A stretch of DNA of 64,000 bases from Rhizaria sp. SCN 62-66 (GCA_001724265.1 MEDY01000042.1:186001-250000); one strand, 5' to 3'. Counted from the stretch's first letter, positions 1 through 64,000 are shown. Numbers and translations: made by a program. The notes: generated by a model from the sequence alone, not told the origin.

Positions 1-3000
1 TTGGAATCCCTCTGGAAAAGTCATTGTCAGAGGTGTCGGCTGGTTGCCAATGACAGTGTCACGAGTGACCTGTACGGTAATGTTGTAAGGGAGAACGTCG
101 GGAATATCTGCATTCTGGACGGAAGGCTGTGCTCCCCTGATAACAGTCGTAATATTCGCACTTAGCCGCAGACCACTCACAGCAAAACGAGGCTGCTTGA
201 AGCCCTCACAGGTCAGAGCAAGGTTCGTATTTGTGCCAAGTTCCGGGGTAACACTAGGCTGCACATGAATAGTAGCGTCTGCGCCACTCATTACAATGCT
301 GGAGAAAGGGATGTTGCCATAGCTGGTTTCACAGTCAGATAAACTGTTGACCGAGCTGGCGGCATAAGGAAGAGGGAAGATAAAGTCGAACGTTGTGGTG
401 TTTAAGACAAGCTCTGGTAGAACACTAATCGTGATCAAAACAGTGCTTATGTCCGCAATGTGCGTCGGTGTTGGCACGAAATCAACGGTGAAGACATCTT
501 GACCAAAAGAGTTCTCCCACTTAAACTCCGGTAGCATGGCCAATGCAGTAAAGATAGTCACTGGGCCGTCCTTGCCATATACTGTGAGTGGGCTTGCCGC
601 AGTGGGGCTCGTCGGACCGTTGAGCTTGTCACATTCCACCACTGAGCCCGGGGAGAAGGTGTACGCGCGGACTGCAGGCGTCGACGGCATAGTGAAGGTC
701 AACACTCCGCCGCTGAGTGTAGCCGGCACTGTGATATTCTCATTGGGTCCGCTGGCAACGGGGAGAGACAGCGTGCAGACCGTGACCGGCGATGTCATCA
801 GTGACATCGTCAAGGGCATCTCGTTAACTTCCACGATGTGGCCAGAGTACAGAGAGAATGCCACGCCGGAGATCGTGAGCGTGAACACTGTGGGCTCGAG
901 GGCGTACCGAGGCGCGGCATCAACCGCGGCGTTGACACCAGTAATAACGCTGAGAATGGGAATGTTGTCATCAGCAATGCCGACAAGGCCGCCGTTGGGA
1001 TCAGTCACAGTCACTTCAACAGGCACATTCACGGGGGCGGCTGCGGGGGGGTGAGGAGTAACACCATCGCAAACGATGATGACCTCAGACACAGTTGCAC
1101 CAGACACGCTGGTGTTGACTAAGAAAGTTGTGCTGCCAAGCGGTGTCGCCGTGAGAATTACACCCGGAGTCCCAGAGGTGCAAGAGCCCGTGAAAACCAA
1201 GTCGGGCGCCGTGAGAGTAATAGTATCACCATCGTGGATGCCGCCGCTCGGTGTGACCGTGACTGTAAGCTCGCTCTCCACGTCTTTAACCGGCGTGGTC
1301 AGCTCGGCATCTACGGTCATAGACGCAGACCCAAGCGTATAGTTCGCGTTGGAGGTGAAGGCCAGCACATTGAACTCGTTGTACACGGCAACAGCCGCTG
1401 TTTGTGTCACAGGCACAGCACGCGGGGTGTTGATCTTGCATTCGTAACCGATAGTAGTGAGGGCTACAATGTTAAAACTGACCGATGTAAACAATATGGT
1501 GATTACCAAATCGTCAGATGTTAAGCCCTGGTCCGCTGAAAAGGAGATGGTCACGGGTGATCCTTCGTTGACAGTCATTATGCACTCATGCACATTGGCG
1601 CCCGTGGGAGGGCCGAAGCCAGGCAGGGTCACCTGCAGAAAGTCGCTCGAGAGGAAGACTGTGTTGGCTGTGAACTGACCGGAAAGAGTGACGTTTGCGG
1701 ACTGCGCAGTCGGTGGCGTTAGCGACAACATGCTCCCCGAAACTGAGATTGCGACCACTGGGCCCAGAACAACCGTGGCAGTGTTTGTGATTGGGAAGTC
1801 ATTTGGTGCAAGCACGGTAAAGTTGTGCTTGTAAGGGTCAGTCGCGCCAAGTGCAGACGGGTTGGCAGCTCCTGTACACGAAATCTTGATTGAGGCGCCA
1901 GATGGAGTGCCATAAGTGAACGGTGCACCCACTGACAAGCCGAGTTTGAGACTCGTAAGCGGGTCAATCACAGAATTGGGTGATATTGAGTACTTGCTGC
2001 TAGTGGTGACACTCACAGGATCAATTTGAATACTGTTAGCCCAAACAGAGCAGGTGAAGTTCGGCCAGGCATAGAGCAGGGGCGACTGCAGCACAATCGT
2101 CGAACCAGCCTCTAAAACAACTGGGAACAGTGATACCGTGAAAGAGAAGTCACCGGGGCGCGCACTGTCGCTGCGGTGCCACGAGTCTACCGATGGCGTC
2201 GGCAGAGTCACAGGGGCAGACAGCGTCGGCGGAATAGTGGCGGGACCGACCAGATTGTACGGTGACGCAGTTACGTTGACGGGCTGGTTAAAGAGAGCAA
2301 CATTTGCAGTTTCGGTTGAGGTAATCGACTCAGGAATGTAGATGATGGGGTTGCACACCATACTGAACTGGGGAACAAGTAAACCAAGCGTTGTCGTATC
2401 AGCCGCAAATGTAAAGAGCAGTTGCGTGCTATTGACAATTGTGTACACTGGAGTCATGGCAACTGCATTGATTGTGACACCAAGGTTTGGCGGTACAAGT
2501 GACATAGCGCAGTTTGCAGTCGTGTTCGTCAAAAACTCAACTGCAGGAGGCAGCGTGAGAGAGCCGTTGTAGTGCGACGTTGAGCCGGCCTGCGGTAACG
2601 CAATAGCTGGAACTCTGATCATAAATGTGAAGCCAGTTTGGGTTTCCGGGTAGTTGTTGATTGGCGTAAGCGTTGCCGTCAGCGCGCCATTAATCGGCGG
2701 GGGAACACCAATCGCCGGAAGCTGTGCGAATGCATTGTTCAGCTCGACGTTAGCGCTGTTAAAGGCTACAATAGACATGTTGGTTTGCGGCGCAGCCTGG
2801 AGAGGATTCACAAAGGCCGCGCACTGAAGGAGGCTATTTCCATCACCAAGGCTATAATTATCAGGCGAGTTGCCGCTCAGCGTAACTGTAATTGAGAGCG
2901 CACTCCAGGACACTGTGGCCTGCTGTGTTACAGTCGGGCCATTAGGTAGGATTTTGCCAGTGAAGTTACAGCTCAATGATGTCGCAGCGGACATACCAAC

Positions 3001-6000
3001 GGGGAACTCTCCAATAGTAAACTTGCCGTCAGCGGGCATTATCAGAGTACTGCCGAGGAATTGCACCCCCAGGGTGCTCGTTGCGCCCGTGAGATCGGGA
3101 ACAAGACTCAGGTACACGACAAGTTTACCGATGATCTCGACATCCTCATTCCCCCGACCAACTTCGCGCCCGTTGGAGTCCATTACAATGGCTTCGACTA
3201 ACAACGTTGTTGCAGGTGCGGCAGGCTGGTCTGGCACAACGTCTGTGCAGATGATGGTGACGTTTGAGGGAACGGGATTACTGCCACTGACGATCTTAAT
3301 GCTGGGCGGCAACCCAGCCGGCCCGGAAATGAGTACAGCACCTTGTGTCAGTGTTGAGCACACAGGCGTGAAGGTAAATCCAGGTGCTTCAATCTCGATG
3401 ACGTCGCCATTAGCGAAACCACGCTCCGGTGTGATCACAATCGTCATGTTGCTGGCCACGCCCACACGAGGGTCATCAAGAGTTGCTGCAACAGTAATGA
3501 TATCGCCTTGCAGACTGTAGGTGGCAGTATCCTGCGTGACAAGAACGCCAAACTTGTTGTGAAGCATCATTGTAAGCTCCAGCGGCGACGGCAGCGAGCG
3601 CGGCGTTTTGATATTACAGGCAACGGCAACTGTTGTTAACGCTGTCACGGTTGTGGTCGGTGCTTGAAACATGATCACCGTGATATCGGAGGTCGACGCA
3701 GCTGTGTCAGCACTCACAGTTGAAGGAGATGCCGAGTTAACACTAATGCTGCAGCCTGTCACTGAATTTGTACTGTCTGTTCCAAACTCAGGTAACGAAA
3801 GGGTGATAATATCGCTGTTGAGTAACACACTACTCAACGTGAAATTGATATTTAGATTTGTAATCGTGGACACAGTCGCTGGTGTGAACGTTGCTGTAAA
3901 AGGAGCGGCACTTACAAGCTGAATTACCCCATAACTAATTGTGTACGTTGACGGATTAGTCATATTAGTCATGAACTCGTGGTCAACCGTAACCGCAACA
4001 TAGTGAGTATAAGTAAAACCACTAGGCGGGTTCAGCGCCAAACTGCACGTGATTGTGAGTGTGCTAGCTTTTGGAACCCGTCTGCCAAACGTAATAGTAG
4101 TCTGTGCGTTATTCGCCGAGGTTGAATTTGTTGACGGACTGCTTGTTGTTGAGACTGTGATGTTATTGATCGCCCCGCCAATCATTGAGCTTGCAGTACA
4201 GGTGTAGCCATTGTCAGCGTAAAGCAGAGGCGACGTCACAACAACTGCGTAGCCGACTTCTATAACCAAAGGCAGATTGTTGATGGAGAATATCATGGTG
4301 CTTGGGCGACCGCTGTCATTACGCACCAGCGGGTTTGCGGTCAACAACAACGTGGGCTTCGACAGGCTTGGCGTTGCTAAGGGTGCGGTGCCGCTCATGT
4401 TGTACATCGCCAGTGTCACATTGGTGGGGGTAGTCACCATGTTTACAGCAACCTGACCCACTGTAATTGTAACAGGACCAATCTTAACAATCGGATTACA
4501 GGTAATAACGAACTGAGGAGTCGGGTTGAGTGTGGCGCTCGTTGTGACTGTCAGATTGAATGTAAACAATTTATCAGTCGGAGTGCTGACGTCAACTGGG
4601 GACATAATCACCAGCGCCGATCCAGTAGGTGCAATTTTCACGGTGCACGTTAGAGGCATATGATTGTTGAACGTGAAGCCCGTAGGCAGAGTCAGCGAGC
4701 CCTGGACGGCAGTCGTCCCGCCAACGGTGGGCATTGACGCGAAAACTGGTTCGATTGTGGCAGTAAAGCCAGTGATTGCACCAACGAAATTATTCTCAAG
4801 TACAACGGTGGCAGTCAGCGGACCGTTTATTGTAGATGGTGTAACCAGCTCTGGAAGAGTTGTTGAGGCAGTGTAACGCATGCTGTTGGTTGCGCGCGCA
4901 GTAATATTTGACGTAACGGATATTATGGGACTGGTGACTGATGGGTTGACGTAATACTCACAAACAATCTTGGTGCTAAGATCGGAAAAGTTGTAAGTTG
5001 TATGCCAACCAGGCGGATCTGGAGAAAGCATCGGCAGAGAGTATGAATAAACACCATTCGAATGCGCGACTAACATAGGGCGATTAGTGGCATCTCGGCC
5101 GACAACGTCTTTGCCGGTGAAAACGCAGGAAAAGGGGCTGCCTTCTTGCATGTTGGCGTAAAGCAGACCAAGCGTCACTGCACCACCAGAGTCCGCAGTA
5201 ACCGTGCTACCGATAAATGTAATCGTGAGCGTGCTGTATGCGCCGATAACGTTGGGCAGTAGCGCAGTGTCCACACGGTAAACACCGGTTTCAGCCAATA
5301 TCGTTGTGTACGAGTCTGAGTTCTAACTAATGGGGAGCGTACCAATGTTGCTGACAGCTGCCTTGACCGTCACAGTGTCGCCCACCGCCGCGGGATTCAT
5401 TGCACACGGGCAGAAAACAGTAATGTCCAACAGCGGATTCTGAGCATTGGAACCGACACCAATGCTCCAGGCTTGTCCTGTTGCAGTGAGAGTGACATCT
5501 TGGCTCACCGCGTAACAACCACATCCAGGCGGGTCCTGACTTAGTACACTAATAGGAGTCGTTGTAAATGCAACCACGTTCCCGTTAGTAAATGGAGTCA
5601 GTGGATCCATGTGCATTGCAATTGTAAGACCAGTGCTCGTGCCGGCAACCTTTGAAGTCGGTGTAACAGCGACTGTGAGCGCAGGGGGCGTGACGGGCGG
5701 CGTGAACGAGGCGGTTTTGGTTGCGACAACAACAGTACGGTAGTCCACGAGCGAAAAAACAGCGTCACTCGGGCTTGGCATGCCAGTCGGCATGACAATG
5801 ACGCATTCAATCTTGTACGAGTGCGAAAGTAAACTGTTTGGCTGCAGAAATGTACCAGGAAGAGGCACCGATATCGTGAGCTTGTTCGCAGGAAAACCCG
5901 ATTCCGAGAAGCTGAACATGGCGTTGGACTGCAGCGCATTGTCGAATGTAAGGTTGCAGTGTAGCGGGTCTGATGAGAGCGTAAAACCGTCCAAAACGAC

Positions 6001-7323
6001 CGTGAGCACGTCCCCAGTGTACACATTTCCGTTGATTTGCCCAGATGCCGAGATGACGGACTGGGCGAGCACGTTAGGTGGGGTAAAGGCAACCACCAAC
6101 GTAACGGGAAGAACAGCGATGGAGCCAAAAAACAAGGATCTTGGACTCATAATATACACGTCGTTAGGATCAATGTAGGAGATTGAGTGATTATACTCAA
6201 CGCTGCTAGTAAGTGCAGGTGGATTGAATACGGTTGCACACGTGACGTTGAGTGTAGTTGACGTTAGGATCTGCTGTGCAGTAAGACCAGAGAGCTTGGT
6301 TGTGATGCTCGTGACTGAGTCGACTCCAATGGCTGTCGTACTGACTGTCGCTGTATACGATGGCATTGAAATACTACCCACCATAGTTGTGATGACGTTG
6401 CAAGTTAGTGAGGCGCCCGGGGCAAAGCCTGGGGCAAAGTAAGGGCTCAAAATCATGATCTTATCAAGATGACTGTAGATGTTAACAAAGCGAGAAGATC
6501 GAGAAAGTGAGCGAATGGAAGCAGACTTAATAATTTAGGCATGATACGTTAATATTAGCATTTTACGAAATCTACAGTGCTTATAAGTTTGCAACAGCTA
6601 ACACTTTGGCTTCATCAAAACAGCTGAGTGTGAATCGTACCTCATTCCTTGGTATTGCGCAAATGGCAAGGTAAACGAAATTGTAGCAGGACGTCCACTT
6701 TCTGTGTTCGAAACAATGCCTGTGGCTGATGCCGAGACTTGAAGCGCGTTGCTCGCTGATGCAAATGTGCCTGTACCAGTGTAAACCAGGCTGTTTTGTG
6801 AAGGAGTAATGCGGTGCGCGGTGAGAGTTGCAGCCACGGTGCTTGTGACGCTGATTGCTGGCACAGTCATGCCCGTCTTGCAATATAAAGAGACAGACAC
6901 ACTACCAGGAGGAGCTGAACTTCTGGTCATTTTAAATGTAGCGTTGATTTTGTTGTTCACGATTGGCTGAAACATGACTGAGGGTGCAATGACACTGAAA
7001 AGACTAGAGCTTGCTGTAATGCCACACAACGTTGTGCTGGTAGAGCTGTTAATATAGCGATTGGTAAACACGGCGGTGAACGTGTAGTCACGACTGCTGC
7101 TTGTAGTGGGCCATCCTGATGTTGAAATGACTACTGCGATTGTGAAGCCCGAGTACGTCGTATTAACGTTGCTCCAAGAGGCACCAGTGACGGTGGTGGA
7201 CTGCTGGATAGTCGACGCCAGCGCAACATCGATCGTTAAGAGCAGAAAAAGCACGAGAGCGGCTACAGTGTACCATTGGGCAGTCGGAAATAAGATGTGT
7301 CGCCTTGGGTTAAGCGAGGACAT
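1..7323 (-). CDS. Giant secreted/cell-surface protein (>2,380 aa, 3'-partial) with tandem Cys-containing, Thr/Ser/Val/Pro-rich beta-sandwich-like modules. Exons 7323-6641 and 6472-<1, with one in-frame TAG at 5325-5323
   Basis: ATG at 7323 followed by a hydrophobic signal (WYTVAALVLFLLLTIDVALA). A GTACGA..CTACAG intron (6640-6473) joins ORF 6598-7323 to ORF 5323-6456 in frame (QGMS|HLDKIMILSP). After the TAG the same frame continues (NSDSYTTILAETGVYRVDT...) and is still open at base 1 (...PTPLTMTFPEGFQ). The C-x(3-5)-NP motif recurs on both sides of the TAG (TCATVFNPP, CPCAMNPA, VCEYYVNPS, TCSLALNPP). Confidence 0.85.
6473..6640 (-). other. Spliceosomal intron (168 nt)
   Basis: GTACGA donor, CTACAG acceptor, AT-rich; removal restores the frame. 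Confidence 0.85.
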
Positions 7324-8887
7324 CTTAAGGCTTTACTCGAAGCATACATAGTGCACGTGGTCAAGTCAAATGATAATTTCGGATACAAAATCAAGATTCG
7401 TGAGATAAAAAGCAAAATAACGTGCTGCAATAGACTTGTTAATTTAAATACCAGTGATGAATTCTGAATTTCTAGGCAACCTTTAAGATAGATCCTTTGG
7501 GTTTGTACAATTGCTTCAGGTCGCGACCCGACTGGGGTCGACGCGAGAACTCAAGCGTAGATAGCGAGTCAAATGATGCAGACAGAGCTTCGCAAATTTA
7601 GGAAATGATTTGATAACTATGTTGAATTGCTATACTGTTATTCACATCAAAACACAGTTGTTATCACGCTCGATACATACTCTTAAAGTAGCGCTTCGAG
7701 GCGTGCCTAAGCGAAGCAAACTTTTTTTGACCCAGTGTTTTTGCTTGTGCCTGTACCTTATCAAGATTTACGAGTTTAGTCCATGTATCAATCGATATTC
7801 ATATACGGTATTCAAATAACCATAACAAAACACATTCATTTTTTTGATGACCTGACGATAAAACTTTATTACCTGCTCGAATTCAGGCGATTTCTTTCGT
7901 CTTTGGGTGTTAAGGTGTACTTGTGGCTGAGAATTCACCCGCATCTGATTCGCAATGGCTCGATCTACTTCGGAATTGATAGCATAAACGTGATTCGATA
8001 ATAAATTATCTATCTGAAACACACATTCTCTTTTTCTGGCGATTCTCTTTTACCGCTCCGTATCAACTGAACGACTTGAAGAACCCCTTCCGCGGACATC
8101 AATAGCTTGAAGTCATCATCGACAAAGTCCACGACAGTTCTACAAGCAAAGCGACATAAGCGCACACACAATACGAGCACGCACGTGCATTTATACACGG
8201 TATCTTATCTCAATGAACGTGTGATATTGTGCTAAGCTGCAGAACCACACTCCCTCAAAGTTAAGCCACCCTTAGACCCATCGCTCTGGCTCAAGACGAA
8301 CTTGATGGCATGTATCTTTGCACATAAGTTTCAAAACAATGTATCAACTTAGACTTCATATATTCGACGCACAATATATATTAGAATTAACTGACAGCGC
8401 TTTCTGTTGAGCATATCTGTTCCAATACTTCACTTTCGTCGTCAAACGGTCCTGCTCACAGTCTCAAACCAAGGCGTTGAGAGAATAAAGGGTTGCGTCG
8501 AACAATTACTATCTCGACCTGAAACAATAAATAAACGCTGTTTATTGTATATCAAACATGACACAGCGTAAGATCAATTAAATATTTCTCTGCAACACAT
8601 GGATCTATCTTAATCCAACCGACGAACAGCAGCTCTATCTGCTCGCATCACCTATCAAAACGACGTCAAATAACAAATGAAGCATAAATATAGGTTGGAA
8701 AGCAAATGGCAACACATAGTAGTCAGGACATTCATGCAGTTCAGCGCAGATATAGCTCATATACATGAACACTGCGACGCTAACACAGCTCGTCGCCCAA
8801 CCATACAGTAGTGTCTCAGTGTCCACTCTCCAACTTCGAGCCTCCGCACCGCACCAGCATTCAGCGCTAGCGCCAGGCGTGGCTTGC

Positions 8888-9429
8888 TTACCGCGTGGCG
8901 GGGATGGTGACCTTGGTCCCGTCGGGGATCGCGCTGAACGGCAGCTGGCACGCGAGTCGCGACGTCGGCGTGAGTCCCCAGGCCGTGTCGAGCATGTCGA
9001 GCTCTTCCTCTGTCGGCGGGTGCGACTGTTTGAGCTTCGCGAACAGCGCGTCGTCGAGCACGACGTGGCAGGTGGAGCATGCGAGTTGGCCGTTGCACGT
9101 CGCTTCCATGTCGATGCGGTTCGCGATCGCAACGGTCATCAGCGTGTCGTCTGCGGCGGGGGTCGCGACGGTCACCGAGACGGGCTCGCCGCTCGGCTCG
9201 ACGTACGTCACCGTGCTGCGGATAGCGCGAAAATCAAGCCGGCGGAAAAAAGAAGGTCGATGATTAGATAATATAGTTCGCAGTACATTATTGACATGCG
9301 TTATGTTTGATTTAGAGATGATTATACGCACCTAAAGCGGACGGTGGCGCGGGGGAGCAACGTTGAGACGGCAGTGGCCTTGCTAGCGAGACGGTGCGCA
9401 ACCAAGGTGCTAGAACGAAGAGCAAGCAT
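8888..9429 (-). CDS. Mitochondrial adrenodoxin-type [2Fe-2S] ferredoxin (Yah1/FDX2-like), 141 aa. Exons 9429-9332 and 9215-8888
   Basis: Exon 1 encodes an Arg/Ser/Leu/Ala-rich, acid-free presequence (MLALRSSTLVAHRLASKATAVSTLLPRATVRFS). Cluster motif ATCNGQLACSTCHV, EEELDMLD and SRLACQ. Intron GTGCGT..CCGCAG. Stop TAA. Confidence 0.93.
9216..9331 (-). other. Spliceosomal intron (116 nt)
   Basis: GTGCGT donor, CCGCAG acceptor; joins the presequence to the ferredoxin domain in frame. Confidence 0.88.
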
Positions 9430-10187
9430 CGGGTAGTGCTGGATAAGAACCTTTGCAAGTTGTTGGTCGTGTATGAAACACTCAGTAGTCGGTGAAGTTC
9501 CTTTTAGAGTCTGTGTGAGGTGTAGGGCGTGGTTGGTGAGAGATCAGAGGCGTGGATGGCCGGAGTGAGTCAGTGCAAGGGCAGCGCAAGACTGAAATGA
9601 AGTTGATAAGATAGATGACAAAACACAGCAAGGTAATTTAGTGACCAATTCAGCATAAGCAATGCAAGAGTTGTACTGACGGACTATATCGTGAGATATA
9701 GACCTTGAGAATGTCGTGCGGGAAGTTGCCTCGAGCCCACGGTCACCCCGTTTAAGCTTGAGAATGTGTTCGCCGTCTTATCTTCAAGCCTCATAACCGA
9801 CCCCTTAAGACTGACAGTGTTGCTAGAACAGAGGATCCAAGTCCTAACACACAGTCTTCTACACTATATTTTTCGTTTGATCTTCTACATTGCCACTATG
9901 ACCTCTTGCGCAGCTGACGTGGCACACACGCGACCCGCACCCACCTCTCCAACTGCGGACCTTCGTCTTTCTTCGCCTCAGCCATACCATAAGCGCTGAA
10001 CTTGCCAGTTTTACGAGATTCCTGCTGTGTTTATATAAAAATACTTGTTTGTCTTGGCTATTTTTGACACACGCTTGATTTTAGCTCGTACCGATCACTC
10101 ACTCCGAACCTCCGCTCTCACCCTTCTCTTCACTTGCTCTCTCACCGCCTCACCCCGCTTGCCCCGGCCCCCAGCTCGCGGCTTCCC

Positions 10188-11990
10188 ATGTCGTCCCTTG
10201 ACGAGATCGTGAATGCGCCCTCGCAGCTTTCCCTCGCGCTTGTGGACCCCGACGCGGCGCTGGACCAGGTCGCTGACGAGATCGCCACCCGTTCGGCCTC
10301 GATGACCGTCGAGGAGCGGGCCGCCGCATCTAAGACCTTCCAGGCGGGCGGCAACGACGCGTTCCGCCTCAACAAGATGCACGAGGCTATCTACCGCTAC
10401 TCCGTCGCGCTCGCGTTTGACCCGAGCAACGCTGCGCTCTACTCCAACCGTGCCGCTGCCCATATCAAGATCGAGGAGTACGTCTCTCTCTCGTTGTCGT
10501 TTCTTCGCAATCTACCTTCATTGCAACGAAAACAGTCCTAATTTGACTTTTAATGCCCTGAAAGGACGTCATCTCACTGTTAACACGTGACCTTTACGAA
10601 ATTGCTATTTTCTGTTTTCTTAAATGTTTATCTTACGCAAGTAATCTCCTATTTTGTTTCCCTCTCCATTTTTTTGTGTGACTTCACTTTTGTTTTTGTT
10701 CCTTCACTATTGCACAGGTACGGCTCTGCGCTCAACGACGCCGAGGCCGCGATTGCCGCCGATGAGACGTTTATCAAGGGCCACTACCGCCGCGGTGCGG
10801 CCATGATGGCTCTCGGCCGCTTCGGTGACGCCGTGGGCGCGTTCCGTCGCGTCCTCAAGCTCAAGCCCGGCGATATCGACGGCCAGAAGCGGCTCGCCTT
10901 CTGCAAGCGCGCCGATCTGGAGCAGAAGTTTGCGCAGGCGATCGCGACGGAGCAGACGCGCCACGCCTCCGAGACGATTGACATGACGTCACTAGCGGCC
11001 CCGGAGACCTACAAGGGTCCCGTCATCGATTTCGCGCAGCCGCTGAAGAAACGGTACCCGATCGAGACGGTCAAGGCGATCATGGAGTGGTTTAAGGAGG
11101 AGAAGACGAAGCAGTTCCCGCGCACGTACATCTACGGCATCCTGGTCGACTTCATCTCGATCGTGTCCAAGTACCCGTCTCTCGTGGATGTCGACATCCC
11201 CGAGGATGGTAAGATGACTGTGTGCGGTGACACCCACGGTCAGTACTACGACGTCCTCAAGATCTTCCAGCTCAACGGACTCCCCTCGGAGGAGAACCCT
11301 TACCTCTTCAACGGCGATTTCGTCGACCGCGGCTCGTTTTCGGTCGAGGTCGCGCTCACACTCTTCCTGCTCAAGCTCTCGTTGCCCAACCACGTGCACC
11401 TCACGCGCGGCAACCACGAGAGCATCAACATGAACATGGCCTATGGCTTTAAGGGCGAGGTCCTCGCCAAGGCCGACGAGAAGACGTTCGATCTTTTCAC
11501 CGAGGCCTTTAACTGGCTGCCGATCGCCTACTGCATCGGCAAGAAGGTGCTGGTCCTCCACGGCGGTCTCTTCAACGACGAGGTCACGCTCGACGACATC
11601 CGCAAGGTGCAGCGCTTCCGCCAGCCGCCTGAGTCTGGCATCATGTGCGATGCGCTCTGGTCTGACCCCGGCGCGCGCAACGGCCGCAATCCGCCCCACC
11701 GCGGCTGCGGCGTCGTGTTCGGGCCTGATATCACGAAGAAGTTCTGCGAGGCCAACGGGCTCAAGCTCGTCGTCCGCTCGCACGAGATGAAGCAGGCCGG
11801 GTACTCGGAGGACCACAATAAGCAGTGCGTGACAGTCTTCTCCGCGCCCAACTACTGCGATCAGGGCAACAACATGGGCGCTTTTCTCATCTTTGACGAT
11901 GATTACGACTATAAGGCTGTGCAGTTTACGGCGGCGCCACACCCCAACATCCGTGCGATGGCCTATGCCAACCCCATGATCTACAGCTAA
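10188..11990 (+). CDS. PPP5C: Serine/threonine protein phosphatase 5 (TPR + PPP catalytic domain), about 520 aa. Exons 10188-10477 and 10718-11990
   Basis: TPR motifs (GNDAFR..EAIYRYSVAL, LYSNRAAAHIKIEEYGSALNDA, KGHYRRG). PPP motifs GDTHGQ, GDFVDRG, RGNHE and SAPNYC. PP5-type C-terminus MAYAN. Stop TAA. Confidence 0.96.
10478..10717 (+). other. Spliceosomal intron (240 nt)
   Basis: GTACGT donor, T-rich body, GCACAG acceptor; splicing gives KIEE/YGSA. Confidence 0.92.
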
Positions 11991-12524
11991 ATGCGAAGTT
12001 AGGCCGCTTCTACGAAAAGTTGAGCCGCCTGCGTCAAGCTCAAGACATCAACGGTTATTATGTGGCTGACTTAAGATGTGACTCTGTCTTGTCGCTGCTC
12101 TTGCTATTGTTGCTGCTGTTGCTGTTGTTGCTGTCAGGCCATGTTGAGAGTGCGAGTGTGATGTGATGACTCAAGCGTACTTCGTACGTCATTTAGAGGT
12201 TATGTAGTTAAGCAGTGTATTAATGTCCCAGAAGTTTCTTATTTGCTGCGTACACGCGTTGGTGTTTTGTGATAAGAATCTTACTCTTGATGTAAGGATC
12301 AACGTGTGTACAGTCATCAAAGTTGATTTTCTGATTTGAAGTATTTTTGTGTATGTCAAGTTGTTTCGTTCTTGAATAGTATGTAGCGTTAGATTCGTTC
12401 ATCTATATCCATCTTTATTTTTCAGATATAATTATTAATATAATATAATTTCAACATGTTGTCCCTGGATAATAAAGTGATTGTTGTATTGCTTCTTGTT
12501 TTGTTTAATAGTGCTTGGTAGCGC

Positions 12525-13385
12525 TTACTCGTCAGCAGCAGAGTTACTCTTGCTGCCGTCGTCGTCATCCGCAGTCTTGCTGTTGTCCTTACTGTCAGCA
12601 AGTGTGTCCGCAACAGCAGCAACCGCCTCAGTCTCCTTAGCATCAGCATCAACAACATCAGCAGCAGCAGCGCCAGCCTTGTCGCCACTGTCCTTCTTGT
12701 CCTCCGCCTTCTCAGCAGCGATGACCTTCACATCAGCATTGGCAACGACACTCTTCGCATCCTTCTTGTCGCTCACAGTAGCAGTAGCAGCAGTGGTGGC
12801 TGCGGCGTTGTTCGTTGTGTTGGGAGTGTTGGCGCCAGAGTCGTTGCTGCTTTGCACAGTGGCGACACGAGAGGCATCCTCGCTGACCTGGACACCGCCA
12901 ACATTCTCCTCCTGCTTCAGCTTCGCGATCATCGGGTACTTGCCCATAAAAACGTTGTAAAAGTGCTTCATGCTGTCCAGCTCGGCCAGCGTGAGCCCCT
13001 GGAGACTCGGGCAGTCGAGATAGCGATCCTCGGTGCTGAACTTTGCGGCCGCGCGCGTGATGTCGCGACCCGCAAACGCTTCGTACGCACCGCCGGGGCC
13101 GTAGAAGCGCGCGCCAGCGGTGCAGTCAAAGACCTTGTTTGCGATGGAGATGTACACGGGGCGGCCCTGGAGTCCGTCGCCGTAGCGCACCTCCGCGCGC
13201 GTCATCTCCTTGAGTGTCGCGGGGTCGGGCTGGTGCGCGGGGTTGAACAGCACGGGCTGCACGACGTCCGCGGCCGTCTTCGGGGGCGCCTCGGGCAGCG
13301 GAAGACGCGTGAAGAAGTAAAAGAAGGCGATGACTGCGCAGGTGATGATGATAGCGTAGTCACCGAAGGATAAGGATGAAAGCAT
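12525..13385 (-). CDS. Membrane-associated progesterone receptor (MAPR/PGRMC/Dap1)-family cytochrome b5-like heme/steroid-binding protein with acidic low-complexity tail, about 286 aa
   Basis: N-terminal TM helix (YAIIITCAVIAFFYFF); motif VYISIANKVFDCTAGARFYGPGGAYEAFAGRDITRA...F.GKYP. First ATG of the ORF is at 13385. Stop TAA. Confidence 0.9.
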   Translation of the reverse strand: MLSSLSFGDYAIIITCAVIAFFYFFTRLPLPEAPPKTAADVVQPVLFNPAHQPDPATLKEMTRAEVRYGDGLQGRPVYISIANKVFDCTAGARFYGPGGAYEAFAGRDITRAAAKFSTEDRYLDCPSLQGLTLAELDSMKHFYNVFMGKYPMIAKLKQEENVGGVQVSEDASRVATVQSSNDSGANTPNTTNNAAATTAATATVSDKKDAKSVVANADVKVIAAEKAEDKKDSGDKAGAAAADVVDADAKETEAVAAVADTLADSKDNSKTADDDDGSKSNSAADE

Positions 13386-14214
13386 GTGCCTGGCGAGTGG
13401 GTAGAGTGTGGTAGAAGAAAAACAAGGTGTAAGTTGAAGAGAGTACGAGTTATGAAAGTGCAATAAATATATGATACGATAAAGCTATACCAACACTGGT
13501 AAACAATGCTCCGATGGCGATAGACGGATGATATGTGAACATATGCCTTAAGTTGCAAGGTAGAGGAGCATTCGTGGTTCAGAAGCTCTGCCCGACCCGA
13601 TGCAATGTCTGGTTCGAGGTCTCGGCAAACAGTTCAATTCACGATCAGTTTAATCGTCAAGGCGGAATATAAATGATTGATCTGCATTTAAAGTTGGCAG
13701 ACACAAACAATATTTGTACTATGCGCTTGTAGGTTATGTGTGGCGTCCTAGGCAACCATTTCTGTATTCGGTGGTCGGACGGTCTGGTCACTCCCTCCTT
13801 TCTCCCTTCGACTGTGCTTGCCCGCCGCTGTATGTACACTGAGATTATATAGCATATTTGCCAGCGCACAACGCTTTGTATCTTGTTTGGGTCGCGGTTT
13901 TTTCTTTCGACTGCTCCTTTGTCTGTGGTGCATCACCTGATATTAGACTTGATGTCATCTTCAACTCGAGTAACCACCAAGACCCATTCTCTAAACCTCT
14001 CGACGAGACTCATATCTCACTTTTTGCATTCAAAACTCAATTTTTTGATTCCTTGCTTTGTGATGCATTGTTTGCAGTTAGGCGCCCTTTCCCAAGGCGC
14101 TATTTTCTCTCCACAGGGCCTTTGCCAGCACTGCACCAGCCAAGCTCGCATTGCTCCGTGCTCCAACTTCCTGAGTGCTTTGCAGCCCTCTACCGCGAGG
14201 CTAAGCACCAAGCT

Positions 14215-17200
14215 ATGGCCCACATCCCTCTGTCGGCCATTACGGCCGACCTCTCCGGTGCGTTCACCTCCGCGTCCGCAGCCGGCTGGCCCTCAGTGCC
14301 TGCGCTGTCAGCGGCAACTGCGACTGTGGCCCACTCAGCTGCAGCTGCCACTGCTGCTTCTGCTGCCGCAGGTGCCACCGGCTCGCAGACCTCTATGCTG
14401 CTACACGGCCCATCTTTAGCGTCTCTTGCACCCGCCTCTGCGCTCACCGCGCTGTCGTCCGCGAGTACGCTGTTAAGCGCGCCGCACTCTGAGCTTCAGG
14501 CGACCGTACAGCACACACACGCCTACCGCGGCCGCCTCCGCTGCCAGTCACATTCGCACAACCCCTCGAACAGCAGCGACAACAGCGACAGCGCTGCGCC
14601 GGCGCCGGCTTTTTTCCGCGAGTTCTGCTACACTTGCGGCGCGCGCCTGCTGCTTTGTTTGGACTGCGCCGAGCTCTGCCACCGCGGCCACGCGCTTGGC
14701 CCGACCATCAGTGCCGCCCACGCGCGGTCCCCATCGGCGGCAACGGCGCCGCAGTGCATGTGCGGACACGCCGGCGCGCCGTGCCTTGCCGCAACGCCTG
14801 CGGGCACGTTCCCGCCGCCACCGTCCCCGCCCGCGGACGCCGCCGCCGCCGACGCACTCGCTGCCGCCGCCGCCTCCTCCGCCACGCTATCGCTCGGCGC
14901 GGCGACCCGCGAGCACGCATCGCTGCTTCACGCGCTCACAGTGCCGGGCGACCTCGCTACCGCGGCGGCCGGGGTCGCCGGTGCGGGCGCGAGCGGTACG
15001 GCTGCGGGCGGCGCGATGCTCGTGCCCGCGGCCAGTGCGGCGGCGCTTGCGATCGGATGTGCTCAGTACAACAACAACGCGGGGAGCAACGCTGCAGTCG
15101 CCGCGGCTGCTGAAACGACAAGCGCGGGCGCGGACGCACTGTCGCAGATTGCTTCGGTGTTCGCTCCCACGTCGTCAATGTCATCGGCGACTATGACGGG
15201 AACGCATGGCGGCTTGACTTCGGGGTCACGGACTCTCTGGCTGCCGTCGCCTCATATCCAAGACTCTGACAACAGCAATAGTAGCAATACGAATGCGAGT
15301 GCGCCCTCTGAACTTGCGCAGAGAATTAGCAGCAACAGCGACCAGCACAGCGCTTTCTATCACTCGATCCATAAGGCGGCGCTGGCGGATTACAGCCGGT
15401 TTTACCCGCATTTGGCGCCTGCTCATGGCCTCTCAAGCTCTGCCTCTGGCTCTGTACCTGACACGACGGACGCAGCCGACACGACCGCAACGGCACCAAT
15501 CTCTGTCACAAACGGCTCTAACAATGCCAGCAGCAGTCTCATTGGCAACAGCATTGACGGCGGGCCAAACCCAGCCACAGCCGCCGCCGTCGCCGCCGCC
15601 GTCGCCGCCAGCGCCACCGAGACCGGCGGCCCCCACACGCACGGCCGGTCCTCCGCCCCCGCTGCGCCGGCGACCCTCGTTGCTTCTCTGGCCGCCGTGA
15701 CGCCGACACTGTGCCCGCCGCTGTCGTCGCTGCCACACGCGCCCGCCGTTTCGGCGTTGCGCGCGCTGGCTGACGCTGAGGGCTACGCGGCTGCAGTACG
15801 TGCGGGCGCGTTTAACCTGGTGTGCTTAGCGCACCATATGATCGAGAAGCAACGTGCGAGCGCTATTGACAGCACGATCAACACTAATAATAGTGGCAAT
15901 GTCACTGATGCTGCGGCGGCAGGTCCTGCTAGCCCTGCTGTGACCGCTGTTGCCACGGCGATGGCTGCGGTCGAGCGTAGCTTGCACAGCAACATCAGCA
16001 CTGCGAATGGCAGTGCGACTGCGAGTGCCGCCAAGGGTGACGTGTGGCTGCCTCTCTTGGCTGCTGTCAGGGAGTCTTTCGCTGAGAAGGATAAAACTGT
16101 GTCTCACAGTCAGGCCGGGCTTTCACTTGCGCTGCGCACACGTGTCGTCACTGCATGCGAGGCTGCGCTGAGCGGTAAAGTCAAGCCGCCTGCCAAGCAG
16201 CAAGATGCTATAATTGCCACTGCGCTGGCCGTTGCATTCTCTCCCATTACTCTCAACATCACAGCTAACAGTGGTTATCAGCAAGCAACAGCGATTCCTG
16301 TTGAGAGCAGCAATATCATCATTGCGAATGCCAAGGGAGGTCCTCGCACTGCGACTGCGCTTGCACCTACAGCAGTTGTGACTGGTCAGCTCTCTCTTCC
16401 AGGCTCCTTGTCCCCGGCTGCAACTGCCTCCGGCGTCAACTTTGTATACGAAAACACGGCTGCATACACCGCCCAGGTGCACTCGAGCAACAGTTCTGCC
16501 TCTGCCTTGTCGCCTGCGAAAAACAGTAGCCTCAACGCGTCTCGCAACTCGACCACCTCAAAGCCCCCCACACTTGGTCCTCACGGCGCGAAGCCTGCCA
16601 CCGCAATGACAACGACCGAGGCCGCCAGTAGCATCACGGCGCTTAAGCTTCGAGTGTGCGTGTTGGTGATCGCTCATCTTTCTGCAGTCTCTGGCGGATT
16701 ATCTTTCGTTCCTCAAATCCAGCGCACGGTGACTAATTTAACCACTAAGCATACCTTCACAGCGTTCCAACGCGTCTTTTGTGGTCACCGCCGGAGCACA
16801 GCTAACAATGATAACTCATTGCTTCACCTAGACTTGTCGACGTTGCGCACCACTGCTCTGTACGCGCAATCCCCCGTCTCTCAGTATCTCAACAGCTCTC
16901 CGATTACCACCAACCTCGGCGGCTATGGACAGACTCGGTTTGCGACTATCACGCGCGTCACCAATAGCGATAACGAGCACCGGTCACTGCTTGCGCTGTC
17001 ACAACGCGCTCGCGTCTCTGCGGTTGTCCAGGCGCGTGCCGCCGTTGCCGCGAGTGCACGCTGGGAGTGGTACAACCACCGCACCGAGACCTGGGTCTCC
17101 TACACACACGCACTGTCGCGCGCCATTGAGACTGCGTTCACCGCTGATCTGCCGTGCGCTACCTTCCACAGTGCACCGCCGCCTCAGCAGCAGCTCTCTG

Positions 17201-20200
17201 GCTCTGCGCCGACTGTGTCGCTGTCTCTCGCAGTGCAACAGTCGCTCGCGGCCGCGTCCCTCTCAGCACACAGCTCTGGGTCTATGACCGGGCTTCTGTC
17301 ACCGACCTCCGCTGCCGTGGTCGCGGCGGCCGCGGCGGCTGTGACCGCTGGCGGGGCCGGCGGCGCCCCCAACGGCCGTCGCGGCGGCGTCGTCGGCACG
17401 GCGGCTGTCACGCTTGACGGGGGCGCGTTTCCCGGCGGGTCTGCGTACAATGACATCAACAGCGGCAGTAACGCAAACACGAGCTTTGCGGTGGCTGAGT
17501 ATGCTAGCAACAGCAACAGCGCGGATAGGTCTGCTGCCGCGGCGATCGCTGCGCAACAGAGCGAGTTGTCCGTGGCGACTATGCGAGCTGAGGCCGCGAT
17601 CGCCGCCCTTGCTACCCTGGCCTTCTCGTCGCCTGCTCCTGGCGCTATCAACGATAACAACGATGCTCTCCCCGGTTTGGAGGCCGACGATGGCGACGAC
17701 GGCGCATTTGCCAATCTCAATGCACTCGCGAGGAGCAGCGGTGTGAGCGGCGACGGCATCGGTGTTGACGACGACGACGCTGTTGCACGCGCGCTGTCTG
17801 CGCTGGTCGCGCCGTTGCGCAGTCTCGGCGCGGGCCTGGCCAGCACCGCCGCGACCGCTGCGGAGGTGCTCGCACGTGAGCGCCAGCGCGAGCAGGACTT
17901 GGAGCTTGAGCTCGCGCTGAGCCCTGACAACATCCTCGCCAGCGCCAATAACAACGGCGGGAGCAGCTTTGACCACAGTCGCTTCGGTGTCGCTGCTAGT
18001 AACGGTGGCCAGCGCAGGTTTGTCGTCAGCTCAGCCGCAAGTGTCTCGACCAAGAAGGACGCATTGTCGACTGTGACCGGTGGCGACTTCGTTACCATCT
18101 GTTTCCGTCGCATGGTTGAGACCCACCGCCCTGCTCCCTCTGTGAAGCCCGCACACTCATACACTGGCGCCGACGACGGCAACAACAACGACGCCAGCGC
18201 TCTCGAGACTCTCACGTCCCTCGCGACTGCGAGCAGCGCCCGCGGCGTGCCCGTTCGCGTGCGCCGCGTTGCCTGCGCGCCGCTACACGCGACCGCAGGC
18301 CACGCTCTCTCAGCGCCGTCAACCGGCCTCGCCGCGGCCGCCGGCATCGTGCTCGAGACTGAGGAGGAAGAAGACGGCGGCGTCGACCCGGGGGCCGCGG
18401 GGGCGGCCGCTGCGGTTGCGCGGGCGGCGGCGGCGCGCGCGCGCACGCAGGTCTCCGTCGCCAACGTGGCCGCGTCGGCCGTGGCTGCTGCTGCGGCAGC
18501 GACGGTTGCGAGGCTGAGCCGCGATGGCAATCGCATGAGTGACGTTAGCGACTACGACGACGATGACGACAACGACGATGGGGCTGACGAAGGCGACGCT
18601 GGTGATGATGACAACGGCGACAGCGCTAGTGATCGCGACCTGAGCAGCGCCGAGAGCAGCAATAGTGGCGGTGAAGACAACGGCGCGTTGTATAACAGCG
18701 ACAGTGACGACGGTGACAATGCCGACTTTTTGCGCAGCAACGGAAGCAGCAACACTCGTATTGACGTGAACAACGATGCCGAGCTGCTGGCGCTGCCTGC
18801 TTTCAGTCCACCGAATCGTTTTGCCACTGAAAACAACGTCATCAGCAGTAATGCAGCTGCCAATGCGACTCTTTCGGCTGCCGGTCCTGTGGTGAACCTC
18901 CATCGAAACAATGACAACAGCTCCAACGTCAGCGCAAACGCAACCGTGATCAGCACGACTGCAGCTGTGATTGCAGTTGGGCCTGAACTAATGACACCGC
19001 CGGCGAATGCCCCTCACAACGACGAACGTATGCGCCGTCGACGTCGCCGCCACCGCCGCCGCGTCAACCGCCGCCGCGCCGCCCGCGCGACTGCCCGCGC
19101 CTACCAGCTCGCTGCTGCCCGCGCCGCTCTTGCCCTCTCCGTTACCGGAGTCAATAACGGCAGCCAGACGCCTCAGGCCCCGCCTCTGCGCGTGTGCGCT
19201 GATGCCGAGACTGGGTGTGTCTACGTCCTCGGTGCCACTGTCGGTCTCGTGCGATTAGCGCCTCTCGCCGTGACAGTGAGTGCAGCGGAGTCTGCGACCG
19301 CTGTGGCGGCGACGATTGCCAAGCACGGACTTGCTGGTGTCGCTGCGGGCGCAGTTCTGGCGCAGCGGCTTGACTTTGCTGTTCACGCGGAAGGTTATAT
19401 CACTCTGATCTCGAACAGCAACAACTCGAAGACGTTGCTCCTGCGGTCTCCGCTGTTGCATGACGGCGTTCTGCTTGCGATCGATCCTGTCACACTGCTG
19501 CCGCTGCCGCACAAGGTCATTCTCTCGACAGCTCGTGGTGGCTCTTGTACTTACGACAGCGCAACTCAGTTTCCATTTGCGACGATAGCTGCTGCAATGT
19601 CGACGGTGATCCCGTCAACTCTCTCTCTTGTGCGCGCTCATAACGCCGCGGTAACCGCGCAAAGGGCGACTCATTCGAAGCGTGGTAACAGCAGTGATGC
19701 AGCGCTCAAGGCTGGATACTTTAGTGATGACTCGCATGTTCTCTCAGTCACGACAACGGCTGCTGCTGCTGCCGCAGATTGTGCTCCTGCCCTCTCACAT
19801 TACGGCTGTAAGCTACAACAAAGCGACCACGAGAGCGGCGACTCTCAGTGGTTGAGCTCACTCGCTCCTCCGCCGTTCTCGCTGGAAGTTTTCCGTCCCC
19901 ACGAAAACACTTTGGATGAGGCAGCAAGCCTCCCCACTGCTCGCGGGGTCAACGGCGCAGGCAGTGCAGTGAATGCACCTCAGCAGCTCCCACCGACGCC
20001 CGCTCTTGGCTCTTGGCTGCCGCTGCATCTATCAACCACTGCGCTTTCAGCGGTCAGCTTGCTCTTCACCGGCGGGTTTTCACCCCAGTTCGCTCTTGCG
20101 AACACTGCTGCCGCCGCTAGCTTTGACGAAGACAACGCTGATCAATGCGCCAAGCCACTTCCTGGTGTCGCGATCGCGCTCTCAAGTGACAACAGTGCGT

Positions 20201-23200
20201 TCCTGATGTTTGAGCAAGACTCTGGTGTCTTCCTCCGCGTGCGCCGCAGTGCGCTGCCTGTTCAAGACTGCGATGACAGCAGCGTTCTCTGCTCTCATGG
20301 TGCGGTTTCGCATGAGGCCCGCGGCTTCAGTGACAAGGCGGACTACAAAAACGGTACCAAGAGCGGTAAAGCGGGAGACGCGTGGAATCCTCACACGGGT
20401 CTATGCTTTGACGCGACTGCGACGAACGCTAAGGCAGCTGCCCCTCGCAGCACGAGCGTCAAGTCTAAGAATAACGAGAACGAGTGGCTCTCGCTGCGTG
20501 TGCGCGTTGTTCCCGCTGTCGCCGCAACGCTTCGCTGCCTGCCTCTGTTCACTGACACCACAGACGGCTCTCTCATTGCTCTCACTCGCAATCCCATCAG
20601 TAGCGATGCGAGTAGCGGTGATGTCACTCTGCGTCGCTTTGACACGAGCACACTGTTTTCCGATGCCAGCGATATCACAATCTCAGCTCCTGTACTCGCG
20701 CATAATGTGAGTTTGTTCACGCTTCTTGGCGCTCGCGTTTGCCCTGCACCTGTCCAGACTGCAGTCTCGATCAGCAGCTCCGGCAAGTCTGCTGCGACTG
20801 GCGGCATCCGTGCGTCTGCCCGTGGCTTTCTCTCTGCGCTCAAGGGCATGGGCTTCACGAAGCGCGCAATCACGCGTGCACTGCGTGTCGGTGGTGCTGC
20901 TGTTGCGGAAGACGTTGCGGCCGCCGTGGAGTGGCTTGTCCGCTACCCTGAGGGCGCGCCGCTGTCGGACTGCAGCAGCGGTGAAGACGCTGATGACGAT
21001 GGAAGTGACAACGATCCTTATGAGGAAGGCAGCGAATGCGATCACACCCGCGTAACGTACGGCGACAGTGATGACACTGAGTTCAAGCAAGAGATGCCGC
21101 TCGCAGACGGTGTTCTTGATGGCTCGTACAACAGCGGTCATACCAGCAATAGCGACGGCGATGACAAGAGCGATAACGTCCGCAGCCACATGCCTTACTG
21201 GCGTGGTGGTGCTGGTTCGCTTAACCAGAGTCAGGACAACAACGAGCACGGTCTCTTTAGCGGTTCTCTCTCTTCCATCTCGAACCCTGTCTCTGCCGAC
21301 GCGGATGCTGTTGTTAATATCAGCCTGACTGGTGACGACATAGACGGTGTGTTTGCCCGCGCGTCTGAGTTTGCGAGCAACTCCGCCAGCATCATCCGTC
21401 GTGGCGGCGGCGCCAGCAATACCGCGTCAGTCTCGCCGGCGGCGATGGCCGCTGTGGTCGGCACCGAGCCGTTTTTGCTGGATCCCCACATCTGTGAGCC
21501 TCAGTGTCACGACCAGCACTGCGCCGACTGGACGCTGCCTGCCCTGCAACCGCCTCTAGTTTCCAACTCGTATACCGGGGTAACACCGTGGACTGCGCTG
21601 GGATCGCTGCTGCTCTCAGCCCCCGCTGCTTCTGACGCAGTAGCTGCTGGCGCTAGTCTTGAAGCTGCCGCAGCGCACGCCTACGCAGCAGTGACCGCGC
21701 CTCGTGCCAGTTTGCGGCTGTGGGAGCGCGTCTCTGTTGCTGTTGCACGCGAACGGCCCGAGTTGGCGGTCAATTTGCAGACTAAGGTTCCGCTTGCGAC
21801 AGCTCGGGCTGAGTCATTGACGCGTGCTGTGAGGGACCAGGATCCGACTTTGATCTCGGCCGCGGTGCTGTCAGCGTGTGTGAAAGCGCACCCGCTAGCG
21901 GCGCGCGCACACAAGCACTGTTCTAGTGACAAGGGCAGCAGCAGTAGTCTTGCGAGTGCAAATACTAACGGCGATGAAAGTGATCCGGATGAGCTGTATC
22001 TGACTGCCTTGCAGTCTAAGTACGCATCTCCGCGTCTTGCGAATAATAATGATACGAGTGCTCAGTGGCACCCGCTGCGTCTCGCCTCGCTGCGCGCGTT
22101 TACATCAAACAACACTGATAGCTCTTTAGATCTGAACGCGGGCATGCTTGTTTGCTGTGCCTGCGGTGTTTTGCAAAGCGACAACGAGCAACTGGTGTTT
22201 GAGTGTCTTGACTGTGCTGATTATGAGTCTCACCGCCGCGTTGTACTTTGCCTTGACTGTCACCGTAATGGTGCTTTTAGTGCAGCTGCTCACACCTCTG
22301 CTCACCGTATTGCTCCGCTCCGCTGCTACACCAACGATATGTGCACGGAAAGCAATTGTGACTGTGGTCTTGCTTCTGCTGCAACGAGCAAGACTACATC
22401 TAGCTCGTTGCATTATGATGACATCGTTATTCTTGCTAACAACGATCTTTCCGATCTGTCTAATGGGGCTACTACGGTTCAGGGTACCAACGTCACGGGG
22501 AACAATGGGTTTGATCTGACTGTTCAAGGCAATGCGTTGCCTCAGTCAGCGCGCCTCTTACGCACACCCCGCGTCTCGAACTCAACTCCGCTAGCGAGCT
22601 CGAGCGTTGTCGCAGCCCCTGGCATGGTCAACCGGAATGCATCGGTGCTATCAAGCGAGTCAGGGCTAGCGCGTGCAACTCTGGTGACGAGTACGTCGAA
22701 CCTCGCACTGGATAGCAAAAGTAAGGTCAAGAAGGCATCGGTGGGTGTTGATGATGAGAGTAAGTGTGCATTGACTGATGTTGCAACTGCTCATAGCTCT
22801 TGCACTACTCCCGCAGAAGCCCCGAATGCCAGCAAGTACAAGTATGAAGCGTACATTAACATGCATGCGTACTCGATCAGCTTCAACTCGGAGACACAGT
22901 CACTGTTGTTACTCTCTCCGAACGGCAACCTCACGATGCCCGCTGTTGCGACGCCCGCAGCCGCTGCGGCTGCTGTTACTGGCACGCTTGGCCTCGCCGC
23001 CGGTGTCGGCAGCAGCGCCAACACGGGCAACAGCGACGCCGACGCCGCTTCTCGCGCCGCTGTCGCCGCTTCAGCTTCAGCCACGGCCACAACTCCCGGC
23101 CGTTTCGCTATTACTGCTGCGCTCTCGCGTGACGCGTATCTTTCGCCGTCGACATCCGCGACTACTTCGGGCAACCGTGATCACAGCGTGTGTCATGCGT

Positions 23201-26200
23201 TTGACGCGGTGACCGGAGTCAGGGCTGGTGTTGTTTCCATACCCGTCAGTGGCGCTGATGGCGGGTTACTGTTCGCTAACGGCACTCTACTCGCACTCCG
23301 TTTCGCTCATGGTCTCGCAAACATCTTGCCACTGAGCTCGGCAATTTTTGCGAAGACGATATCTTTCAAGCAGGCAGCCAAGACTCCAGATACAGCAATC
23401 TCAAATGTCGCGAATATGTTATCATCGCTCTCTACCGCTGTGATTACTCCTAGCGGAATCACTGCTGAGCTTCCTATCATTGCGACACTGCTAACTGCTG
23501 TCGCGGCTGCGGTCCAGCATCAGCATCAGCCGACTGAGCTCGCCTCGGTGATTTGCACTGCTGCAGCGCATACAGCACGGATGCTGGTCTTCGCATCGGA
23601 TCTTCTGAACGCTCGCGTTCGCGCCTCTGGAGATGTCTCGACGACATCGGACTCGGCCGCAGACGCCAGTCGTGTCGCCGCAGTTGAGGCGATGTCGCTG
23701 GCACTCAAGACCCATCGTGACACTGTGTTGACTACTCTCATTGCTATCTATAACGCAAGTGCATGCAGTACGATGGTTCGTGGAAGTATTGCCGCGTGCC
23801 TAGCTGATGCGTTTGAAGCACTGTTCCCGTCGTGGTCACAACGTCTTCACTGCGTTCTCACCCCAAACACCGAGGTGACTGACGCTGTCACTGGCTCATC
23901 AAGGACAAACGCGGCGGCCTTGCCTGCGCCTGTGCTGGCCCGCGTTTCAATGCGGTATCAAGACGCATTCCACCGCGGCCGCATGGTTTCGCTCTTCTCC
24001 AATATCCTCTGGCATCCGTCATCTTCCGTGAATAATGACGCCTCAAAGCAGCAGTCATCATCGGATGCCGCTGTTGATGTCACCACGAGGCTCGGTCTGC
24101 CGACCGCGCGCGAAGAGCGCTCTCTTGCCTTCCTGCGTGCTCAAATCACCGGCGCAGTCACTCTTGCTGTGCAAGGGGAGCTTGCGCGTCACAGTATGAT
24201 TGTAAGCGCTCTATCCGAAGGCAACACTCACGACAGCTCGATTGACTCCGTGTCGTCTGCGTTCGCCGCGGTTGACGCTGCAGATGCTGCTTCTATTGCG
24301 ACGGTGAACAGCTCAGCGCTGTGGATGCTCAATGGTCTTGTCCAGTATCTCTTTTCATGGGTGCAAATGCAGAATCAGGCTCACAAACGCGGGCGCGCTG
24401 TCTCGAATCCTTCGTATAGCGTCTGCCTCGCTCACGCCGTCTCCGCGATCCTTGTTGCGACCCGCGATCTGCTATTGTCATCTTCAGTTGCGGTGTTTTA
24501 TCACCAGAGCTCGCCGCTTTCCGCTGTGCCTTTGCCGCATCGCGCCTCATCTCCCGCTTTCCGCCAACTCTTCTCCGTCGCAACGCTCGCGCTTCCGGCT
24601 CTTGCAGGTGCTGCTGCACTTCCCGCGCCCGCGTGCGCCGCTGTTGTTGACGCCGCGTTGTCGTGTTTCCGCGCCCTCACGGCCGCGTTCACTCGCGCGC
24701 ACCCGCACGCTGTCGCGCCCTTTGCGGCAACTGCGGCTACGGAGACCGCACGCGTGTTTGCTGGAGAGGACAAGCGTGTTCTCGATGCGACAGTGCGCGC
24801 GATGTTGCTCGCGCATTCCTCTTGCTCTGGTGTGGACGACCTTGCGAACACCTCTTCAGCTGTCGACTCCTGCTTGGATTCTCCGGGCGTTTCTGCTGAT
24901 TGTGCGTTGGCCTCGCTTGTCTCACCGCTCATGGAGAGTAAATCGCCTGCAGCAGTGGGTTCTCGTATTGCTGAAACTGCGTTCGTCCCGTTTTCCGTGC
25001 GCGTCCAAGCGTTGCTGCGGATGGACGCGTATGTTGTCTCCGCACTGCGCCCGCGTCGCATGACTGTGAGTGAGCGCGAAATGGCAGAGTCGACTGCTGC
25101 TGTAATGGGTCTGGAAGCACCTCTGACTGGACCTGAAGCGCCGGAGACACGCCTCTCCGCAGCCGCAGTTGACGTGCTGATCTCAGTGTTCAACTATTTT
25201 GCGTCGAGCTCTCAGCTTACTGTCATGACAAATGATGTTGCACGTACTCTTGCTGACAAGAAGCTTGCGCCTGGTCTGCGTTCACTGATTGCGACTTCGA
25301 ATGTGATGAGCGCCGTCACAACTCGCATGTCGCTCACCGCGTTCCGCGCCTTTTTGTTTGCCAGCTCGGAAGACGCTGCGACCGCCGCTGTCTCTGGCGC
25401 TAGCAACCGCTCCGAGTGTGGCGTTGATCCCAGGTCACCCACTGCACCTGCAGCGGCCTTTACCGCACTGTGCAACACCACTCCGGCGCCCTGGGCGACT
25501 GTACTGCAAAATGCGGTGCTTGGTAGCTCCGCATTAACTGAGAACGACAGTGCTGTTGCACCCTCAGTCGCGGTGCCTTGCAGCGAGGCAACTGCGAGTC
25601 TGGCGCAGTTCCTGACTTTTGCACTGATGGAATACAGCGACCCGCTGCGCCGTATTCTGTGGATTGAGCGCCTGTCTGTGTTGGCTCAGTCAACGCCAAT
25701 TGCGCACTACTCTTTCTTTCAAGCACACAACATCAGCAACAAGAAGCATATGTCCACGCATAGCGCTGGACACGACTCGAACTGCAGTGCAGCGATGCTC
25801 TCGATGAACATTGGGACCCTTGCCAGTGTTCGCTGGATTACCGCAACTGTGGGCGGTATCAAACTAGCTGTGCGCGCTCTGCTTCAGCGCCACGCCCTCG
25901 GTCGTGAGGTGCTGCCTGCTGCTGTGACGCGGTTGAAGCTCCACGTACTGTCTCAGTCTGACCCCATGAATCCTCCTGCACCGGCGATCACAGTGGCCGC
26001 AAACGCAGCGTTAGCTGCGGCGGGCGCGAACAGCACCGACAGCAACAATGAGATTGCGACTGTGGTTACGGGTGATTTCTCGCCTCTTTCACATCTTGCT
26101 GTCACTGTCGACAACGCGCTGAAGCCTTCGACGTCAGTCAGTCAGCAGCAACGCGTACCGACGTTGCTGCTTACGGACGATCCGGCTGCACTGATGCGTT

Positions 26201-29200
26201 TACTGAGTCAGCAACAGCGGTGGCATCACGACGCACGGGCTTCTGTGCGCGATGCGTTCTTGCTGGGTCTTATCTCTGACGCCGCTGACTCAAGCGTTAA
26301 CGTGAATGGCAGAGGCAAGGCTACTCTGCCGATTGGCGGACAAATCAACCCGGTGATTGCAGTCGCGTTGCAACGCGGCGTCTCGCCGTCTCGCTTACTC
26401 GCGGTCGCTGGAGACATCAAGGCCACGGCAGCGCTGTGCGCGTGCGCGACAGCGACTTCGCCCACGAATGCAGTGCCTGCTGCTGCGTCTGCGCCGCAAG
26501 CGACTGTGTCTCCCACAGCCGGTGCAGGGAGCCCGTGCCCGCCTGCGTCGTCGTCGGTCTCCGCAGGCAACTCTGCTGCGGCCAACGCGACCGGTAGCGA
26601 CTCCCTGCCCAGTGCGCACGTGCTGGCGTATCACGCTGCTGTGCCGTTGCGTGCTTTGCTTGCGACCGCCCTGAACGAGCTTGGCGGCCGTCATCATGAC
26701 TTGTCGTTCGCCTCTCGCACTGAGCGCGCTCTCTGCGCCGTCTACGTCAAGTACGCCGCTGCCTCTGCGACTGTCGCTGACGGGCTTATCGACTACTGCC
26801 GTTCGATTAACGCTGCTCGCCTGCTTGCACGTGCCACCGGTTCGCCCCCGTTGCGACTCACAATGCACCCGGCTGCGCCTGAGTGGCTCAAGCGCATTAC
26901 GCGGCTTATCTTTAAGGCAGTTCGTGAGCCGCTCATTTCGTTGCTGAACAAGCATGCCATTGCTATTGAGGCCGCTACTGCGGCTGCCGCGGCCGCTGCT
27001 GCTGCTGCAGCTGAAGCTGCAACTGCACACGCGCCTGGTCGCCGTATTATCTCGACGGGAAGCAATGCAGCGTTGCTCGCCCCGCGCTCTTTAGAAAACA
27101 ACGATGCTGCGATTGTTGCCGTTTCTGGCAGCAATCGGTCTGGATTTGTCCCAACGCCGCCCCCTCCCCGCGGCGCCAACGCTCTCACGACTGCGAACGC
27201 GAGCAACAACGCCAACACCAACTCAGGCGGCATGCCGCTCCGCAGTCCCACGCTGCGCCCGCCCTCTGCTCATGCGCTGGGAGCATCTGCTGCTGCTGCA
27301 TCTGCGTCAAGTGCCACAGCTGCGGTGAGCAACGCTGCGAGTCGCCAGCCTCGTGCCTCCCAGCAACAGCAGCCGGCGGTGTCCGTCGTTGTCACAAGTC
27401 CGACTGACGCGCGCCCCATTGCCGGCAACTCTAGTGCCAATGCGGGTGTGGCTGCGGCTGTCCCGCTGCCCGCGCGTCGCAGCCGTGGTCATCTTTTAGC
27501 GAGTGGCGCGGCGAACACTGCTGGATCCGATGCTACAACTGCATCGAATCCAGTAGCAAGTACTGCCCCTAGTGTTCTAGCTGTGCCCGACTTTGCAGCT
27601 TCTGCGCGCGCCCTTGCTGGCCGCTGGGGAGGTGCCGCTCTCGGCTTGCTCACTGAGTTTACTGCCGACGCGAACGGTGCGACAACCGGTGAGGGGGCAG
27701 TCGCGAGTACCAATCGTTCTGCTGCTCTTGCTGCTCGCGAGCGTGACAACTTCTTCCCAGACATCTGGGCGCACGGCTTTGACGATTCGACTTACATTCA
27801 ATCGCAGCTTGATCACAGTCATTTGCAGAACAATGGACATCAATGTTCCGCTAACTCGCACGGTGTGTTAACTGCTGCGCCTTCGTTGTCGTCACACGAC
27901 TCGTTTGCAAGCCCGCGTTTTCCTGCTGCGAACGCGGCTATGCGTACAGCGCACAACAACAGCCCAAGGTTTACATTCGAGACTTCACCGCCTCCGGCAC
28001 CCGTGGTGTCGAACCGCAACTCCATGCGTCCTCTGTCAGCTGTCGCACCTCCCGCCGCCGCGTCCGCGGCTGCCGGTGCAACGACAGCCTCTAACTCAGC
28101 TGGATCTGTCTCCGCAGCTGCGAGCACCGCCGCGCTGTCTCGCGCAGAGAGCTTTCAGGTTGACTGGGTGACTGCGATCGTGCACTCTGCACCGGCGGAC
28201 CTGGGGCAATGGGCGGGGCAGCTGATGCCTCTGGCGTTAAGCCGTCTGCAAGCACCCTCGTACTTACGCATGCGTGCAGTGGACGCGTTAACTCATGCCA
28301 TCCGCTCTTGCTCTGCTATGGCATTGTCGTCGCAGGCGAGTGCTAGCACCGATGAGTATGATGGCACTGACTGTGAAGCTGCCGCTGCAGACTTGGCGCT
28401 GAAGGAGACAACTGCACTGTTGTGGCCCGTATTGGCGCACGCGCCCCGGTTCTACGTCCACGCTGATCACTCGCTGCGTGCGCACTGTGACCGGTCGCTT
28501 GAAGGCTTACTTAAGGCGTGCGCGCAACGGCTCGCGATTGCACCGACGCATATCGCAAGCGCCCGTGAGTATTCTCACACCACTCTGCAGTCAAGCTTGA
28601 GCTCGAGCAATGGTACTGACATGCCACTCACTGCTTTGTCGCGCGCTCGTTTGCCGATGCTGTTACTGCCTTTAGCCCTTGAGCTTACGCCAGGTAACAG
28701 GTTCAGTGTGCTCTCATCAGGCGTGCTGCCGAGGCTGCTCGCTCTCATGCCGCATCTTGAGGCAAGCTTAACTCAACAGCAACCCAACGTTAAGGCATCG
28801 TCCTCAACTGCCACTGAGAATGTTGGCCAGGGCAGTGTCAGCGCACGGGCTCGCCTGTATCCAAGTCGCCGTGACAGCCTCGGTGCCAGTGCAAATCCCA
28901 ATGTGTTCGTTGCGTTGATTAAAGCGGCTACGGCGACTGAGGCGCGGGCTGAGACTCGAACTCTTCACTCATTTGCATGGCGTCGCTTTGTGTATCTCAC
29001 TGCGACCGTTATGCTTGCTGCTGCACATGACAACGAGGCAACGGCATCCGCTGCCGACATCGTCTCCGCTGGCGCAACAGCTGCGGGCCGCTCCCTAGCC
29101 TCGACCGTGACGTCTCCAGCACTCAGTTCCATCGTCCCCCCCGTGGTTATGTCCAGCATTCATCCTGGCACCAGCGCAAGTGTAGCAGGAAATGGCGGTG

Positions 29201-32200
29201 GCAGCGGTGTTGTGACGCCTCTAGGGCGTCGTCGTCCGAGGTCATCGCACCACGCGTCACCCCGCATCGCCGCTATCAACAATGCGGCGGGGCCGTCGTG
29301 CTCGCCGTCGCCGTCGCCGCTGGCGAGTCCGCTGATGAGCTCGGTGACGTTCGCTGCGTCGACGCGGTCTCCTGTGCCGCCCTTGCTCCTGCTGCCGCTT
29401 TCACCGGCGCCCAGTGGTGGTGTGCCTGCTGCTGCGGTGTCCCCGACGCACGCTAACGCACCGGCTGCCGAGAATGGTAGTGGCAGTGGCAACGGCAATG
29501 GCTACAGCGCTGGTGTGATGGCGGCGCAGGCGTCAGCCTTGATGCGCGATACAACGGCGCTGCTAGCTCTCGCCACGCTGCCGACTCTCCAGTGTTTGGC
29601 GATCAATCTTACCCGCGCTCTTGTCAGTAACAACGCGAATTTGCACCGTGGTATCCCGCTCTCAACATCGACGACTGCGACAATGACAGCCGCAGAAAGC
29701 TTTGCGCTCACTCAGTCGCTCACTCCGAAGTTGACTGATACGCTTGCGCTGCTCACAGCTCTCTCTGCGCGCACGTCCGCCCCTGTGCTCACGCCCGTAG
29801 CAGTCATGGTTCTTGTTGAACTCGCTTCCCGTGCAACCACGGCAGCCACGGACGCACTTATGCGGCCCCACAGTGCCGCTGAGATCACTGGCGCGCTTCC
29901 GGCCCCGGTGACTGCGGCTCTGTTCCGCTTCCTCTCTCTTGAGTTGCCGCGCCACGCGCCTGCTTCTCTCGAGTCTGCGCTGCCTCAGTTCTTCACAGTA
30001 CTCGCGTTGCCGCCCAGTGTGGCTGTGACGCCCGGCTCGCTTGCTGTGTCGCAATCCGCGGTCGCCACGCTCGCCGCGCTGAGCGCTGCCTCTCTGACTG
30101 CGGCCACCGCGAAGGGACCGCAGTCGCCCGGCCTCAACAGCACTGCGTACGCTGCTGTCGCGCAGACGCCGCCGCGCCGTCGCACTTCGCCGGCGCCCTT
30201 TAGCCCGGCGTCGTCCGCGTTCACTGCGACTGCGGCGACCGCGGCTGCGACCGGCGCGCCCGCTGCGGCTGCAGCGCTGGCGTTGGTCGCGCTCCACAAG
30301 TGTGCTGCGATGCCGTCCGGCGCTCTATCGCCCTTCGCTGCTGGCCTTGTTGCCACCATGCTCACTGCGATCGCGCCTCCTGCTAGCGCCACCGTGAACG
30401 CACAGTCGGCAACAGGAACTTCGGCGGGTGCTCCAGCTGGTGTGCATAGCACTCCGGCGCGCGCTACGCCGACTGGCCGCCCTATTCGCCTGTCTCCGGC
30501 ACCGCCCTCCGCCACAGCGTCTGCGAATGTTGCGAACTCGGCCAACAGTAGCAACAGTAACCCGCTAGTATCGCGCCCGCCACTTGCACCGGCTGGATCC
30601 CCGCCGCCCGCCATCCGGGTTGGCCACGCCACCGCAGCGCACTCGGCCTCTGCGGCGGCTACAAGCAACGCGGTGGCCGCTGCAACGGCGTCTGCTGTCG
30701 CCACAGGCGCCGCCGCTGCTCTCGGCAAGCGTCTGCCAAGCGGTGGCGATATGGCAGCTCTGACGACGACCACCACCAACGCCACAGCCACCGTAAGCAC
30801 TGCTGTTGTTGGGCACGTTGTCATGGCTGATCCCCCGGTGGTGCCGTTGCCGCTGCCTCTGCCGCCGGCACTCCTCACGACTTTGCCGGGCCGGTCTTCG
30901 CCTGCTCCGGCTCCTGTGTCGAACAACTCCGCTGTCGCGGCCGCGATTCCGACGGGACAGCTAGCCAAGTGTGCGGGACAGAGCGTGAGCGTTGCTGAAG
31001 TGCTTTCGCGCGCATTGCTAAGTGTGTTTTCTAATATTGTACTCGTCACAGAGATGCCTGAGCTTGCTGTCATCAGCTCTCTGACAAAGCGTTCACGGTC
31101 TCAAAAACAACAGCTGCAGCAGCAGCAAGGCGCTACCGCAACAGCGAGCTCTGGTGTAACTACGACCACGACAGCGTCGGGGCGCCGTGTTACTCTTGCT
31201 AGTGACACTGCGGCACGCAGCAACGTTACTAGCAGCGAATCACAGTCCGCTGGCATTGTTGATCCTCTGAATCTCAATGCGACTGCGAGTGTCGCTTCTG
31301 TGACGCCGCTGCGTGCGCAGGTCACGATGCTCGCCCGCACTGAGCAGCTGCTTCCGCAACACCCGCACCGGTTTGCAGTGCGCGCAACCCACAAGTCTCC
31401 CTCTGCTTCTTCGCGCTCGAGCGCTTCCAGTGCGAACAGCAATACCACAAGTGATGAAATTGGCGGCGGTGGCACTGGCGTTCCAGCCGCGCTGTCGCTG
31501 GCTCCGAGCTCAGCTGCCTTGCGCTGCATTGCACGCGAGCTTGGTGTCCTGCTGCGCACACTCGCATTGGCGACAAAGACACAGCAACGCGGTGTCGCTG
31601 GCGGTTTTGCATTGTTCCTGCCTCCCGCGATTCCTCAGCCTGCGCTTGCCAGCTCTCACTCGCACAGCAACACAGGCACGCCCGCAGCTCCGTCTGGCCG
31701 GATGTCGCTGTCGGCGGTGCAGTCCCCGGCGCCGCGGTCGGGAAGCGCCGCAGGATCTGCGTCGGCCTCAGCCGTCACGTCGCCGGTCAAGGGGCTATCG
31801 GCTTCGTTCATCGCTCTGCCGTCATTGCTGCCGAACGCGACAGCTGGTGCGAGCGCAAACGCGAGCAAGAACGCGGCGCTTCTCACGACGACGACGACGA
31901 CGACGACGACAACAGCGACAGCTGTGAATAGCACAAGAGCGTCAAGTGCGGCTAACGATGCCGTCACAAAGACTGAAGCGGCGGTTGATAGCGTGCAGAC
32001 TCCTATCAAGCCATCGCCGCGCACAGTCCGATTCCTTGCTACAACCGCAACGCCAGCGTTAGCTGCAACAGCGTCTGCTGCGCAGCCGCAGCAACAAGCT
32101 CCTGTCAGTGACGCTGTCACTAACGGTCCTGCGTCTGCTCCGTCTCCGGTGCCTGGCGTCACTACTGGTGGTCGTAACGTCGCTTTGAAGCTTGTCACGA

Positions 32201-35200
32201 AGCACCGCATGGCTTCGCAGGTCACGACGACGACGGTGGCAACTGTGGCGTCCGTGCCTGAAACATTGACCCCGGTCACCCCTGTTATTGGTAACGGCGC
32301 AGCTGCAAACAACGGCGTGGTATCGGCCGCCCGCTCTCTTGATTTCTCACCCAGAAGCCCCGCAACGGCCATTTCTGGCACTAACACTGCGGCCGACAGC
32401 AACAGTGTGTTGAGTCAACACCAGTCGCCGCGTGTGCCGCCCGCTCTGCTCGCCCCCTTGCTCCCCGCATCGGCATCGACGGGTTCAAACGCAATCTCCG
32501 CTCAAACCAGTAATAACAGTGAGTTAACGCTCGAGGCACTGCCCCTGTCGGCCGCGGCGTCGTTCCCCCCACTCCCGCGCCGCTCGCCTGCCCCGACGCA
32601 AGTCATGACCCCTGCGGCGAACTCACAGTTGGCTAAGCCGCTGGCCCTAACACCATTTGCCTGGGCTCACTGCATGCTGCCTGCCTTAGCGTACGCTCTG
32701 ATGCGTCCGATTGAAACGAAGCCATCTGCGCCGAAGCGCAAAGACAACGAGAACGACGATGGCAACGTAACTCCGATGACAGCCGCTGCTTCCGCTGCGA
32801 CTGCTGTTCCCGCGTTTCCGGGCTCTTCATTTGCGCTTCTCACTGCGGTCGCCGCTCTGCTGGGCGGCTTTTCGCATGCACCAGCGCTTGCTTCTGCCGC
32901 TGCAGACGCCGCCACGCTCACTGACCCCGCCGCAGGATCGTTTTTTGGTCCTTCGCTGCGTCCTGGTGATCTTGTCCACGTCTGCACTGGCGGCTCTGGC
33001 TCCGGTGCCGCCGGCGCTCAGGCTGCCTCCACTGCGTTGGCGTACCCGTTGTCGCTCGTCTCGACGGTGACGCACCGCCCGGGACCCGCCGGCGCGAGTG
33101 TTGCGACTGGGCGCGGCGCTGCGGGACCTGTCGTTGCCGCGCGCGTTGTCGCGTGCAACTGGGCTACTCGTTCCGTTACAGTCTCGCTCCTGCCGCAGGG
33201 CGCGCCCGCTGAGACCGTCATCCCAGTCACGGTCACTAGCGCTGACTTTGCTGAACAAAGTGACGCTGTGGAGGCTGAGTCTACAACTGTAGTTGCGACG
33301 ACGGCTGTCGGGCCTGATGTGCCTGCACTACTGTTCTCGTATGCATACGCAGTGCCCGCAGTTGGCAATGCGAACAGCAGCTACAGTTCGGAGTCGTCCT
33401 CGTCAAGTTCGGCTAACATCAGCAATACCAATGGCATTAGCAGCAGTGCTCCCGTCCGTTCCCTCGATCACTCGTGGGGTGCCATCGCTTCTAACAACAA
33501 TAGCAGTCGTCCGAACAGTGCAGCCACAACTGCCGCGTCACTTAAGGCGAGTCCGCTAGACACCGCAGCTCAGTCACTGACGACACTGCCGCTCGCGGCC
33601 GTTGTCCGCTGGCCTGAGACGGAGCCCACAGTCGCGCTCACTCACGCCCTTGCAACGACTGTTGCTGCCACGCTCTTTGTACGCAAGGATGATGTAGATA
33701 CCGAGACCAGCAACAATAACCAGATGTTGTATGACTGCGATAAGGTCAATGCGAGCGCTGCGCCTCAAGAAGCTCTGCTTACTGTTTTCAGTGCACTTGC
33801 TAAGAATCTCAGCAAAGCTACAGAGAATGGCAAGGATAACAGCGCTAAGAGGCCTGCCAGTGCGAACAGCATTAACACACTAGATGCGGGTGCAGCGGCC
33901 ACTGCAGCTGCGGCCTCCGCCGCCACTCGTGTAATGAACGCATCCGTAACCAGTGCCCGCTCACGTGTGCGGCTGGCTCTGTTGCGCGCAGGCGCAATCA
34001 CTGCAGAGCCCGCGACTCGCGCCATCTCGGCCGTGACTACTGCGCACCCGGCGCTCGCCGCAGCTCTCGCCAACTTGCTTGCGATCAAGGGTGTTGCGAC
34101 GGCTGCAGCTGCAGAGAATGTTCTGCTTGTAATGAACAGGGCACGCGCACTGCGTGTTCTGGCTGCTCTAGATAGTCTCGCAGACACTGTCTGTGCAGCT
34201 GACTCGAAGAGCGATGCTGGCAATTCTGCATATTTGCTCGCGCAGAGTGTTGCGACTGGCCTACAAGCAACAATGGCGCTGGCCACGCACTTGCACACAA
34301 CTGCACTCGCGCGCACCCCCGGTGTCTCTCTGCAGCCCTACATTCCCTCGCCGCAGCAGCAACAACAAGACGCGTTAACAGCGGGTTGCGCCGGCTCTGG
34401 CGGCCTCAGCGACACCGTGCAGGCCGGCTGGGGCGCCCACGCCCGCTGCGCGCACAAGTCGTTACCGCGCCGCGAGGCGCTGCTGCGCTCTCTGATGGGC
34501 CGCGGCGACCCCGCCCGCGGCGGCACCGCCGGCGAGCCGCTGCTCACGCTGCCGCCGACCGCCGCGACGGTCGACGCGCTGTCCTTCGCGGGCGGCTGCC
34601 GCGCCGCGAGCCAAGAGGACCGCGAGCGCTGCCCCTACGCATCGCTGCGCGTGCCTGCGCTGTGCGCGCCGCTTGACGAAGACCGGCCGTACCAGGACAA
34701 GCCGGTGATTCTGGCGTACGCCGACCACATCACCGGCATGGGTTTCTCCCCCACTGCGGCGCACCTGGCTCTCGTGCTTGCCCGTGGCGACCTACAGCTC
34801 GCGCTGAACCTCATTCTCTCCGGCGAGGTTTCCGACGATGACGTTGATGAAGCTGCGTTGGCGACGCGCTGGGAGCGGCTGCTCGACGCGCTTGGCGTCC
34901 GCAGTGAAGTGGCGGCGTTCCAGCAGCAGCAAATGCAGCTGCAGGCGCGCCAGGGCCGACTAAACCAGTACTCAGCCGACAGGTTTGAGGCCTGGGCGGC
35001 GGCTGCGTTCAAGGCAGACCCGCGTATCTCGCTTTTGGATAAGCAACACCTCACTACACGTGACGCGCAACGCGCTGCTGCGAGCGCGTCCAATGCTACA
35101 AACGAAAGCGAGGGCATCACTGTGGAGTCTGCGCTCGCACGTGACGGTGCGGCCTTGCTCCGTGCCCCGCCGTCTTTGTCCGCCTTAGTTGCAGGCGCAC

Positions 35201-38200
35201 GCGTGTACGCCGGCCAGGCCGTTCTCTTCAGCGACACCGACGTCGACGCTGCGGCCGCCGCTGACCTGGCTTCACCCGCGCTTGCATTGGCCGCCGCAGC
35301 CGCCGCAGTGCAGTCCGCCGCGCCCGCCGCGGTCGCGTCCGCCACCGGTGCGCTCGCGCCGACGGTGACGCGCGCCCCGCGGCACGGCTGCGCTATCCAG
35401 GCCGCCGCGCTGGCCGCCGCTGCAGCTGCACTGGGTGACGCTCCCGGCAACAGCGCTGCTGCTGCCACTGGCAGCACCGGTGTGGCCACTGGCAGACGGT
35501 TGCGGCGCTCGCGCGGTGCCCCTGTCTACCCGCGCCTCACTGTAAGCACGATCAACGCCAGCACGAACGCCAACGGACAGAGCGAGTCGCCGATGTTGTC
35601 GCAGTTGCAGATGCAGCACCCGATGCTGTGGGCCAGCGGTCTGCAGCTGGTGCGCCCGCTGCCGCAGTTTGTCGGCCACGGCAGTGAAGTGCGCACCAAG
35701 GACGCGATGCGTCTGTCACGTGCAGCTGCGCACCGCTGGCAACGCGACTTCCTCAAGATCAACTCGAACGCCAACGGCAGCGGCGCTGTTGAGAACGTAG
35801 ACAGCGACGATGCTGATGAAGAGGAAGAGCTTGAAGAGGCCGAGCAAGCCGCCGCTGCCGGCGAAACGTACTGGTGGAGCGATGATGAGGGCGAGGCTGA
35901 CCCGATCTACCTCCAGAATGAGTGGACAGACGAGGATGAAGATGACGGCAACCCTCCTGCGAGTAGCAGTAACAAGGATGGCAGCAGCAGTCCGAACGCA
36001 TCCAACGCTGTGTTTTCGAGTTCAACCACGAACTCTCTCATGTCATCTCTCTTGAACTCTGACGCTAGCGTCAGCACGAACAAGACAACACCAGTCGAGT
36101 CAATCGTGAGTTCCAACGGCAGCACTGCCGTTGGTGCAACTGCGGCTGGCCAGATGCCGACGCCGCGGCCCCCGCGCAGCCGACTCCGCGCGTCGCCGCG
36201 CCCCCGCTTTGGCTCCACAGCCTGGCATGCGGGCGCCGTTGTCGCTCTTACGCCCGCCGCAATCCGTCTCCTTACCCGCGCTGCGAACAACAAGGTCACG
36301 GAGACTCTCAATCACTCCGCCAACAGCGCTGCTGCGGTGGCGGCTGTAGGCATTACCGGCGCAATGTACCGCGAGGCTGCTCCGCGCGCGCACGCCTTGA
36401 CTGTCTCCGGCGGAGCTACTAGTGGTGAGACACCGCAGCAGCTACGGCAGCAACTTGTGGCCGTGGGTCCCTGCGACCTCAACGCGAACGCGTCGCTGCA
36501 CCCGTCGCTGGGCTGGGGCCAGGGTCCTGACGCCGTTGTCCCCACGGCGCACGGCCCGCGCACGCGGCTCCACGTCGGCGACGTCATTATCTGCTACGAC
36601 GCCGCTGGCGCGCTCAGCAAGGCCACAGTGATCAAGCAGCGCAACGAGCAGTCGTATCTCATCCACTACATCGGCTGGGAGACCAAGTGGGACGAGTGGC
36701 TGTCGCACCCGCTCGCCGCGCGCGTCGTCGCAGTGCTGCCTTCGCCCGCCCGCTGCGCGCGAGGTGGTGCAATGGCGGCTGCGGCGGCGCCGTCGGACGC
36801 GACGCCCTGGGTCGCGCGCGTCTATGACTGGCCTGCTGCGTTGCAGGCGGCGGCGCGGACGTTTGCGGTGCAGCCGCCGTCTCGTATTGCGCTGCGCAAG
36901 CAGCGGAGGCAAGCGAAGGCTGCGAACAAGAGCAACGGGATCTTTAGCGTCACGGGCTCTAAGGGTGGCAGTGGCCGGAAGGATGAAATCTACGACCTCG
37001 ATTACGACAGCGATGAAAACGATTGCGAACCTGACTCGGTTTTGTTTAGCAACGCCGACAATAGCAATGGTGGCAACATGTCCGTTGGCGCCGCGTTCAC
37101 TGCTCGCGATGGCGGGAACGAAGGCGCTATCGACGTCGACGACGACTACGAGGAAGACGAAGATGCAATCACTGAAGCGCTGTCACGCGACAACCGCCTC
37201 TTCGCAGCAGCTGCCCGCCGCGCCCCACACCGCCGCACCAACAGCACCGTCAGCGTCAGCGCGCGTCGCCGCGGCGCGCACTTCTGGCACGCGCCGCACG
37301 GCCCCGCGCCCGCGGCCTCGCTCGCGGCGCTCGCGTCTATCTCCGCGCCGCACAGCGCCCGCGCCTCCCTCGCGTTCGCCGCCGCGCTGCTGCCGCGCCC
37401 ACTGCCGCTGGCGCTGCCGCCGCCGCCCGCGCTGGCGGCCGCGCTCGATGAGCCCTCGCAGCCAGCCGCCACGGCGCCCGGCCAGTCGCCCGCCGCGGCC
37501 GCCGCCGAGGCGTGCGCCGCGCTCGCTGCCGTCGAGGCCCTTGCGGTCGCCACAGGTACCGTGGTTGCCGTAGACCGGGGGCGGCGCGCCGTGCTTGTCG
37601 CCGTCGCGGGAGCCACCGCGGCGGCCACAGCCACGGCGGCCGGCGCCGGCGCGCTGCTGTGCTGGCTTCCGATGGCTCTCGTCGTGCCCACCGCGACGCA
37701 GACGGCGCTGCAGGAGCGCGCTGGCGGCGCTGTCGCTGCGGGCGCCGCGGTCACCGCGACGAGTCTGTTGCGGCAGGCGCACGCCGGCGCGAGGCTGCAC
37801 GCGCGGCTCTCCGGCGCCGCTGTCGGGACAAACGTCCTTGTGACTGGACAGCTTGCTGACGCTGCAGCCACTTCTCTGACGGGAGCTGTGACCGCGACTG
37901 CGGCGCATGTGCGCGCTGTGATTGCGAGCCACCGTGCGTTCGCTCTGCAAACGCTACCGTCCACGATGCTTCTCACAAGAAGCAGTGCTAGTGAAGTTAC
38001 GACTCTGACGGCGACGACGACAAAGTTGCCGTGGGTCTCGGTCACGTTGCAGAAGCAGTTGTGCGGTGGACTCGGCATCAACTCTCGAGGTGCGCTGCAC
38101 GCGCTCTTGGCTGCGGCGGGGCCACTTAACCCGCTCAGCCTCGCTGCTCTGGCACCGCTATCCGCGGACGCGTCACCCCATGCAGGCATCGGTACCGTGG

Positions 38201-41200
38201 GCGCCACTGCGCCGAGCGTACGCGACGCGGTGGTTGCGACGGTTGCGACAGCGATCGCTCTCGGGGCAGCCACAACACTCACAGGGGTCGCTGGGAGCAG
38301 TGCTTTTCAGTCGCCGTCGTATGCTGATGTACTAGAAAACGTGTGCTCCGATGCATTCACCGAGCTCAACACCGTTAGCGCAGTGGCCAGTGGTCTTGTT
38401 GTCCCTCTCAAGGATACGGCGAACCCTCTGCCAGCACACTTGCTCACCTCCGAAACGACTGCCCCGACAGTGCCTGTGACCCAGTCCAAGCCGGCACTCA
38501 CCGCCAAGAGCGTTGATTCCGCAGCCGAGGCTGTCTCGGAGGCGTCACGCGCGTTCGTGTACATCTTCCCCGAGTCTGACCAAGCCGTGCGCTGGCCGGG
38601 CCTGGCCTCGAAGGAGCACAGCCGGCCCGCGGCTGCGCTGAGGGCCGCGCGCCTTGCGCGCCGGGCTCGCGGTCAGCAGTGGGAGCGCGCTCGCCAGCGC
38701 CGCATCGCCAGCTGCGGGAACACCAATAATGTCAGGAAGCCTGTTGGTGTTGCTGCCATCGCTGCAGCTGAAGCTCTTATCACGACACCGCTTGTGCCAA
38801 CTGCAAGTAATTGCAGCGCTGATGCGAATGCAAGCATTAAGTGTGGTAGTGAAACCGCAATGTCGCCGTATCTGCTTGTCGCGCCGCACCCTGCCTTCCG
38901 CGCGATGTTCCCCGTCCGTTTTTACGCCGACCCCGCGTGCACGGTCTTGGTCAAGGAAATCGCCAAGCACGCCGCGCTGCCGGAGCCATTCATCGTGCCG
39001 AACCCGGTGTACATCAAGGCTGGTTCGGTGCTTCCGTCGATCTTCTTCGACGTCGCCGCGGAAGCCTACGCCGACGACCCGGAGCTGTTTTACGTTGCGC
39101 CGTGCAGTTTCCCTGCGCTTGAGCGCGCGGCCGCAGCGGTGCAGTCACTGCTGGCAGCGAGGCGGATGCTTTTGCGCGACGGGGCGATGCAGTCTCGTGT
39201 TCTCGCCCTTGCTGACTCCGACGCTACGAGCAACAGCACCTGTGAGGAAGTCAACACCCGGTCTAGTGATATTAGGACTCTCGTTGGTGAAGCTAAACAG
39301 AGGCGTGCAAATGCGCGTGTGCGTGCGATTGAGACCGTTGACAAGCAGCTGCTTTCGTTCTTCTCGCTTATGCTGACTGCTACCGCCCGGTCTTACCTGG
39401 CGTCGGGTCCCGTGCCTACAGTTACTGGCTCCGGAAGTATGGGTCTTGTGCCATCTGCCGCTGCTCTGCAGCTGTCACCGAGCCCGCTTTGGTGGCTGCG
39501 GGCAATGGCAATGCAAATCGCGTCTGAGATCGTCGCTGTTCTGACAACGTCGACAACCCCGCTTGTACTCGCGTCGCTGCCGTCCCCGTGGCGCGTCACC
39601 GTGCCCGCCACCGCTGCGGCCGCAGACACGGTTGCGTTCAGCGGCCCGCTGCTTGCAGTGCACACGGTGATGACGCTGGCGAGCGAGGAAGCCGCGCTGC
39701 GCGTTGCTGCTGAGGCTGACTTTGGCGCGCAGCTTGAGCGCTTTATCGTCGATCCTACTGAGCCGACTCCGACGCCGGCAGCTGCCGCTCCTGCGACTGA
39801 CAACGCCCCTGCAGCTGCTGGCGGTGTGGCTTCGGCGGCTGCGCCGGCATCTGGTGCGTACGGTGTTACGGTGGACAGCCTCCCTGTCAGTGAGCAAGAT
39901 CAACCAGCTGCTGGCAACGACTCATTTGAGCACGTGTTAGCGGCGGCTGCGGCGGCGGCGCCGCCGTCTGCTTCCGACGACGATGACGATAACAGTCGAA
40001 GCGCGAGGGGCAGTAACCATGACGATGTGGACATCAGTATCGCGGACTCCCCTCGCTATAGCAACATTGATTCACAGTCGCCCAGCAATGGTGAACAAGG
40101 TCCTTTGACAGCGGCAGAAGTCGGTTCGTCGCTGCAGGCATTGAGCCAGCAGCTCGGCGCGCTGAACGCGATTCTCGCGCAAGTCCAGTGGGCTACTGGT
40201 GTCGACAATGACCCGAGCAGCGCAAGCAATGGCAACAGCGCCAACGCCAACATTGCGATTGCGTCACCGTTCTCTCCCGCGCCCCGTACGCAGGCACCAC
40301 GCCAACAGATGACCTCGTCATTGCAGTCACCAACCGACTCGAACATGAGCCCCTCAACCGCAGCACGCTCTCGCGGCGACATCACTGCATTCTCCCGACT
40401 TGCGCTTGTTTCCGCGCCAATCCCTGCCCCGACATCACAGCAGCAGACGCACCTTACCGCTGCTGCTGCCGCCGCTGCGGCCGACGACAGCGCTGCTGCT
40501 GGCACCACTGCGGCAGTGACGCCGTCGTCCTCGCTTGCAGCTTCGCAGAATGCGGCTGCGTTGTCGCGCCCGGCGCTGTTCTCGCGGCACACCATGCGTC
40601 TTCTGGAGTTCTCGCAGTTCATGTGGCGCTGGATTCGCTATCTCGCGACTATGACGAGTGATAGCGAGACAACTGCTGCTGTTTCTGAGCAGAGTGGCGA
40701 CTACGCGCTTTCATGCGCTCACATTGCGGCAACAACTGCGGCGACAGCAGCGACGCGTGTCAATGCTAGCGCGAACAGCTCGGACAAGGGCACTTCAGTA
40801 GCTACCGCTGCACTTGCTGGTCTCTTCAACGACATGCTTTCCCCTTCCAACAACAGCAACGCGAGCACGAGCAACGATGTGAGTCCTACATCGGGCTCTA
40901 ATGCTCGTAATGTTACTCGCTCTTTGATCGCCAGTGCGAGTGCTGCGAAGCTCGCTCCCTCTGTCTCGCTGTCGTGTCTGGTGTCCCCGCTGGCGCTCGC
41001 CGACGCAGTCGCTCTTGCGCTGCCCGCTGCGCCCCCGCTGCTTGCACCGGCGCTCGCAAGTCTCCTGCGCACGTGGCACTCCGCGCGCTCTCTCGACACT
41101 GCCCTCGCACACGCGCAGGCTGTTAACAACCGAGGTGACAAGAGCAAGAACGCAGAGCGCCGTGTGTCGCCGTACGCGGTTAAGACGTCGTATATTGAGG

Positions 41201-43956
41201 CAGCTGCGGCGGCTGGCGGTGTGCGCACTGCCGCGCTCGCCCGCTTTACCGACGCGTTTCTCGGGCCTCCGAACACGTACGTTAGCCGCAACAACGGTGG
41301 CAGCACGAGCGCCTCAAGTCTGAGCTCGACTCGCACCTCCGGCAAGGTCACGAAGCATGAGTTGCGTGCGCTCGGCCGCGGCGCCGCGCGCGCTTCACTA
41401 ACTCCAGTTGACAACTACACGGTGATGCTCGTCGATGTCACGCCTAGTGGCACGTTTGCGCGTGCCATCACAGCAACGCTTGATGTTGACGCACGCACTG
41501 AGCTTGTTCTTGCGCTCGCTTCACTCCAGCAACTGCAGAAAGCTCTTGTGGTGCAGTCAACTGCCAAGGTGCCACGCCTGATGTTGTCGCTCCCGCTCCC
41601 GCTGTCGCGCTGGACTGACACTCCCGTTGCCATCAACTTCCCGAATCTGCTCTCACGCTGTGGCGCCCCGCCGGAGCTCCGCATCCGCCTCTTTGACGCG
41701 CTGCTGGGTCTCTCGGCGACGCCGATGTGGTGCTGCCCGAAGCCAAGCGTGACGCTGCGCCGCACGGTGCGCGACCCCGTCGCCGCAGCAACGGCAGCGT
41801 CGCGCCGCGCCGCCGCTACGCTCAACGGTGCTGACGCTGGGGCGAGCGCCGACACTGCAAGCGATGCCGCCAACGCGGCCGGTGCAGGCACTACGAGCGG
41901 CCCTCAGTGGGACTCCGACATCTTCGAGCAGCTCGCCGCGGCTCTGTTGTCGCTGCCCCTGCGTCTGCTGCGCACGCCCGTGGGCCACGTGCCGTGGGTG
42001 ACGCGCTTCAGCGGCAACGAGTACTCCGGCGCGATCGGCCTGCCGGGCACGTTCCGCCAGGCCATGGGCGATCTCGCGGCGCAGCTCCGCTCTGTTCCCG
42101 CGAACAACAGTCCAAGCAATAGCAACGGCTCGGCAAGCGACTCGACTGGTTCTGCAGCAGTGGACGGCAACAGTGTGTTTGCGAGTGCGGGGCTGCTGAT
42201 TCCGCCTGCGAACCACGAGAGCGATACTGGAGATGACCGCAATCGGCTGCTGCTGAACCCCGCGCGCTGCAGCGACCGCGATTTGCTACTGTATTTCGCG
42301 CTCGGCCAGCTGTTCGGCGTGGCTATCCGCTCCAAGACGTGCCTTGACTTGGACATCTCGGCCAATGTCTGGCGCGCACTCGTTGGCAGTGAGAACGGCG
42401 CGACTGATCTGGATATCGCGGCCGAAAAGGCAGCGAACGACATTCTACAGCACGTGCAGTCGCAGCATGGCACTGTAAGTGGTACATCGGGTGTCACAGA
42501 GTCGCTTGTGACTTTGAGCAACGAGGATATCACTGGAACCACGGCTAGTGACGCAGCTTTTACTCTCGCTAGTCAGGACTATCTGGCTGCACAGTTGGTC
42601 ACTTTCGTGCGTCCTGGTGGCAATAACTACAACGACTCCGACTCCGACGCCGACGCTGAGAGTGCAAGCAGCGCAGGCACTGATGCCAGTGTTGATGTCT
42701 GGTCGTCGGTCTCTGCGACAGGCGCGATTGGCCCCGCTGTTACAGAGAAGGAGTACGACTTGGCTTACGAGCTCGACTACACCACCCAGCTTACGGGCCG
42801 TCCCTCTGCTGCATCGCACAATCTCTCTAACGGCCACGGGCAATCTGGCTGTGCCAACGGTCAACTCCGCCGTGAGCTCGCTCTCGGCCTTGCTAACTTG
42901 CCTCTCCAAAACGCGAACAGCAACAATGCCGCCACATCTGGCAACTCGACCGTTGCGAACGGCGATGGTGCGAGCGCTGTCAGCGGCGTCCGCGTTCCTT
43001 ACTCTCTGCGCCGCCTCTTCGCGTCTCTCACGCACTCCGCCCGCGCCCAGGAGGCCGTTCTGCAGACCGCAAGCGTGCGCGCCGGCCTTCTCACAGTCAT
43101 CCCCGTCACCGCACTGCGTCTTCTCTCCTGGCGCGAACTCGAACTCCGGGTCTGCGGCGTCGCGACGATTGACCTTGCCGTGCTGCGCAAGCATACGGTG
43201 TACCGCCCCGCGTGCTTCACCGACGAGTCCCCCGTCGTGCAGCGGTTCTGGGAAGCGCTGGAAGGGTTCACGCCCGAGCAGCGCGCACAGTTCCTGCAGT
43301 TCGCGTGGGCGCGCAGTCGCTTGCCGTCCGAAATGGACGATTATGCCGAGTCGACGTACCGCATGCAGCTGAATATCGTCGATTTGCCCCGCTTTATCCA
43401 GGGTAGTGACTCCAATAATGGTAGCAATGGCGCTAGCAACGCGAACAGCAATGCCCCCGCTCCCGGCAATGCTGAGAACGTCGCTGGTGCTGTTGGCAGC
43501 GGACCCGGGTCCCATCTGGCTGTGAACAACAACGGCGGGCTCCCGCCTGCGCCGGCGCCAAGCAACGCCACGCTGCCGCCTCAGTCTGCGACGGCGAGTG
43601 CGATCAACAGCAACCACAACAGCAACATCCGCCCCGCAGAACTGAGTCAACTGGGCGAAGAGGAGGAAGAGCAGGGCCAGCTGTCCGCGACTGCCGCCGC
43701 TGCTGCCGCTGCTGTGGAGAGCGCTAACGGTGCGCTTAGTGCGGAGGAGCGCATGCTGCAACAGCGGCGCGCGCAGGCCGCCGAGGCTGAGGAGGCAGCG
43801 CAGGTGACGGCGCTGACTCTTCCGCAGGAGCGGATGCCTCTGCCGACCTCGGAGACATGCTTCTTCTGCCTCACACTGCCGCATTACCCCAACAAGGAGA
43901 TTATGAGGAGCAAGCTTTTGTTTGCCATCACAACCTGCTCAGCTATCACCTCATGA
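14215..43956 (+). CDS. Giant HECT E3 ubiquitin ligase (about 9,913 aa, apparently intronless) with a large-HERC-like HECT C-terminus
   Basis: Uninterrupted 30-kb ORF; first in-frame ATG at 14215. HECT motifs: LGQLFGVAIRSK..LDLDI, LLSWRELELRVCG, VVQRFWEALEGFTPEQRAQFLQFAWARSRLP, LPTSETCFFCLTLPHYPNKEIMRSKLLFAI (catalytic Cys codon at 43858). Stop TGA. Confidence 0.92.
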   Translation: MAHIPLSAITADLSGAFTSASAAGWPSVPALSAATATVAHSAAAATAASAAAGATGSQTSMLLHGPSLASLAPASALTALSSASTLLSAPHSELQATVQHTHAYRGRLRCQSHSHNPSNSSDNSDSAAPAPAFFREFCYTCGARLLLCLDCAELCHRGHALGPTISAAHARSPSAATAPQCMCGHAGAPCLAATPAGTFPPPPSPPADAAAADALAAAAASSATLSLGAATREHASLLHALTVPGDLATAAAGVAGAGASGTAAGGAMLVPAASAAALAIGCAQYNNNAGSNAAVAAAAETTSAGADALSQIASVFAPTSSMSSATMTGTHGGLTSGSRTLWLPSPHIQDSDNSNSSNTNASAPSELAQRISSNSDQHSAFYHSIHKAALADYSRFYPHLAPAHGLSSSASGSVPDTTDAADTTATAPISVTNGSNNASSSLIGNSIDGGPNPATAAAVAAAVAASATETGGPHTHGRSSAPAAPATLVASLAAVTPTLCPPLSSLPHAPAVSALRALADAEGYAAAVRAGAFNLVCLAHHMIEKQRASAIDSTINTNNSGNVTDAAAAGPASPAVTAVATAMAAVERSLHSNISTANGSATASAAKGDVWLPLLAAVRESFAEKDKTVSHSQAGLSLALRTRVVTACEAALSGKVKPPAKQQDAIIATALAVAFSPITLNITANSGYQQATAIPVESSNIIIANAKGGPRTATALAPTAVVTGQLSLPGSLSPAATASGVNFVYENTAAYTAQVHSSNSSASALSPAKNSSLNASRNSTTSKPPTLGPHGAKPATAMTTTEAASSITALKLRVCVLVIAHLSAVSGGLSFVPQIQRTVTNLTTKHTFTAFQRVFCGHRRSTANNDNSLLHLDLSTLRTTALYAQSPVSQYLNSSPITTNLGGYGQTRFATITRVTNSDNEHRSLLALSQRARVSAVVQARAAVAASARWEWYNHRTETWVSYTHALSRAIETAFTADLPCATFHSAPPPQQQLSGSAPTVSLSLAVQQSLAAASLSAHSSGSMTGLLSPTSAAVVAAAAAAVTAGGAGGAPNGRRGGVVGTAAVTLDGGAFPGGSAYNDINSGSNANTSFAVAEYASNSNSADRSAAAAIAAQQSELSVATMRAEAAIAALATLAFSSPAPGAINDNNDALPGLEADDGDDGAFANLNALARSSGVSGDGIGVDDDDAVARALSALVAPLRSLGAGLASTAATAAEVLARERQREQDLELELALSPDNILASANNNGGSSFDHSRFGVAASNGGQRRFVVSSAASVSTKKDALSTVTGGDFVTICFRRMVETHRPAPSVKPAHSYTGADDGNNNDASALETLTSLATASSARGVPVRVRRVACAPLHATAGHALSAPSTGLAAAAGIVLETEEEEDGGVDPGAAGAAAAVARAAAARARTQVSVANVAASAVAAAAAATVARLSRDGNRMSDVSDYDDDDDNDDGADEGDAGDDDNGDSASDRDLSSAESSNSGGEDNGALYNSDSDDGDNADFLRSNGSSNTRIDVNNDAELLALPAFSPPNRFATENNVISSNAAANATLSAAGPVVNLHRNNDNSSNVSANATVISTTAAVIAVGPELMTPPANAPHNDERMRRRRRRHRRRVNRRRAARATARAYQLAAARAALALSVTGVNNGSQTPQAPPLRVCADAETGCVYVLGATVGLVRLAPLAVTVSAAESATAVAATIAKHGLAGVAAGAVLAQRLDFAVHAEGYITLISNSNNSKTLLLRSPLLHDGVLLAIDPVTLLPLPHKVILSTARGGSCTYDSATQFPFATIAAAMSTVIPSTLSLVRAHNAAVTAQRATHSKRGNSSDAALKAGYFSDDSHVLSVTTTAAAAAADCAPALSHYGCKLQQSDHESGDSQWLSSLAPPPFSLEVFRPHENTLDEAASLPTARGVNGAGSAVNAPQQLPPTPALGSWLPLHLSTTALSAVSLLFTGGFSPQFALANTAAAASFDEDNADQCAKPLPGVAIALSSDNSAFLMFEQDSGVFLRVRRSALPVQDCDDSSVLCSHGAVSHEARGFSDKADYKNGTKSGKAGDAWNPHTGLCFDATATNAKAAAPRSTSVKSKNNENEWLSLRVRVVPAVAATLRCLPLFTDTTDGSLIALTRNPISSDASSGDVTLRRFDTSTLFSDASDITISAPVLAHNVSLFTLLGARVCPAPVQTAVSISSSGKSAATGGIRASARGFLSALKGMGFTKRAITRALRVGGAAVAEDVAAAVEWLVRYPEGAPLSDCSSGEDADDDGSDNDPYEEGSECDHTRVTYGDSDDTEFKQEMPLADGVLDGSYNSGHTSNSDGDDKSDNVRSHMPYWRGGAGSLNQSQDNNEHGLFSGSLSSISNPVSADADAVVNISLTGDDIDGVFARASEFASNSASIIRRGGGASNTASVSPAAMAAVVGTEPFLLDPHICEPQCHDQHCADWTLPALQPPLVSNSYTGVTPWTALGSLLLSAPAASDAVAAGASLEAAAAHAYAAVTAPRASLRLWERVSVAVARERPELAVNLQTKVPLATARAESLTRAVRDQDPTLISAAVLSACVKAHPLAARAHKHCSSDKGSSSSLASANTNGDESDPDELYLTALQSKYASPRLANNNDTSAQWHPLRLASLRAFTSNNTDSSLDLNAGMLVCCACGVLQSDNEQLVFECLDCADYESHRRVVLCLDCHRNGAFSAAAHTSAHRIAPLRCYTNDMCTESNCDCGLASAATSKTTSSSLHYDDIVILANNDLSDLSNGATTVQGTNVTGNNGFDLTVQGNALPQSARLLRTPRVSNSTPLASSSVVAAPGMVNRNASVLSSESGLARATLVTSTSNLALDSKSKVKKASVGVDDESKCALTDVATAHSSCTTPAEAPNASKYKYEAYINMHAYSISFNSETQSLLLLSPNGNLTMPAVATPAAAAAAVTGTLGLAAGVGSSANTGNSDADAASRAAVAASASATATTPGRFAITAALSRDAYLSPSTSATTSGNRDHSVCHAFDAVTGVRAGVVSIPVSGADGGLLFANGTLLALRFAHGLANILPLSSAIFAKTISFKQAAKTPDTAISNVANMLSSLSTAVITPSGITAELPIIATLLTAVAAAVQHQHQPTELASVICTAAAHTARMLVFASDLLNARVRASGDVSTTSDSAADASRVAAVEAMSLALKTHRDTVLTTLIAIYNASACSTMVRGSIAACLADAFEALFPSWSQRLHCVLTPNTEVTDAVTGSSRTNAAALPAPVLARVSMRYQDAFHRGRMVSLFSNILWHPSSSVNNDASKQQSSSDAAVDVTTRLGLPTAREERSLAFLRAQITGAVTLAVQGELARHSMIVSALSEGNTHDSSIDSVSSAFAAVDAADAASIATVNSSALWMLNGLVQYLFSWVQMQNQAHKRGRAVSNPSYSVCLAHAVSAILVATRDLLLSSSVAVFYHQSSPLSAVPLPHRASSPAFRQLFSVATLALPALAGAAALPAPACAAVVDAALSCFRALTAAFTRAHPHAVAPFAATAATETARVFAGEDKRVLDATVRAMLLAHSSCSGVDDLANTSSAVDSCLDSPGVSADCALASLVSPLMESKSPAAVGSRIAETAFVPFSVRVQALLRMDAYVVSALRPRRMTVSEREMAESTAAVMGLEAPLTGPEAPETRLSAAAVDVLISVFNYFASSSQLTVMTNDVARTLADKKLAPGLRSLIATSNVMSAVTTRMSLTAFRAFLFASSEDAATAAVSGASNRSECGVDPRSPTAPAAAFTALCNTTPAPWATVLQNAVLGSSALTENDSAVAPSVAVPCSEATASLAQFLTFALMEYSDPLRRILWIERLSVLAQSTPIAHYSFFQAHNISNKKHMSTHSAGHDSNCSAAMLSMNIGTLASVRWITATVGGIKLAVRALLQRHALGREVLPAAVTRLKLHVLSQSDPMNPPAPAITVAANAALAAAGANSTDSNNEIATVVTGDFSPLSHLAVTVDNALKPSTSVSQQQRVPTLLLTDDPAALMRLLSQQQRWHHDARASVRDAFLLGLISDAADSSVNVNGRGKATLPIGGQINPVIAVALQRGVSPSRLLAVAGDIKATAALCACATATSPTNAVPAAASAPQATVSPTAGAGSPCPPASSSVSAGNSAAANATGSDSLPSAHVLAYHAAVPLRALLATALNELGGRHHDLSFASRTERALCAVYVKYAAASATVADGLIDYCRSINAARLLARATGSPPLRLTMHPAAPEWLKRITRLIFKAVREPLISLLNKHAIAIEAATAAAAAAAAAAAEAATAHAPGRRIISTGSNAALLAPRSLENNDAAIVAVSGSNRSGFVPTPPPPRGANALTTANASNNANTNSGGMPLRSPTLRPPSAHALGASAAAASASSATAAVSNAASRQPRASQQQQPAVSVVVTSPTDARPIAGNSSANAGVAAAVPLPARRSRGHLLASGAANTAGSDATTASNPVASTAPSVLAVPDFAASARALAGRWGGAALGLLTEFTADANGATTGEGAVASTNRSAALAARERDNFFPDIWAHGFDDSTYIQSQLDHSHLQNNGHQCSANSHGVLTAAPSLSSHDSFASPRFPAANAAMRTAHNNSPRFTFETSPPPAPVVSNRNSMRPLSAVAPPAAASAAAGATTASNSAGSVSAAASTAALSRAESFQVDWVTAIVHSAPADLGQWAGQLMPLALSRLQAPSYLRMRAVDALTHAIRSCSAMALSSQASASTDEYDGTDCEAAAADLALKETTALLWPVLAHAPRFYVHADHSLRAHCDRSLEGLLKACAQRLAIAPTHIASAREYSHTTLQSSLSSSNGTDMPLTALSRARLPMLLLPLALELTPGNRFSVLSSGVLPRLLALMPHLEASLTQQQPNVKASSSTATENVGQGSVSARARLYPSRRDSLGASANPNVFVALIKAATATEARAETRTLHSFAWRRFVYLTATVMLAAAHDNEATASAADIVSAGATAAGRSLASTVTSPALSSIVPPVVMSSIHPGTSASVAGNGGGSGVVTPLGRRRPRSSHHASPRIAAINNAAGPSCSPSPSPLASPLMSSVTFAASTRSPVPPLLLLPLSPAPSGGVPAAAVSPTHANAPAAENGSGSGNGNGYSAGVMAAQASALMRDTTALLALATLPTLQCLAINLTRALVSNNANLHRGIPLSTSTTATMTAAESFALTQSLTPKLTDTLALLTALSARTSAPVLTPVAVMVLVELASRATTAATDALMRPHSAAEITGALPAPVTAALFRFLSLELPRHAPASLESALPQFFTVLALPPSVAVTPGSLAVSQSAVATLAALSAASLTAATAKGPQSPGLNSTAYAAVAQTPPRRRTSPAPFSPASSAFTATAATAAATGAPAAAAALALVALHKCAAMPSGALSPFAAGLVATMLTAIAPPASATVNAQSATGTSAGAPAGVHSTPARATPTGRPIRLSPAPPSATASANVANSANSSNSNPLVSRPPLAPAGSPPPAIRVGHATAAHSASAAATSNAVAAATASAVATGAAAALGKRLPSGGDMAALTTTTTNATATVSTAVVGHVVMADPPVVPLPLPLPPALLTTLPGRSSPAPAPVSNNSAVAAAIPTGQLAKCAGQSVSVAEVLSRALLSVFSNIVLVTEMPELAVISSLTKRSRSQKQQLQQQQGATATASSGVTTTTTASGRRVTLASDTAARSNVTSSESQSAGIVDPLNLNATASVASVTPLRAQVTMLARTEQLLPQHPHRFAVRATHKSPSASSRSSASSANSNTTSDEIGGGGTGVPAALSLAPSSAALRCIARELGVLLRTLALATKTQQRGVAGGFALFLPPAIPQPALASSHSHSNTGTPAAPSGRMSLSAVQSPAPRSGSAAGSASASAVTSPVKGLSASFIALPSLLPNATAGASANASKNAALLTTTTTTTTTTATAVNSTRASSAANDAVTKTEAAVDSVQTPIKPSPRTVRFLATTATPALAATASAAQPQQQAPVSDAVTNGPASAPSPVPGVTTGGRNVALKLVTKHRMASQVTTTTVATVASVPETLTPVTPVIGNGAAANNGVVSAARSLDFSPRSPATAISGTNTAADSNSVLSQHQSPRVPPALLAPLLPASASTGSNAISAQTSNNSELTLEALPLSAAASFPPLPRRSPAPTQVMTPAANSQLAKPLALTPFAWAHCMLPALAYALMRPIETKPSAPKRKDNENDDGNVTPMTAAASAATAVPAFPGSSFALLTAVAALLGGFSHAPALASAAADAATLTDPAAGSFFGPSLRPGDLVHVCTGGSGSGAAGAQAASTALAYPLSLVSTVTHRPGPAGASVATGRGAAGPVVAARVVACNWATRSVTVSLLPQGAPAETVIPVTVTSADFAEQSDAVEAESTTVVATTAVGPDVPALLFSYAYAVPAVGNANSSYSSESSSSSSANISNTNGISSSAPVRSLDHSWGAIASNNNSSRPNSAATTAASLKASPLDTAAQSLTTLPLAAVVRWPETEPTVALTHALATTVAATLFVRKDDVDTETSNNNQMLYDCDKVNASAAPQEALLTVFSALAKNLSKATENGKDNSAKRPASANSINTLDAGAAATAAAASAATRVMNASVTSARSRVRLALLRAGAITAEPATRAISAVTTAHPALAAALANLLAIKGVATAAAAENVLLVMNRARALRVLAALDSLADTVCAADSKSDAGNSAYLLAQSVATGLQATMALATHLHTTALARTPGVSLQPYIPSPQQQQQDALTAGCAGSGGLSDTVQAGWGAHARCAHKSLPRREALLRSLMGRGDPARGGTAGEPLLTLPPTAATVDALSFAGGCRAASQEDRERCPYASLRVPALCAPLDEDRPYQDKPVILAYADHITGMGFSPTAAHLALVLARGDLQLALNLILSGEVSDDDVDEAALATRWERLLDALGVRSEVAAFQQQQMQLQARQGRLNQYSADRFEAWAAAAFKADPRISLLDKQHLTTRDAQRAAASASNATNESEGITVESALARDGAALLRAPPSLSALVAGARVYAGQAVLFSDTDVDAAAAADLASPALALAAAAAAVQSAAPAAVASATGALAPTVTRAPRHGCAIQAAALAAAAAALGDAPGNSAAAATGSTGVATGRRLRRSRGAPVYPRLTVSTINASTNANGQSESPMLSQLQMQHPMLWASGLQLVRPLPQFVGHGSEVRTKDAMRLSRAAAHRWQRDFLKINSNANGSGAVENVDSDDADEEEELEEAEQAAAAGETYWWSDDEGEADPIYLQNEWTDEDEDDGNPPASSSNKDGSSSPNASNAVFSSSTTNSLMSSLLNSDASVSTNKTTPVESIVSSNGSTAVGATAAGQMPTPRPPRSRLRASPRPRFGSTAWHAGAVVALTPAAIRLLTRAANNKVTETLNHSANSAAAVAAVGITGAMYREAAPRAHALTVSGGATSGETPQQLRQQLVAVGPCDLNANASLHPSLGWGQGPDAVVPTAHGPRTRLHVGDVIICYDAAGALSKATVIKQRNEQSYLIHYIGWETKWDEWLSHPLAARVVAVLPSPARCARGGAMAAAAAPSDATPWVARVYDWPAALQAAARTFAVQPPSRIALRKQRRQAKAANKSNGIFSVTGSKGGSGRKDEIYDLDYDSDENDCEPDSVLFSNADNSNGGNMSVGAAFTARDGGNEGAIDVDDDYEEDEDAITEALSRDNRLFAAAARRAPHRRTNSTVSVSARRRGAHFWHAPHGPAPAASLAALASISAPHSARASLAFAAALLPRPLPLALPPPPALAAALDEPSQPAATAPGQSPAAAAAEACAALAAVEALAVATGTVVAVDRGRRAVLVAVAGATAAATATAAGAGALLCWLPMALVVPTATQTALQERAGGAVAAGAAVTATSLLRQAHAGARLHARLSGAAVGTNVLVTGQLADAAATSLTGAVTATAAHVRAVIASHRAFALQTLPSTMLLTRSSASEVTTLTATTTKLPWVSVTLQKQLCGGLGINSRGALHALLAAAGPLNPLSLAALAPLSADASPHAGIGTVGATAPSVRDAVVATVATAIALGAATTLTGVAGSSAFQSPSYADVLENVCSDAFTELNTVSAVASGLVVPLKDTANPLPAHLLTSETTAPTVPVTQSKPALTAKSVDSAAEAVSEASRAFVYIFPESDQAVRWPGLASKEHSRPAAALRAARLARRARGQQWERARQRRIASCGNTNNVRKPVGVAAIAAAEALITTPLVPTASNCSADANASIKCGSETAMSPYLLVAPHPAFRAMFPVRFYADPACTVLVKEIAKHAALPEPFIVPNPVYIKAGSVLPSIFFDVAAEAYADDPELFYVAPCSFPALERAAAAVQSLLAARRMLLRDGAMQSRVLALADSDATSNSTCEEVNTRSSDIRTLVGEAKQRRANARVRAIETVDKQLLSFFSLMLTATARSYLASGPVPTVTGSGSMGLVPSAAALQLSPSPLWWLRAMAMQIASEIVAVLTTSTTPLVLASLPSPWRVTVPATAAAADTVAFSGPLLAVHTVMTLASEEAALRVAAEADFGAQLERFIVDPTEPTPTPAAAAPATDNAPAAAGGVASAAAPASGAYGVTVDSLPVSEQDQPAAGNDSFEHVLAAAAAAAPPSASDDDDDNSRSARGSNHDDVDISIADSPRYSNIDSQSPSNGEQGPLTAAEVGSSLQALSQQLGALNAILAQVQWATGVDNDPSSASNGNSANANIAIASPFSPAPRTQAPRQQMTSSLQSPTDSNMSPSTAARSRGDITAFSRLALVSAPIPAPTSQQQTHLTAAAAAAAADDSAAAGTTAAVTPSSSLAASQNAAALSRPALFSRHTMRLLEFSQFMWRWIRYLATMTSDSETTAAVSEQSGDYALSCAHIAATTAATAATRVNASANSSDKGTSVATAALAGLFNDMLSPSNNSNASTSNDVSPTSGSNARNVTRSLIASASAAKLAPSVSLSCLVSPLALADAVALALPAAPPLLAPALASLLRTWHSARSLDTALAHAQAVNNRGDKSKNAERRVSPYAVKTSYIEAAAAAGGVRTAALARFTDAFLGPPNTYVSRNNGGSTSASSLSSTRTSGKVTKHELRALGRGAARASLTPVDNYTVMLVDVTPSGTFARAITATLDVDARTELVLALASLQQLQKALVVQSTAKVPRLMLSLPLPLSRWTDTPVAINFPNLLSRCGAPPELRIRLFDALLGLSATPMWCCPKPSVTLRRTVRDPVAAATAASRRAAATLNGADAGASADTASDAANAAGAGTTSGPQWDSDIFEQLAAALLSLPLRLLRTPVGHVPWVTRFSGNEYSGAIGLPGTFRQAMGDLAAQLRSVPANNSPSNSNGSASDSTGSAAVDGNSVFASAGLLIPPANHESDTGDDRNRLLLNPARCSDRDLLLYFALGQLFGVAIRSKTCLDLDISANVWRALVGSENGATDLDIAAEKAANDILQHVQSQHGTVSGTSGVTESLVTLSNEDITGTTASDAAFTLASQDYLAAQLVTFVRPGGNNYNDSDSDADAESASSAGTDASVDVWSSVSATGAIGPAVTEKEYDLAYELDYTTQLTGRPSAASHNLSNGHGQSGCANGQLRRELALGLANLPLQNANSNNAATSGNSTVANGDGASAVSGVRVPYSLRRLFASLTHSARAQEAVLQTASVRAGLLTVIPVTALRLLSWRELELRVCGVATIDLAVLRKHTVYRPACFTDESPVVQRFWEALEGFTPEQRAQFLQFAWARSRLPSEMDDYAESTYRMQLNIVDLPRFIQGSDSNNGSNGASNANSNAPAPGNAENVAGAVGSGPGSHLAVNNNGGLPPAPAPSNATLPPQSATASAINSNHNSNIRPAELSQLGEEEEEQGQLSATAAAAAAAVESANGALSAEERMLQQRRAQAAEAEEAAQVTALTLPQERMPLPTSETCFFCLTLPHYPNKEIMRSKLLFAITTCSAITS
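14611..14775 (+). other. UBR-box-like zinc finger within the giant HECT ligase
   Basis: FCYTC...LCLDCAELCHRGH...CMCG matches the Cys/His pattern of UBR-type zinc fingers. Confidence 0.7.
17062..18270 (+). other. WWE domain split by low-complexity insertions
   Basis: WEWYNHRTETWVSYTHALSRAIETAF (17062-17139), then FVTICFRRMVETH (~18088-18126) and VRVRR (~18253-18267). Confidence 0.65.
20827..20945 (+). other. UBA domain 1 of the HECT ligase
   Basis: LKGMGFTKRAITRALR...DVAAAVEWL (MGF loop). Confidence 0.75.
22150..22320 (+). other. ZZ-type zinc finger of the HECT ligase
   Basis: CCACG...FECLDCADY...LCLDCH...HTSAH. Confidence 0.7.
31885..31908 (+). repeat. (ACG)8 microsatellite encoding poly-Thr
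   Basis: Directly visible in the sequence. Confidence 0.9.
34727..34822 (+). other. UBA domain 2 of the HECT ligase
   Basis: ITGMGFSPTAAHLALVLARGDLQLALNLIL. Confidence 0.75.
36568..36702 (+). other. Chromo-barrel / Tudor-knot domain of the HECT ligase
   Basis: LHVGDVIICYD...ATVIK...YLIHYIGWETKWDEWL matches the HY.GW...WDEW signature of MRG15/MOF-type chromo barrels. Confidence 0.8.
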
Positions 43957-44589
43957 GTCTTTTGTCTATGTTCTCAACACAAACAATTTTCACCACTCTC
44001 ACTCGAAGTCGTCAGTGCGATTCATGATTTCAAATATTAGCACTTGATGTGTATCACAATTCGTTAAATAATTCGTATGTAGTTCTTGGTTTACTTTAAT
44101 TTACTTGTTTCTTCTTATTTTGATTCAATACACTCTGTATTTCTTTGATTTCCCAATATCGCTACATTTCTCTTTTCGGGAGACAGCTTTCATTGCAGCG
44201 TTGCAGTCTCAACAGGGCCCTAAGTATGAGTACGATTGGGAGACGAGGTTAAAAAAAAAAGTGAAATGTATTAGTACGTACATATTCAATCTACACCTCC
44301 ACTTAAAATTTACCAACAAAAACAGAATCAACCCAGAACGTACACTTACATTTGTACTACTGTAAGCATCTCGTGTGGATAAGAAAAAAAATTATCAAAA
44401 ATAGAACAAAAGTACGTCCATAATATATGGCGTCTTGTTTTTACATTTACAAACCATCATGGCCATAGCTTTATCCTCAACACCAAACAACATCAATGTG
44501 ACTTACAACTATCACACTGACTGCGTGGTGAACTGCTTTTCAGCTTCCAGTGACTGGCGACTGTGAATGTGACCGAAGAGCCGGTTTCT

Positions 44590-46003
44590 TCAGTGCAGCG
44601 GCGTGGCCATGGCTGTGACCGTGGGCTCGAGCAGTTCGGCGCGCGACTGCACCAGCGCCAGCTCCTGGCGGCCCAGCACGAGCGTCTTGCGGATGGTGCT
44701 GTGTACAGCGGCCATGGCCTGCTCGAACGCCGTCTGCAGCGGGCTGTGGCGGATGATCTGCGCGAAAAGCAGCGCCGTCGCCAGGTCGCCCGTGCCCGCG
44801 AAGTGCACCGGGTAGCGCGGGAGACGCAGGTGGTACTGGTTCGTCGTGCCGTCGGCGAGGCGCTCAGAGGCGAACGCATGGATGATCTCCTCGTGAATCT
44901 ATACAAATCATCATAGAATGCAAACATAGAAGTCAAATGAGAAGTTATTGAAGAGAAGCAAGATCAAGTAGAAATGACAGATGATTATACGAATATTTTT
45001 GTTATATGTGCGTATATGTCGTACCATTTCGGGGAGCACGTCGGCGACGTCCTCGGGATGGAGGCGCTGGCGCACGCGCGAGTAACTCGGAGTGATGTCG
45101 ACCTCGAGATCGTCCTCCGTGACGGGGACAGGCACGGTCTCGCCGTTCGCGGTCGTCGCCATCGCCGGTGCGAAGGTCGCCGAAGTGATGAACACGGTGC
45201 GCGGGCCGAGCGCGTGGAGCTTGTTGCAGGCGAGGCGCGCGGACGCGAGGTCAGTGATGGTGACACCAGTCAGAAGCTCCGCCTCGGTCTGGTTCGGGGT
45301 GGTGATGTCCGCCAGAGGAAGCAGGTTGTCGCGGTACTTGGCGACGAAGGTCTCGGGCACGTAGAGCGAGCCGTCATCCCCCATCACGGGGTCGCAGAGC
45401 ACCTTAAGCGCGTTTGTCGAGTAGTAGCTGCCGCTGAGCGGGGAAGAGCCGGAGCTGGGGGCCGGGCTGGCGCGGCGGCGCTCGGCCTTGAGAGTCTTGA
45501 TCGCGGCGGTAACGCCGTCAAAGAGCGCGTCATTGGGGATGTAGCCCGTGAGAATGTGCGAGTAGTGCTCCATGAGCTTGTTGGCGCGGAGGCCGTGGAA
45601 CATGTCGGCGAGATCGGCCGGCGTGGTGAACTGGCCGTGGCGGATGTGCGGGTAGCCAGAGTGGTTGCTGAACTGGCACGTGTTCAGCGGGTCCGCCTCG
45701 ATGCCGTGCAGCTGCAGGGGAAAGACGGCAGACTTGTTGCCCACGTAACCATACACTGCGCGAGAAAAATGCATGAAGATGTCAGAGGGAGAAGGCATAG
45801 GGAAGAGTGAGTGGGGAAATGCAAATACGGCGTGGGTTGGGAGAGAGTGGACGGATCTAGCTCTGCGTGGGCGCAAACATGAGTGTCCTTGCGGAATAGC
45901 AACTGCAAGGCGTACCAACAGAGGACTGAATGCAGAGCACGTGGACCTGAGAAGTGCCGGAGCGGCGGGGCGACGGGGAGCGCGAGCGCGACGCGGACGA
46001 CAT
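44590..46003 (-). CDS. PDXK: Pyridoxal kinase (ribokinase/PfkB superfamily), about 375 aa. Exons 46003-45916, 45755-45025 and 44898-44590
   Basis: Spliced product reads [66 protein letters not shown] and anion-hole motif FAGTGDL. Stop TGA. Confidence 0.95.
44899..45024 (-). other. Spliceosomal intron (126 nt)
   Basis: GTACGA..GTATAG, AT-rich; brings GTGD into frame. Confidence 0.88.
45756..45915 (-). other. Spliceosomal intron (160 nt)
   Basis: GTACGC..GCGCAG; restores the [11 protein letters not shown] motif. Confidence 0.9.
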
Positions 46004-47095
46004 CTCCGCGATAAACTGCACGGGGAAGAAGGCAATAAAATGGAGTTTGGAGAGACAAGGTGAGGCGTTCTAAAGGCATACAAAAAGTAAGCATCATAGA
46101 GCCACACTTAATATCGCGAAATGATACCCGTTAATCAGTTGCACGATGGGATGCATACGAAATACAGTGTCGAAATATCCTCTTGATCCTGCCCAATGCC
46201 TGCCAGTCGACATTGCATACGATGACGAAGTATGATCACAAAGTGAAGATAAGCACGTTTGTGGAAGTTCGGAGGTGGTATTTCGGTTGAATTAGGATAT
46301 GTATAGACATTATCTATGTGATAAAAATTATAATCTGAATCTAAGCTAAGCTCACAGTAAAACAATCGCGAAAAGAAAACAGCGCACTATGGATTTGAGG
46401 TTCAAAACAACACAAACCATACCAACAACGACGACTGGTAGCATCCCCTTTTCGAGAACCGAGAAGGGAACTAACGTAAGACAAATATATAACGATGGTT
46501 AGATAAAAATAGGCGTGGCTCGGCCTATCTGCAAGAGTTAACTACTCCTTTTGACGCTGATGGAACAACACATTCAGCGAAAAAAACAACAAAAAAACTC
46601 AACAGTATCGGAGTCACCGCCTTGCTCACAGGATACAAACATAAAATTAAAAAGGATTCAAAGCGCAAAACGAATGGTGATGATATTACACGGTGATTCG
46701 TGGCTATTCGTGTTTTCGAAGATCGCAGTAGCTAGAGACACATGAGTCCTAGTGACATTTGCAGCAATGATATGGACATCATTGATCCTGCTCATACATA
46801 CTTGGATAGGACACTCACAGCGGGCTCTGCAACGTGTGAATAACGCACTAATAGACGACGAACAAAAACACAAACAAAAGAGAGAAGATGATTCGGACAC
46901 ATAGCCGACTCCAAGATGTTGACTTAGTACTCGAAACAGCAAACAACGAACAGACAAGTAGCAAGAGTGAACATATGTAGTAAACAGCACAGAGTTAATT
47001 ATTAACATTTAATACAGAAACGCGGTCATAAAACTCATCTACAATGTTAGATTTGACGTAATCAAGGCTGACTTGAAAATATGATAATGGACATT

Positions 47096-49006
47096 TCACA
47101 CCTGGTTACGTCCATACATCATAACATCGCCGCCATTACTATTGTTTCTGCTATGCATCCCACTATTATTGTTACTATTACTGTTGCTATTGCTGTTATT
47201 GTGCCCATGACCGTGGCCGTGACCACGGTGCTGGTGCTGGCGGCGGCCGCTGTCCTGCCATTCCCTTAGCGCGGGGTCGTCCGGCCGCGGCCCCGAGGCC
47301 TTAGTCAGCCGCGCGACGCCATCGACGGTGATCTCGACCTGGTTCGGCAGCGCGTAGGGGTACGCCACTTCCTCCGTGGTCAGCGGCGAGCGCATTTGCT
47401 GCCGGCCGCAGAGGTCAATCAGGTGCCTGCGGTTCATCATCGCCACCTGCGTGAGCATGTGAGAAGCGCGCTGGTCTTTCTTCTGCTGCCGGACCGCGTC
47501 GGGGTTCACCTGCTGCGCGGCGCGGCGCCGCTCGAGCGCTTTGACGCGCTCGGCGTCTGCGTCGAGCACGGTGATGAGGTCCTCAGGCAGGTCGAACGAG
47601 TCAAGCGTCTCGCCTCCAGAGGTATCGACCCAGCCTGAGGAAACCATGCGCGTGCGCAGCTGGTTGTACAGCGGGCTCTGGCGGAAGCGTGCGAAGGAGT
47701 CTTTGTCCATGAGCTCGAATACCTGCGACTTGACGGAGTCGAAGAGATTGGAGATCTTGTCCAGCACGACTTCGGCGCGGTCGGCGTTCAGGTTCGACAG
47801 CTGCGCGGTCAGTTCCTGCAGCACAGTGTCTGAGATGTTCACCTGAGCCGGGGCGCCGCGCTTGCAATAGAGCTCGAAGATCGAAATGGCAGTCTTGGAG
47901 AGCTCGGCTGCGATTTCACGGTTCAAGATCTTGGTCTCGAGCAGTTTGTTCATGTCGGCCGAGTCGAGCTTGTTCTCCCGCAGCAGCGCCTGGCACTTGT
48001 TGACGAACGTCTGCACTTCGCGCCAGAAGAGGATGTTTTCCTCCGAGAACTCGGACTTCAGGAACTCGACGAACGTGGCGTATCCGACCTTAGAGTTGAT
48101 GATGTCGGCCAAGTTGGAGATGTCAGGCTGGCGACCGAGATAGTAAGCCGCCTCGGAGTCCTTATCGAGGAAAGCGGAGGTGTACAGCGGGCGGTACAGT
48201 GCGGCGACGACGACCCAGAGCATTCCGGCCATGTAGATCGAAAATGCGACGAAAGTTACGTCGACACTCGACTTCATCGCACCGACCAGCACGAAATGCA
48301 AGATCAGCAGCAGCGGCGCGCCGACAGCAACGCCGCGCAGCTCGTGTTTAGCGAGTCCGGAGTCGGGCCCGTATGCCGCGAGCCCAAACGCTAGCCCGCC
48401 GAGCGCGACGAGGTGGATCGCGGTCATCACAGCGCGGAGGATAAAGAGGGGATGGCTGGGCATGTAGTAGGGAATGCACGGCAGCGAGGTCATGACGTGG
48501 CCTGTGGGAAAGCCGTTGCGGCCGACGTCGGAGCCGACGACGCCGCCGATGATGGCGGCGTCGATGACGAGCACGACTGCGGTGAGCACCATGTAGGACT
48601 TAGTGTTAATGACACGCTTCGCGGTCACCATGGACCAGTCGAGTTTGCCGGCCGTCTTGGTCTCTTCCGTAGCGGTCCATTCCGTGATCTGGTTAATAAT
48701 CTTGATAATGCGGAGCTGGTAGAGCACGTACATAGCACGCAGAATAAACGACTGCAGCACTAAAGTCTCACCGACGAGCAGTAGGCTGAGGAAGGCGTCG
48801 CAAGGGACCTTCTCTGAGAGCCCCGAGGTGACTGTGATTGTGGTCGATATCGCAAGTCCGACAATGCAGAGCAGCATCATGTACAGCGGGCGCGTGTTAA
48901 AGGGGAACGTCGGGTGCCGCGTGATGATGAGGTATGCTGCGATGAAGACGGAGAGCGGGATGAGGCACTGGACCGCCCACACGACGGTCGAAGTGAGACT
49001 CACCAT
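47096..49006 (-). CDS. 7TM-RGS protein (seven predicted TM helices plus a regulator of G-protein signalling domain), about 636 aa
   Basis: Seven hydrophobic segments in the first ~280 aa. RGS motifs GYATFVEFLKSEFSEENILFW, IFELYCKRGAPAQVNIS and VFELMDKDSFARFRQS. His/Gly- and Asn/Ser-rich tail. First ATG at 49006. Stop TGA. Confidence 0.9.
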   Translation of the reverse strand: MVSLTSTVVWAVQCLIPLSVFIAAYLIITRHPTFPFNTRPLYMMLLCIVGLAISTTITVTSGLSEKVPCDAFLSLLLVGETLVLQSFILRAMYVLYQLRIIKIINQITEWTATEETKTAGKLDWSMVTAKRVINTKSYMVLTAVVLVIDAAIIGGVVGSDVGRNGFPTGHVMTSLPCIPYYMPSHPLFILRAVMTAIHLVALGGLAFGLAAYGPDSGLAKHELRGVAVGAPLLLILHFVLVGAMKSSVDVTFVAFSIYMAGMLWVVVAALYRPLYTSAFLDKDSEAAYYLGRQPDISNLADIINSKVGYATFVEFLKSEFSEENILFWREVQTFVNKCQALLRENKLDSADMNKLLETKILNREIAAELSKTAISIFELYCKRGAPAQVNISDTVLQELTAQLSNLNADRAEVVLDKISNLFDSVKSQVFELMDKDSFARFRQSPLYNQLRTRMVSSGWVDTSGGETLDSFDLPEDLITVLDADAERVKALERRRAAQQVNPDAVRQQKKDQRASHMLTQVAMMNRRHLIDLCGRQQMRSPLTTEEVAYPYALPNQVEITVDGVARLTKASGPRPDDPALREWQDSGRRQHQHRGHGHGHGHNNSNSNSNSNNNSGMHSRNNSNGGDVMMYGRNQV

Positions 49007-49815
49007 GCTGCGCGCGCGGGGGAGGAAAAACAACGCAACGCGGGAAACGCGGTGAATGTTGCTGTTCCGGTAGACCCGAGGGTGTGTGCGCCTCTGTGCT
49101 GCACTGCTGGTTGAGAGCGGAGAGAGAGACCGCGCGGAGTGGGGCCCCCCGAAGGGAGTAGAGGAGACGACGGCTGACGGACGGGACTGGTCCGCTGGGG
49201 CGCAGGAAAAGGGTTACTGCTCCTGGTGCCCGATTTTAAGAGGTAGGTAAGTTGTTTCTATATAGAAAACAAGGAAACAGTCCGCAATGGCAGAGTTAAT
49301 GGTTGATACGTAAGGATGAGCGAAAGGGTTGAGGGGAGTTTGAGTGAGCAACCGTCGAAACGCATTCGTATTCAAAGCGCGACGAAACAGAGGGTTTTAG
49401 AAAGACAATAAAGGAGTTACAAATATAGAGGTTCTTATAGCTGTTTGAACACAATCACATCCATGTTGACGATCAAGCAAGACGCACAAAACGGAACAAA
49501 GTCACGCCACCAGTCACTTGCTCTTGGTTGGTGGCAGTCGGGCTGGGTTCCAGTCGGTCAACAGCAGTCCGTAATGTCACCTTTCGTATGTCTCATTCCA
49601 ATCGTCAACCGTCACATAACAGCGGCAACGGACACTAACGTACTATTGCATTTTCTTGTTTTATATTCTTTGACAAGCAGAACCCATCGTCGACCGCTGT
49701 CGACCACCTTGCTCAACTAACCACAAAGCCGTTGCCATACCGCATCCGCCAACTACTTGACCTGCTCCTTAACTGTCATCGCTGAGCGTTTGACGCTTCT
49801 GTCTTTGCCTGCACG

Positions 49816-51333
49816 ATGGCTAACCGCACTGACACGCTTGCGCGCCAAATCCACGGCAAAGACCCGCAGCTGTTGATCGAAAAGATCATCCGTAACAAGG
49901 TCTACGACACGCAGTACTGGCGCGAGGAGTGCTTCGGACTCGACGCGGCCACGCTCGTGGACAAGGTTGTCGAGCTCCGCGACGTTGCCGGCACGCTCGG
50001 TAGCATGCGTGTGCCGTCGCGCTTTATCTGCCTGCTCGTGAAGATGTTACAAATTCAGCCCGAGCGCGAGATCATCCTCGAGTACGTCAACGACCCCAAC
50101 TTCCGCTATCTGCGTCTGCTCGGCGCCGTGTACCTCCGACTCACGGCCTCCGCGCGCGACATCTACACCACGCTCGAACCGCTGCTGACGGACGCGCGCA
50201 AGGTCGTCGTCACCGACTCCGACGGCCGTCACACGCTGTCCTACGTAGACCAGGTCATCGACGAGCTACTCACGCTTCCCACCTTCCACGAGATCGCGCT
50301 TCCGCGGCTCGCCAAGCGCGCACACCTGGAGGAGCAGCGGCTGCTGGCGCCGCGCGTCTCTGCGCACCCGGACGGCCACGTCATCGCGCTCGCGGAGGAC
50401 ATCAGCGAGGAGCTGAGGGCGCTGGTGCAGGAGGAGCTCGATACCGAGAGCGCCCGGCGCGGCGCCGTGACGGTGAGCGAGGAGGCCGTGTCCGCGGTCA
50501 AGGCCGCCATCGCCGCCGCGTCGGCTGCGGAAGCGGGCGCGGGTGCGAAGGACGAACGGACCGATGACGACAGGCGCAGTGGCCGCGGCTATGACCGTGA
50601 ACGCAGCAGCCGTGACCGTGACCGTGGCCGTGATTACTCTCGGAGTGACCGTGAGCGCACCGGTGACCGTGGCTATGACCGTGGCCGTAACCGTGACCGT
50701 GACCGTGACCGTGACCGTGACCGCGAGCGTTCTTCAGGTGACCGTAGCCGCGACCGCGAGCGCGACTCTGAGCGCGGTCGCGACTCTGATCGCGACCGCA
50801 ACCGCGACCGCAGTGACCGTGACCGTGACCGTGACCGCAGCAGCAGCAGCAGCAGCAGCAGCAGCGGCAGCAGCGGCGGTTATTGCAGCAGTCGCGACTC
50901 CGACCGCAGCGACCGCAGGGACCGCGACCGCGACCGCGAGCGGGACTCTGAGCGCAGTCGCGATTCGGACTACGACCGCAGTGACCGCGACCGCGAACGC
51001 ACTCGCGATCGCACGAGTGACCGCGAGCGCAGCGATGATCGTGACCGTGAGCGCAGCGATCGCAGCGACAGGGACCGTGAGCGTGACCGGAGTGAGCGCA
51101 ATGACCGTGAGCGCAATGACCGTGAGCGCAGCTCTACTTCTGAGCTCAGCGCTGGCGACCGTAGTCGTGCCTCAGACCGTGACCGTGAACGTGACCGTGA
51201 TCATGAGCGGGACCGTGAGCGTGATAGGCGCAGTAGCAGCGGTGGCAGCAGCAGCTCTCGGAGTGCTGATGTTGGCGCTGACTCTGCTCCGAATGGCAAC
51301 GACGCTGCTGCTGACACGGCTGCTGCTCAGTAA
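49816..51333 (+). CDS. PRP38: Pre-mRNA splicing factor Prp38 (PRPF38A-like) with a long RD/RS dipeptide tail, 505 aa
   Basis: MANRTD...IHGKDPQLLIEKIIRNKVYDTQYWREECFGL, FICLLVKMLQIQP, FRYLRLLGAVYLRLT. Stop TAA. Confidence 0.95.
   Translation: MANRTDTLARQIHGKDPQLLIEKIIRNKVYDTQYWREECFGLDAATLVDKVVELRDVAGTLGSMRVPSRFICLLVKMLQIQPEREIILEYVNDPNFRYLRLLGAVYLRLTASARDIYTTLEPLLTDARKVVVTDSDGRHTLSYVDQVIDELLTLPTFHEIALPRLAKRAHLEEQRLLAPRVSAHPDGHVIALAEDISEELRALVQEELDTESARRGAVTVSEEAVSAVKAAIAAASAAEAGAGAKDERTDDDRRSGRGYDRERSSRDRDRGRDYSRSDRERTGDRGYDRGRNRDRDRDRDRDRERSSGDRSRDRERDSERGRDSDRDRNRDRSDRDRDRDRSSSSSSSSSGSSGGYCSSRDSDRSDRRDRDRDRERDSERSRDSDYDRSDRDRERTRDRTSDRERSDDRDRERSDRSDRDRERDRSERNDRERNDRERSSTSELSAGDRSRASDRDRERDRDHERDRERDRRSSSGGSSSSRSADVGADSAPNGNDAAADTAAAQ
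50590..51230 (+). repeat. Degenerate hexamer repeats (GACCGT/GACCGC/GAGCGC) encoding Arg-Asp/Arg-Glu, including (CGTGAC)5 at 50692-50721 and (AGC)9 at 50839-50865
   Basis: Directly visible; explains the spurious VT/AT-repeat ORFs in other frames. Confidence 0.9.
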
Positions 51334-51744
51334 GATATTCGCGACAAGTATAACCACTGTTTACATAGAACCTATACCAATTTCAAGTTATTATACACTA
51401 AATTCAAGTTTACATTTAAAGAATATCGCGAATCTGCCCACATTCACTGTAGTTTCATTAAGACGTCATCAGTTATGTGTTGTTGCGATTCTTACGTTCG
51501 TCTGCGTGTGACGCGAGGGAGACTAGGTCGGGCGAGTGACTTGTGCGTGTATTGGAAACAATTCCAGAGACTGACAACGTCCGTGTGTGAAGATATATTC
51601 AAACTAGGGAAGTAATCACACGATTTTATCTCTTTTCTGTTTATTGTACTGCTATACTCACTGATTTTGTTCTTGCTGTCGTCCTTTAAGGTTGTCCTCT
51701 CTTCACGTAGTTGCAGCGTCATCGCTCTTTCTCCCTGGGGCACA

Positions 51745-54700
51745 ATGACGTCCTTTTCCCCCATTGTGCCGCCTCTCAACACGTGTTTAGTGCTTCTTAT
51801 TGGCCCCCTCGTACGTAAAGCTACATTTCTCTCTGTTTAATCTTCTATATCAGCTTCAAATCCACTGCCATAGAGACCAATTCTAATATCCTCTTAACCC
51901 TTGCATCACGCTCACATGTCTCTTGCTCCTGCACTTCTCTATCAACCCATTCTGCCATAACACAGCTTGGTGGCTTTACGACCGGTCTATGCGGCTTCGG
52001 CGGCGCGACCATCTTTCAGCTCGTATGGCGCCTGTGCGTGGAGATGATGGGCGTCGACATGGGTGACGGCGACGTCGCTGAGGGCAACCGCCGCTTACTC
52101 GTAGTGTCCGCAGTCCTCACGACAGCACAGTACCTCTCCGTCGCCGTTGCCGCGCTGCGCAAGCCCATCAAACAGTATCACATGCGGTACTTCATTACCC
52201 TGACGCCCGGATTCGCGCTCTTCGTCTGGCTCGGTTCTTATTTAGCGACCGAGCTCAAGTCCGAGGCGTCTACCCACCTGTTCGGCTGCATCCTCGCCGG
52301 CATCGGCTTCTGGGCCATCATCACCACGCATGTCATCGCCACCAAGGACGACGACATGAACCTCCGCGTGTCCACCATCAAGGCCGTGTGCGCAAAGGCT
52401 GGGTATCACACCGAGTTCGAGCACATCAACACCGGCGCGGCGCGGCCCCCTCAGCTCACACAGCAATACGCGGGCGCTGGCGCCGGCGCTGGCGACTCCG
52501 CTAACGGCGCTGATGGTATTGTTGACGGCTTGACTTACGAGGCTGGCGGCGGCTTGACTTCGATCAAGGCACTCAAGTACGAGCCGCCGAGACTGGCGAC
52601 TGAGTCTGACGAGAGGCGTCACTCTGTCTCGCTCTTGCCGTCAGTTCAATCGTACTCATACACGAGTGCGAACAACCAGAACGACAACAACAACAACAAC
52701 AACAACAACAGTAGCAGTCTCTCGATCATCAATAGTGTCAGCGCGAAAAGTGCTGCTGCTGACGCTGCGGCGAGCAGCTCAGCCAGCGGAGTGACCGTGG
52801 GCAACGTCGGCGCAAGTATTGGCGTCGCCGCTGGCGCCGGTGTCCGCATCATCCCCCCTCACGCGGGCGCTGCGGGAAATGTAAGTGCTCCTTACAATGG
52901 CAGTGTCGGAAGCGTGCAGTCGTCGCCGCAGTCGTCGACGCTGGGACAGATGGTGAACAATAATAATGTCAACCACAGCTCGGAGACCCTTGATGAGACG
53001 TCGAGTGTCGCGACTGACGCGTTCACGCCCCACTTAGTCCCCGGTGTAAGTGTAAGTTCCGCGAACGATGCAAGTACCCCGCCCACAGCTTCGGTCGCCA
53101 TGCCTGGGCGCACTCTCTTCACCAATAACAAAGCGACCGCAGCCGCAAACGCTGCTGATGCCAACAGCAACACTGGTGCGGACACTGTAGCGAACATGGC
53201 TCATAACGCTCCCGGCAGTCTCAGCCGCAATAACAACGGCAACGGGAGTCCCGGCGGGTTGCTGCCGGGGGCTGCCACTGCGAACGGCGTCGGCAGCTTT
53301 GGCGGCTCTGGCGCTGGCGTTGGCGTTGGCTCACGGCCCCGGTCGATTTCGGCTGATATCCTTGTCATGCCCAATAGTATCACCAATACCAATATCAATA
53401 ACAGCAACACTGCTAACGCCGCTGATGCTGTAACTGGTGGCGCTGACAAGGCCGGCGACAGCACTGCACAGCATCATAGCTCTGGTGCCAAGGCCAAGGA
53501 TGCTGCGACTGCGGCTGGCAAGCCTGCAGCTGCGGCAACAAACAATAACAGCACGACAGTTGACAGTACTACGGTAACTTCAGTCGGCAGCGGTGCATTG
53601 AGCCACTATGACGCAACCGCTTTGCGTCTTGGTTTCACTTCCAAGAGTAGAAACAACAGCAGCAACGCTCTCGGCGCCGCGGGCAACAGCAACCATAGTG
53701 GTCTTGGACGGGGCCTCGGCGCCGGCCGCAAGCGCTCGTTCGTGCTCATGCGCGCGCCCACCAGTTCTGGGTCTAACAACGCCAATAACCACACCGTCGA
53801 TGTGGGTGGAAGCCTACCGCGCTCACAGTCGCTGCTCTCGGCGTCTAAGGGGGGCGCGTTTAGGACTAAGGGGGACAGTCGCAGTGTGAGTAGGGTTGCT
53901 GACCACTTAGACGGTGGAAGCACACAATTGCATGGCGATGGGAGCGCGGGCAATGCTGGTGTGCGTGTCGGCTTTCTCTCAGTCAAGACAGTGCAGACTC
54001 GTGGAAACAGCAACAACACCGTCACCAGCAGGGCGTCTAAGGGCAACGGCGAGCCCCTTAAGCAAGCGTTGCTACATGACACTGATGACCGCGAGTACTC
54101 GACCATCCACGAGACCACCAACACCCTCGACGACAATGACGGCGACGGTGATGGTGACGATTGCGACGACGAGAATGCTGGCGAGGACGATGGCGACGGC
54201 GTTGTGGACCGCAGTAACGTGCTCGTTGCGTCTTTCGCGCCCGCCGCCCTCAACGCTCACGCGGCCGCCTACGCCGCTTTCACAGCATCGCTCTCTGCCA
54301 ACCACAACTCCAGCAGTGCCAACCCAGCGAACCTTAGCAGCAGCAGCGGCGGCGTGCTGATCGACGCCCCGGGCTCGCCCGACTGCCGCAGCGACACGGC
54401 CGGCAGCGTGTTCAAGTTCGAGTACAACCCCTACTAGGACGAGGACAACGCGGCCGAGCTCGGCCACTCCGGCCCGCTCGGATTCGCGACGCCCCATGCG
54501 CGCGACGCCGTCGCCCATAACAGTGACAAGTGGGGGTACAACGCCGTCGGCTGGCGGCGCTACCGCTGGGCCAAGGGGTTCAAGTCCGTCTGCAAGAGCA
54601 AGCCAGCTGCCGTTACCGGTGTGATCATGGGCTGCGTCGGCGGCTTCCTCAACGGCGCGCTCGGCATCGGCAACTCGTCACTGGTGGCGTACTTTAGCGC

Positions 54701-55115
54701 GCTGCAGCTGACGGGCACGGCGATGCGTGACACGTTCGCGCTCATCTACACCGCGGCCGCGCCCAGTCTGTTCGGCGCACGCGTGTACTACGGCATGGTC
54801 AAGACGGACGAGTGGCTTATCTACACAATGGGGCTGCCGATGAACTACGTGGGCACGTTTGTTGGGCTGTACTTGCACAGCTTTGTGCATAACAAGGTCA
54901 CGCTGTCGTTTGTGCAGGCTGTCGTGCTCATCGGGTCGATTTTGCTCACGAAGCCATGGGTGTCAGGGACTTTCCACAGCGTGATGCTCGGCGTGTACAT
55001 CGCTGTCGTGCTCATCTCGGTCGGAATCGCGGTGTGGAGGGTGCGCAGGGCGAACAAGATCCGCCGGGAAGTGCAGGAAGAGTGCGAGATGATGCTACAA
55101 GAGCTCGGGGGTTGA
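51745..55115 (+). CDS. TauE/SafE (TSUP)-family transporter, about 1,071 aa, with a very large low-complexity central loop and one in-frame TAG at 54435-54437. Exons 51745-51810 and 51966-55115
   Basis: N-half motif LLIGPL|LGGFTTGLCGFGGATIF plus further TM helices. C-half motif GVIMGCVGGFLNGALGIGNSSLVAY plus about 4 TM helices lies in the same frame after the TAG (54621-54438 = 183 nt, no other stop). Terminal TGA. Confidence 0.85.
51811..51965 (+). other. Spliceosomal intron (155 nt)
   Basis: GTACGT..ACACAG, pyrimidine-rich, phase 0. Confidence 0.88.
52686..52709 (+). repeat. (AAC)8 microsatellite encoding poly-Asn
   Basis: Directly visible in the sequence. Confidence 0.9.
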
Positions 55116-55943
55116 GTAAAACATCGCTGCTGCAAGCAAGCACATATCACTCGGGTCCTCGAAGACCGCTGCAACAGTAACCGCAGCGATCGCTTGTCGA
55201 AGATGCCGTGCATGTTTTTTGAGATAATTATTATTTAGTTACGCTTTTTACTTGTTACTGTGCCTTTTAACTAGTGTCAACATTTGCGACGAATGTCTTT
55301 TGTGCTGTATGGAGACGATTGTAGCTCCTCGTGCCACTTACTCTTCCGCCACTGGTCTGAGATGCTGATGTTGAGAGGGATGTTGTCTTGCGATGTCGTC
55401 ATACCATCTTGAATACAGCGTTTTGTTTTATTTATTCAAATCTTTGTGGCTTCTCTGACGCATGCATATCATTCTATCGTCTTGTGGAAGCAAACTGACT
55501 GTGGGTAGCCCACAGTCATGTCAGGTTGGAATTCATGTTATGGAAATCTCGAATATCTCGACTATACAATGTTTATTAAGTTCGCATTGAATATAAACTG
55601 TCGAATCTATAATTGAAAACCTATGACATTTGATATTATATGCATAGGGTCTTGTCCGACCTCGATATGAATGTGTCTTTGTGATCGAGGCGCTCACGGA
55701 GTTGGAATCAACCATTATTTCGACGAAATCAAGGATTTACTGTCAAATCCAAAGACACGCGAAAAATGAAATGCAGAATTACTTACTTTCAATACGTTCA
55801 CATGTTCTTACCAAAGCCACTTTGATATAATCTCTTTTCCTACGTAGAACACCGAGTGGTTAGAAAGATACGCTTCAAGTCGTTCGCAGCAGCGCTCTCT
55901 ATCGATATCTGCCGCGCGCTGCCCGCGCCTTCTTCGACGCAAA

Positions 55944-58900
55944 ATGTCTCGGGCTGACCATGGACGCGACATTAATGCGCGCGTGCTGGTGCTGCCGATT
56001 GACTTTGGCTCAGGCATCGTCGAGCTTCACTTCTTGCGCGCCACCGACGGTGTCTGGTACGTTACCTCAGTGGCACCCACTTGAAGAACTCACTTTACAG
56101 CGCATACTTTGATCATTTTTTAGCCTTTATCACGTGCTAACTCGCGTTGTTATGCGTTGTTCATTCGCTTTTGTAGGTGTTTGACGGTCAGGGAGCTCGA
56201 CTCACTGTTGATCCGTGCTGAGATTAACATCAACGACAGCATGCTTGCAGGCGACGCCGCAAGTTACCAGCATCAGTATCGCCCGCGCCCTATCTCGATG
56301 ACTCCCGGCCGTGCGCAACAGATGCAACAGCGCCGCTCATCAGCCACCGTGGCTGAGGACAACAAGAAGGACGCCGCTGCTAGGGCCTATGTGCGGCAGA
56401 CTTGCATCGAGCTCGGACTCGCCTCCTGCGCAGTACGTTAACGTTGGCGAAATCGATTAAAAACGCATGGATTATATGCTCGCAAAAATAATTTCAATTA
56501 GTTTTCTACGATATTTATTGCTTACCTAACTCTTGATTGCTCTATCTCATGTTGCGCAGGCTGATAACGACGAGATGTCGCTGCTGCGCCGCGTCGGCGC
56601 AGTCGGGGCCCGCGCACCTAAGGCCACTCTTATCCCCATCGACCACGGCCTCTACCTCCTGCGAGTGTTCGGCCTTGCTGCGGCCGCGCTGCGCATTGAG
56701 GCTGCTCTGCAGCATCTCGTCTACGTGCGTCCCCGTCACATGAACGCCGGCTCGCAGCAGGCTCTCGTGTCGCTGGTGACCGACAACACGATGTTAGCAG
56801 GCGTAGATGCTACCGCTGGCAATATCACAAACCCTACCGGTGCTAGCAGCGGCGCAAGCATTGGCAGCGTGTCGCAGCTACTCTCTTTTGATGACGACGA
56901 TGCTGGGGTTGCCGATGACTGTAGCAGCGCAGGCAACGTAAGTGCCAGTGACAATATCTATCACAACGACAGTGACCACAACTTTGCGAGTGCATTTGGA
57001 TCTGGAGGCGGGTATAACACAACAGCGGGCGCCAACGCTAATGTGCGGTCACGATTAAACGCCTCATTCTCAATGTACAACTCCACACTGTTTTCTCCGC
57101 GTGGCTCGGGTCCGAGCGCAGCCGCAACTAACAACAACTCAACTAACAGTAGTCCTTCAGGGCTTGGTCACAGTCTTGGGGCAGCTCGCAGTAACAACAG
57201 TATGAACGTGAACATTAACAGCGCCGCAAATAAGGACGCGAGTATGCTTTACCGCGCAAGTACACCCACTAACGCCGGCGTTTATGCTGTGCCGAACACC
57301 CAAAACGTGAATGCGATCGCAAACTCGAACAGCAGTGCGAGTGCAGCTGTTGTAGGGGGCACTGTTAGTGTTGCTGGCCCAGGTCAGGCACGCGCGCGCG
57401 GCCGCAAGCGAGGCGGTAGGAGGCCAAGCGCAGCAGTCCCTTACGGTCACTTTCACGGTATCGGTGGCTTGGTAGGTGCTGAGGCCGCTGCGGCTGCAGC
57501 AGAGGTAAACGCTTTGTATATTCAAGAGCAGCGCTATACTCTTGATATATACATCTACGATGGCGTCACCGATGCAACCGCGATGCTCTCAACTTTTCTT
57601 ACTCTGGCAAGGCAGGCGAACGCACGCGCAGTGCCGATGTCTCCTGCAAAGGAGTACGCAAGTGGCAGCGCAACTGCGCACAGCGTCACGGAGCTGAAGC
57701 TGGCAATGGGTAGTTGGATCAAGCCAGGTTTGCGGTTCGACGCAACCTCAAGCGCTCCAAACGCTGACACCGCTTCTAACAGCAGCGGCACAAGTGCAAG
57801 CAGCAGTGACGCAGCTGCAAACAGCGCAGGCGGCTGTGCCACTCGTTTCGACGCATCGTTAAGCGTTTTGAATCAGCTTTGCAATCAAGCCACTGCAAGC
57901 ACCAACAGCAGCAACTTAGGTACCGGCGTGGGCCCGAGTATCAGCGCGCGCCCTGGCAATTTCACGATGCCAGCGGAACCGCAAGCGCAGTCAACATCCC
58001 TGGCGGTAACAACATCTGCTTCACAACAACAGCCACAGTCATGTGGTGTAATGCCAAGGCTGCCTGATTTCTCGATGAGCTTTGAGTCGCGCATTGAACC
58101 GTCACTTGGCGATATCGCCTTTGGTGGTTCTTGTCCCAGCCGTCGCTTGGAACAGCATGCTGTGTGCACCCATATGTACTCGAGCAACAATAACACCGAC
58201 GCCAGTGGCTTTACTCAAGCACCGCCGGTGAAGCTTGAGCCCATCCGGGTTACTCCAGTAATCCCGCTGCCGCACGCGCGTAAAGCGGCTTCGCGCACGG
58301 GCCAAACACAGAAGGGCAAGCTATCGCTAGAGAACGAAAAGGTTTTTAACGAGTGGTACAGTACGCACGTGCGAGATCAGGACCACAGCACGATCTATAA
58401 CTCAAATTCCTACATGGCACCTCAGCAATACGGGCAATCCGCACCAACGCATCATTCACAGCACCAATGGCTTGGCAACGCTTATTACAACAACGGCCAG
58501 AATGTATATGCCAACGCAGGCATGTCCCATCTCTCAGCGCCAACGTTGCCACCAATTGACCCACACTTAGTATTGCAATTTGTGCCACAGCAGGAGTCGC
58601 AGCCGCGTCTTGCGTTGCAGTCGCCACAGTCAGAGCTCCCAGCTCCTTTGCGTCAGTACCAGCTTTCACCGCCTCAACATCAGCAGCAGAGTCAGGCCCC
58701 GCTTTTGACTCAAAATGACGGGTACATCAACAGCCACAACCAAAGTGCAGGCCTAAACGTAATGCTTCAGAGGCAGCAACCATTTCAGCTACAGCATGGA
58801 TTTGAGACTCAGCCCGTGTTGTCAGACTATACCGAGTTAGAGCCGTACGCCAACGGTTTGCTGCCTTACAAACAGGTCCAACAGCAACAGTTTAGACGCG

Positions 58901-61900
58901 AGCAGCAACCGCGCGAGCAAGAAGTATCTTGTCAGCAGCAGCGCCAGCAAGAACACCAACACCGACTACAGTCAGAATCTAAGTATTGTGAAGATGAGTA
59001 TAAGCAGCTTCGCGGCGATGAAATCTACGTTAACTCGTATACCTGCGCCGACAGCAGCGTCCCACTTGGCGATAGATTTAGTAACAGTTACACAAAGGAA
59101 AGCTCGACGTCATCGAACGGTACAAATTCGGCATTGCCAACACCACGTGTCAAGCGCCCTTGCAATTCAAGCACTAGTGAGCACTCGGAAAACATGCCGA
59201 CTTTTAACGGTGACAACTTTATTGGCTTGCATGCGCCTGCAAACGAAGTTCAGCCACGTGGCAATGGGTATACTTCTTTGCCGATACTAGCAGGCGCGCT
59301 TCTGCCGCCTGCTGATCGAACATGTGAATACAGCAGTGAAGCTGTACGCAGCACGTATGTTGGAATAAACGCGAATGAGGGCCAGGGTAGCCAGAGCCCT
59401 GGTCCTCTTAGCAACATGTATGACAACAGCAACAGCACCACAGCTGTCGCGCTATCATCATCTCTGGCTACTCCAACTAATGCGCGGAATGACACGAATT
59501 ACTCCAGTATGAACAACAATGATAGTTATCACGTGCAAGACATCCGCTCAAGCATTGCAACACCAACCGTTGATTTGCACGTGACAAACTTGTTTGTCAC
59601 ACCAGAAAAGACGTCGTCTTCGGGGAGGCCGCCTGGTGCTCCGGTGCGAAATGCGCCTTACTACGCGGTGACTTCAAACACATTGGACTCCTCACCTGCC
59701 TTCGCGTTCTTGTCAACTCCAGCTTCACACGTTGAGCTGAACGCTCTCTAGACCGCACTTAATGCTCATGTAAGCACACAGTTACAGCGTGGCCACGTAT
59801 TGTCACTAAATGAGTCTAGCGCGGAGAGTTGTATGCACAAAAACGGCGACGATGAGCACAAACAACGTTTTGATCAAGATGCTGCTCACAGTACTGGCAC
59901 GATGCCCTTTGCAATGGCTAGTGCAAGCGGTTGCCTGAAGAGTAGCAAACTGAATCAACAGCTCTACCACCGATCTAGCCATGAAGTGGCTGCGTCGTCT
60001 TTATCGATGGCATTAAGTGGCACAAAATGTATGAGCTCGCGCGATGTAACTGCCGTCGCCACGTCTCTAGCAACTGCGCCCGTGGTTTGTGCCACTGTCC
60101 AGTATAGTCAGCAAGAGCAAGTTCGAACGCGCAGTGCGTCTGCTCAAGACAATACTTTGGCTGCTGCTGATACACCCCCGCTGAATATCGTTTGCAATCG
60201 CTCCAACTCGATTGCCCCTAGCCACTCGCGCATTTCAACCTCAACAGTTGCGAACCCCATGTCCGACAACGGTTCTGTTTTGCACGCAAACGCCAACACC
60301 AATGCCCGTGCACACAGGCATAATCACATCCGGAGTCACAGCCCAGTTCCCGTAAACGTGAGTAGTCACACTGGAGTGACAGGCCACTCAGACACGCATC
60401 GACACCCAACCGCGCACACGCAAGGTCACGGCAACGCTCGCAGTCACGCACACTCTCATCATCAGTCTTATAACCATCAGCGTCACGGTAACACACAAGC
60501 TCATTCACATCCGCACAGTGGTAGCAACGCTGTGCATGGACGAAGATCTGGTGATGGCGATAGCGGCGACGGAAGTAGTGCTTCGGTGGTGACTGTACAC
60601 AAGCATCGAGTGATCGTGGGCCCTTGCGCTGTCGCCGACATTCCGTGCCGCTACGCCGGCTGTCTTGACCCGCGCGGTCCATTGCATCCACACGCCGCGG
60701 CACTCACACATCTGAGTAGTACAGATGCGACTGAGCGTGAACACATGCTCAACCGCTTGCCAAGGCCAGTCGAACTTAGAATCAGTGCATCACCATGGAA
60801 GACGCCAATACTCGCGCCGCACCCGCAAACGCTTCTCCGTTACGTGCCGATCCACCCGTACTTCACAGTGGCAACTGTTGCATATCTAGCAGGTGTTCCG
60901 CAGTCTGCATCTTGCCTTCCGTTGTTGCAAGCTAACGAAGACGCGTACGCAGCAGCGCGTTTGAAACAACAACAACAAGAGCAACTGCTTCTTAGTGAGC
61001 AACAGCAGCAACAACTTGAGCGCGAACGCGAACAGCAAGGGCAGCGGCGTGAGCTATTACTTGAGCAGCAACAGCAACATCAACAACAACTGTCAGGACC
61101 GCATCCCATCACGGCACATCTGCTCGTTGATAAGGGCACTGAGGTTGCAGTCCTCGGAAATGACTTTAGCGGCGCAATCAGCACAAGTGCAAGCGCAACT
61201 AGTGCGACTAGCTTAGGTACAGCCAGCGGGACTGGCGGCAGAGTTGCGATGCCAGACTCTAGTCAGCGTCGTCGCGGTCAAGCTGCGGCAGGCAGTCACG
61301 GACCTAGCGCGTTATCCCTCGGCCCAACAGCGTTGCGCCAACGCAACAACGGAGACAGCAGAGTCCGCCTTGGTGAAGTCATGACCGATCAAGATGCTAA
61401 GGAGGATTTGTACCACGACGACGAAAAGCACGGCGAAAGCAGGTCGGGTGACGGGTTTGGAGCCGCGACTCACAGCGCGGCCCCTGGCACTGGTAGGCAC
61501 TATGTGAACGCTCACGCCAATCGTGCCCAGCGCGACACAACGGTGCCCGCGTCTGCGGTAGAGCTAGGTCTCGCAACAACAACTGTCAGCGCAGGGGTCC
61601 ACGCCGAGTCTGCAACAAGCACGATGGATGCAAGCAGCCCCGATAGCTACGCTGATGTTGACGTGAAAAACTGCAACAGTAACTGCATTACTCGTGCAGA
61701 TGGCGGCGAAAACGATGATTTGGACAGCGAGAGTGATGACGACGATGTGTGGTATCGCGGCGGCTACCGTGCTGCAACTGCCGCTGCAATTGCAGGTTCC
61801 GCAGAGAGCTCGAGGCTTGCGAGATCAAGGGACACAAGGTCATCCAGGGGGTCAGAGTGGTTGTCCCCCGTTGCAAGCGCACTAAGCCCGGAACGCGCGC

Positions 61901-63378
61901 GTCTGCTCACTGCTCCAGCGCAAGATATTGCAACCTTGTCCACATCAACGCAAACAGCTCGAGATATGCTAACACAACAATTGCAACAGCAGCGAGATAT
62001 GCTGTCTCCGTCCTCGCAACTGCCCCTTCAGTCACCGTCCGCTTACTCCCTGGAGCACCTCCGCTCGCTATCACAATTACAGTCGCAGTCGCAATCCCAG
62101 TCAACATCACTGGCACCGTCAGAGCTGCAGCTGCAGTCTCAGTCAGAGTCGGTCCAATCTCAAGAAACTTCGGAAGCATTACCGCAGCCCCACAGCGCCG
62201 GTGTGTTAGAACAAGAGCAGAATCATCAGCTGCAACCTGCGACGCCACTATCCTCGTTGTTGTTCGACGGTGTGCGTTCTCTATCGCTAGGAACCTCATC
62301 CGATGCGCTGCAGCAGTCTTCATATGGCTACTCGGGTCAAGACCGACTAGTTCCCTTTTCGCCAGCCTCCAAAGCCAACGCAAAACGGTTGCGGAGTGCC
62401 CGCGACGGTGGCGCTGTTGTGCTCGTTGCGCAGCATAGACAGGGTCAGCAGCAACAGGGCGGTCTACCGCCGATTGCGCCAGCTCGTGCCGAAGCCAAAT
62501 TGCGCAGGGTCGAGGTTAAGCCGCTGCAGGCACACTTCCCCGTGCGCGCTAGCAAGTCAGCCGGTGTGAGTAGCAGTAGCAGTAGTCTTAGCGGCAGCGA
62601 CATAACTGCAAGCGTTGCCACTGGCACTGAGGCAAGTACTCGCAGCAGCAACGACGAAGGCGGCGGTGACATCGACGACGACGACGACAACGACGACGAT
62701 GATGAAACCGTTGCTCTCACAATGGCCGATGGCACTAGTACCGATGCAAGCAGCAGCACGCTTCACCGCAACTGGGTTGAACGTGGGGCTGGTGGCGTTA
62801 AAAATAACAGCAACCTTCAAACGCCTAAGCAGCTTGTGGCTCATACCTCTCAGCTGGGTCTCAGCACGACCTCGGCCGCCGCCGAGGTGAGTAGCTCATC
62901 GGGCACCTCCACAAGTTGGCATGGTGGCAAAACTCCGCGCAGGCAGCAGCGGCCGCGCGCGGCGTTTTTCCCGCATTCGCAGCAACAACAGCGCCAGCAG
63001 CAGCAACACAAGGATCATGATGTAGCAACGGCTCTGGGAGTCAGCACCAAGATTGTCGAGCCCGCGCTCTCTGCGGAGCAGCAGCAACTACTGCAACCCC
63101 AACAGAAACTAAATCAGTCTGCGACTGAGACCGACAGGTCCACTGCGACAACTCCGAGTGCGCGCACGAACGTTCAGACTCGGTCTGTGGCTTATGTCAC
63201 ATCTGAGGATAGCATTGCTGGCTCAAGTGTTTCCAGAGGGGCGGCGACTGCAAGCGCAAGTGAGAGCGCAACTGACACTGCAAGTATTCATGATTGTGTC
63301 AGTGGCAACAAGAGCAGTGCGAGCAGCAAAGGCAGTAAAACCCCGCCACACACGCGACAGACCCAGCAGAAGAAATGA
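55944..63378 (+). CDS. Large, mostly disordered Gln/Ser/His-rich protein (about 2,395 aa if the TAG at 59749-59751 is read through) with an N-terminal SKI/SNO/DAC-like domain; putative transcriptional regulator. Exons 55944-56056, 56177-56432 and 56560-63378
   Basis: Two GTACGT introns join MSRADHGRDINARVLVLPIDFGSGIVELHFLRATDGVW|CLTVRELDSLL...TCIELGLASCA|ADNDEMSLLRRVGAVGARAPKATLI. ORFs 56533-59751 and 59800-63378 share a frame and are separated only by one TAG and 16 sense codons. Terminal TGA followed by an AT-rich spacer. Confidence 0.75.
56057..56176 (+). other. Spliceosomal intron (120 nt)
   Basis: GTACGT..TTGTAG, GCTAAC branch-like motif, phase 2. Confidence 0.85.
56433..56559 (+). other. 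Spliceosomal intron (127 nt)
   Basis: GTACGT..GCGCAG, CCTAAC branch-like motif, phase 0. Confidence 0.87.
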
Positions 63379-63830
63379 ATAATCGTTTGAAAAACAATAA
63401 TATGAACAACAACAATTAGTTTTGATCGTTTGAAAATGTATACTGTATAGACTGATAAAAATAATAGAGATGACGAAGATAATAATAAGTCTTGCTGAGG
63501 CAATAATAAAAACCAAAACCAAACTTGAAAGATCGAAAAGATCAAAAAGAAACTACGCTCTGCAAACTGGAACAAATGTTATTGTGATGGAGCAAACATA
63601 AGAGTGACTGTAACAAAAACAAACATAACAACAACAACCAACAGAAATCTAACTTCCTAAGTATCTTCTTACACTTCTCATGCGCTTCGACAAAAACAAA
63701 ACAACATATCACAATCAATCACAGCCAACTAAATTGACTGCGTTTTAAGCAACGAATAGGGCAAACTCACACATTGTACCTGATCGTACATGTGTGTTTT
63801 CACTTTCTCAATTACTCTTTGTTATCCTCT

Positions 63831-64000
63831 TTACTTGTTGCTGTCCTTCCTGGGCCTGCCACCCTTGGGCATAATCCTCTCCTTCTCACTGTGCGAGCTG
63901 TGGTTACTCAGCGAGAATCCGGGAATAATATTAGCGCTCGTCGTCCTCGTCGCGAGCGCGAGCGGGGAGAGTCCGGCGCCGTTGGCGGGCGGGACGCCGG
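63831..64000 (-). CDS. 3' end of an unknown gene entering from the right edge (...GVPPANGAGLSPLALATRTTSANIIPGFSLSNHSSHSEKERIMPKGGRPRKDSNK*)
   Basis: GC-rich, codon-biased open frame ending in TAA at 63833-63831, exactly where the composition switches to AT-rich. Confidence 0.65.
   Translation of the reverse strand, partial: GVPPANGAGLSPLALATRTTSANIIPGFSLSNHSSHSEKERIMPKGGRPRKDSNK

Follow-up and report, generated by a model that had tools for sequence, protein, structure and literature searches.

UAG as a sense codon in nuclear genetic codes

Reassignment of UAG while UAA is still used as a stop has been reported from only a few eukaryotic lineages (PMC5304391, PMC11687900). In the sainouroid rhizarian exLh, UAG encodes Leu while UAA and UGA are stops, and 384 in-frame UAGs were found in 71 genes, many of them at conserved Leu columns and with UAG rarer in highly expressed genes; its eRF1 keeps the conserved motifs without obvious deviation, a single unusual substitution falling at a position of lower conservation (PMC5304391). 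The same source describes the transcriptome of Iotanema spirale, an anaerobic metamonad of the Fornicata, in which UAG is read as Gln. Among ciliates, phyllopharyngeans use UAG for Leu or Gln, with UAA as the preferred stop and sense UAG widespread (PMC11687900), while in an oligohymenophorean UAA and UAG encode different amino acids (PMC10553269); UAG-only reassignment arose several times in this group, and suppressor tRNA genes were found (PMC11687900, PMC10553269). In Blastocrithidia nonstop, UAR encodes Glu and UGA encodes Trp, a reassignment of all three stops, with in-frame stops in abundance (PMC12153298).

The window analysed here, a stretch of 64,000 nucleotides, resembles exLh in coming from a non-ciliate eukaryote with only UAG in frame, and Iotanema spirale in that UAG appears uncoupled from UAA in the nuclear code, although nothing indicates a fornicate source for the window. 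Unlike exLh, it has three UAGs in 11 genes with none at a conserved column, and the column at site 2, which reads E/S/N/S/D in relatives, points weakly away from Leu. If the hint of Glu from that column is right, UAG = Glu would be shared with Blastocrithidia nonstop, whereas TAA and TGA are never in frame here. The window is GC-rich (0.45-0.69), contains a gene of 9,913 codons and has introns of 120-168 nt beginning with GTACG, which we take to be unlike ciliate genomes, while its cis-spliced introns and the frequent strand switches between neighbouring genes are presumably unlike trypanosomatids.

Reading frames, stop codons and coding units

The original prediction, that UAG is a rare sense codon while UAA and UGA terminate, was built on three in-frame TAGs (Table 1), all of which are present in the sequence. 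Across 11 gene models with 17,846 in-frame codons, there are 3 TAG, 0 TAA and 0 TGA, so no model needs an internal TAA or TGA, as had been claimed. TAG use is thus about 0.17 per 1000 codons, in three of the 11 genes, and no in-frame TAG occurs within the HECT gene or the six conserved genes (PP5, PRP38, RGS, PDXK, Fdx and MAPR). The standard code breaks all three frames at the TAG. When the TAG is read as X, the merged ORFs are 2152 aa (gene 1, open at the window edge), 1023 aa (gene 2) and 2267 aa (gene 3), each with a single TAG, and the open codons from stop to stop on either side number 403 and 1774, 872 and 225, and 1073 and 1208, respectively. The coding character was also predicted to be unchanged past each TAG, and the codon-usage score, which favours the same frame on either side, agrees; the chance openness of 1,208 codons after site 3 would be about e^-48, given base composition (about 4% stops per codon). 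A six-frame scan gave eight single stops flanked on each side by 150 or more open codons; three of these stops are the reported sites, while the other five (3 TGA, 2 TAG) are antisense to the GC-rich 9,913-codon ORF and are due to chance.

Table 1. Positions of the features discussed, counted from the first nucleotide of the window.
Feature	Position	Strand	Remarks
In-frame TAG, site 1	5325-5323	-	codon 378 of gene 1 large exon
Gene 1, giant Ser/Thr-rich repeat protein	1..7323	-	3' end beyond window
Gene 1 N-terminal signal-peptide-like exon	7323-6641	-	sequence reading
Gene 1 large exon	6472 to window edge	-	sequence reading
Putative gene 1 intron, 168 nt	6473..6640	-	GTACGA start, CTACAG end, GC 0.37
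Control gene, HECT ligase ORF, 9,913 codons	14215..43956	+	no in-frame TAG/TAA/TGA; TGA end
Gene 2, TauE/TSUP-type membrane protein	51819..55115	+	TGA end
In-frame TAG, site 2	54435-54437	+	codon 798 of 1023-codon ORF
Gene 3 transcript, low-complexity protein	55846..63491	+	X5 contigs in pieces, two GT..AG joints
Gene 3 exons	55945-56056, 56177-56432, 56560-63378	+	ATG at 55945; TGA stop 63376-63378
Gene 3 intron 1, RNA-supported, 120 nt	56057..56176	+	GTACGT...CTAAC...TAG; GC 0.43; X5 record 18 joint, side 210 nt
Gene 3 intron 2, RNA-supported, 127 nt	56433..56559	+	GTACGT...CTAAC...CAG; GC 0.35; X5 record 18 joint, side 255 nt
In-frame TAG, site 3	59749-59751	+	codon 1059 of 2267-codon ORF

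Among nine terminators checked, four are TAA (Fdx, PP5, MAPR, PRP38), five are TGA (HECT, PDXK, RGS, TauE, gene 3) and none is TAG. All ten ends had been listed as TAA or TGA; this stood for the nine, while the tenth, in the edge gene, is either TGA or TAA according to which frame is taken. As a correction to the original prediction, an ORF at 6598-7323 (minus strand) does end in TAG, but that TAG lies inside the putative gene 1 intron, which holds both TAG and TAA in the frame of the exon. The lack of TAG among 9-10 terminators is only mildly unlikely under the standard code, with an estimated probability of about 0.03-0.13 where TAG closes 20-30% of genes. TAG exclusivity is weak evidence alone, since a one-step nonsense mutation in these genes would yield TAG in 54-57% of cases, with P(3/3) of 0.16-0.18. 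The core of the prediction, read-through of UAG with UAA and UGA as terminators, is supported by the single coding units, the independent samples and the site 3 mRNA, while its argument from TAG exclusivity is statistically weak. Within the window, ARAGORN found 0 tRNA genes, Rfam gave no hit, and no eRF1 gene was seen.

Gene 1 matches no Pfam family. Its internal repeat (residues 314-449 against 1033-1168) aligns across the TAG with E 2e-12 and 29% identity over 140 aa, extending 64 residues before and 71 after it; site 1 falls within one repeat module and hence one coding unit. Standard-code gene callers split or truncate the genes of this organism, as is already the case in public proteins (P0004, P0170, P0171), and an ORF that stops exactly at the site 1 TAG (P0170, P0171) is annotated on 3 + 4 ENA/Logan assembly contigs. 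Among candidates of near length, a range that leaves read-through forms >497 or >702 aa outside, the relatives found across sites 1 and 2 were only the organism's own truncated ORFs.

Gene 2 consists of an N-terminal half, a low-complexity linker of ~700 residues, the TAG and a C-terminal half. The first ATG (52044) comes only after the first transmembrane helix, and a further 5' exon is therefore expected. Pfam TauE on residues 22-97 scored 24.8 bits, below the curated cut-off of 32.6, while the C-terminal half (225 codons after the TAG) matches relatives with E 1e-26 to 2e-21, in their stretch corresponding to Pfam TauE positions about 121-236. Two TauE stretches occur in a single protein in 7 of the 10 relatives scanned, and a conserved motif stands directly before the TAG in the alignment with relatives. 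The site 2 TAG thus lies between two halves of one TauE/TSUP protein, within one coding unit. It is the only TAG with alignable relatives, and no TAG falls at a strongly conserved column; at this linker column, which lies outside the BLAST local alignment, P0005 (48% identity over the C-half) has E and the other relatives have S, N, S and D, and Glu is weakly hinted as the amino acid. The TAG is unchanged in X4 DNA contig 52901-56686 and in JGI contig L001 (possibly the same data). A metagenome scan with the TauE C-half yielded no relative, its sole match being an identical contig of 3,786 nt that probably duplicates X4 record 13.

Gene 3 likewise matches no Pfam family, and its earlier label, 'SKI-like', has no Pfam support. 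Although X5 carries the automatic label 'probably DNA', it was treated as RNA/cDNA because of two spliced joints and gene-shaped coverage; its depth is 15-23 on gene 3 versus 0-4 on neighbouring genes, gene 3 being the most covered transcript of the region. Both introns of gene 3 are removed in X5 and retained in the DNA contigs of X2 and X4. The site 3 TAG is unchanged in X2 contig 58522-62213, X4 contig 59640-60710 and X5 cDNA contig 58806-63491, and the last of these, which ends 113 nt past the distal TGA, crosses the site with 0 differences and 0 gaps. The site 3 UAG therefore persists in the mature spliced mRNA, unspliced and unedited, and the proposed RNA check of the three sites is borne out at this one, to which the RNA evidence is confined. 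A-to-I editing of the Sordariomycete type is absent in this contig, in which minority editing would be hidden, as low-level editing and minor alleles are where assembly loses rare variants.

All three TAGs occur repeatedly in assemblies of different samples and studies (2015-2025), with the X2, X4 and X5 contigs representing three separate studies; by this recurrence, assembly error is dismissed, and the TAGs are real. Together with the unspliced and unedited site 3 UAG in cDNA, the occurrence in independent samples also weakens editing, cryptic introns and base-call errors as explanations, which the original prediction had listed as alternatives.

Competing explanations for the in-frame UAGs

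We consider it reasonably probable that UAG serves as a rare sense codon or undergoes efficient suppression, with UAA and UGA as working stops. Each of the three UAGs is observed inside a single coding unit and is fixed across the samples, and the one at site 3 is carried into spliced mRNA. Mechanistically, the amino acid at UAG would be inserted by a CUA-anticodon tRNA, or by a near-cognate tRNA that competes strongly, alongside an eRF1 that might recognise UAG poorly; ribosomes would then pass the three UAGs, and the same would apply genome-wide. The TAG-bearing genes are weakly biased in codon usage and fast-evolving or low-complexity, and the rarity of UAG together with its restriction to such genes is as expected of a young or inefficiently decoded sense codon.

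The same distribution, with conserved genes free of TAG, also fits a standard code under which the TAGs arose by recent nonsense mutation and became fixed in a widespread clonal lineage, leaving young pseudogene remnants or dispensable tails behind them, an explanation that we regard as unlikely. Each TAG can be reached in one step from common codons (GAG 22.8, CAG 23.1 and TCG 21.5 per 1000), TAG is the likeliest nonsense product, and the closest relative has Glu at the site 2 position, fitting GAG to TAG. However, fresh truncation would have had to strike three of the 11 genes in 64 kb and leave the 1774 + 225 + 1208 codons downstream free of any second lesion. By estimate, such mutations would be younger than about 0.1-0.2% divergence, at which only about 2 stop-gains would be expected in the whole 53 kb of coding DNA, even unselected. 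Truncation at site 2 would lose half a membrane-transporter fold, while truncation at site 1 would split a repeat module; moreover, the gene 3 mRNA is the best covered in X5 despite a would-be 3' UTR of 3.7 kb, and samples spanning 2015 to 2025 retain the TAGs.

It is quite unlikely, in our judgement, that UAG still ends most genes under a standard code and is leaky, either in particular genes or generally, through near-cognate tRNAs. The low frequency, with one UAG per affected gene, would suit such leakiness, and 9-10 terminators are too few to argue against TAG stops elsewhere. Programmed readthrough of the viral and Drosophila types would show a leaky 3' context or a stimulatory RNA structure downstream, and known leaky stop contexts favour C at +4. 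No motif is common to the three contexts here (TAG-AAC, TAG-GAC and TAG-ACC), and +4 is a purine in each (A, G, A), as originally noted; no stable structure was found in the 120 nt downstream of the TAGs (z -0.84, 0.16, 0.69); the purines and the lack of structure at all three sites argue against context-driven leakiness. In addition, the complete fold of gene 2 exists only in the read-through product, so efficient readthrough would be required, which is hard to tell from reassignment.

Four introns, two RNA-supported and two putative ones read from sequence, all start with GTACG, and the three measured ones have GC 0.35-0.43 and lengths of 120-168 nt; the predicted gene 1 intron resembles the two RNA-supported ones in length, GC and ends. 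Local GC at the TAG sites is 0.50-0.70, and the TAGs appear not to lie in intron-like sequence. It is very improbable that the UAGs never reach the ribosome owing to unusual short in-frame introns or RNA editing (e.g. A-to-I, UAG to UGG): GTACGC 17 nt upstream of site 1 does resemble the GTACG 5' splice sites of this organism and has in-frame AG acceptors at 27, 165 and 273 nt, but the resulting introns would be too short (27 nt) or exon-like in GC (0.52) and would remove the motif shared with the repeat copy, while at site 2, 0 of 40 in-frame GT..AG candidates have a GTACG-type 5' site, and at site 3 the TAG is intact in the cDNA contig of an otherwise spliced transcript.

Sense decoding of UAG, if true, would add a further case of a UAG-sense nuclear code, with unusually low UAG use. 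UAG-only codes are relevant to the question of how cells survive the capture of a stop codon, and this one would offer a view of early reassignment, including which genes first tolerate UAG and how the codon is divided between eRF1 and a suppressor tRNA; it would also bear on the ambiguous-intermediate versus codon-disappearance routes. More specifically, and more tentatively, an unsampled deep-branching wastewater eukaryote might be capturing UAG at a stage that is still early or inefficient, in which UAG has gone from terminators, is decoded (perhaps as Glu) and has come back at no more than about 0.2 per 1000 codons, all of them in fast-evolving genes with weak expression. Such a stage would be a natural intermediate between the standard and a reassigned code outside ciliates.

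Source organism and sampling

The source organism is an uncultured, intron-poor, GC-rich microbial eukaryote of wastewater and bioreactor metagenomes. Small-share runs (X7-X13) were left out as habitat evidence, and uncovered regions in X5 and X8 were not counted as absence. The literature searched on wastewater eukaryotes gave no described one with UAG reassigned, and literature on GTACGT/CTAAC splice signals gave no lineage clue. No match was obtained in scans of genome contigs with P0008 and P0053, nor in viral contigs scanned with PP5 and the TauE C-half. Identity of PP5 is 83% and 65% to metagenomic relatives, then about 50-55% to animals, green algae, a chlorarachniophyte and oomycetes, the nearest named relatives thus being at most 55% identical. 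A relative at 90-95% identity is present in X2 and X8, with mismatches at three-base spacing in PDXK, RGS and PRP38.

In-frame TAG codons and gene content

The GC-rich 64-kb window (GC 0.45-0.69 per 2 kb) contains about 11 eukaryotic genes, which alternate between the strands, and neither tRNA genes nor Rfam families were found in it. Each of three genes was predicted to carry a single in-frame TAG, and all three TAGs were confirmed in the sequence. On balance, UAG is probably translated in this organism, as a rare sense codon or by efficient suppression, with UAA and UGA as stops; nonsense alleles, leaky readthrough and splicing or editing are rated lower.

Features of the window and of the three TAG sites
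Feature	Position	Strand	Remark
Gene 1, giant Ser/Thr-rich repeat protein	left window edge	minus	incomplete
Adrenodoxin-type ferredoxin gene
PP5 phosphatase gene
Cytochrome-b5/MAPR protein gene
HECT ligase gene	14215-43956	plus	9,913 codons
Pyridoxal-kinase-like gene (PDXK)
RGS protein gene
PRP38 gene
Gene 2, TauE/TSUP membrane protein
Gene 3, low-complexity protein			2,267 codons
Edge gene	window edge
Intron, gene 1	6473-6640	minus	168 nt, putative, from sequence
Intron, PP5	about 10506-10717		putative, from sequence and PP5 relative P0051
Intron, gene 3	56057-56176	plus	RNA-supported
Intron, gene 3	56433-56559	plus	RNA-supported
Site 1 TAG (gene 1)	5325-5323	minus	GC 0.46-0.54 within 30-100 nt either side; fitting 5' site in 11/44 in-frame GT..AG candidates
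Site 2 TAG (gene 2)	54435-54437	plus	GC 0.61-0.70, same span; fitting 5' site in 0/40
Site 3 TAG (gene 3)	59749-59751	plus	GC 0.49-0.50, same span; fitting 5' site in 7/77

With each TAG read as X, the flanking ORFs fuse to 2152, 1023 and 2267 codons with one TAG each. The frame stays open beyond each TAG as predicted, with stop-to-stop flanks of 403 and 1774, 872 and 225, and 1073 and 1208 codons at sites 1, 2 and 3, respectively, and the coding character is likewise unchanged, a codon-usage score trained on five other window genes favouring one and the same frame before and after each TAG. Across all six frames of the window, eight single stops have 150 or more open codons on each flank; five are antisense to the GC-rich HECT ORF (3 TGA, 2 TAG), and the other three are sites 1-3.

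Over the gene models, in-frame stops amount to 3 TAG, 0 TAA and 0 TGA in 17,846 codons, which bears out the claim that no model needs an internal TAA or TGA. The claim that all ten visible ends are TAA or TGA holds for nine terminators (4 TAA, 5 TGA), and the edge gene, to which TAA had been assigned, ends in TGA or TAA depending on the frame chosen. The minus-strand ORF 6598-7323 also seems to end in TAG, but this TAG lies within the putative gene 1 intron, which would explain the apparent end; the 5' exon (7323-6641) has a signal-peptide-like start. An in-frame TAG is the fourth codon after the PP5 terminator TAA (11991-12005) and another is the seventh codon after the ferredoxin terminator TAA (8867-8887, minus), neither of consequence if the TAA is the real stop. 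UAG is absent from the HECT gene and from the conserved genes of the window. The HECT ORF is unbroken and extremely rich in Ala/Ser low-complexity runs, with the Pfam HECT match (E 4.5e-37) within its final 984 residues.

Protein and transcript context of the sites

Residues 314-449 of gene 1 align with its own residues 1033-1168 (E 2e-12), and as this self-alignment covers 64 residues before and 71 after the TAG, site 1 lies inside a repeat module.

The N-terminal part of gene 2 has a Pfam TauE hit (profile positions 40-113) that scores under the curated cut-off. With the 225 residues after the TAG as query, an exhaustive HMMER search returned 40 proteins at E <= 0.001, many of them 400-650 residues long with the matched region C-terminal. 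Two TauE stretches were found in 7 of the 10 relatives scanned with Pfam, the C-terminal one at about profile positions 121-236, so the relatives share the gene 2 layout in one polypeptide: an N half, a long low-complexity linker and a C half. The site 2 TAG stands at the linker end, directly after a motif common to gene 2 and its relatives P0005 and P0006, and termination there would lose half of the TauE fold. The column of this TAG, the only TAG site alignable, holds Glu in P0005, the closest relative (C-half identity 48%), and S, N, S and D in others, and lies outside the reach of BLAST's local alignment. A 246-nt contig (54863-55108) from the polyA library X8 falls within the post-TAG part of gene 2 and gives weak support. 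In addition, the codons for the first TM helix of the TauE protein lie at 51819-52043 (plus), upstream of the ORF's first ATG in the same frame, so the true start must lie in a predicted additional 5' exon.

Run X5 was automatically classified as 'probably DNA', but its contigs behave as cDNA, with spliced joints and a depth of 15-23 over gene 3 versus 0-4 over neighbouring genes. One X5 contig omits both gene 3 introns (120 and 127 nt, GT..AG; shorter sides 210 and 255 nt), through which X2 and X4 DNA contigs are continuous. X5 contigs extend gene 3 to ATG 55945, adding two small 5' exons; the transcript (55846-63491) begins with ~100 nt of 5' UTR and ends 113 nt past the TGA at 63376-63378, an architecture compatible with one long ORF. 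Moreover, a 4,686-nt X5 contig (58806-63491) spans the TAG with 0 differences and 0 gaps; therefore, spliced mRNA retains the site 3 UAG, neither spliced out nor edited at contig resolution, as the original prediction would have it. The 1,208 open codons after this TAG cannot be chance.

Introns in the window are few, near the 5' ends of genes, and AT-rich, with highly uniform signals (GTACG 5' end, CTAAC-like branch site, YAG 3' end). Few introns of this position and uniformity are typical of intron-poor eukaryotes.

Recurrence in independent samples

Stretch 53001-63000 was compared with metagenome runs, and contigs of four runs were aligned to 44001-64000. The former occurs in wastewater, bioreactor and activated-sludge runs, partly in 10 of the 13 listed (7 studies), with half or more of its words in 6 of the 13. 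A 3,786-nt contig of DNA run X4 spans the site 2 TAG with 0 differences; the JGI contig L001, identical to window 52901-56686 with this TAG included, spans the same stretch and was not counted as independent. The site 3 TAG is unaltered in X2, X4 and X5 contigs, and away from it X2 differs by about one base per 2 kb and is thus a slightly different strain. At site 1, ORFs terminating exactly at the TAG are recorded on three (P0170) and four (P0171) contigs of ENA/Logan assemblies. Because of this recurrence across runs and assemblies, assembly or base-call error, which the original prediction had allowed for, is ruled out. A heterozygous allele is an unlikely source of the TAGs, although contigs hide minor variants.

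In public collections, these genes are already broken at the TAGs by gene callers that use the standard or a bacterial code (P0004, P0170, P0171): the TauE C-half is listed as a protein of 162 aa, and the gene 1 piece as two proteins, of 347 and 377 aa, both ending at the TAG. A 397-kb contig with these genes is also present in public collections. X2 and X8 also contain contigs of a 90-95% identical relative (window 44532-44821, 47603-47720, 49845-49902), whose differences in PDXK, RGS and PRP38 often show a three-base spacing (third codon positions). Contig depth peaks at 50671-51337 and 62677-63343 (139-387 in X2, 33-50 in X8), in the Arg/Asp/Ser-rich PRP38 tail and an Asp-rich stretch within gene 3, and the excess most likely reflects similar low-complexity repeats of other organisms, not copy number.

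Alternative explanations and known recoding

Recent nonsense alleles are an unlikely source of the TAGs. TAG makes up 54-57% of one-step nonsense changes in these genes, and TAG exclusivity alone proves little because P(3/3 TAG) = 0.16-0.18. The UAG-carrying genes have weak codon bias: GC3 is 0.53-0.70 in five of their six segments and 0.85 in the sixth, the short segment of gene 2 after the TAG, against 0.65 in HECT and 0.72-0.87 across five conserved genes. Confinement of UAG to weakly biased genes is compatible with an inefficient young sense codon or with tolerated lesions. Four observations taken together speak against decay: TAGs interrupt 3 of the 11 genes, the 3,207 codons downstream show no further lesion, the TAGs recur in samples dated 2015 to 2025, and gene 3 mRNA is well covered. 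Leaky readthrough without code change is quite doubtful. As to structure-driven readthrough, the 120 nt downstream of the three TAGs show no more stable folding than shuffled sequences (z = -0.84, 0.16, 0.69).

Splicing or editing of the TAGs is very improbable. All four introns, two with RNA support and two read from sequence, start with GTACG, and the three measured introns have GC of 0.35-0.43 and lengths of 120-168 nt. The cryptic introns once proposed are contradicted at site 3 by the X5 cDNA contig, in which the TAG is also unedited, and find no fitting candidate at site 2; at site 1, GTACGC lies 17 nt upstream of the TAG, but in-frame acceptors yield 27 nt, or pieces with GC ~0.52 whose removal would delete a motif shared with the repeat copy.

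UAG-only recoding is known in the rhizarian exLh and in Iotanema, as reported in PMC5304391, and in phyllopharyngean ciliates, as reported in PMC11687900. In the literature searched, no described wastewater eukaryote with UAG recoded was found. If UAG is indeed translated here, this would be a further independent case, notable for very low UAG use: the frequency of ~0.17 per 1000 codons is far below that of exLh, for which PMC5304391 gives 384 in-frame UAGs in 71 genes. PP5 relatives are metagenomic at 83% identity for P0051 and at 65%, and identity to named eukaryotes of several supergroups is ~50-55%.

Follow-up and report, generated by a model that had tools for sequence, protein, structure and literature searches.

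Does a TAG codon that separates the two halves of a putative transporter gene end the protein, or is it decoded? The codon lies in the 64,000-nt stretch of eukaryotic DNA that was analysed here (the window). The sequence-only reading had placed it in frame between two TauE halves, and this was confirmed at 54435-54437: the Gly-rich motif GFTTGLCGFGG lies upstream, GGFLNGALGIG lies downstream, and the two share a common frame. The upstream open frame (51819-54434, 872 codons) holds the TauE N-half and the downstream open frame (54438-55112, 225 codons) the C-half, with a TGA stop at 55113-55115. The gene model predicted from the sequence is as follows:

51745..51810, plus strand: exon 1 of the TauE/SafE-like gene, ATG, 22 codons
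51811..51965, plus strand: intron, GTACGT..CAG, 155 nt, 41% GC, with the donor seen in the introns joined in run X9
51966..55115, plus strand: exon 2, with the TauE N-half, a low-complexity linker of about 750 aa, the TAG, the TauE C-half and the TGA
54435..54437, plus strand: in-frame TAG, codon 846 of 1071, probably read as Glu (evidence from the closest homologue and an X3 DNA contig)

Exon 1 lies outside the RNA cover, and the start of the protein specified by the spliced model (1071 aa) resembles the start of the homologue P0124. A search with the C-half among 1.84 billion representatives gave 39 matches, two of which are the TauE gene itself, split by a standard-code gene caller; 16 of the 37 non-self homologues carry both halves in one chain (E<1e-3 for each half), in support of the proposal that the two halves form one protein with the TAG decoded. 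When HMMER was run with PF01925 on the read-through protein, two matching stretches were found, but the score of 28.5 bits is below the curated cut-off of 32.6. The upstream part matches with an E-value of 2.8e-6 (residues 50-172), and the homologues P0124, P0131 and P0123 score above the cut-off, at 61.5, 60.8 and 38.5 bits. These three protist proteins, which are YfcA-like members of TauE/SafE (PF01925), have two Gly-rich membrane halves and a long linker in one chain, as here; the protein studied here differs from the family in the length of its linker, the TAG inside it and the Pfam score. The codons that follow the TAG do end mostly in G or C, as had been claimed: GC3 is 0.90 in the first 20 of them, and 1.00 in the 20 codons that precede the TAG. 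The orthologue alignment that had been suggested for the TAG column places a Glu there in the closest homologue, P0122 (47% identity), in which YDPY-E-EE stands opposite YNPY-X-DE (X being the TAG); the motif of the homologues at this place is F-x-[FW]-[ED]-Y-[ND]-P-Y-E. A Guttulinopsis vulgaris protein is also found among the TauE homologues (31% identity), a weak hint that the host might have an affinity to Rhizaria.

The same codon was then considered beyond the window, in the assembly to which the window belongs, which is eukaryotic, spans 34.9 Mb in 714 contigs and contains at least 10 dynein heavy-chain genes, suggesting that the host is a flagellate. Stop codons were surveyed in a non-random sample of 895 kb, part of which had been selected for its proximity to flagged loci of kinases, helicases and dyneins, with one coding filter applied to all codons. 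Among the 145,683 codons that passed were 20 TAG, no TAA and two TGA, both of the latter antisense to a repeat, alongside 6665 GAG and 758 GAA. Several of the 20 TAG sites look like antisense shadows. TAG thus occurs in this sample at 0.14 per 1000 codons (0.014%), or about 0.3% of Glu codons. Exonic TAG codons were found within the genes for eRF1, Thg1 and SUV3, within a CIMR repeat and within five kinase domains. Stops were flagged in 14 of 142 kinase matches, nine of these having TAG only, and the 12 examined resolved into five exonic and seven intronic cases, while one of the three flagged Helicase_C matches (of 88) was exonic. Many other flags of a TAG inside a domain were dropped as intron acceptors or intron read-ins: the one TAG case among three flagged kinesin matches (of 54) was an intron acceptor, and the one examined of two flagged dynein AAA_6 matches (of 18) was intronic. 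The ABC (0/20) and AAA (0/22) matches had no in-domain stop flag.

At gene ends, which were counted only where no splice donor lay nearby, the picture is reversed. The first 664 kb yielded 75 ends, of which 42 are TAA and 31 TGA, so that UAA and UGA appear to be kept as terminators, and only two are TAG, namely an antisense shadow and an end that is followed by 16 open codons up to a TGA. A looser threshold gave 10 candidate TAG ends, comprising four intron read-ins, four antisense shadows and two ambiguous cases. Two real-looking genes, L042 and L088 (TAG-TAA), could end at TAG. No depletion of in-frame TAG was seen in 3' UTRs, which have 12 TAGs in frame and 16 in the two remaining frames combined.

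A decoder for UAG was sought with a CUA anticodon-arm pattern, which gave a single match genome-wide compared to 13 for the reversed control pattern:

G000:C84:76008-76080, minus strand: tRNA(CUA) gene (L031), a 73-nt cloverleaf followed by a T-run, between host-like genes

The cloverleaf is canonical (G18G19, TTC loop, 5-bp anticodon stem, 4-nt variable loop), and ARAGORN labels it 'Pyl'. An Rfam tRNA search, in which 63 of 506 candidates were scored, missed this gene, which was found by the pattern search. A second pattern, for a CUA tRNA with an intron, gave eight matches against 17 for its control, none of them a tRNA; the search comprised these two patterns, and a tRNA outside both could be missed. 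Compared with the other tRNAs of the genome, tRNA(CUA) is closest to Glu(CUC) (47/73 identical positions), ahead of Glu(UUC) (40/73), Asp and Lys (39/73 each) and Gln(CUG) (33/73), and it has its acceptor start and T arm in common with the tRNA-Glu of the genome. Since it is only 64% identical to its presumed parent, we infer that a recent point mutation does not account for it. It also carries U11-A24, U13-G22 with A46, no base 47, U35 and A37, which are determinants of Glu identity in E. coli according to PMC9976931.

The second player expected to change is the release factor, and the only eRF1 gene found (L032; the other PF03463 match is pelota-like) carries T32S, G57S and T58K (human numbering) in the stop-reading motifs GTS and TASNIKS, together with M34V, and has E55, NIKS, S70 and YxCxxxF intact. 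Among 117 eRF1 homologues, T32 and G57 are invariant, Ser occurs at neither position (0/117) and K58 is found once; K58 and V34 are confined to the closest relative, P0004 (84% identity), and identity to the named matches is roughly 62-72% throughout. The pocket for the third stop base is closed off by Thr32 (PMC4605324, PMC5681627), a residue replaced by Gly in Iotanema (PMC5304391) and retained in standard-code relatives of Iotanema (PMC9161772); Thr58 is Glu in Paramecium (PMC5681627). The eRF1 gene itself holds an in-frame TAG, at codon 107. The loci examined contained no ubiquitin gene.

Which residue UAG specifies rests on about four informative columns, in Thg1, eRF1, TauE and SUV3, and Glu or Asp is found at all four. 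The Thg1 TAG corresponds to Glu77, which is Glu in four of four solved structures. Column 107 of eRF1 is E in 106, D in 10 and V in one of 117 homologues, the closest relative P0004 having Val, and the SUV3 column (n=118) is D in 94, N in eight, E in seven and another residue in nine. Pfam bit scores summed over eight sites place Glu first (E 605.9, K 601.0, Q 600.1, S 596.0, Y 590.5, L 587.1, W 585.0). Alternatively, UAG could be a sense codon genome-wide but give Gln, Lys, Ser or a mixture, with the Glu-like tRNA(CUA) charged by another synthetase. In favour of this, the tRNA has lost C36 (C36 to A), which is a strong Glu determinant in E. coli; U1-A72, U35 and G73 are features that it shares with the Gln type of bacteria; and charging of amber tRNAs with Gln or Lys is common (all PMC9976931). 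The Pfam lead of Glu also shrinks from 4.9 to 0.8 bits when Thg1 is left out (E 518.5, K 517.7, Q 516.6), leaving margins of less than 2 bits. The best solved relatives have Gln opposite the TAG of the NEK-like kinase L036, and Ala, Lys or Tyr at that of the kinase L035. Finally, a neighbour-residue model applied to the 20 TAG sites places Ser at the top (+6.5 bits), Glu in 17th position (-13.7) and Gln at the bottom (-24.0), although the same model recovered Glu in 93 of 200 control samples for GAA and 125 of 200 for GAG; one supposition is that TAG gathers in weakly constrained regions rich in Ser, Ala and Asn. Against another residue stand the tRNA body, which is nearest to Glu, and the acidic columns of Thg1, eRF1, TauE and SUV3, and against Gln in particular its last place in the neighbour-residue model. 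A residue other than Glu is accordingly considered improbable, and Glu is, on this evidence, very probably what UAG specifies.

A local explanation would be programmed readthrough under the standard code, specific to the site and aided at 54435 by a hairpin. The sequence-only reading had pointed to a structure just downstream of the TAG:

54452..54465, no strand assigned: 14-nt perfect palindrome, incidental, one of six perfect 14-mers in the window

The palindrome exists as described, and the point in its favour is that the 60-nt segment following TAG 54435 has a folding energy of -27.0 kcal/mol, some 1.3 sd lower than the mean for GAG. The role proposed for it is not needed, however, as folding after TAG is like folding after GAG, with a mean of -20.2 kcal/mol downstream of the 20 TAG sites and -19.2 (sd 6.0) after GAG. 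The base at +4 of the 20 sites is C in eight, G in six, A in three and T in three, and no shared cis signal for readthrough, whether in 3' base context or in structure, was found over them. Moreover, the TAGs lie within folded domains of housekeeping proteins, TAG is nearly missing at gene ends and a cognate tRNA gene is present, so that recoding at a single site is very unlikely. The alternative, that TAG 54435 is sense through a genome-wide change of code and not through a local signal, is the one that agrees with these data.

The TAGs might also be nonsense mutations, in pseudogenes or on one bad haplotype, or errors of assembly. Two points favour this: the great rarity of the codon, and the fact that public gene callers break genes containing it in two (P0143 with P0121, and P0171 with P0184). 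The window itself holds two further in-frame TAGs, both in long frames:

59749..59751, plus strand: second in-frame TAG, in a frame of 2282 codons that belongs to no known family, within an X9 contig; a spliced contig of that gene is also in X9
5323..5325, minus strand: third in-frame TAG, outside the read cover, in a frame that exceeds 2170 codons, is rich in Ser, Thr and Val and looks secreted-like

Four sequencing runs hold at least half of the window's words, three of them labelled bioreactor or wastewater metagenome, and one of these three may be where the DNA comes from; X5 is a low-depth partial holder and not a divergent strain. A DNA contig of X3, which belongs to study P2 and not to the study of X1, the possible source run, spans 52901-56686 without a differing letter, and TAG 54435 is therefore not an assembly error; a second X3 contig spans 59640-60500, likewise with 0 differing letters. 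The eRF1 TAG is also found in L129, a contig from a public metagenome that matches over 1626 nt without a difference. L129 may derive from the same sample as the genome. Damage or error is largely refuted by the same letters in X3, X9 and L129, by the occurrence of TAG only, and never TAA, in coding context, and by the fact that the only eRF1 gene found carries a TAG, leaving this account with even less credit than local readthrough.

Less probable again is removal of the TAG from the mRNA, either through splicing of an intron or through A-to-I editing that turns it into a Trp codon. The intron in question had been raised and doubted in the sequence-only reading:

54422..54523, plus strand: proposed 102-nt intron, rejected

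That doubt was well placed. The candidate has 70% GC, like an exon, and a non-consensus GTACAA donor, compared with 35-42% GC and GTACGT in three other introns of the window, and its excision would delete the YxPY-E motif that is kept in P0122. No joint of 54421 to 54524 was found in four runs, in a region where RNA cover is thin; this thin cover at 54435 is what speaks for removal, the TauE gene being covered in the RNA runs X7 and X9 in short pieces only, with no RNA contig across 54435 among the pieces listed. X9 carries the tool label 'probably DNA', but one of its contigs is spliced at two GT..AG introns of the gene next to the TauE gene, and these joints mean that X9 holds mRNA of the organism despite the label. 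In the same run, a contig of depth 23 crosses TAG 59749 with 0 differing letters, unedited and unspliced there, and Trp is last in the Pfam sums. The least likely account of all, pyrrolysine, has in its favour only the CUA anticodon, against a canonical cloverleaf unlike the architecture of tRNA-Pyl and acidic residues in the columns.

The best explanation, held to be very probable, is a nuclear variant code in which UAG specifies Glu and UAA and UGA are stops; that UAG is a sense codon genome-wide is nearly certain. TAG 54435 is real and would be the visible tip of this code. The case is built from sequence: TAGs within conserved domains, genes that hardly ever end in TAG, a gene for tRNA(CUA), substitutions in eRF1 and the acidic columns. 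According to the proposed mechanism, tRNA(CUA) would have been derived from tRNA-Glu(CUC) with C36 changed to A, and would be expressed and charged by glutamyl-tRNA synthetase, decoding UAG but not UAA. T32S, G57S and T58K would weaken the grip of eRF1 on a third-position G. The ribosome would then place Glu, perhaps as the sole residue inserted, at codon 846 and produce one 1071-aa two-half TauE-like transporter.

The rarity of UAG is in keeping with a weak tRNA, present as a single copy, that is perhaps still in competition with eRF1. A more speculative extension, judged rather unlikely, is that the code is stably leaky, with a weak tRNA-Glu(CUA) set against a partly blinded eRF1, and that UAG is kept rare, with the UAG at codon 107 acting as a feedback gate for eRF1. 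Leaky reading would hold UAG to its small share of Glu codons and exclude it from very long genes, as is hinted at by the absence of exonic TAG from 10 dynein loci with about 49,000 open codons between them (about six expected at the sampled rate) and from a 10,037-codon HECT frame (about one expected). An alignment of dynein paralogues likewise had no exonic TAG column. As for feedback, more eRF1 would mean more termination in eRF1's own message. It should be noted that this concerns one site, and a 430-codon gene would have a TAG by chance with a likelihood of about 6%. The frameshift of bacterial prfB makes a self-limiting release-factor gene, and if the idea were true, it would amount to prfB-like autoregulation in a cellular eukaryote and to a living example of the ambiguous intermediate in code change. 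The class-I release factor gene of Mimivirus is also known to contain internal stops (PMC3521657). Here, as in both, a stop-type codon lies in frame within a release-factor gene; the differences are that this is a cellular eukaryotic eRF1 and a codon with a cognate tRNA, at one site, and that feedback here is hypothetical.

Known nuclear codes supply the closest comparisons. No description of a nuclear code with UAG as Glu and with UAA and UGA as stops was found in the literature covered, most subscription papers being outside its scope, and a prior description is possible; the UAG-only reassignments found there are few and give Leu or Gln only, and UAG appears as Glu only alongside a reassigned UAA. 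Because UAG is so rare here, genes that contain it are split by gene callers, and a routine screen for variant codes could overlook this one; the number of hidden codes of this kind in eukaryotic metagenome bins may thus be underestimated.

Among the UAG-only codes, UAG is Leu in the rhizarian exLh and Gln in Iotanema spirale (PMC5304391), and Leu or Gln in phyllopharyngean ciliates (PMC11687900). The present code is like these in having UAG as sense, UAA as stop and a tRNA(CUA) as decoder, and the same eRF1 residue is changed in Iotanema (T32G) as here (T32S). It differs in the residue, which is probably Glu, and in the further eRF1 changes G57S and T58K; most orthologues of exLh have at least one UAG, compared with the scarcity noted here. 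The eRF1 of this organism must still read UAA and UGA but drop UAG, and its three candidate substitutions, which can be tested in yeast, bear on the broader question of why UAA and UAG usually change together. Such a joint change is seen in Oligohymenophorea sp. PL0344, where UAG is Glu, UAA is Lys and there are 10 CUA tRNA genes (PMC10553269). The two organisms would share UAG as Glu through a tRNA(CUA) most similar to tRNA-Glu; UAA, however, is sense in PL0344 and the main stop here, where TAA does not occur in coding context as it would if it were Lys, and against the 10 CUA tRNA genes there, one was found here. In peritrich ciliates and Blastocrithidia, UAR is Glu (PMC11687900, PMC12153298). 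These have in common with the present case a tRNA-Glu(CUA) and an uneven use of the reassigned codons among genes, but there both UAA and UAG are Glu, whereas here TAA is the commonest stop and its absence from coding context is at odds with UAA as Glu; and UAG makes up 1.4-1.7% of codons in Blastocrithidia, against 0.014% in this GC-rich genome.

Genes in the translation machinery themselves carry in-frame TAG codons. In the eRF1 gene (L032, G000:C63:103370-103699, minus strand) a TAG falls at human position 107, within the stop-reading domain, where it could possibly act as a feedback gate. Two tRNA-processing genes are also affected, with a TAG at Glu77 of Thg1 (L100:1447, plus strand) and another in a queuine tRNA-ribosyltransferase gene, upstream of its domain (L098:827, minus strand). 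Of the roughly 20 sites, three thus lie in genes related to translation, which may be chance.

Around the TauE-like gene, the window contains these genes:

10068-11990, protein phosphatase 5
12525-13484, cytochrome b5-like protein
13843-43956, plus strand, uninterrupted frame of 10,037 codons with a HECT domain (PF00632) at its end
44911-46107, PfkB-type kinase
47096-49213, RGS-domain protein
49786-51333, Prp38 with a long RD/RE/RS tail

The HECT frame contains no TAG along its 10,037 codons, and the other five genes all stop at TAA or TGA. Two long frames elsewhere in the assembly are candidates that bear on a possible dual meaning of TAG, one with TAG-TAA at its end (L088:2664, plus strand) and one with a TAG near its end, followed by 16 codons to TGA (L042:7399, minus strand). 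Downstream of the TauE-like gene, the two 5' introns of the next gene were confirmed by spliced contigs of run X9, with joints at 56055 to 56176 and 56432 to 56560 (within 55846-56560).

Among RNA genes, a tRNA-Tyr-like gene (L008) has an intron, and a divergent 18S rRNA gene (L065, G000:C706:4459-8903) is about 4.4 kb long owing to several group I intron-like insertions. One of these insertions contains a 176-aa ORF for a His-Me homing endonuclease (PF05551, E 3.4e-14). The 18S locus has a GC content of 41% and may or may not belong to this organism.

Relatives are present in public metagenomes, as homologues of eRF1 (P0004, 84% identity), SUV3 (P0166, 77%) and TauE (P0122, 47%). The P0004 eRF1 has T58K and M34V in common with the eRF1 of this genome and retains T32 and G57, a combination of residues that possibly represents an earlier stage of eRF1 change.
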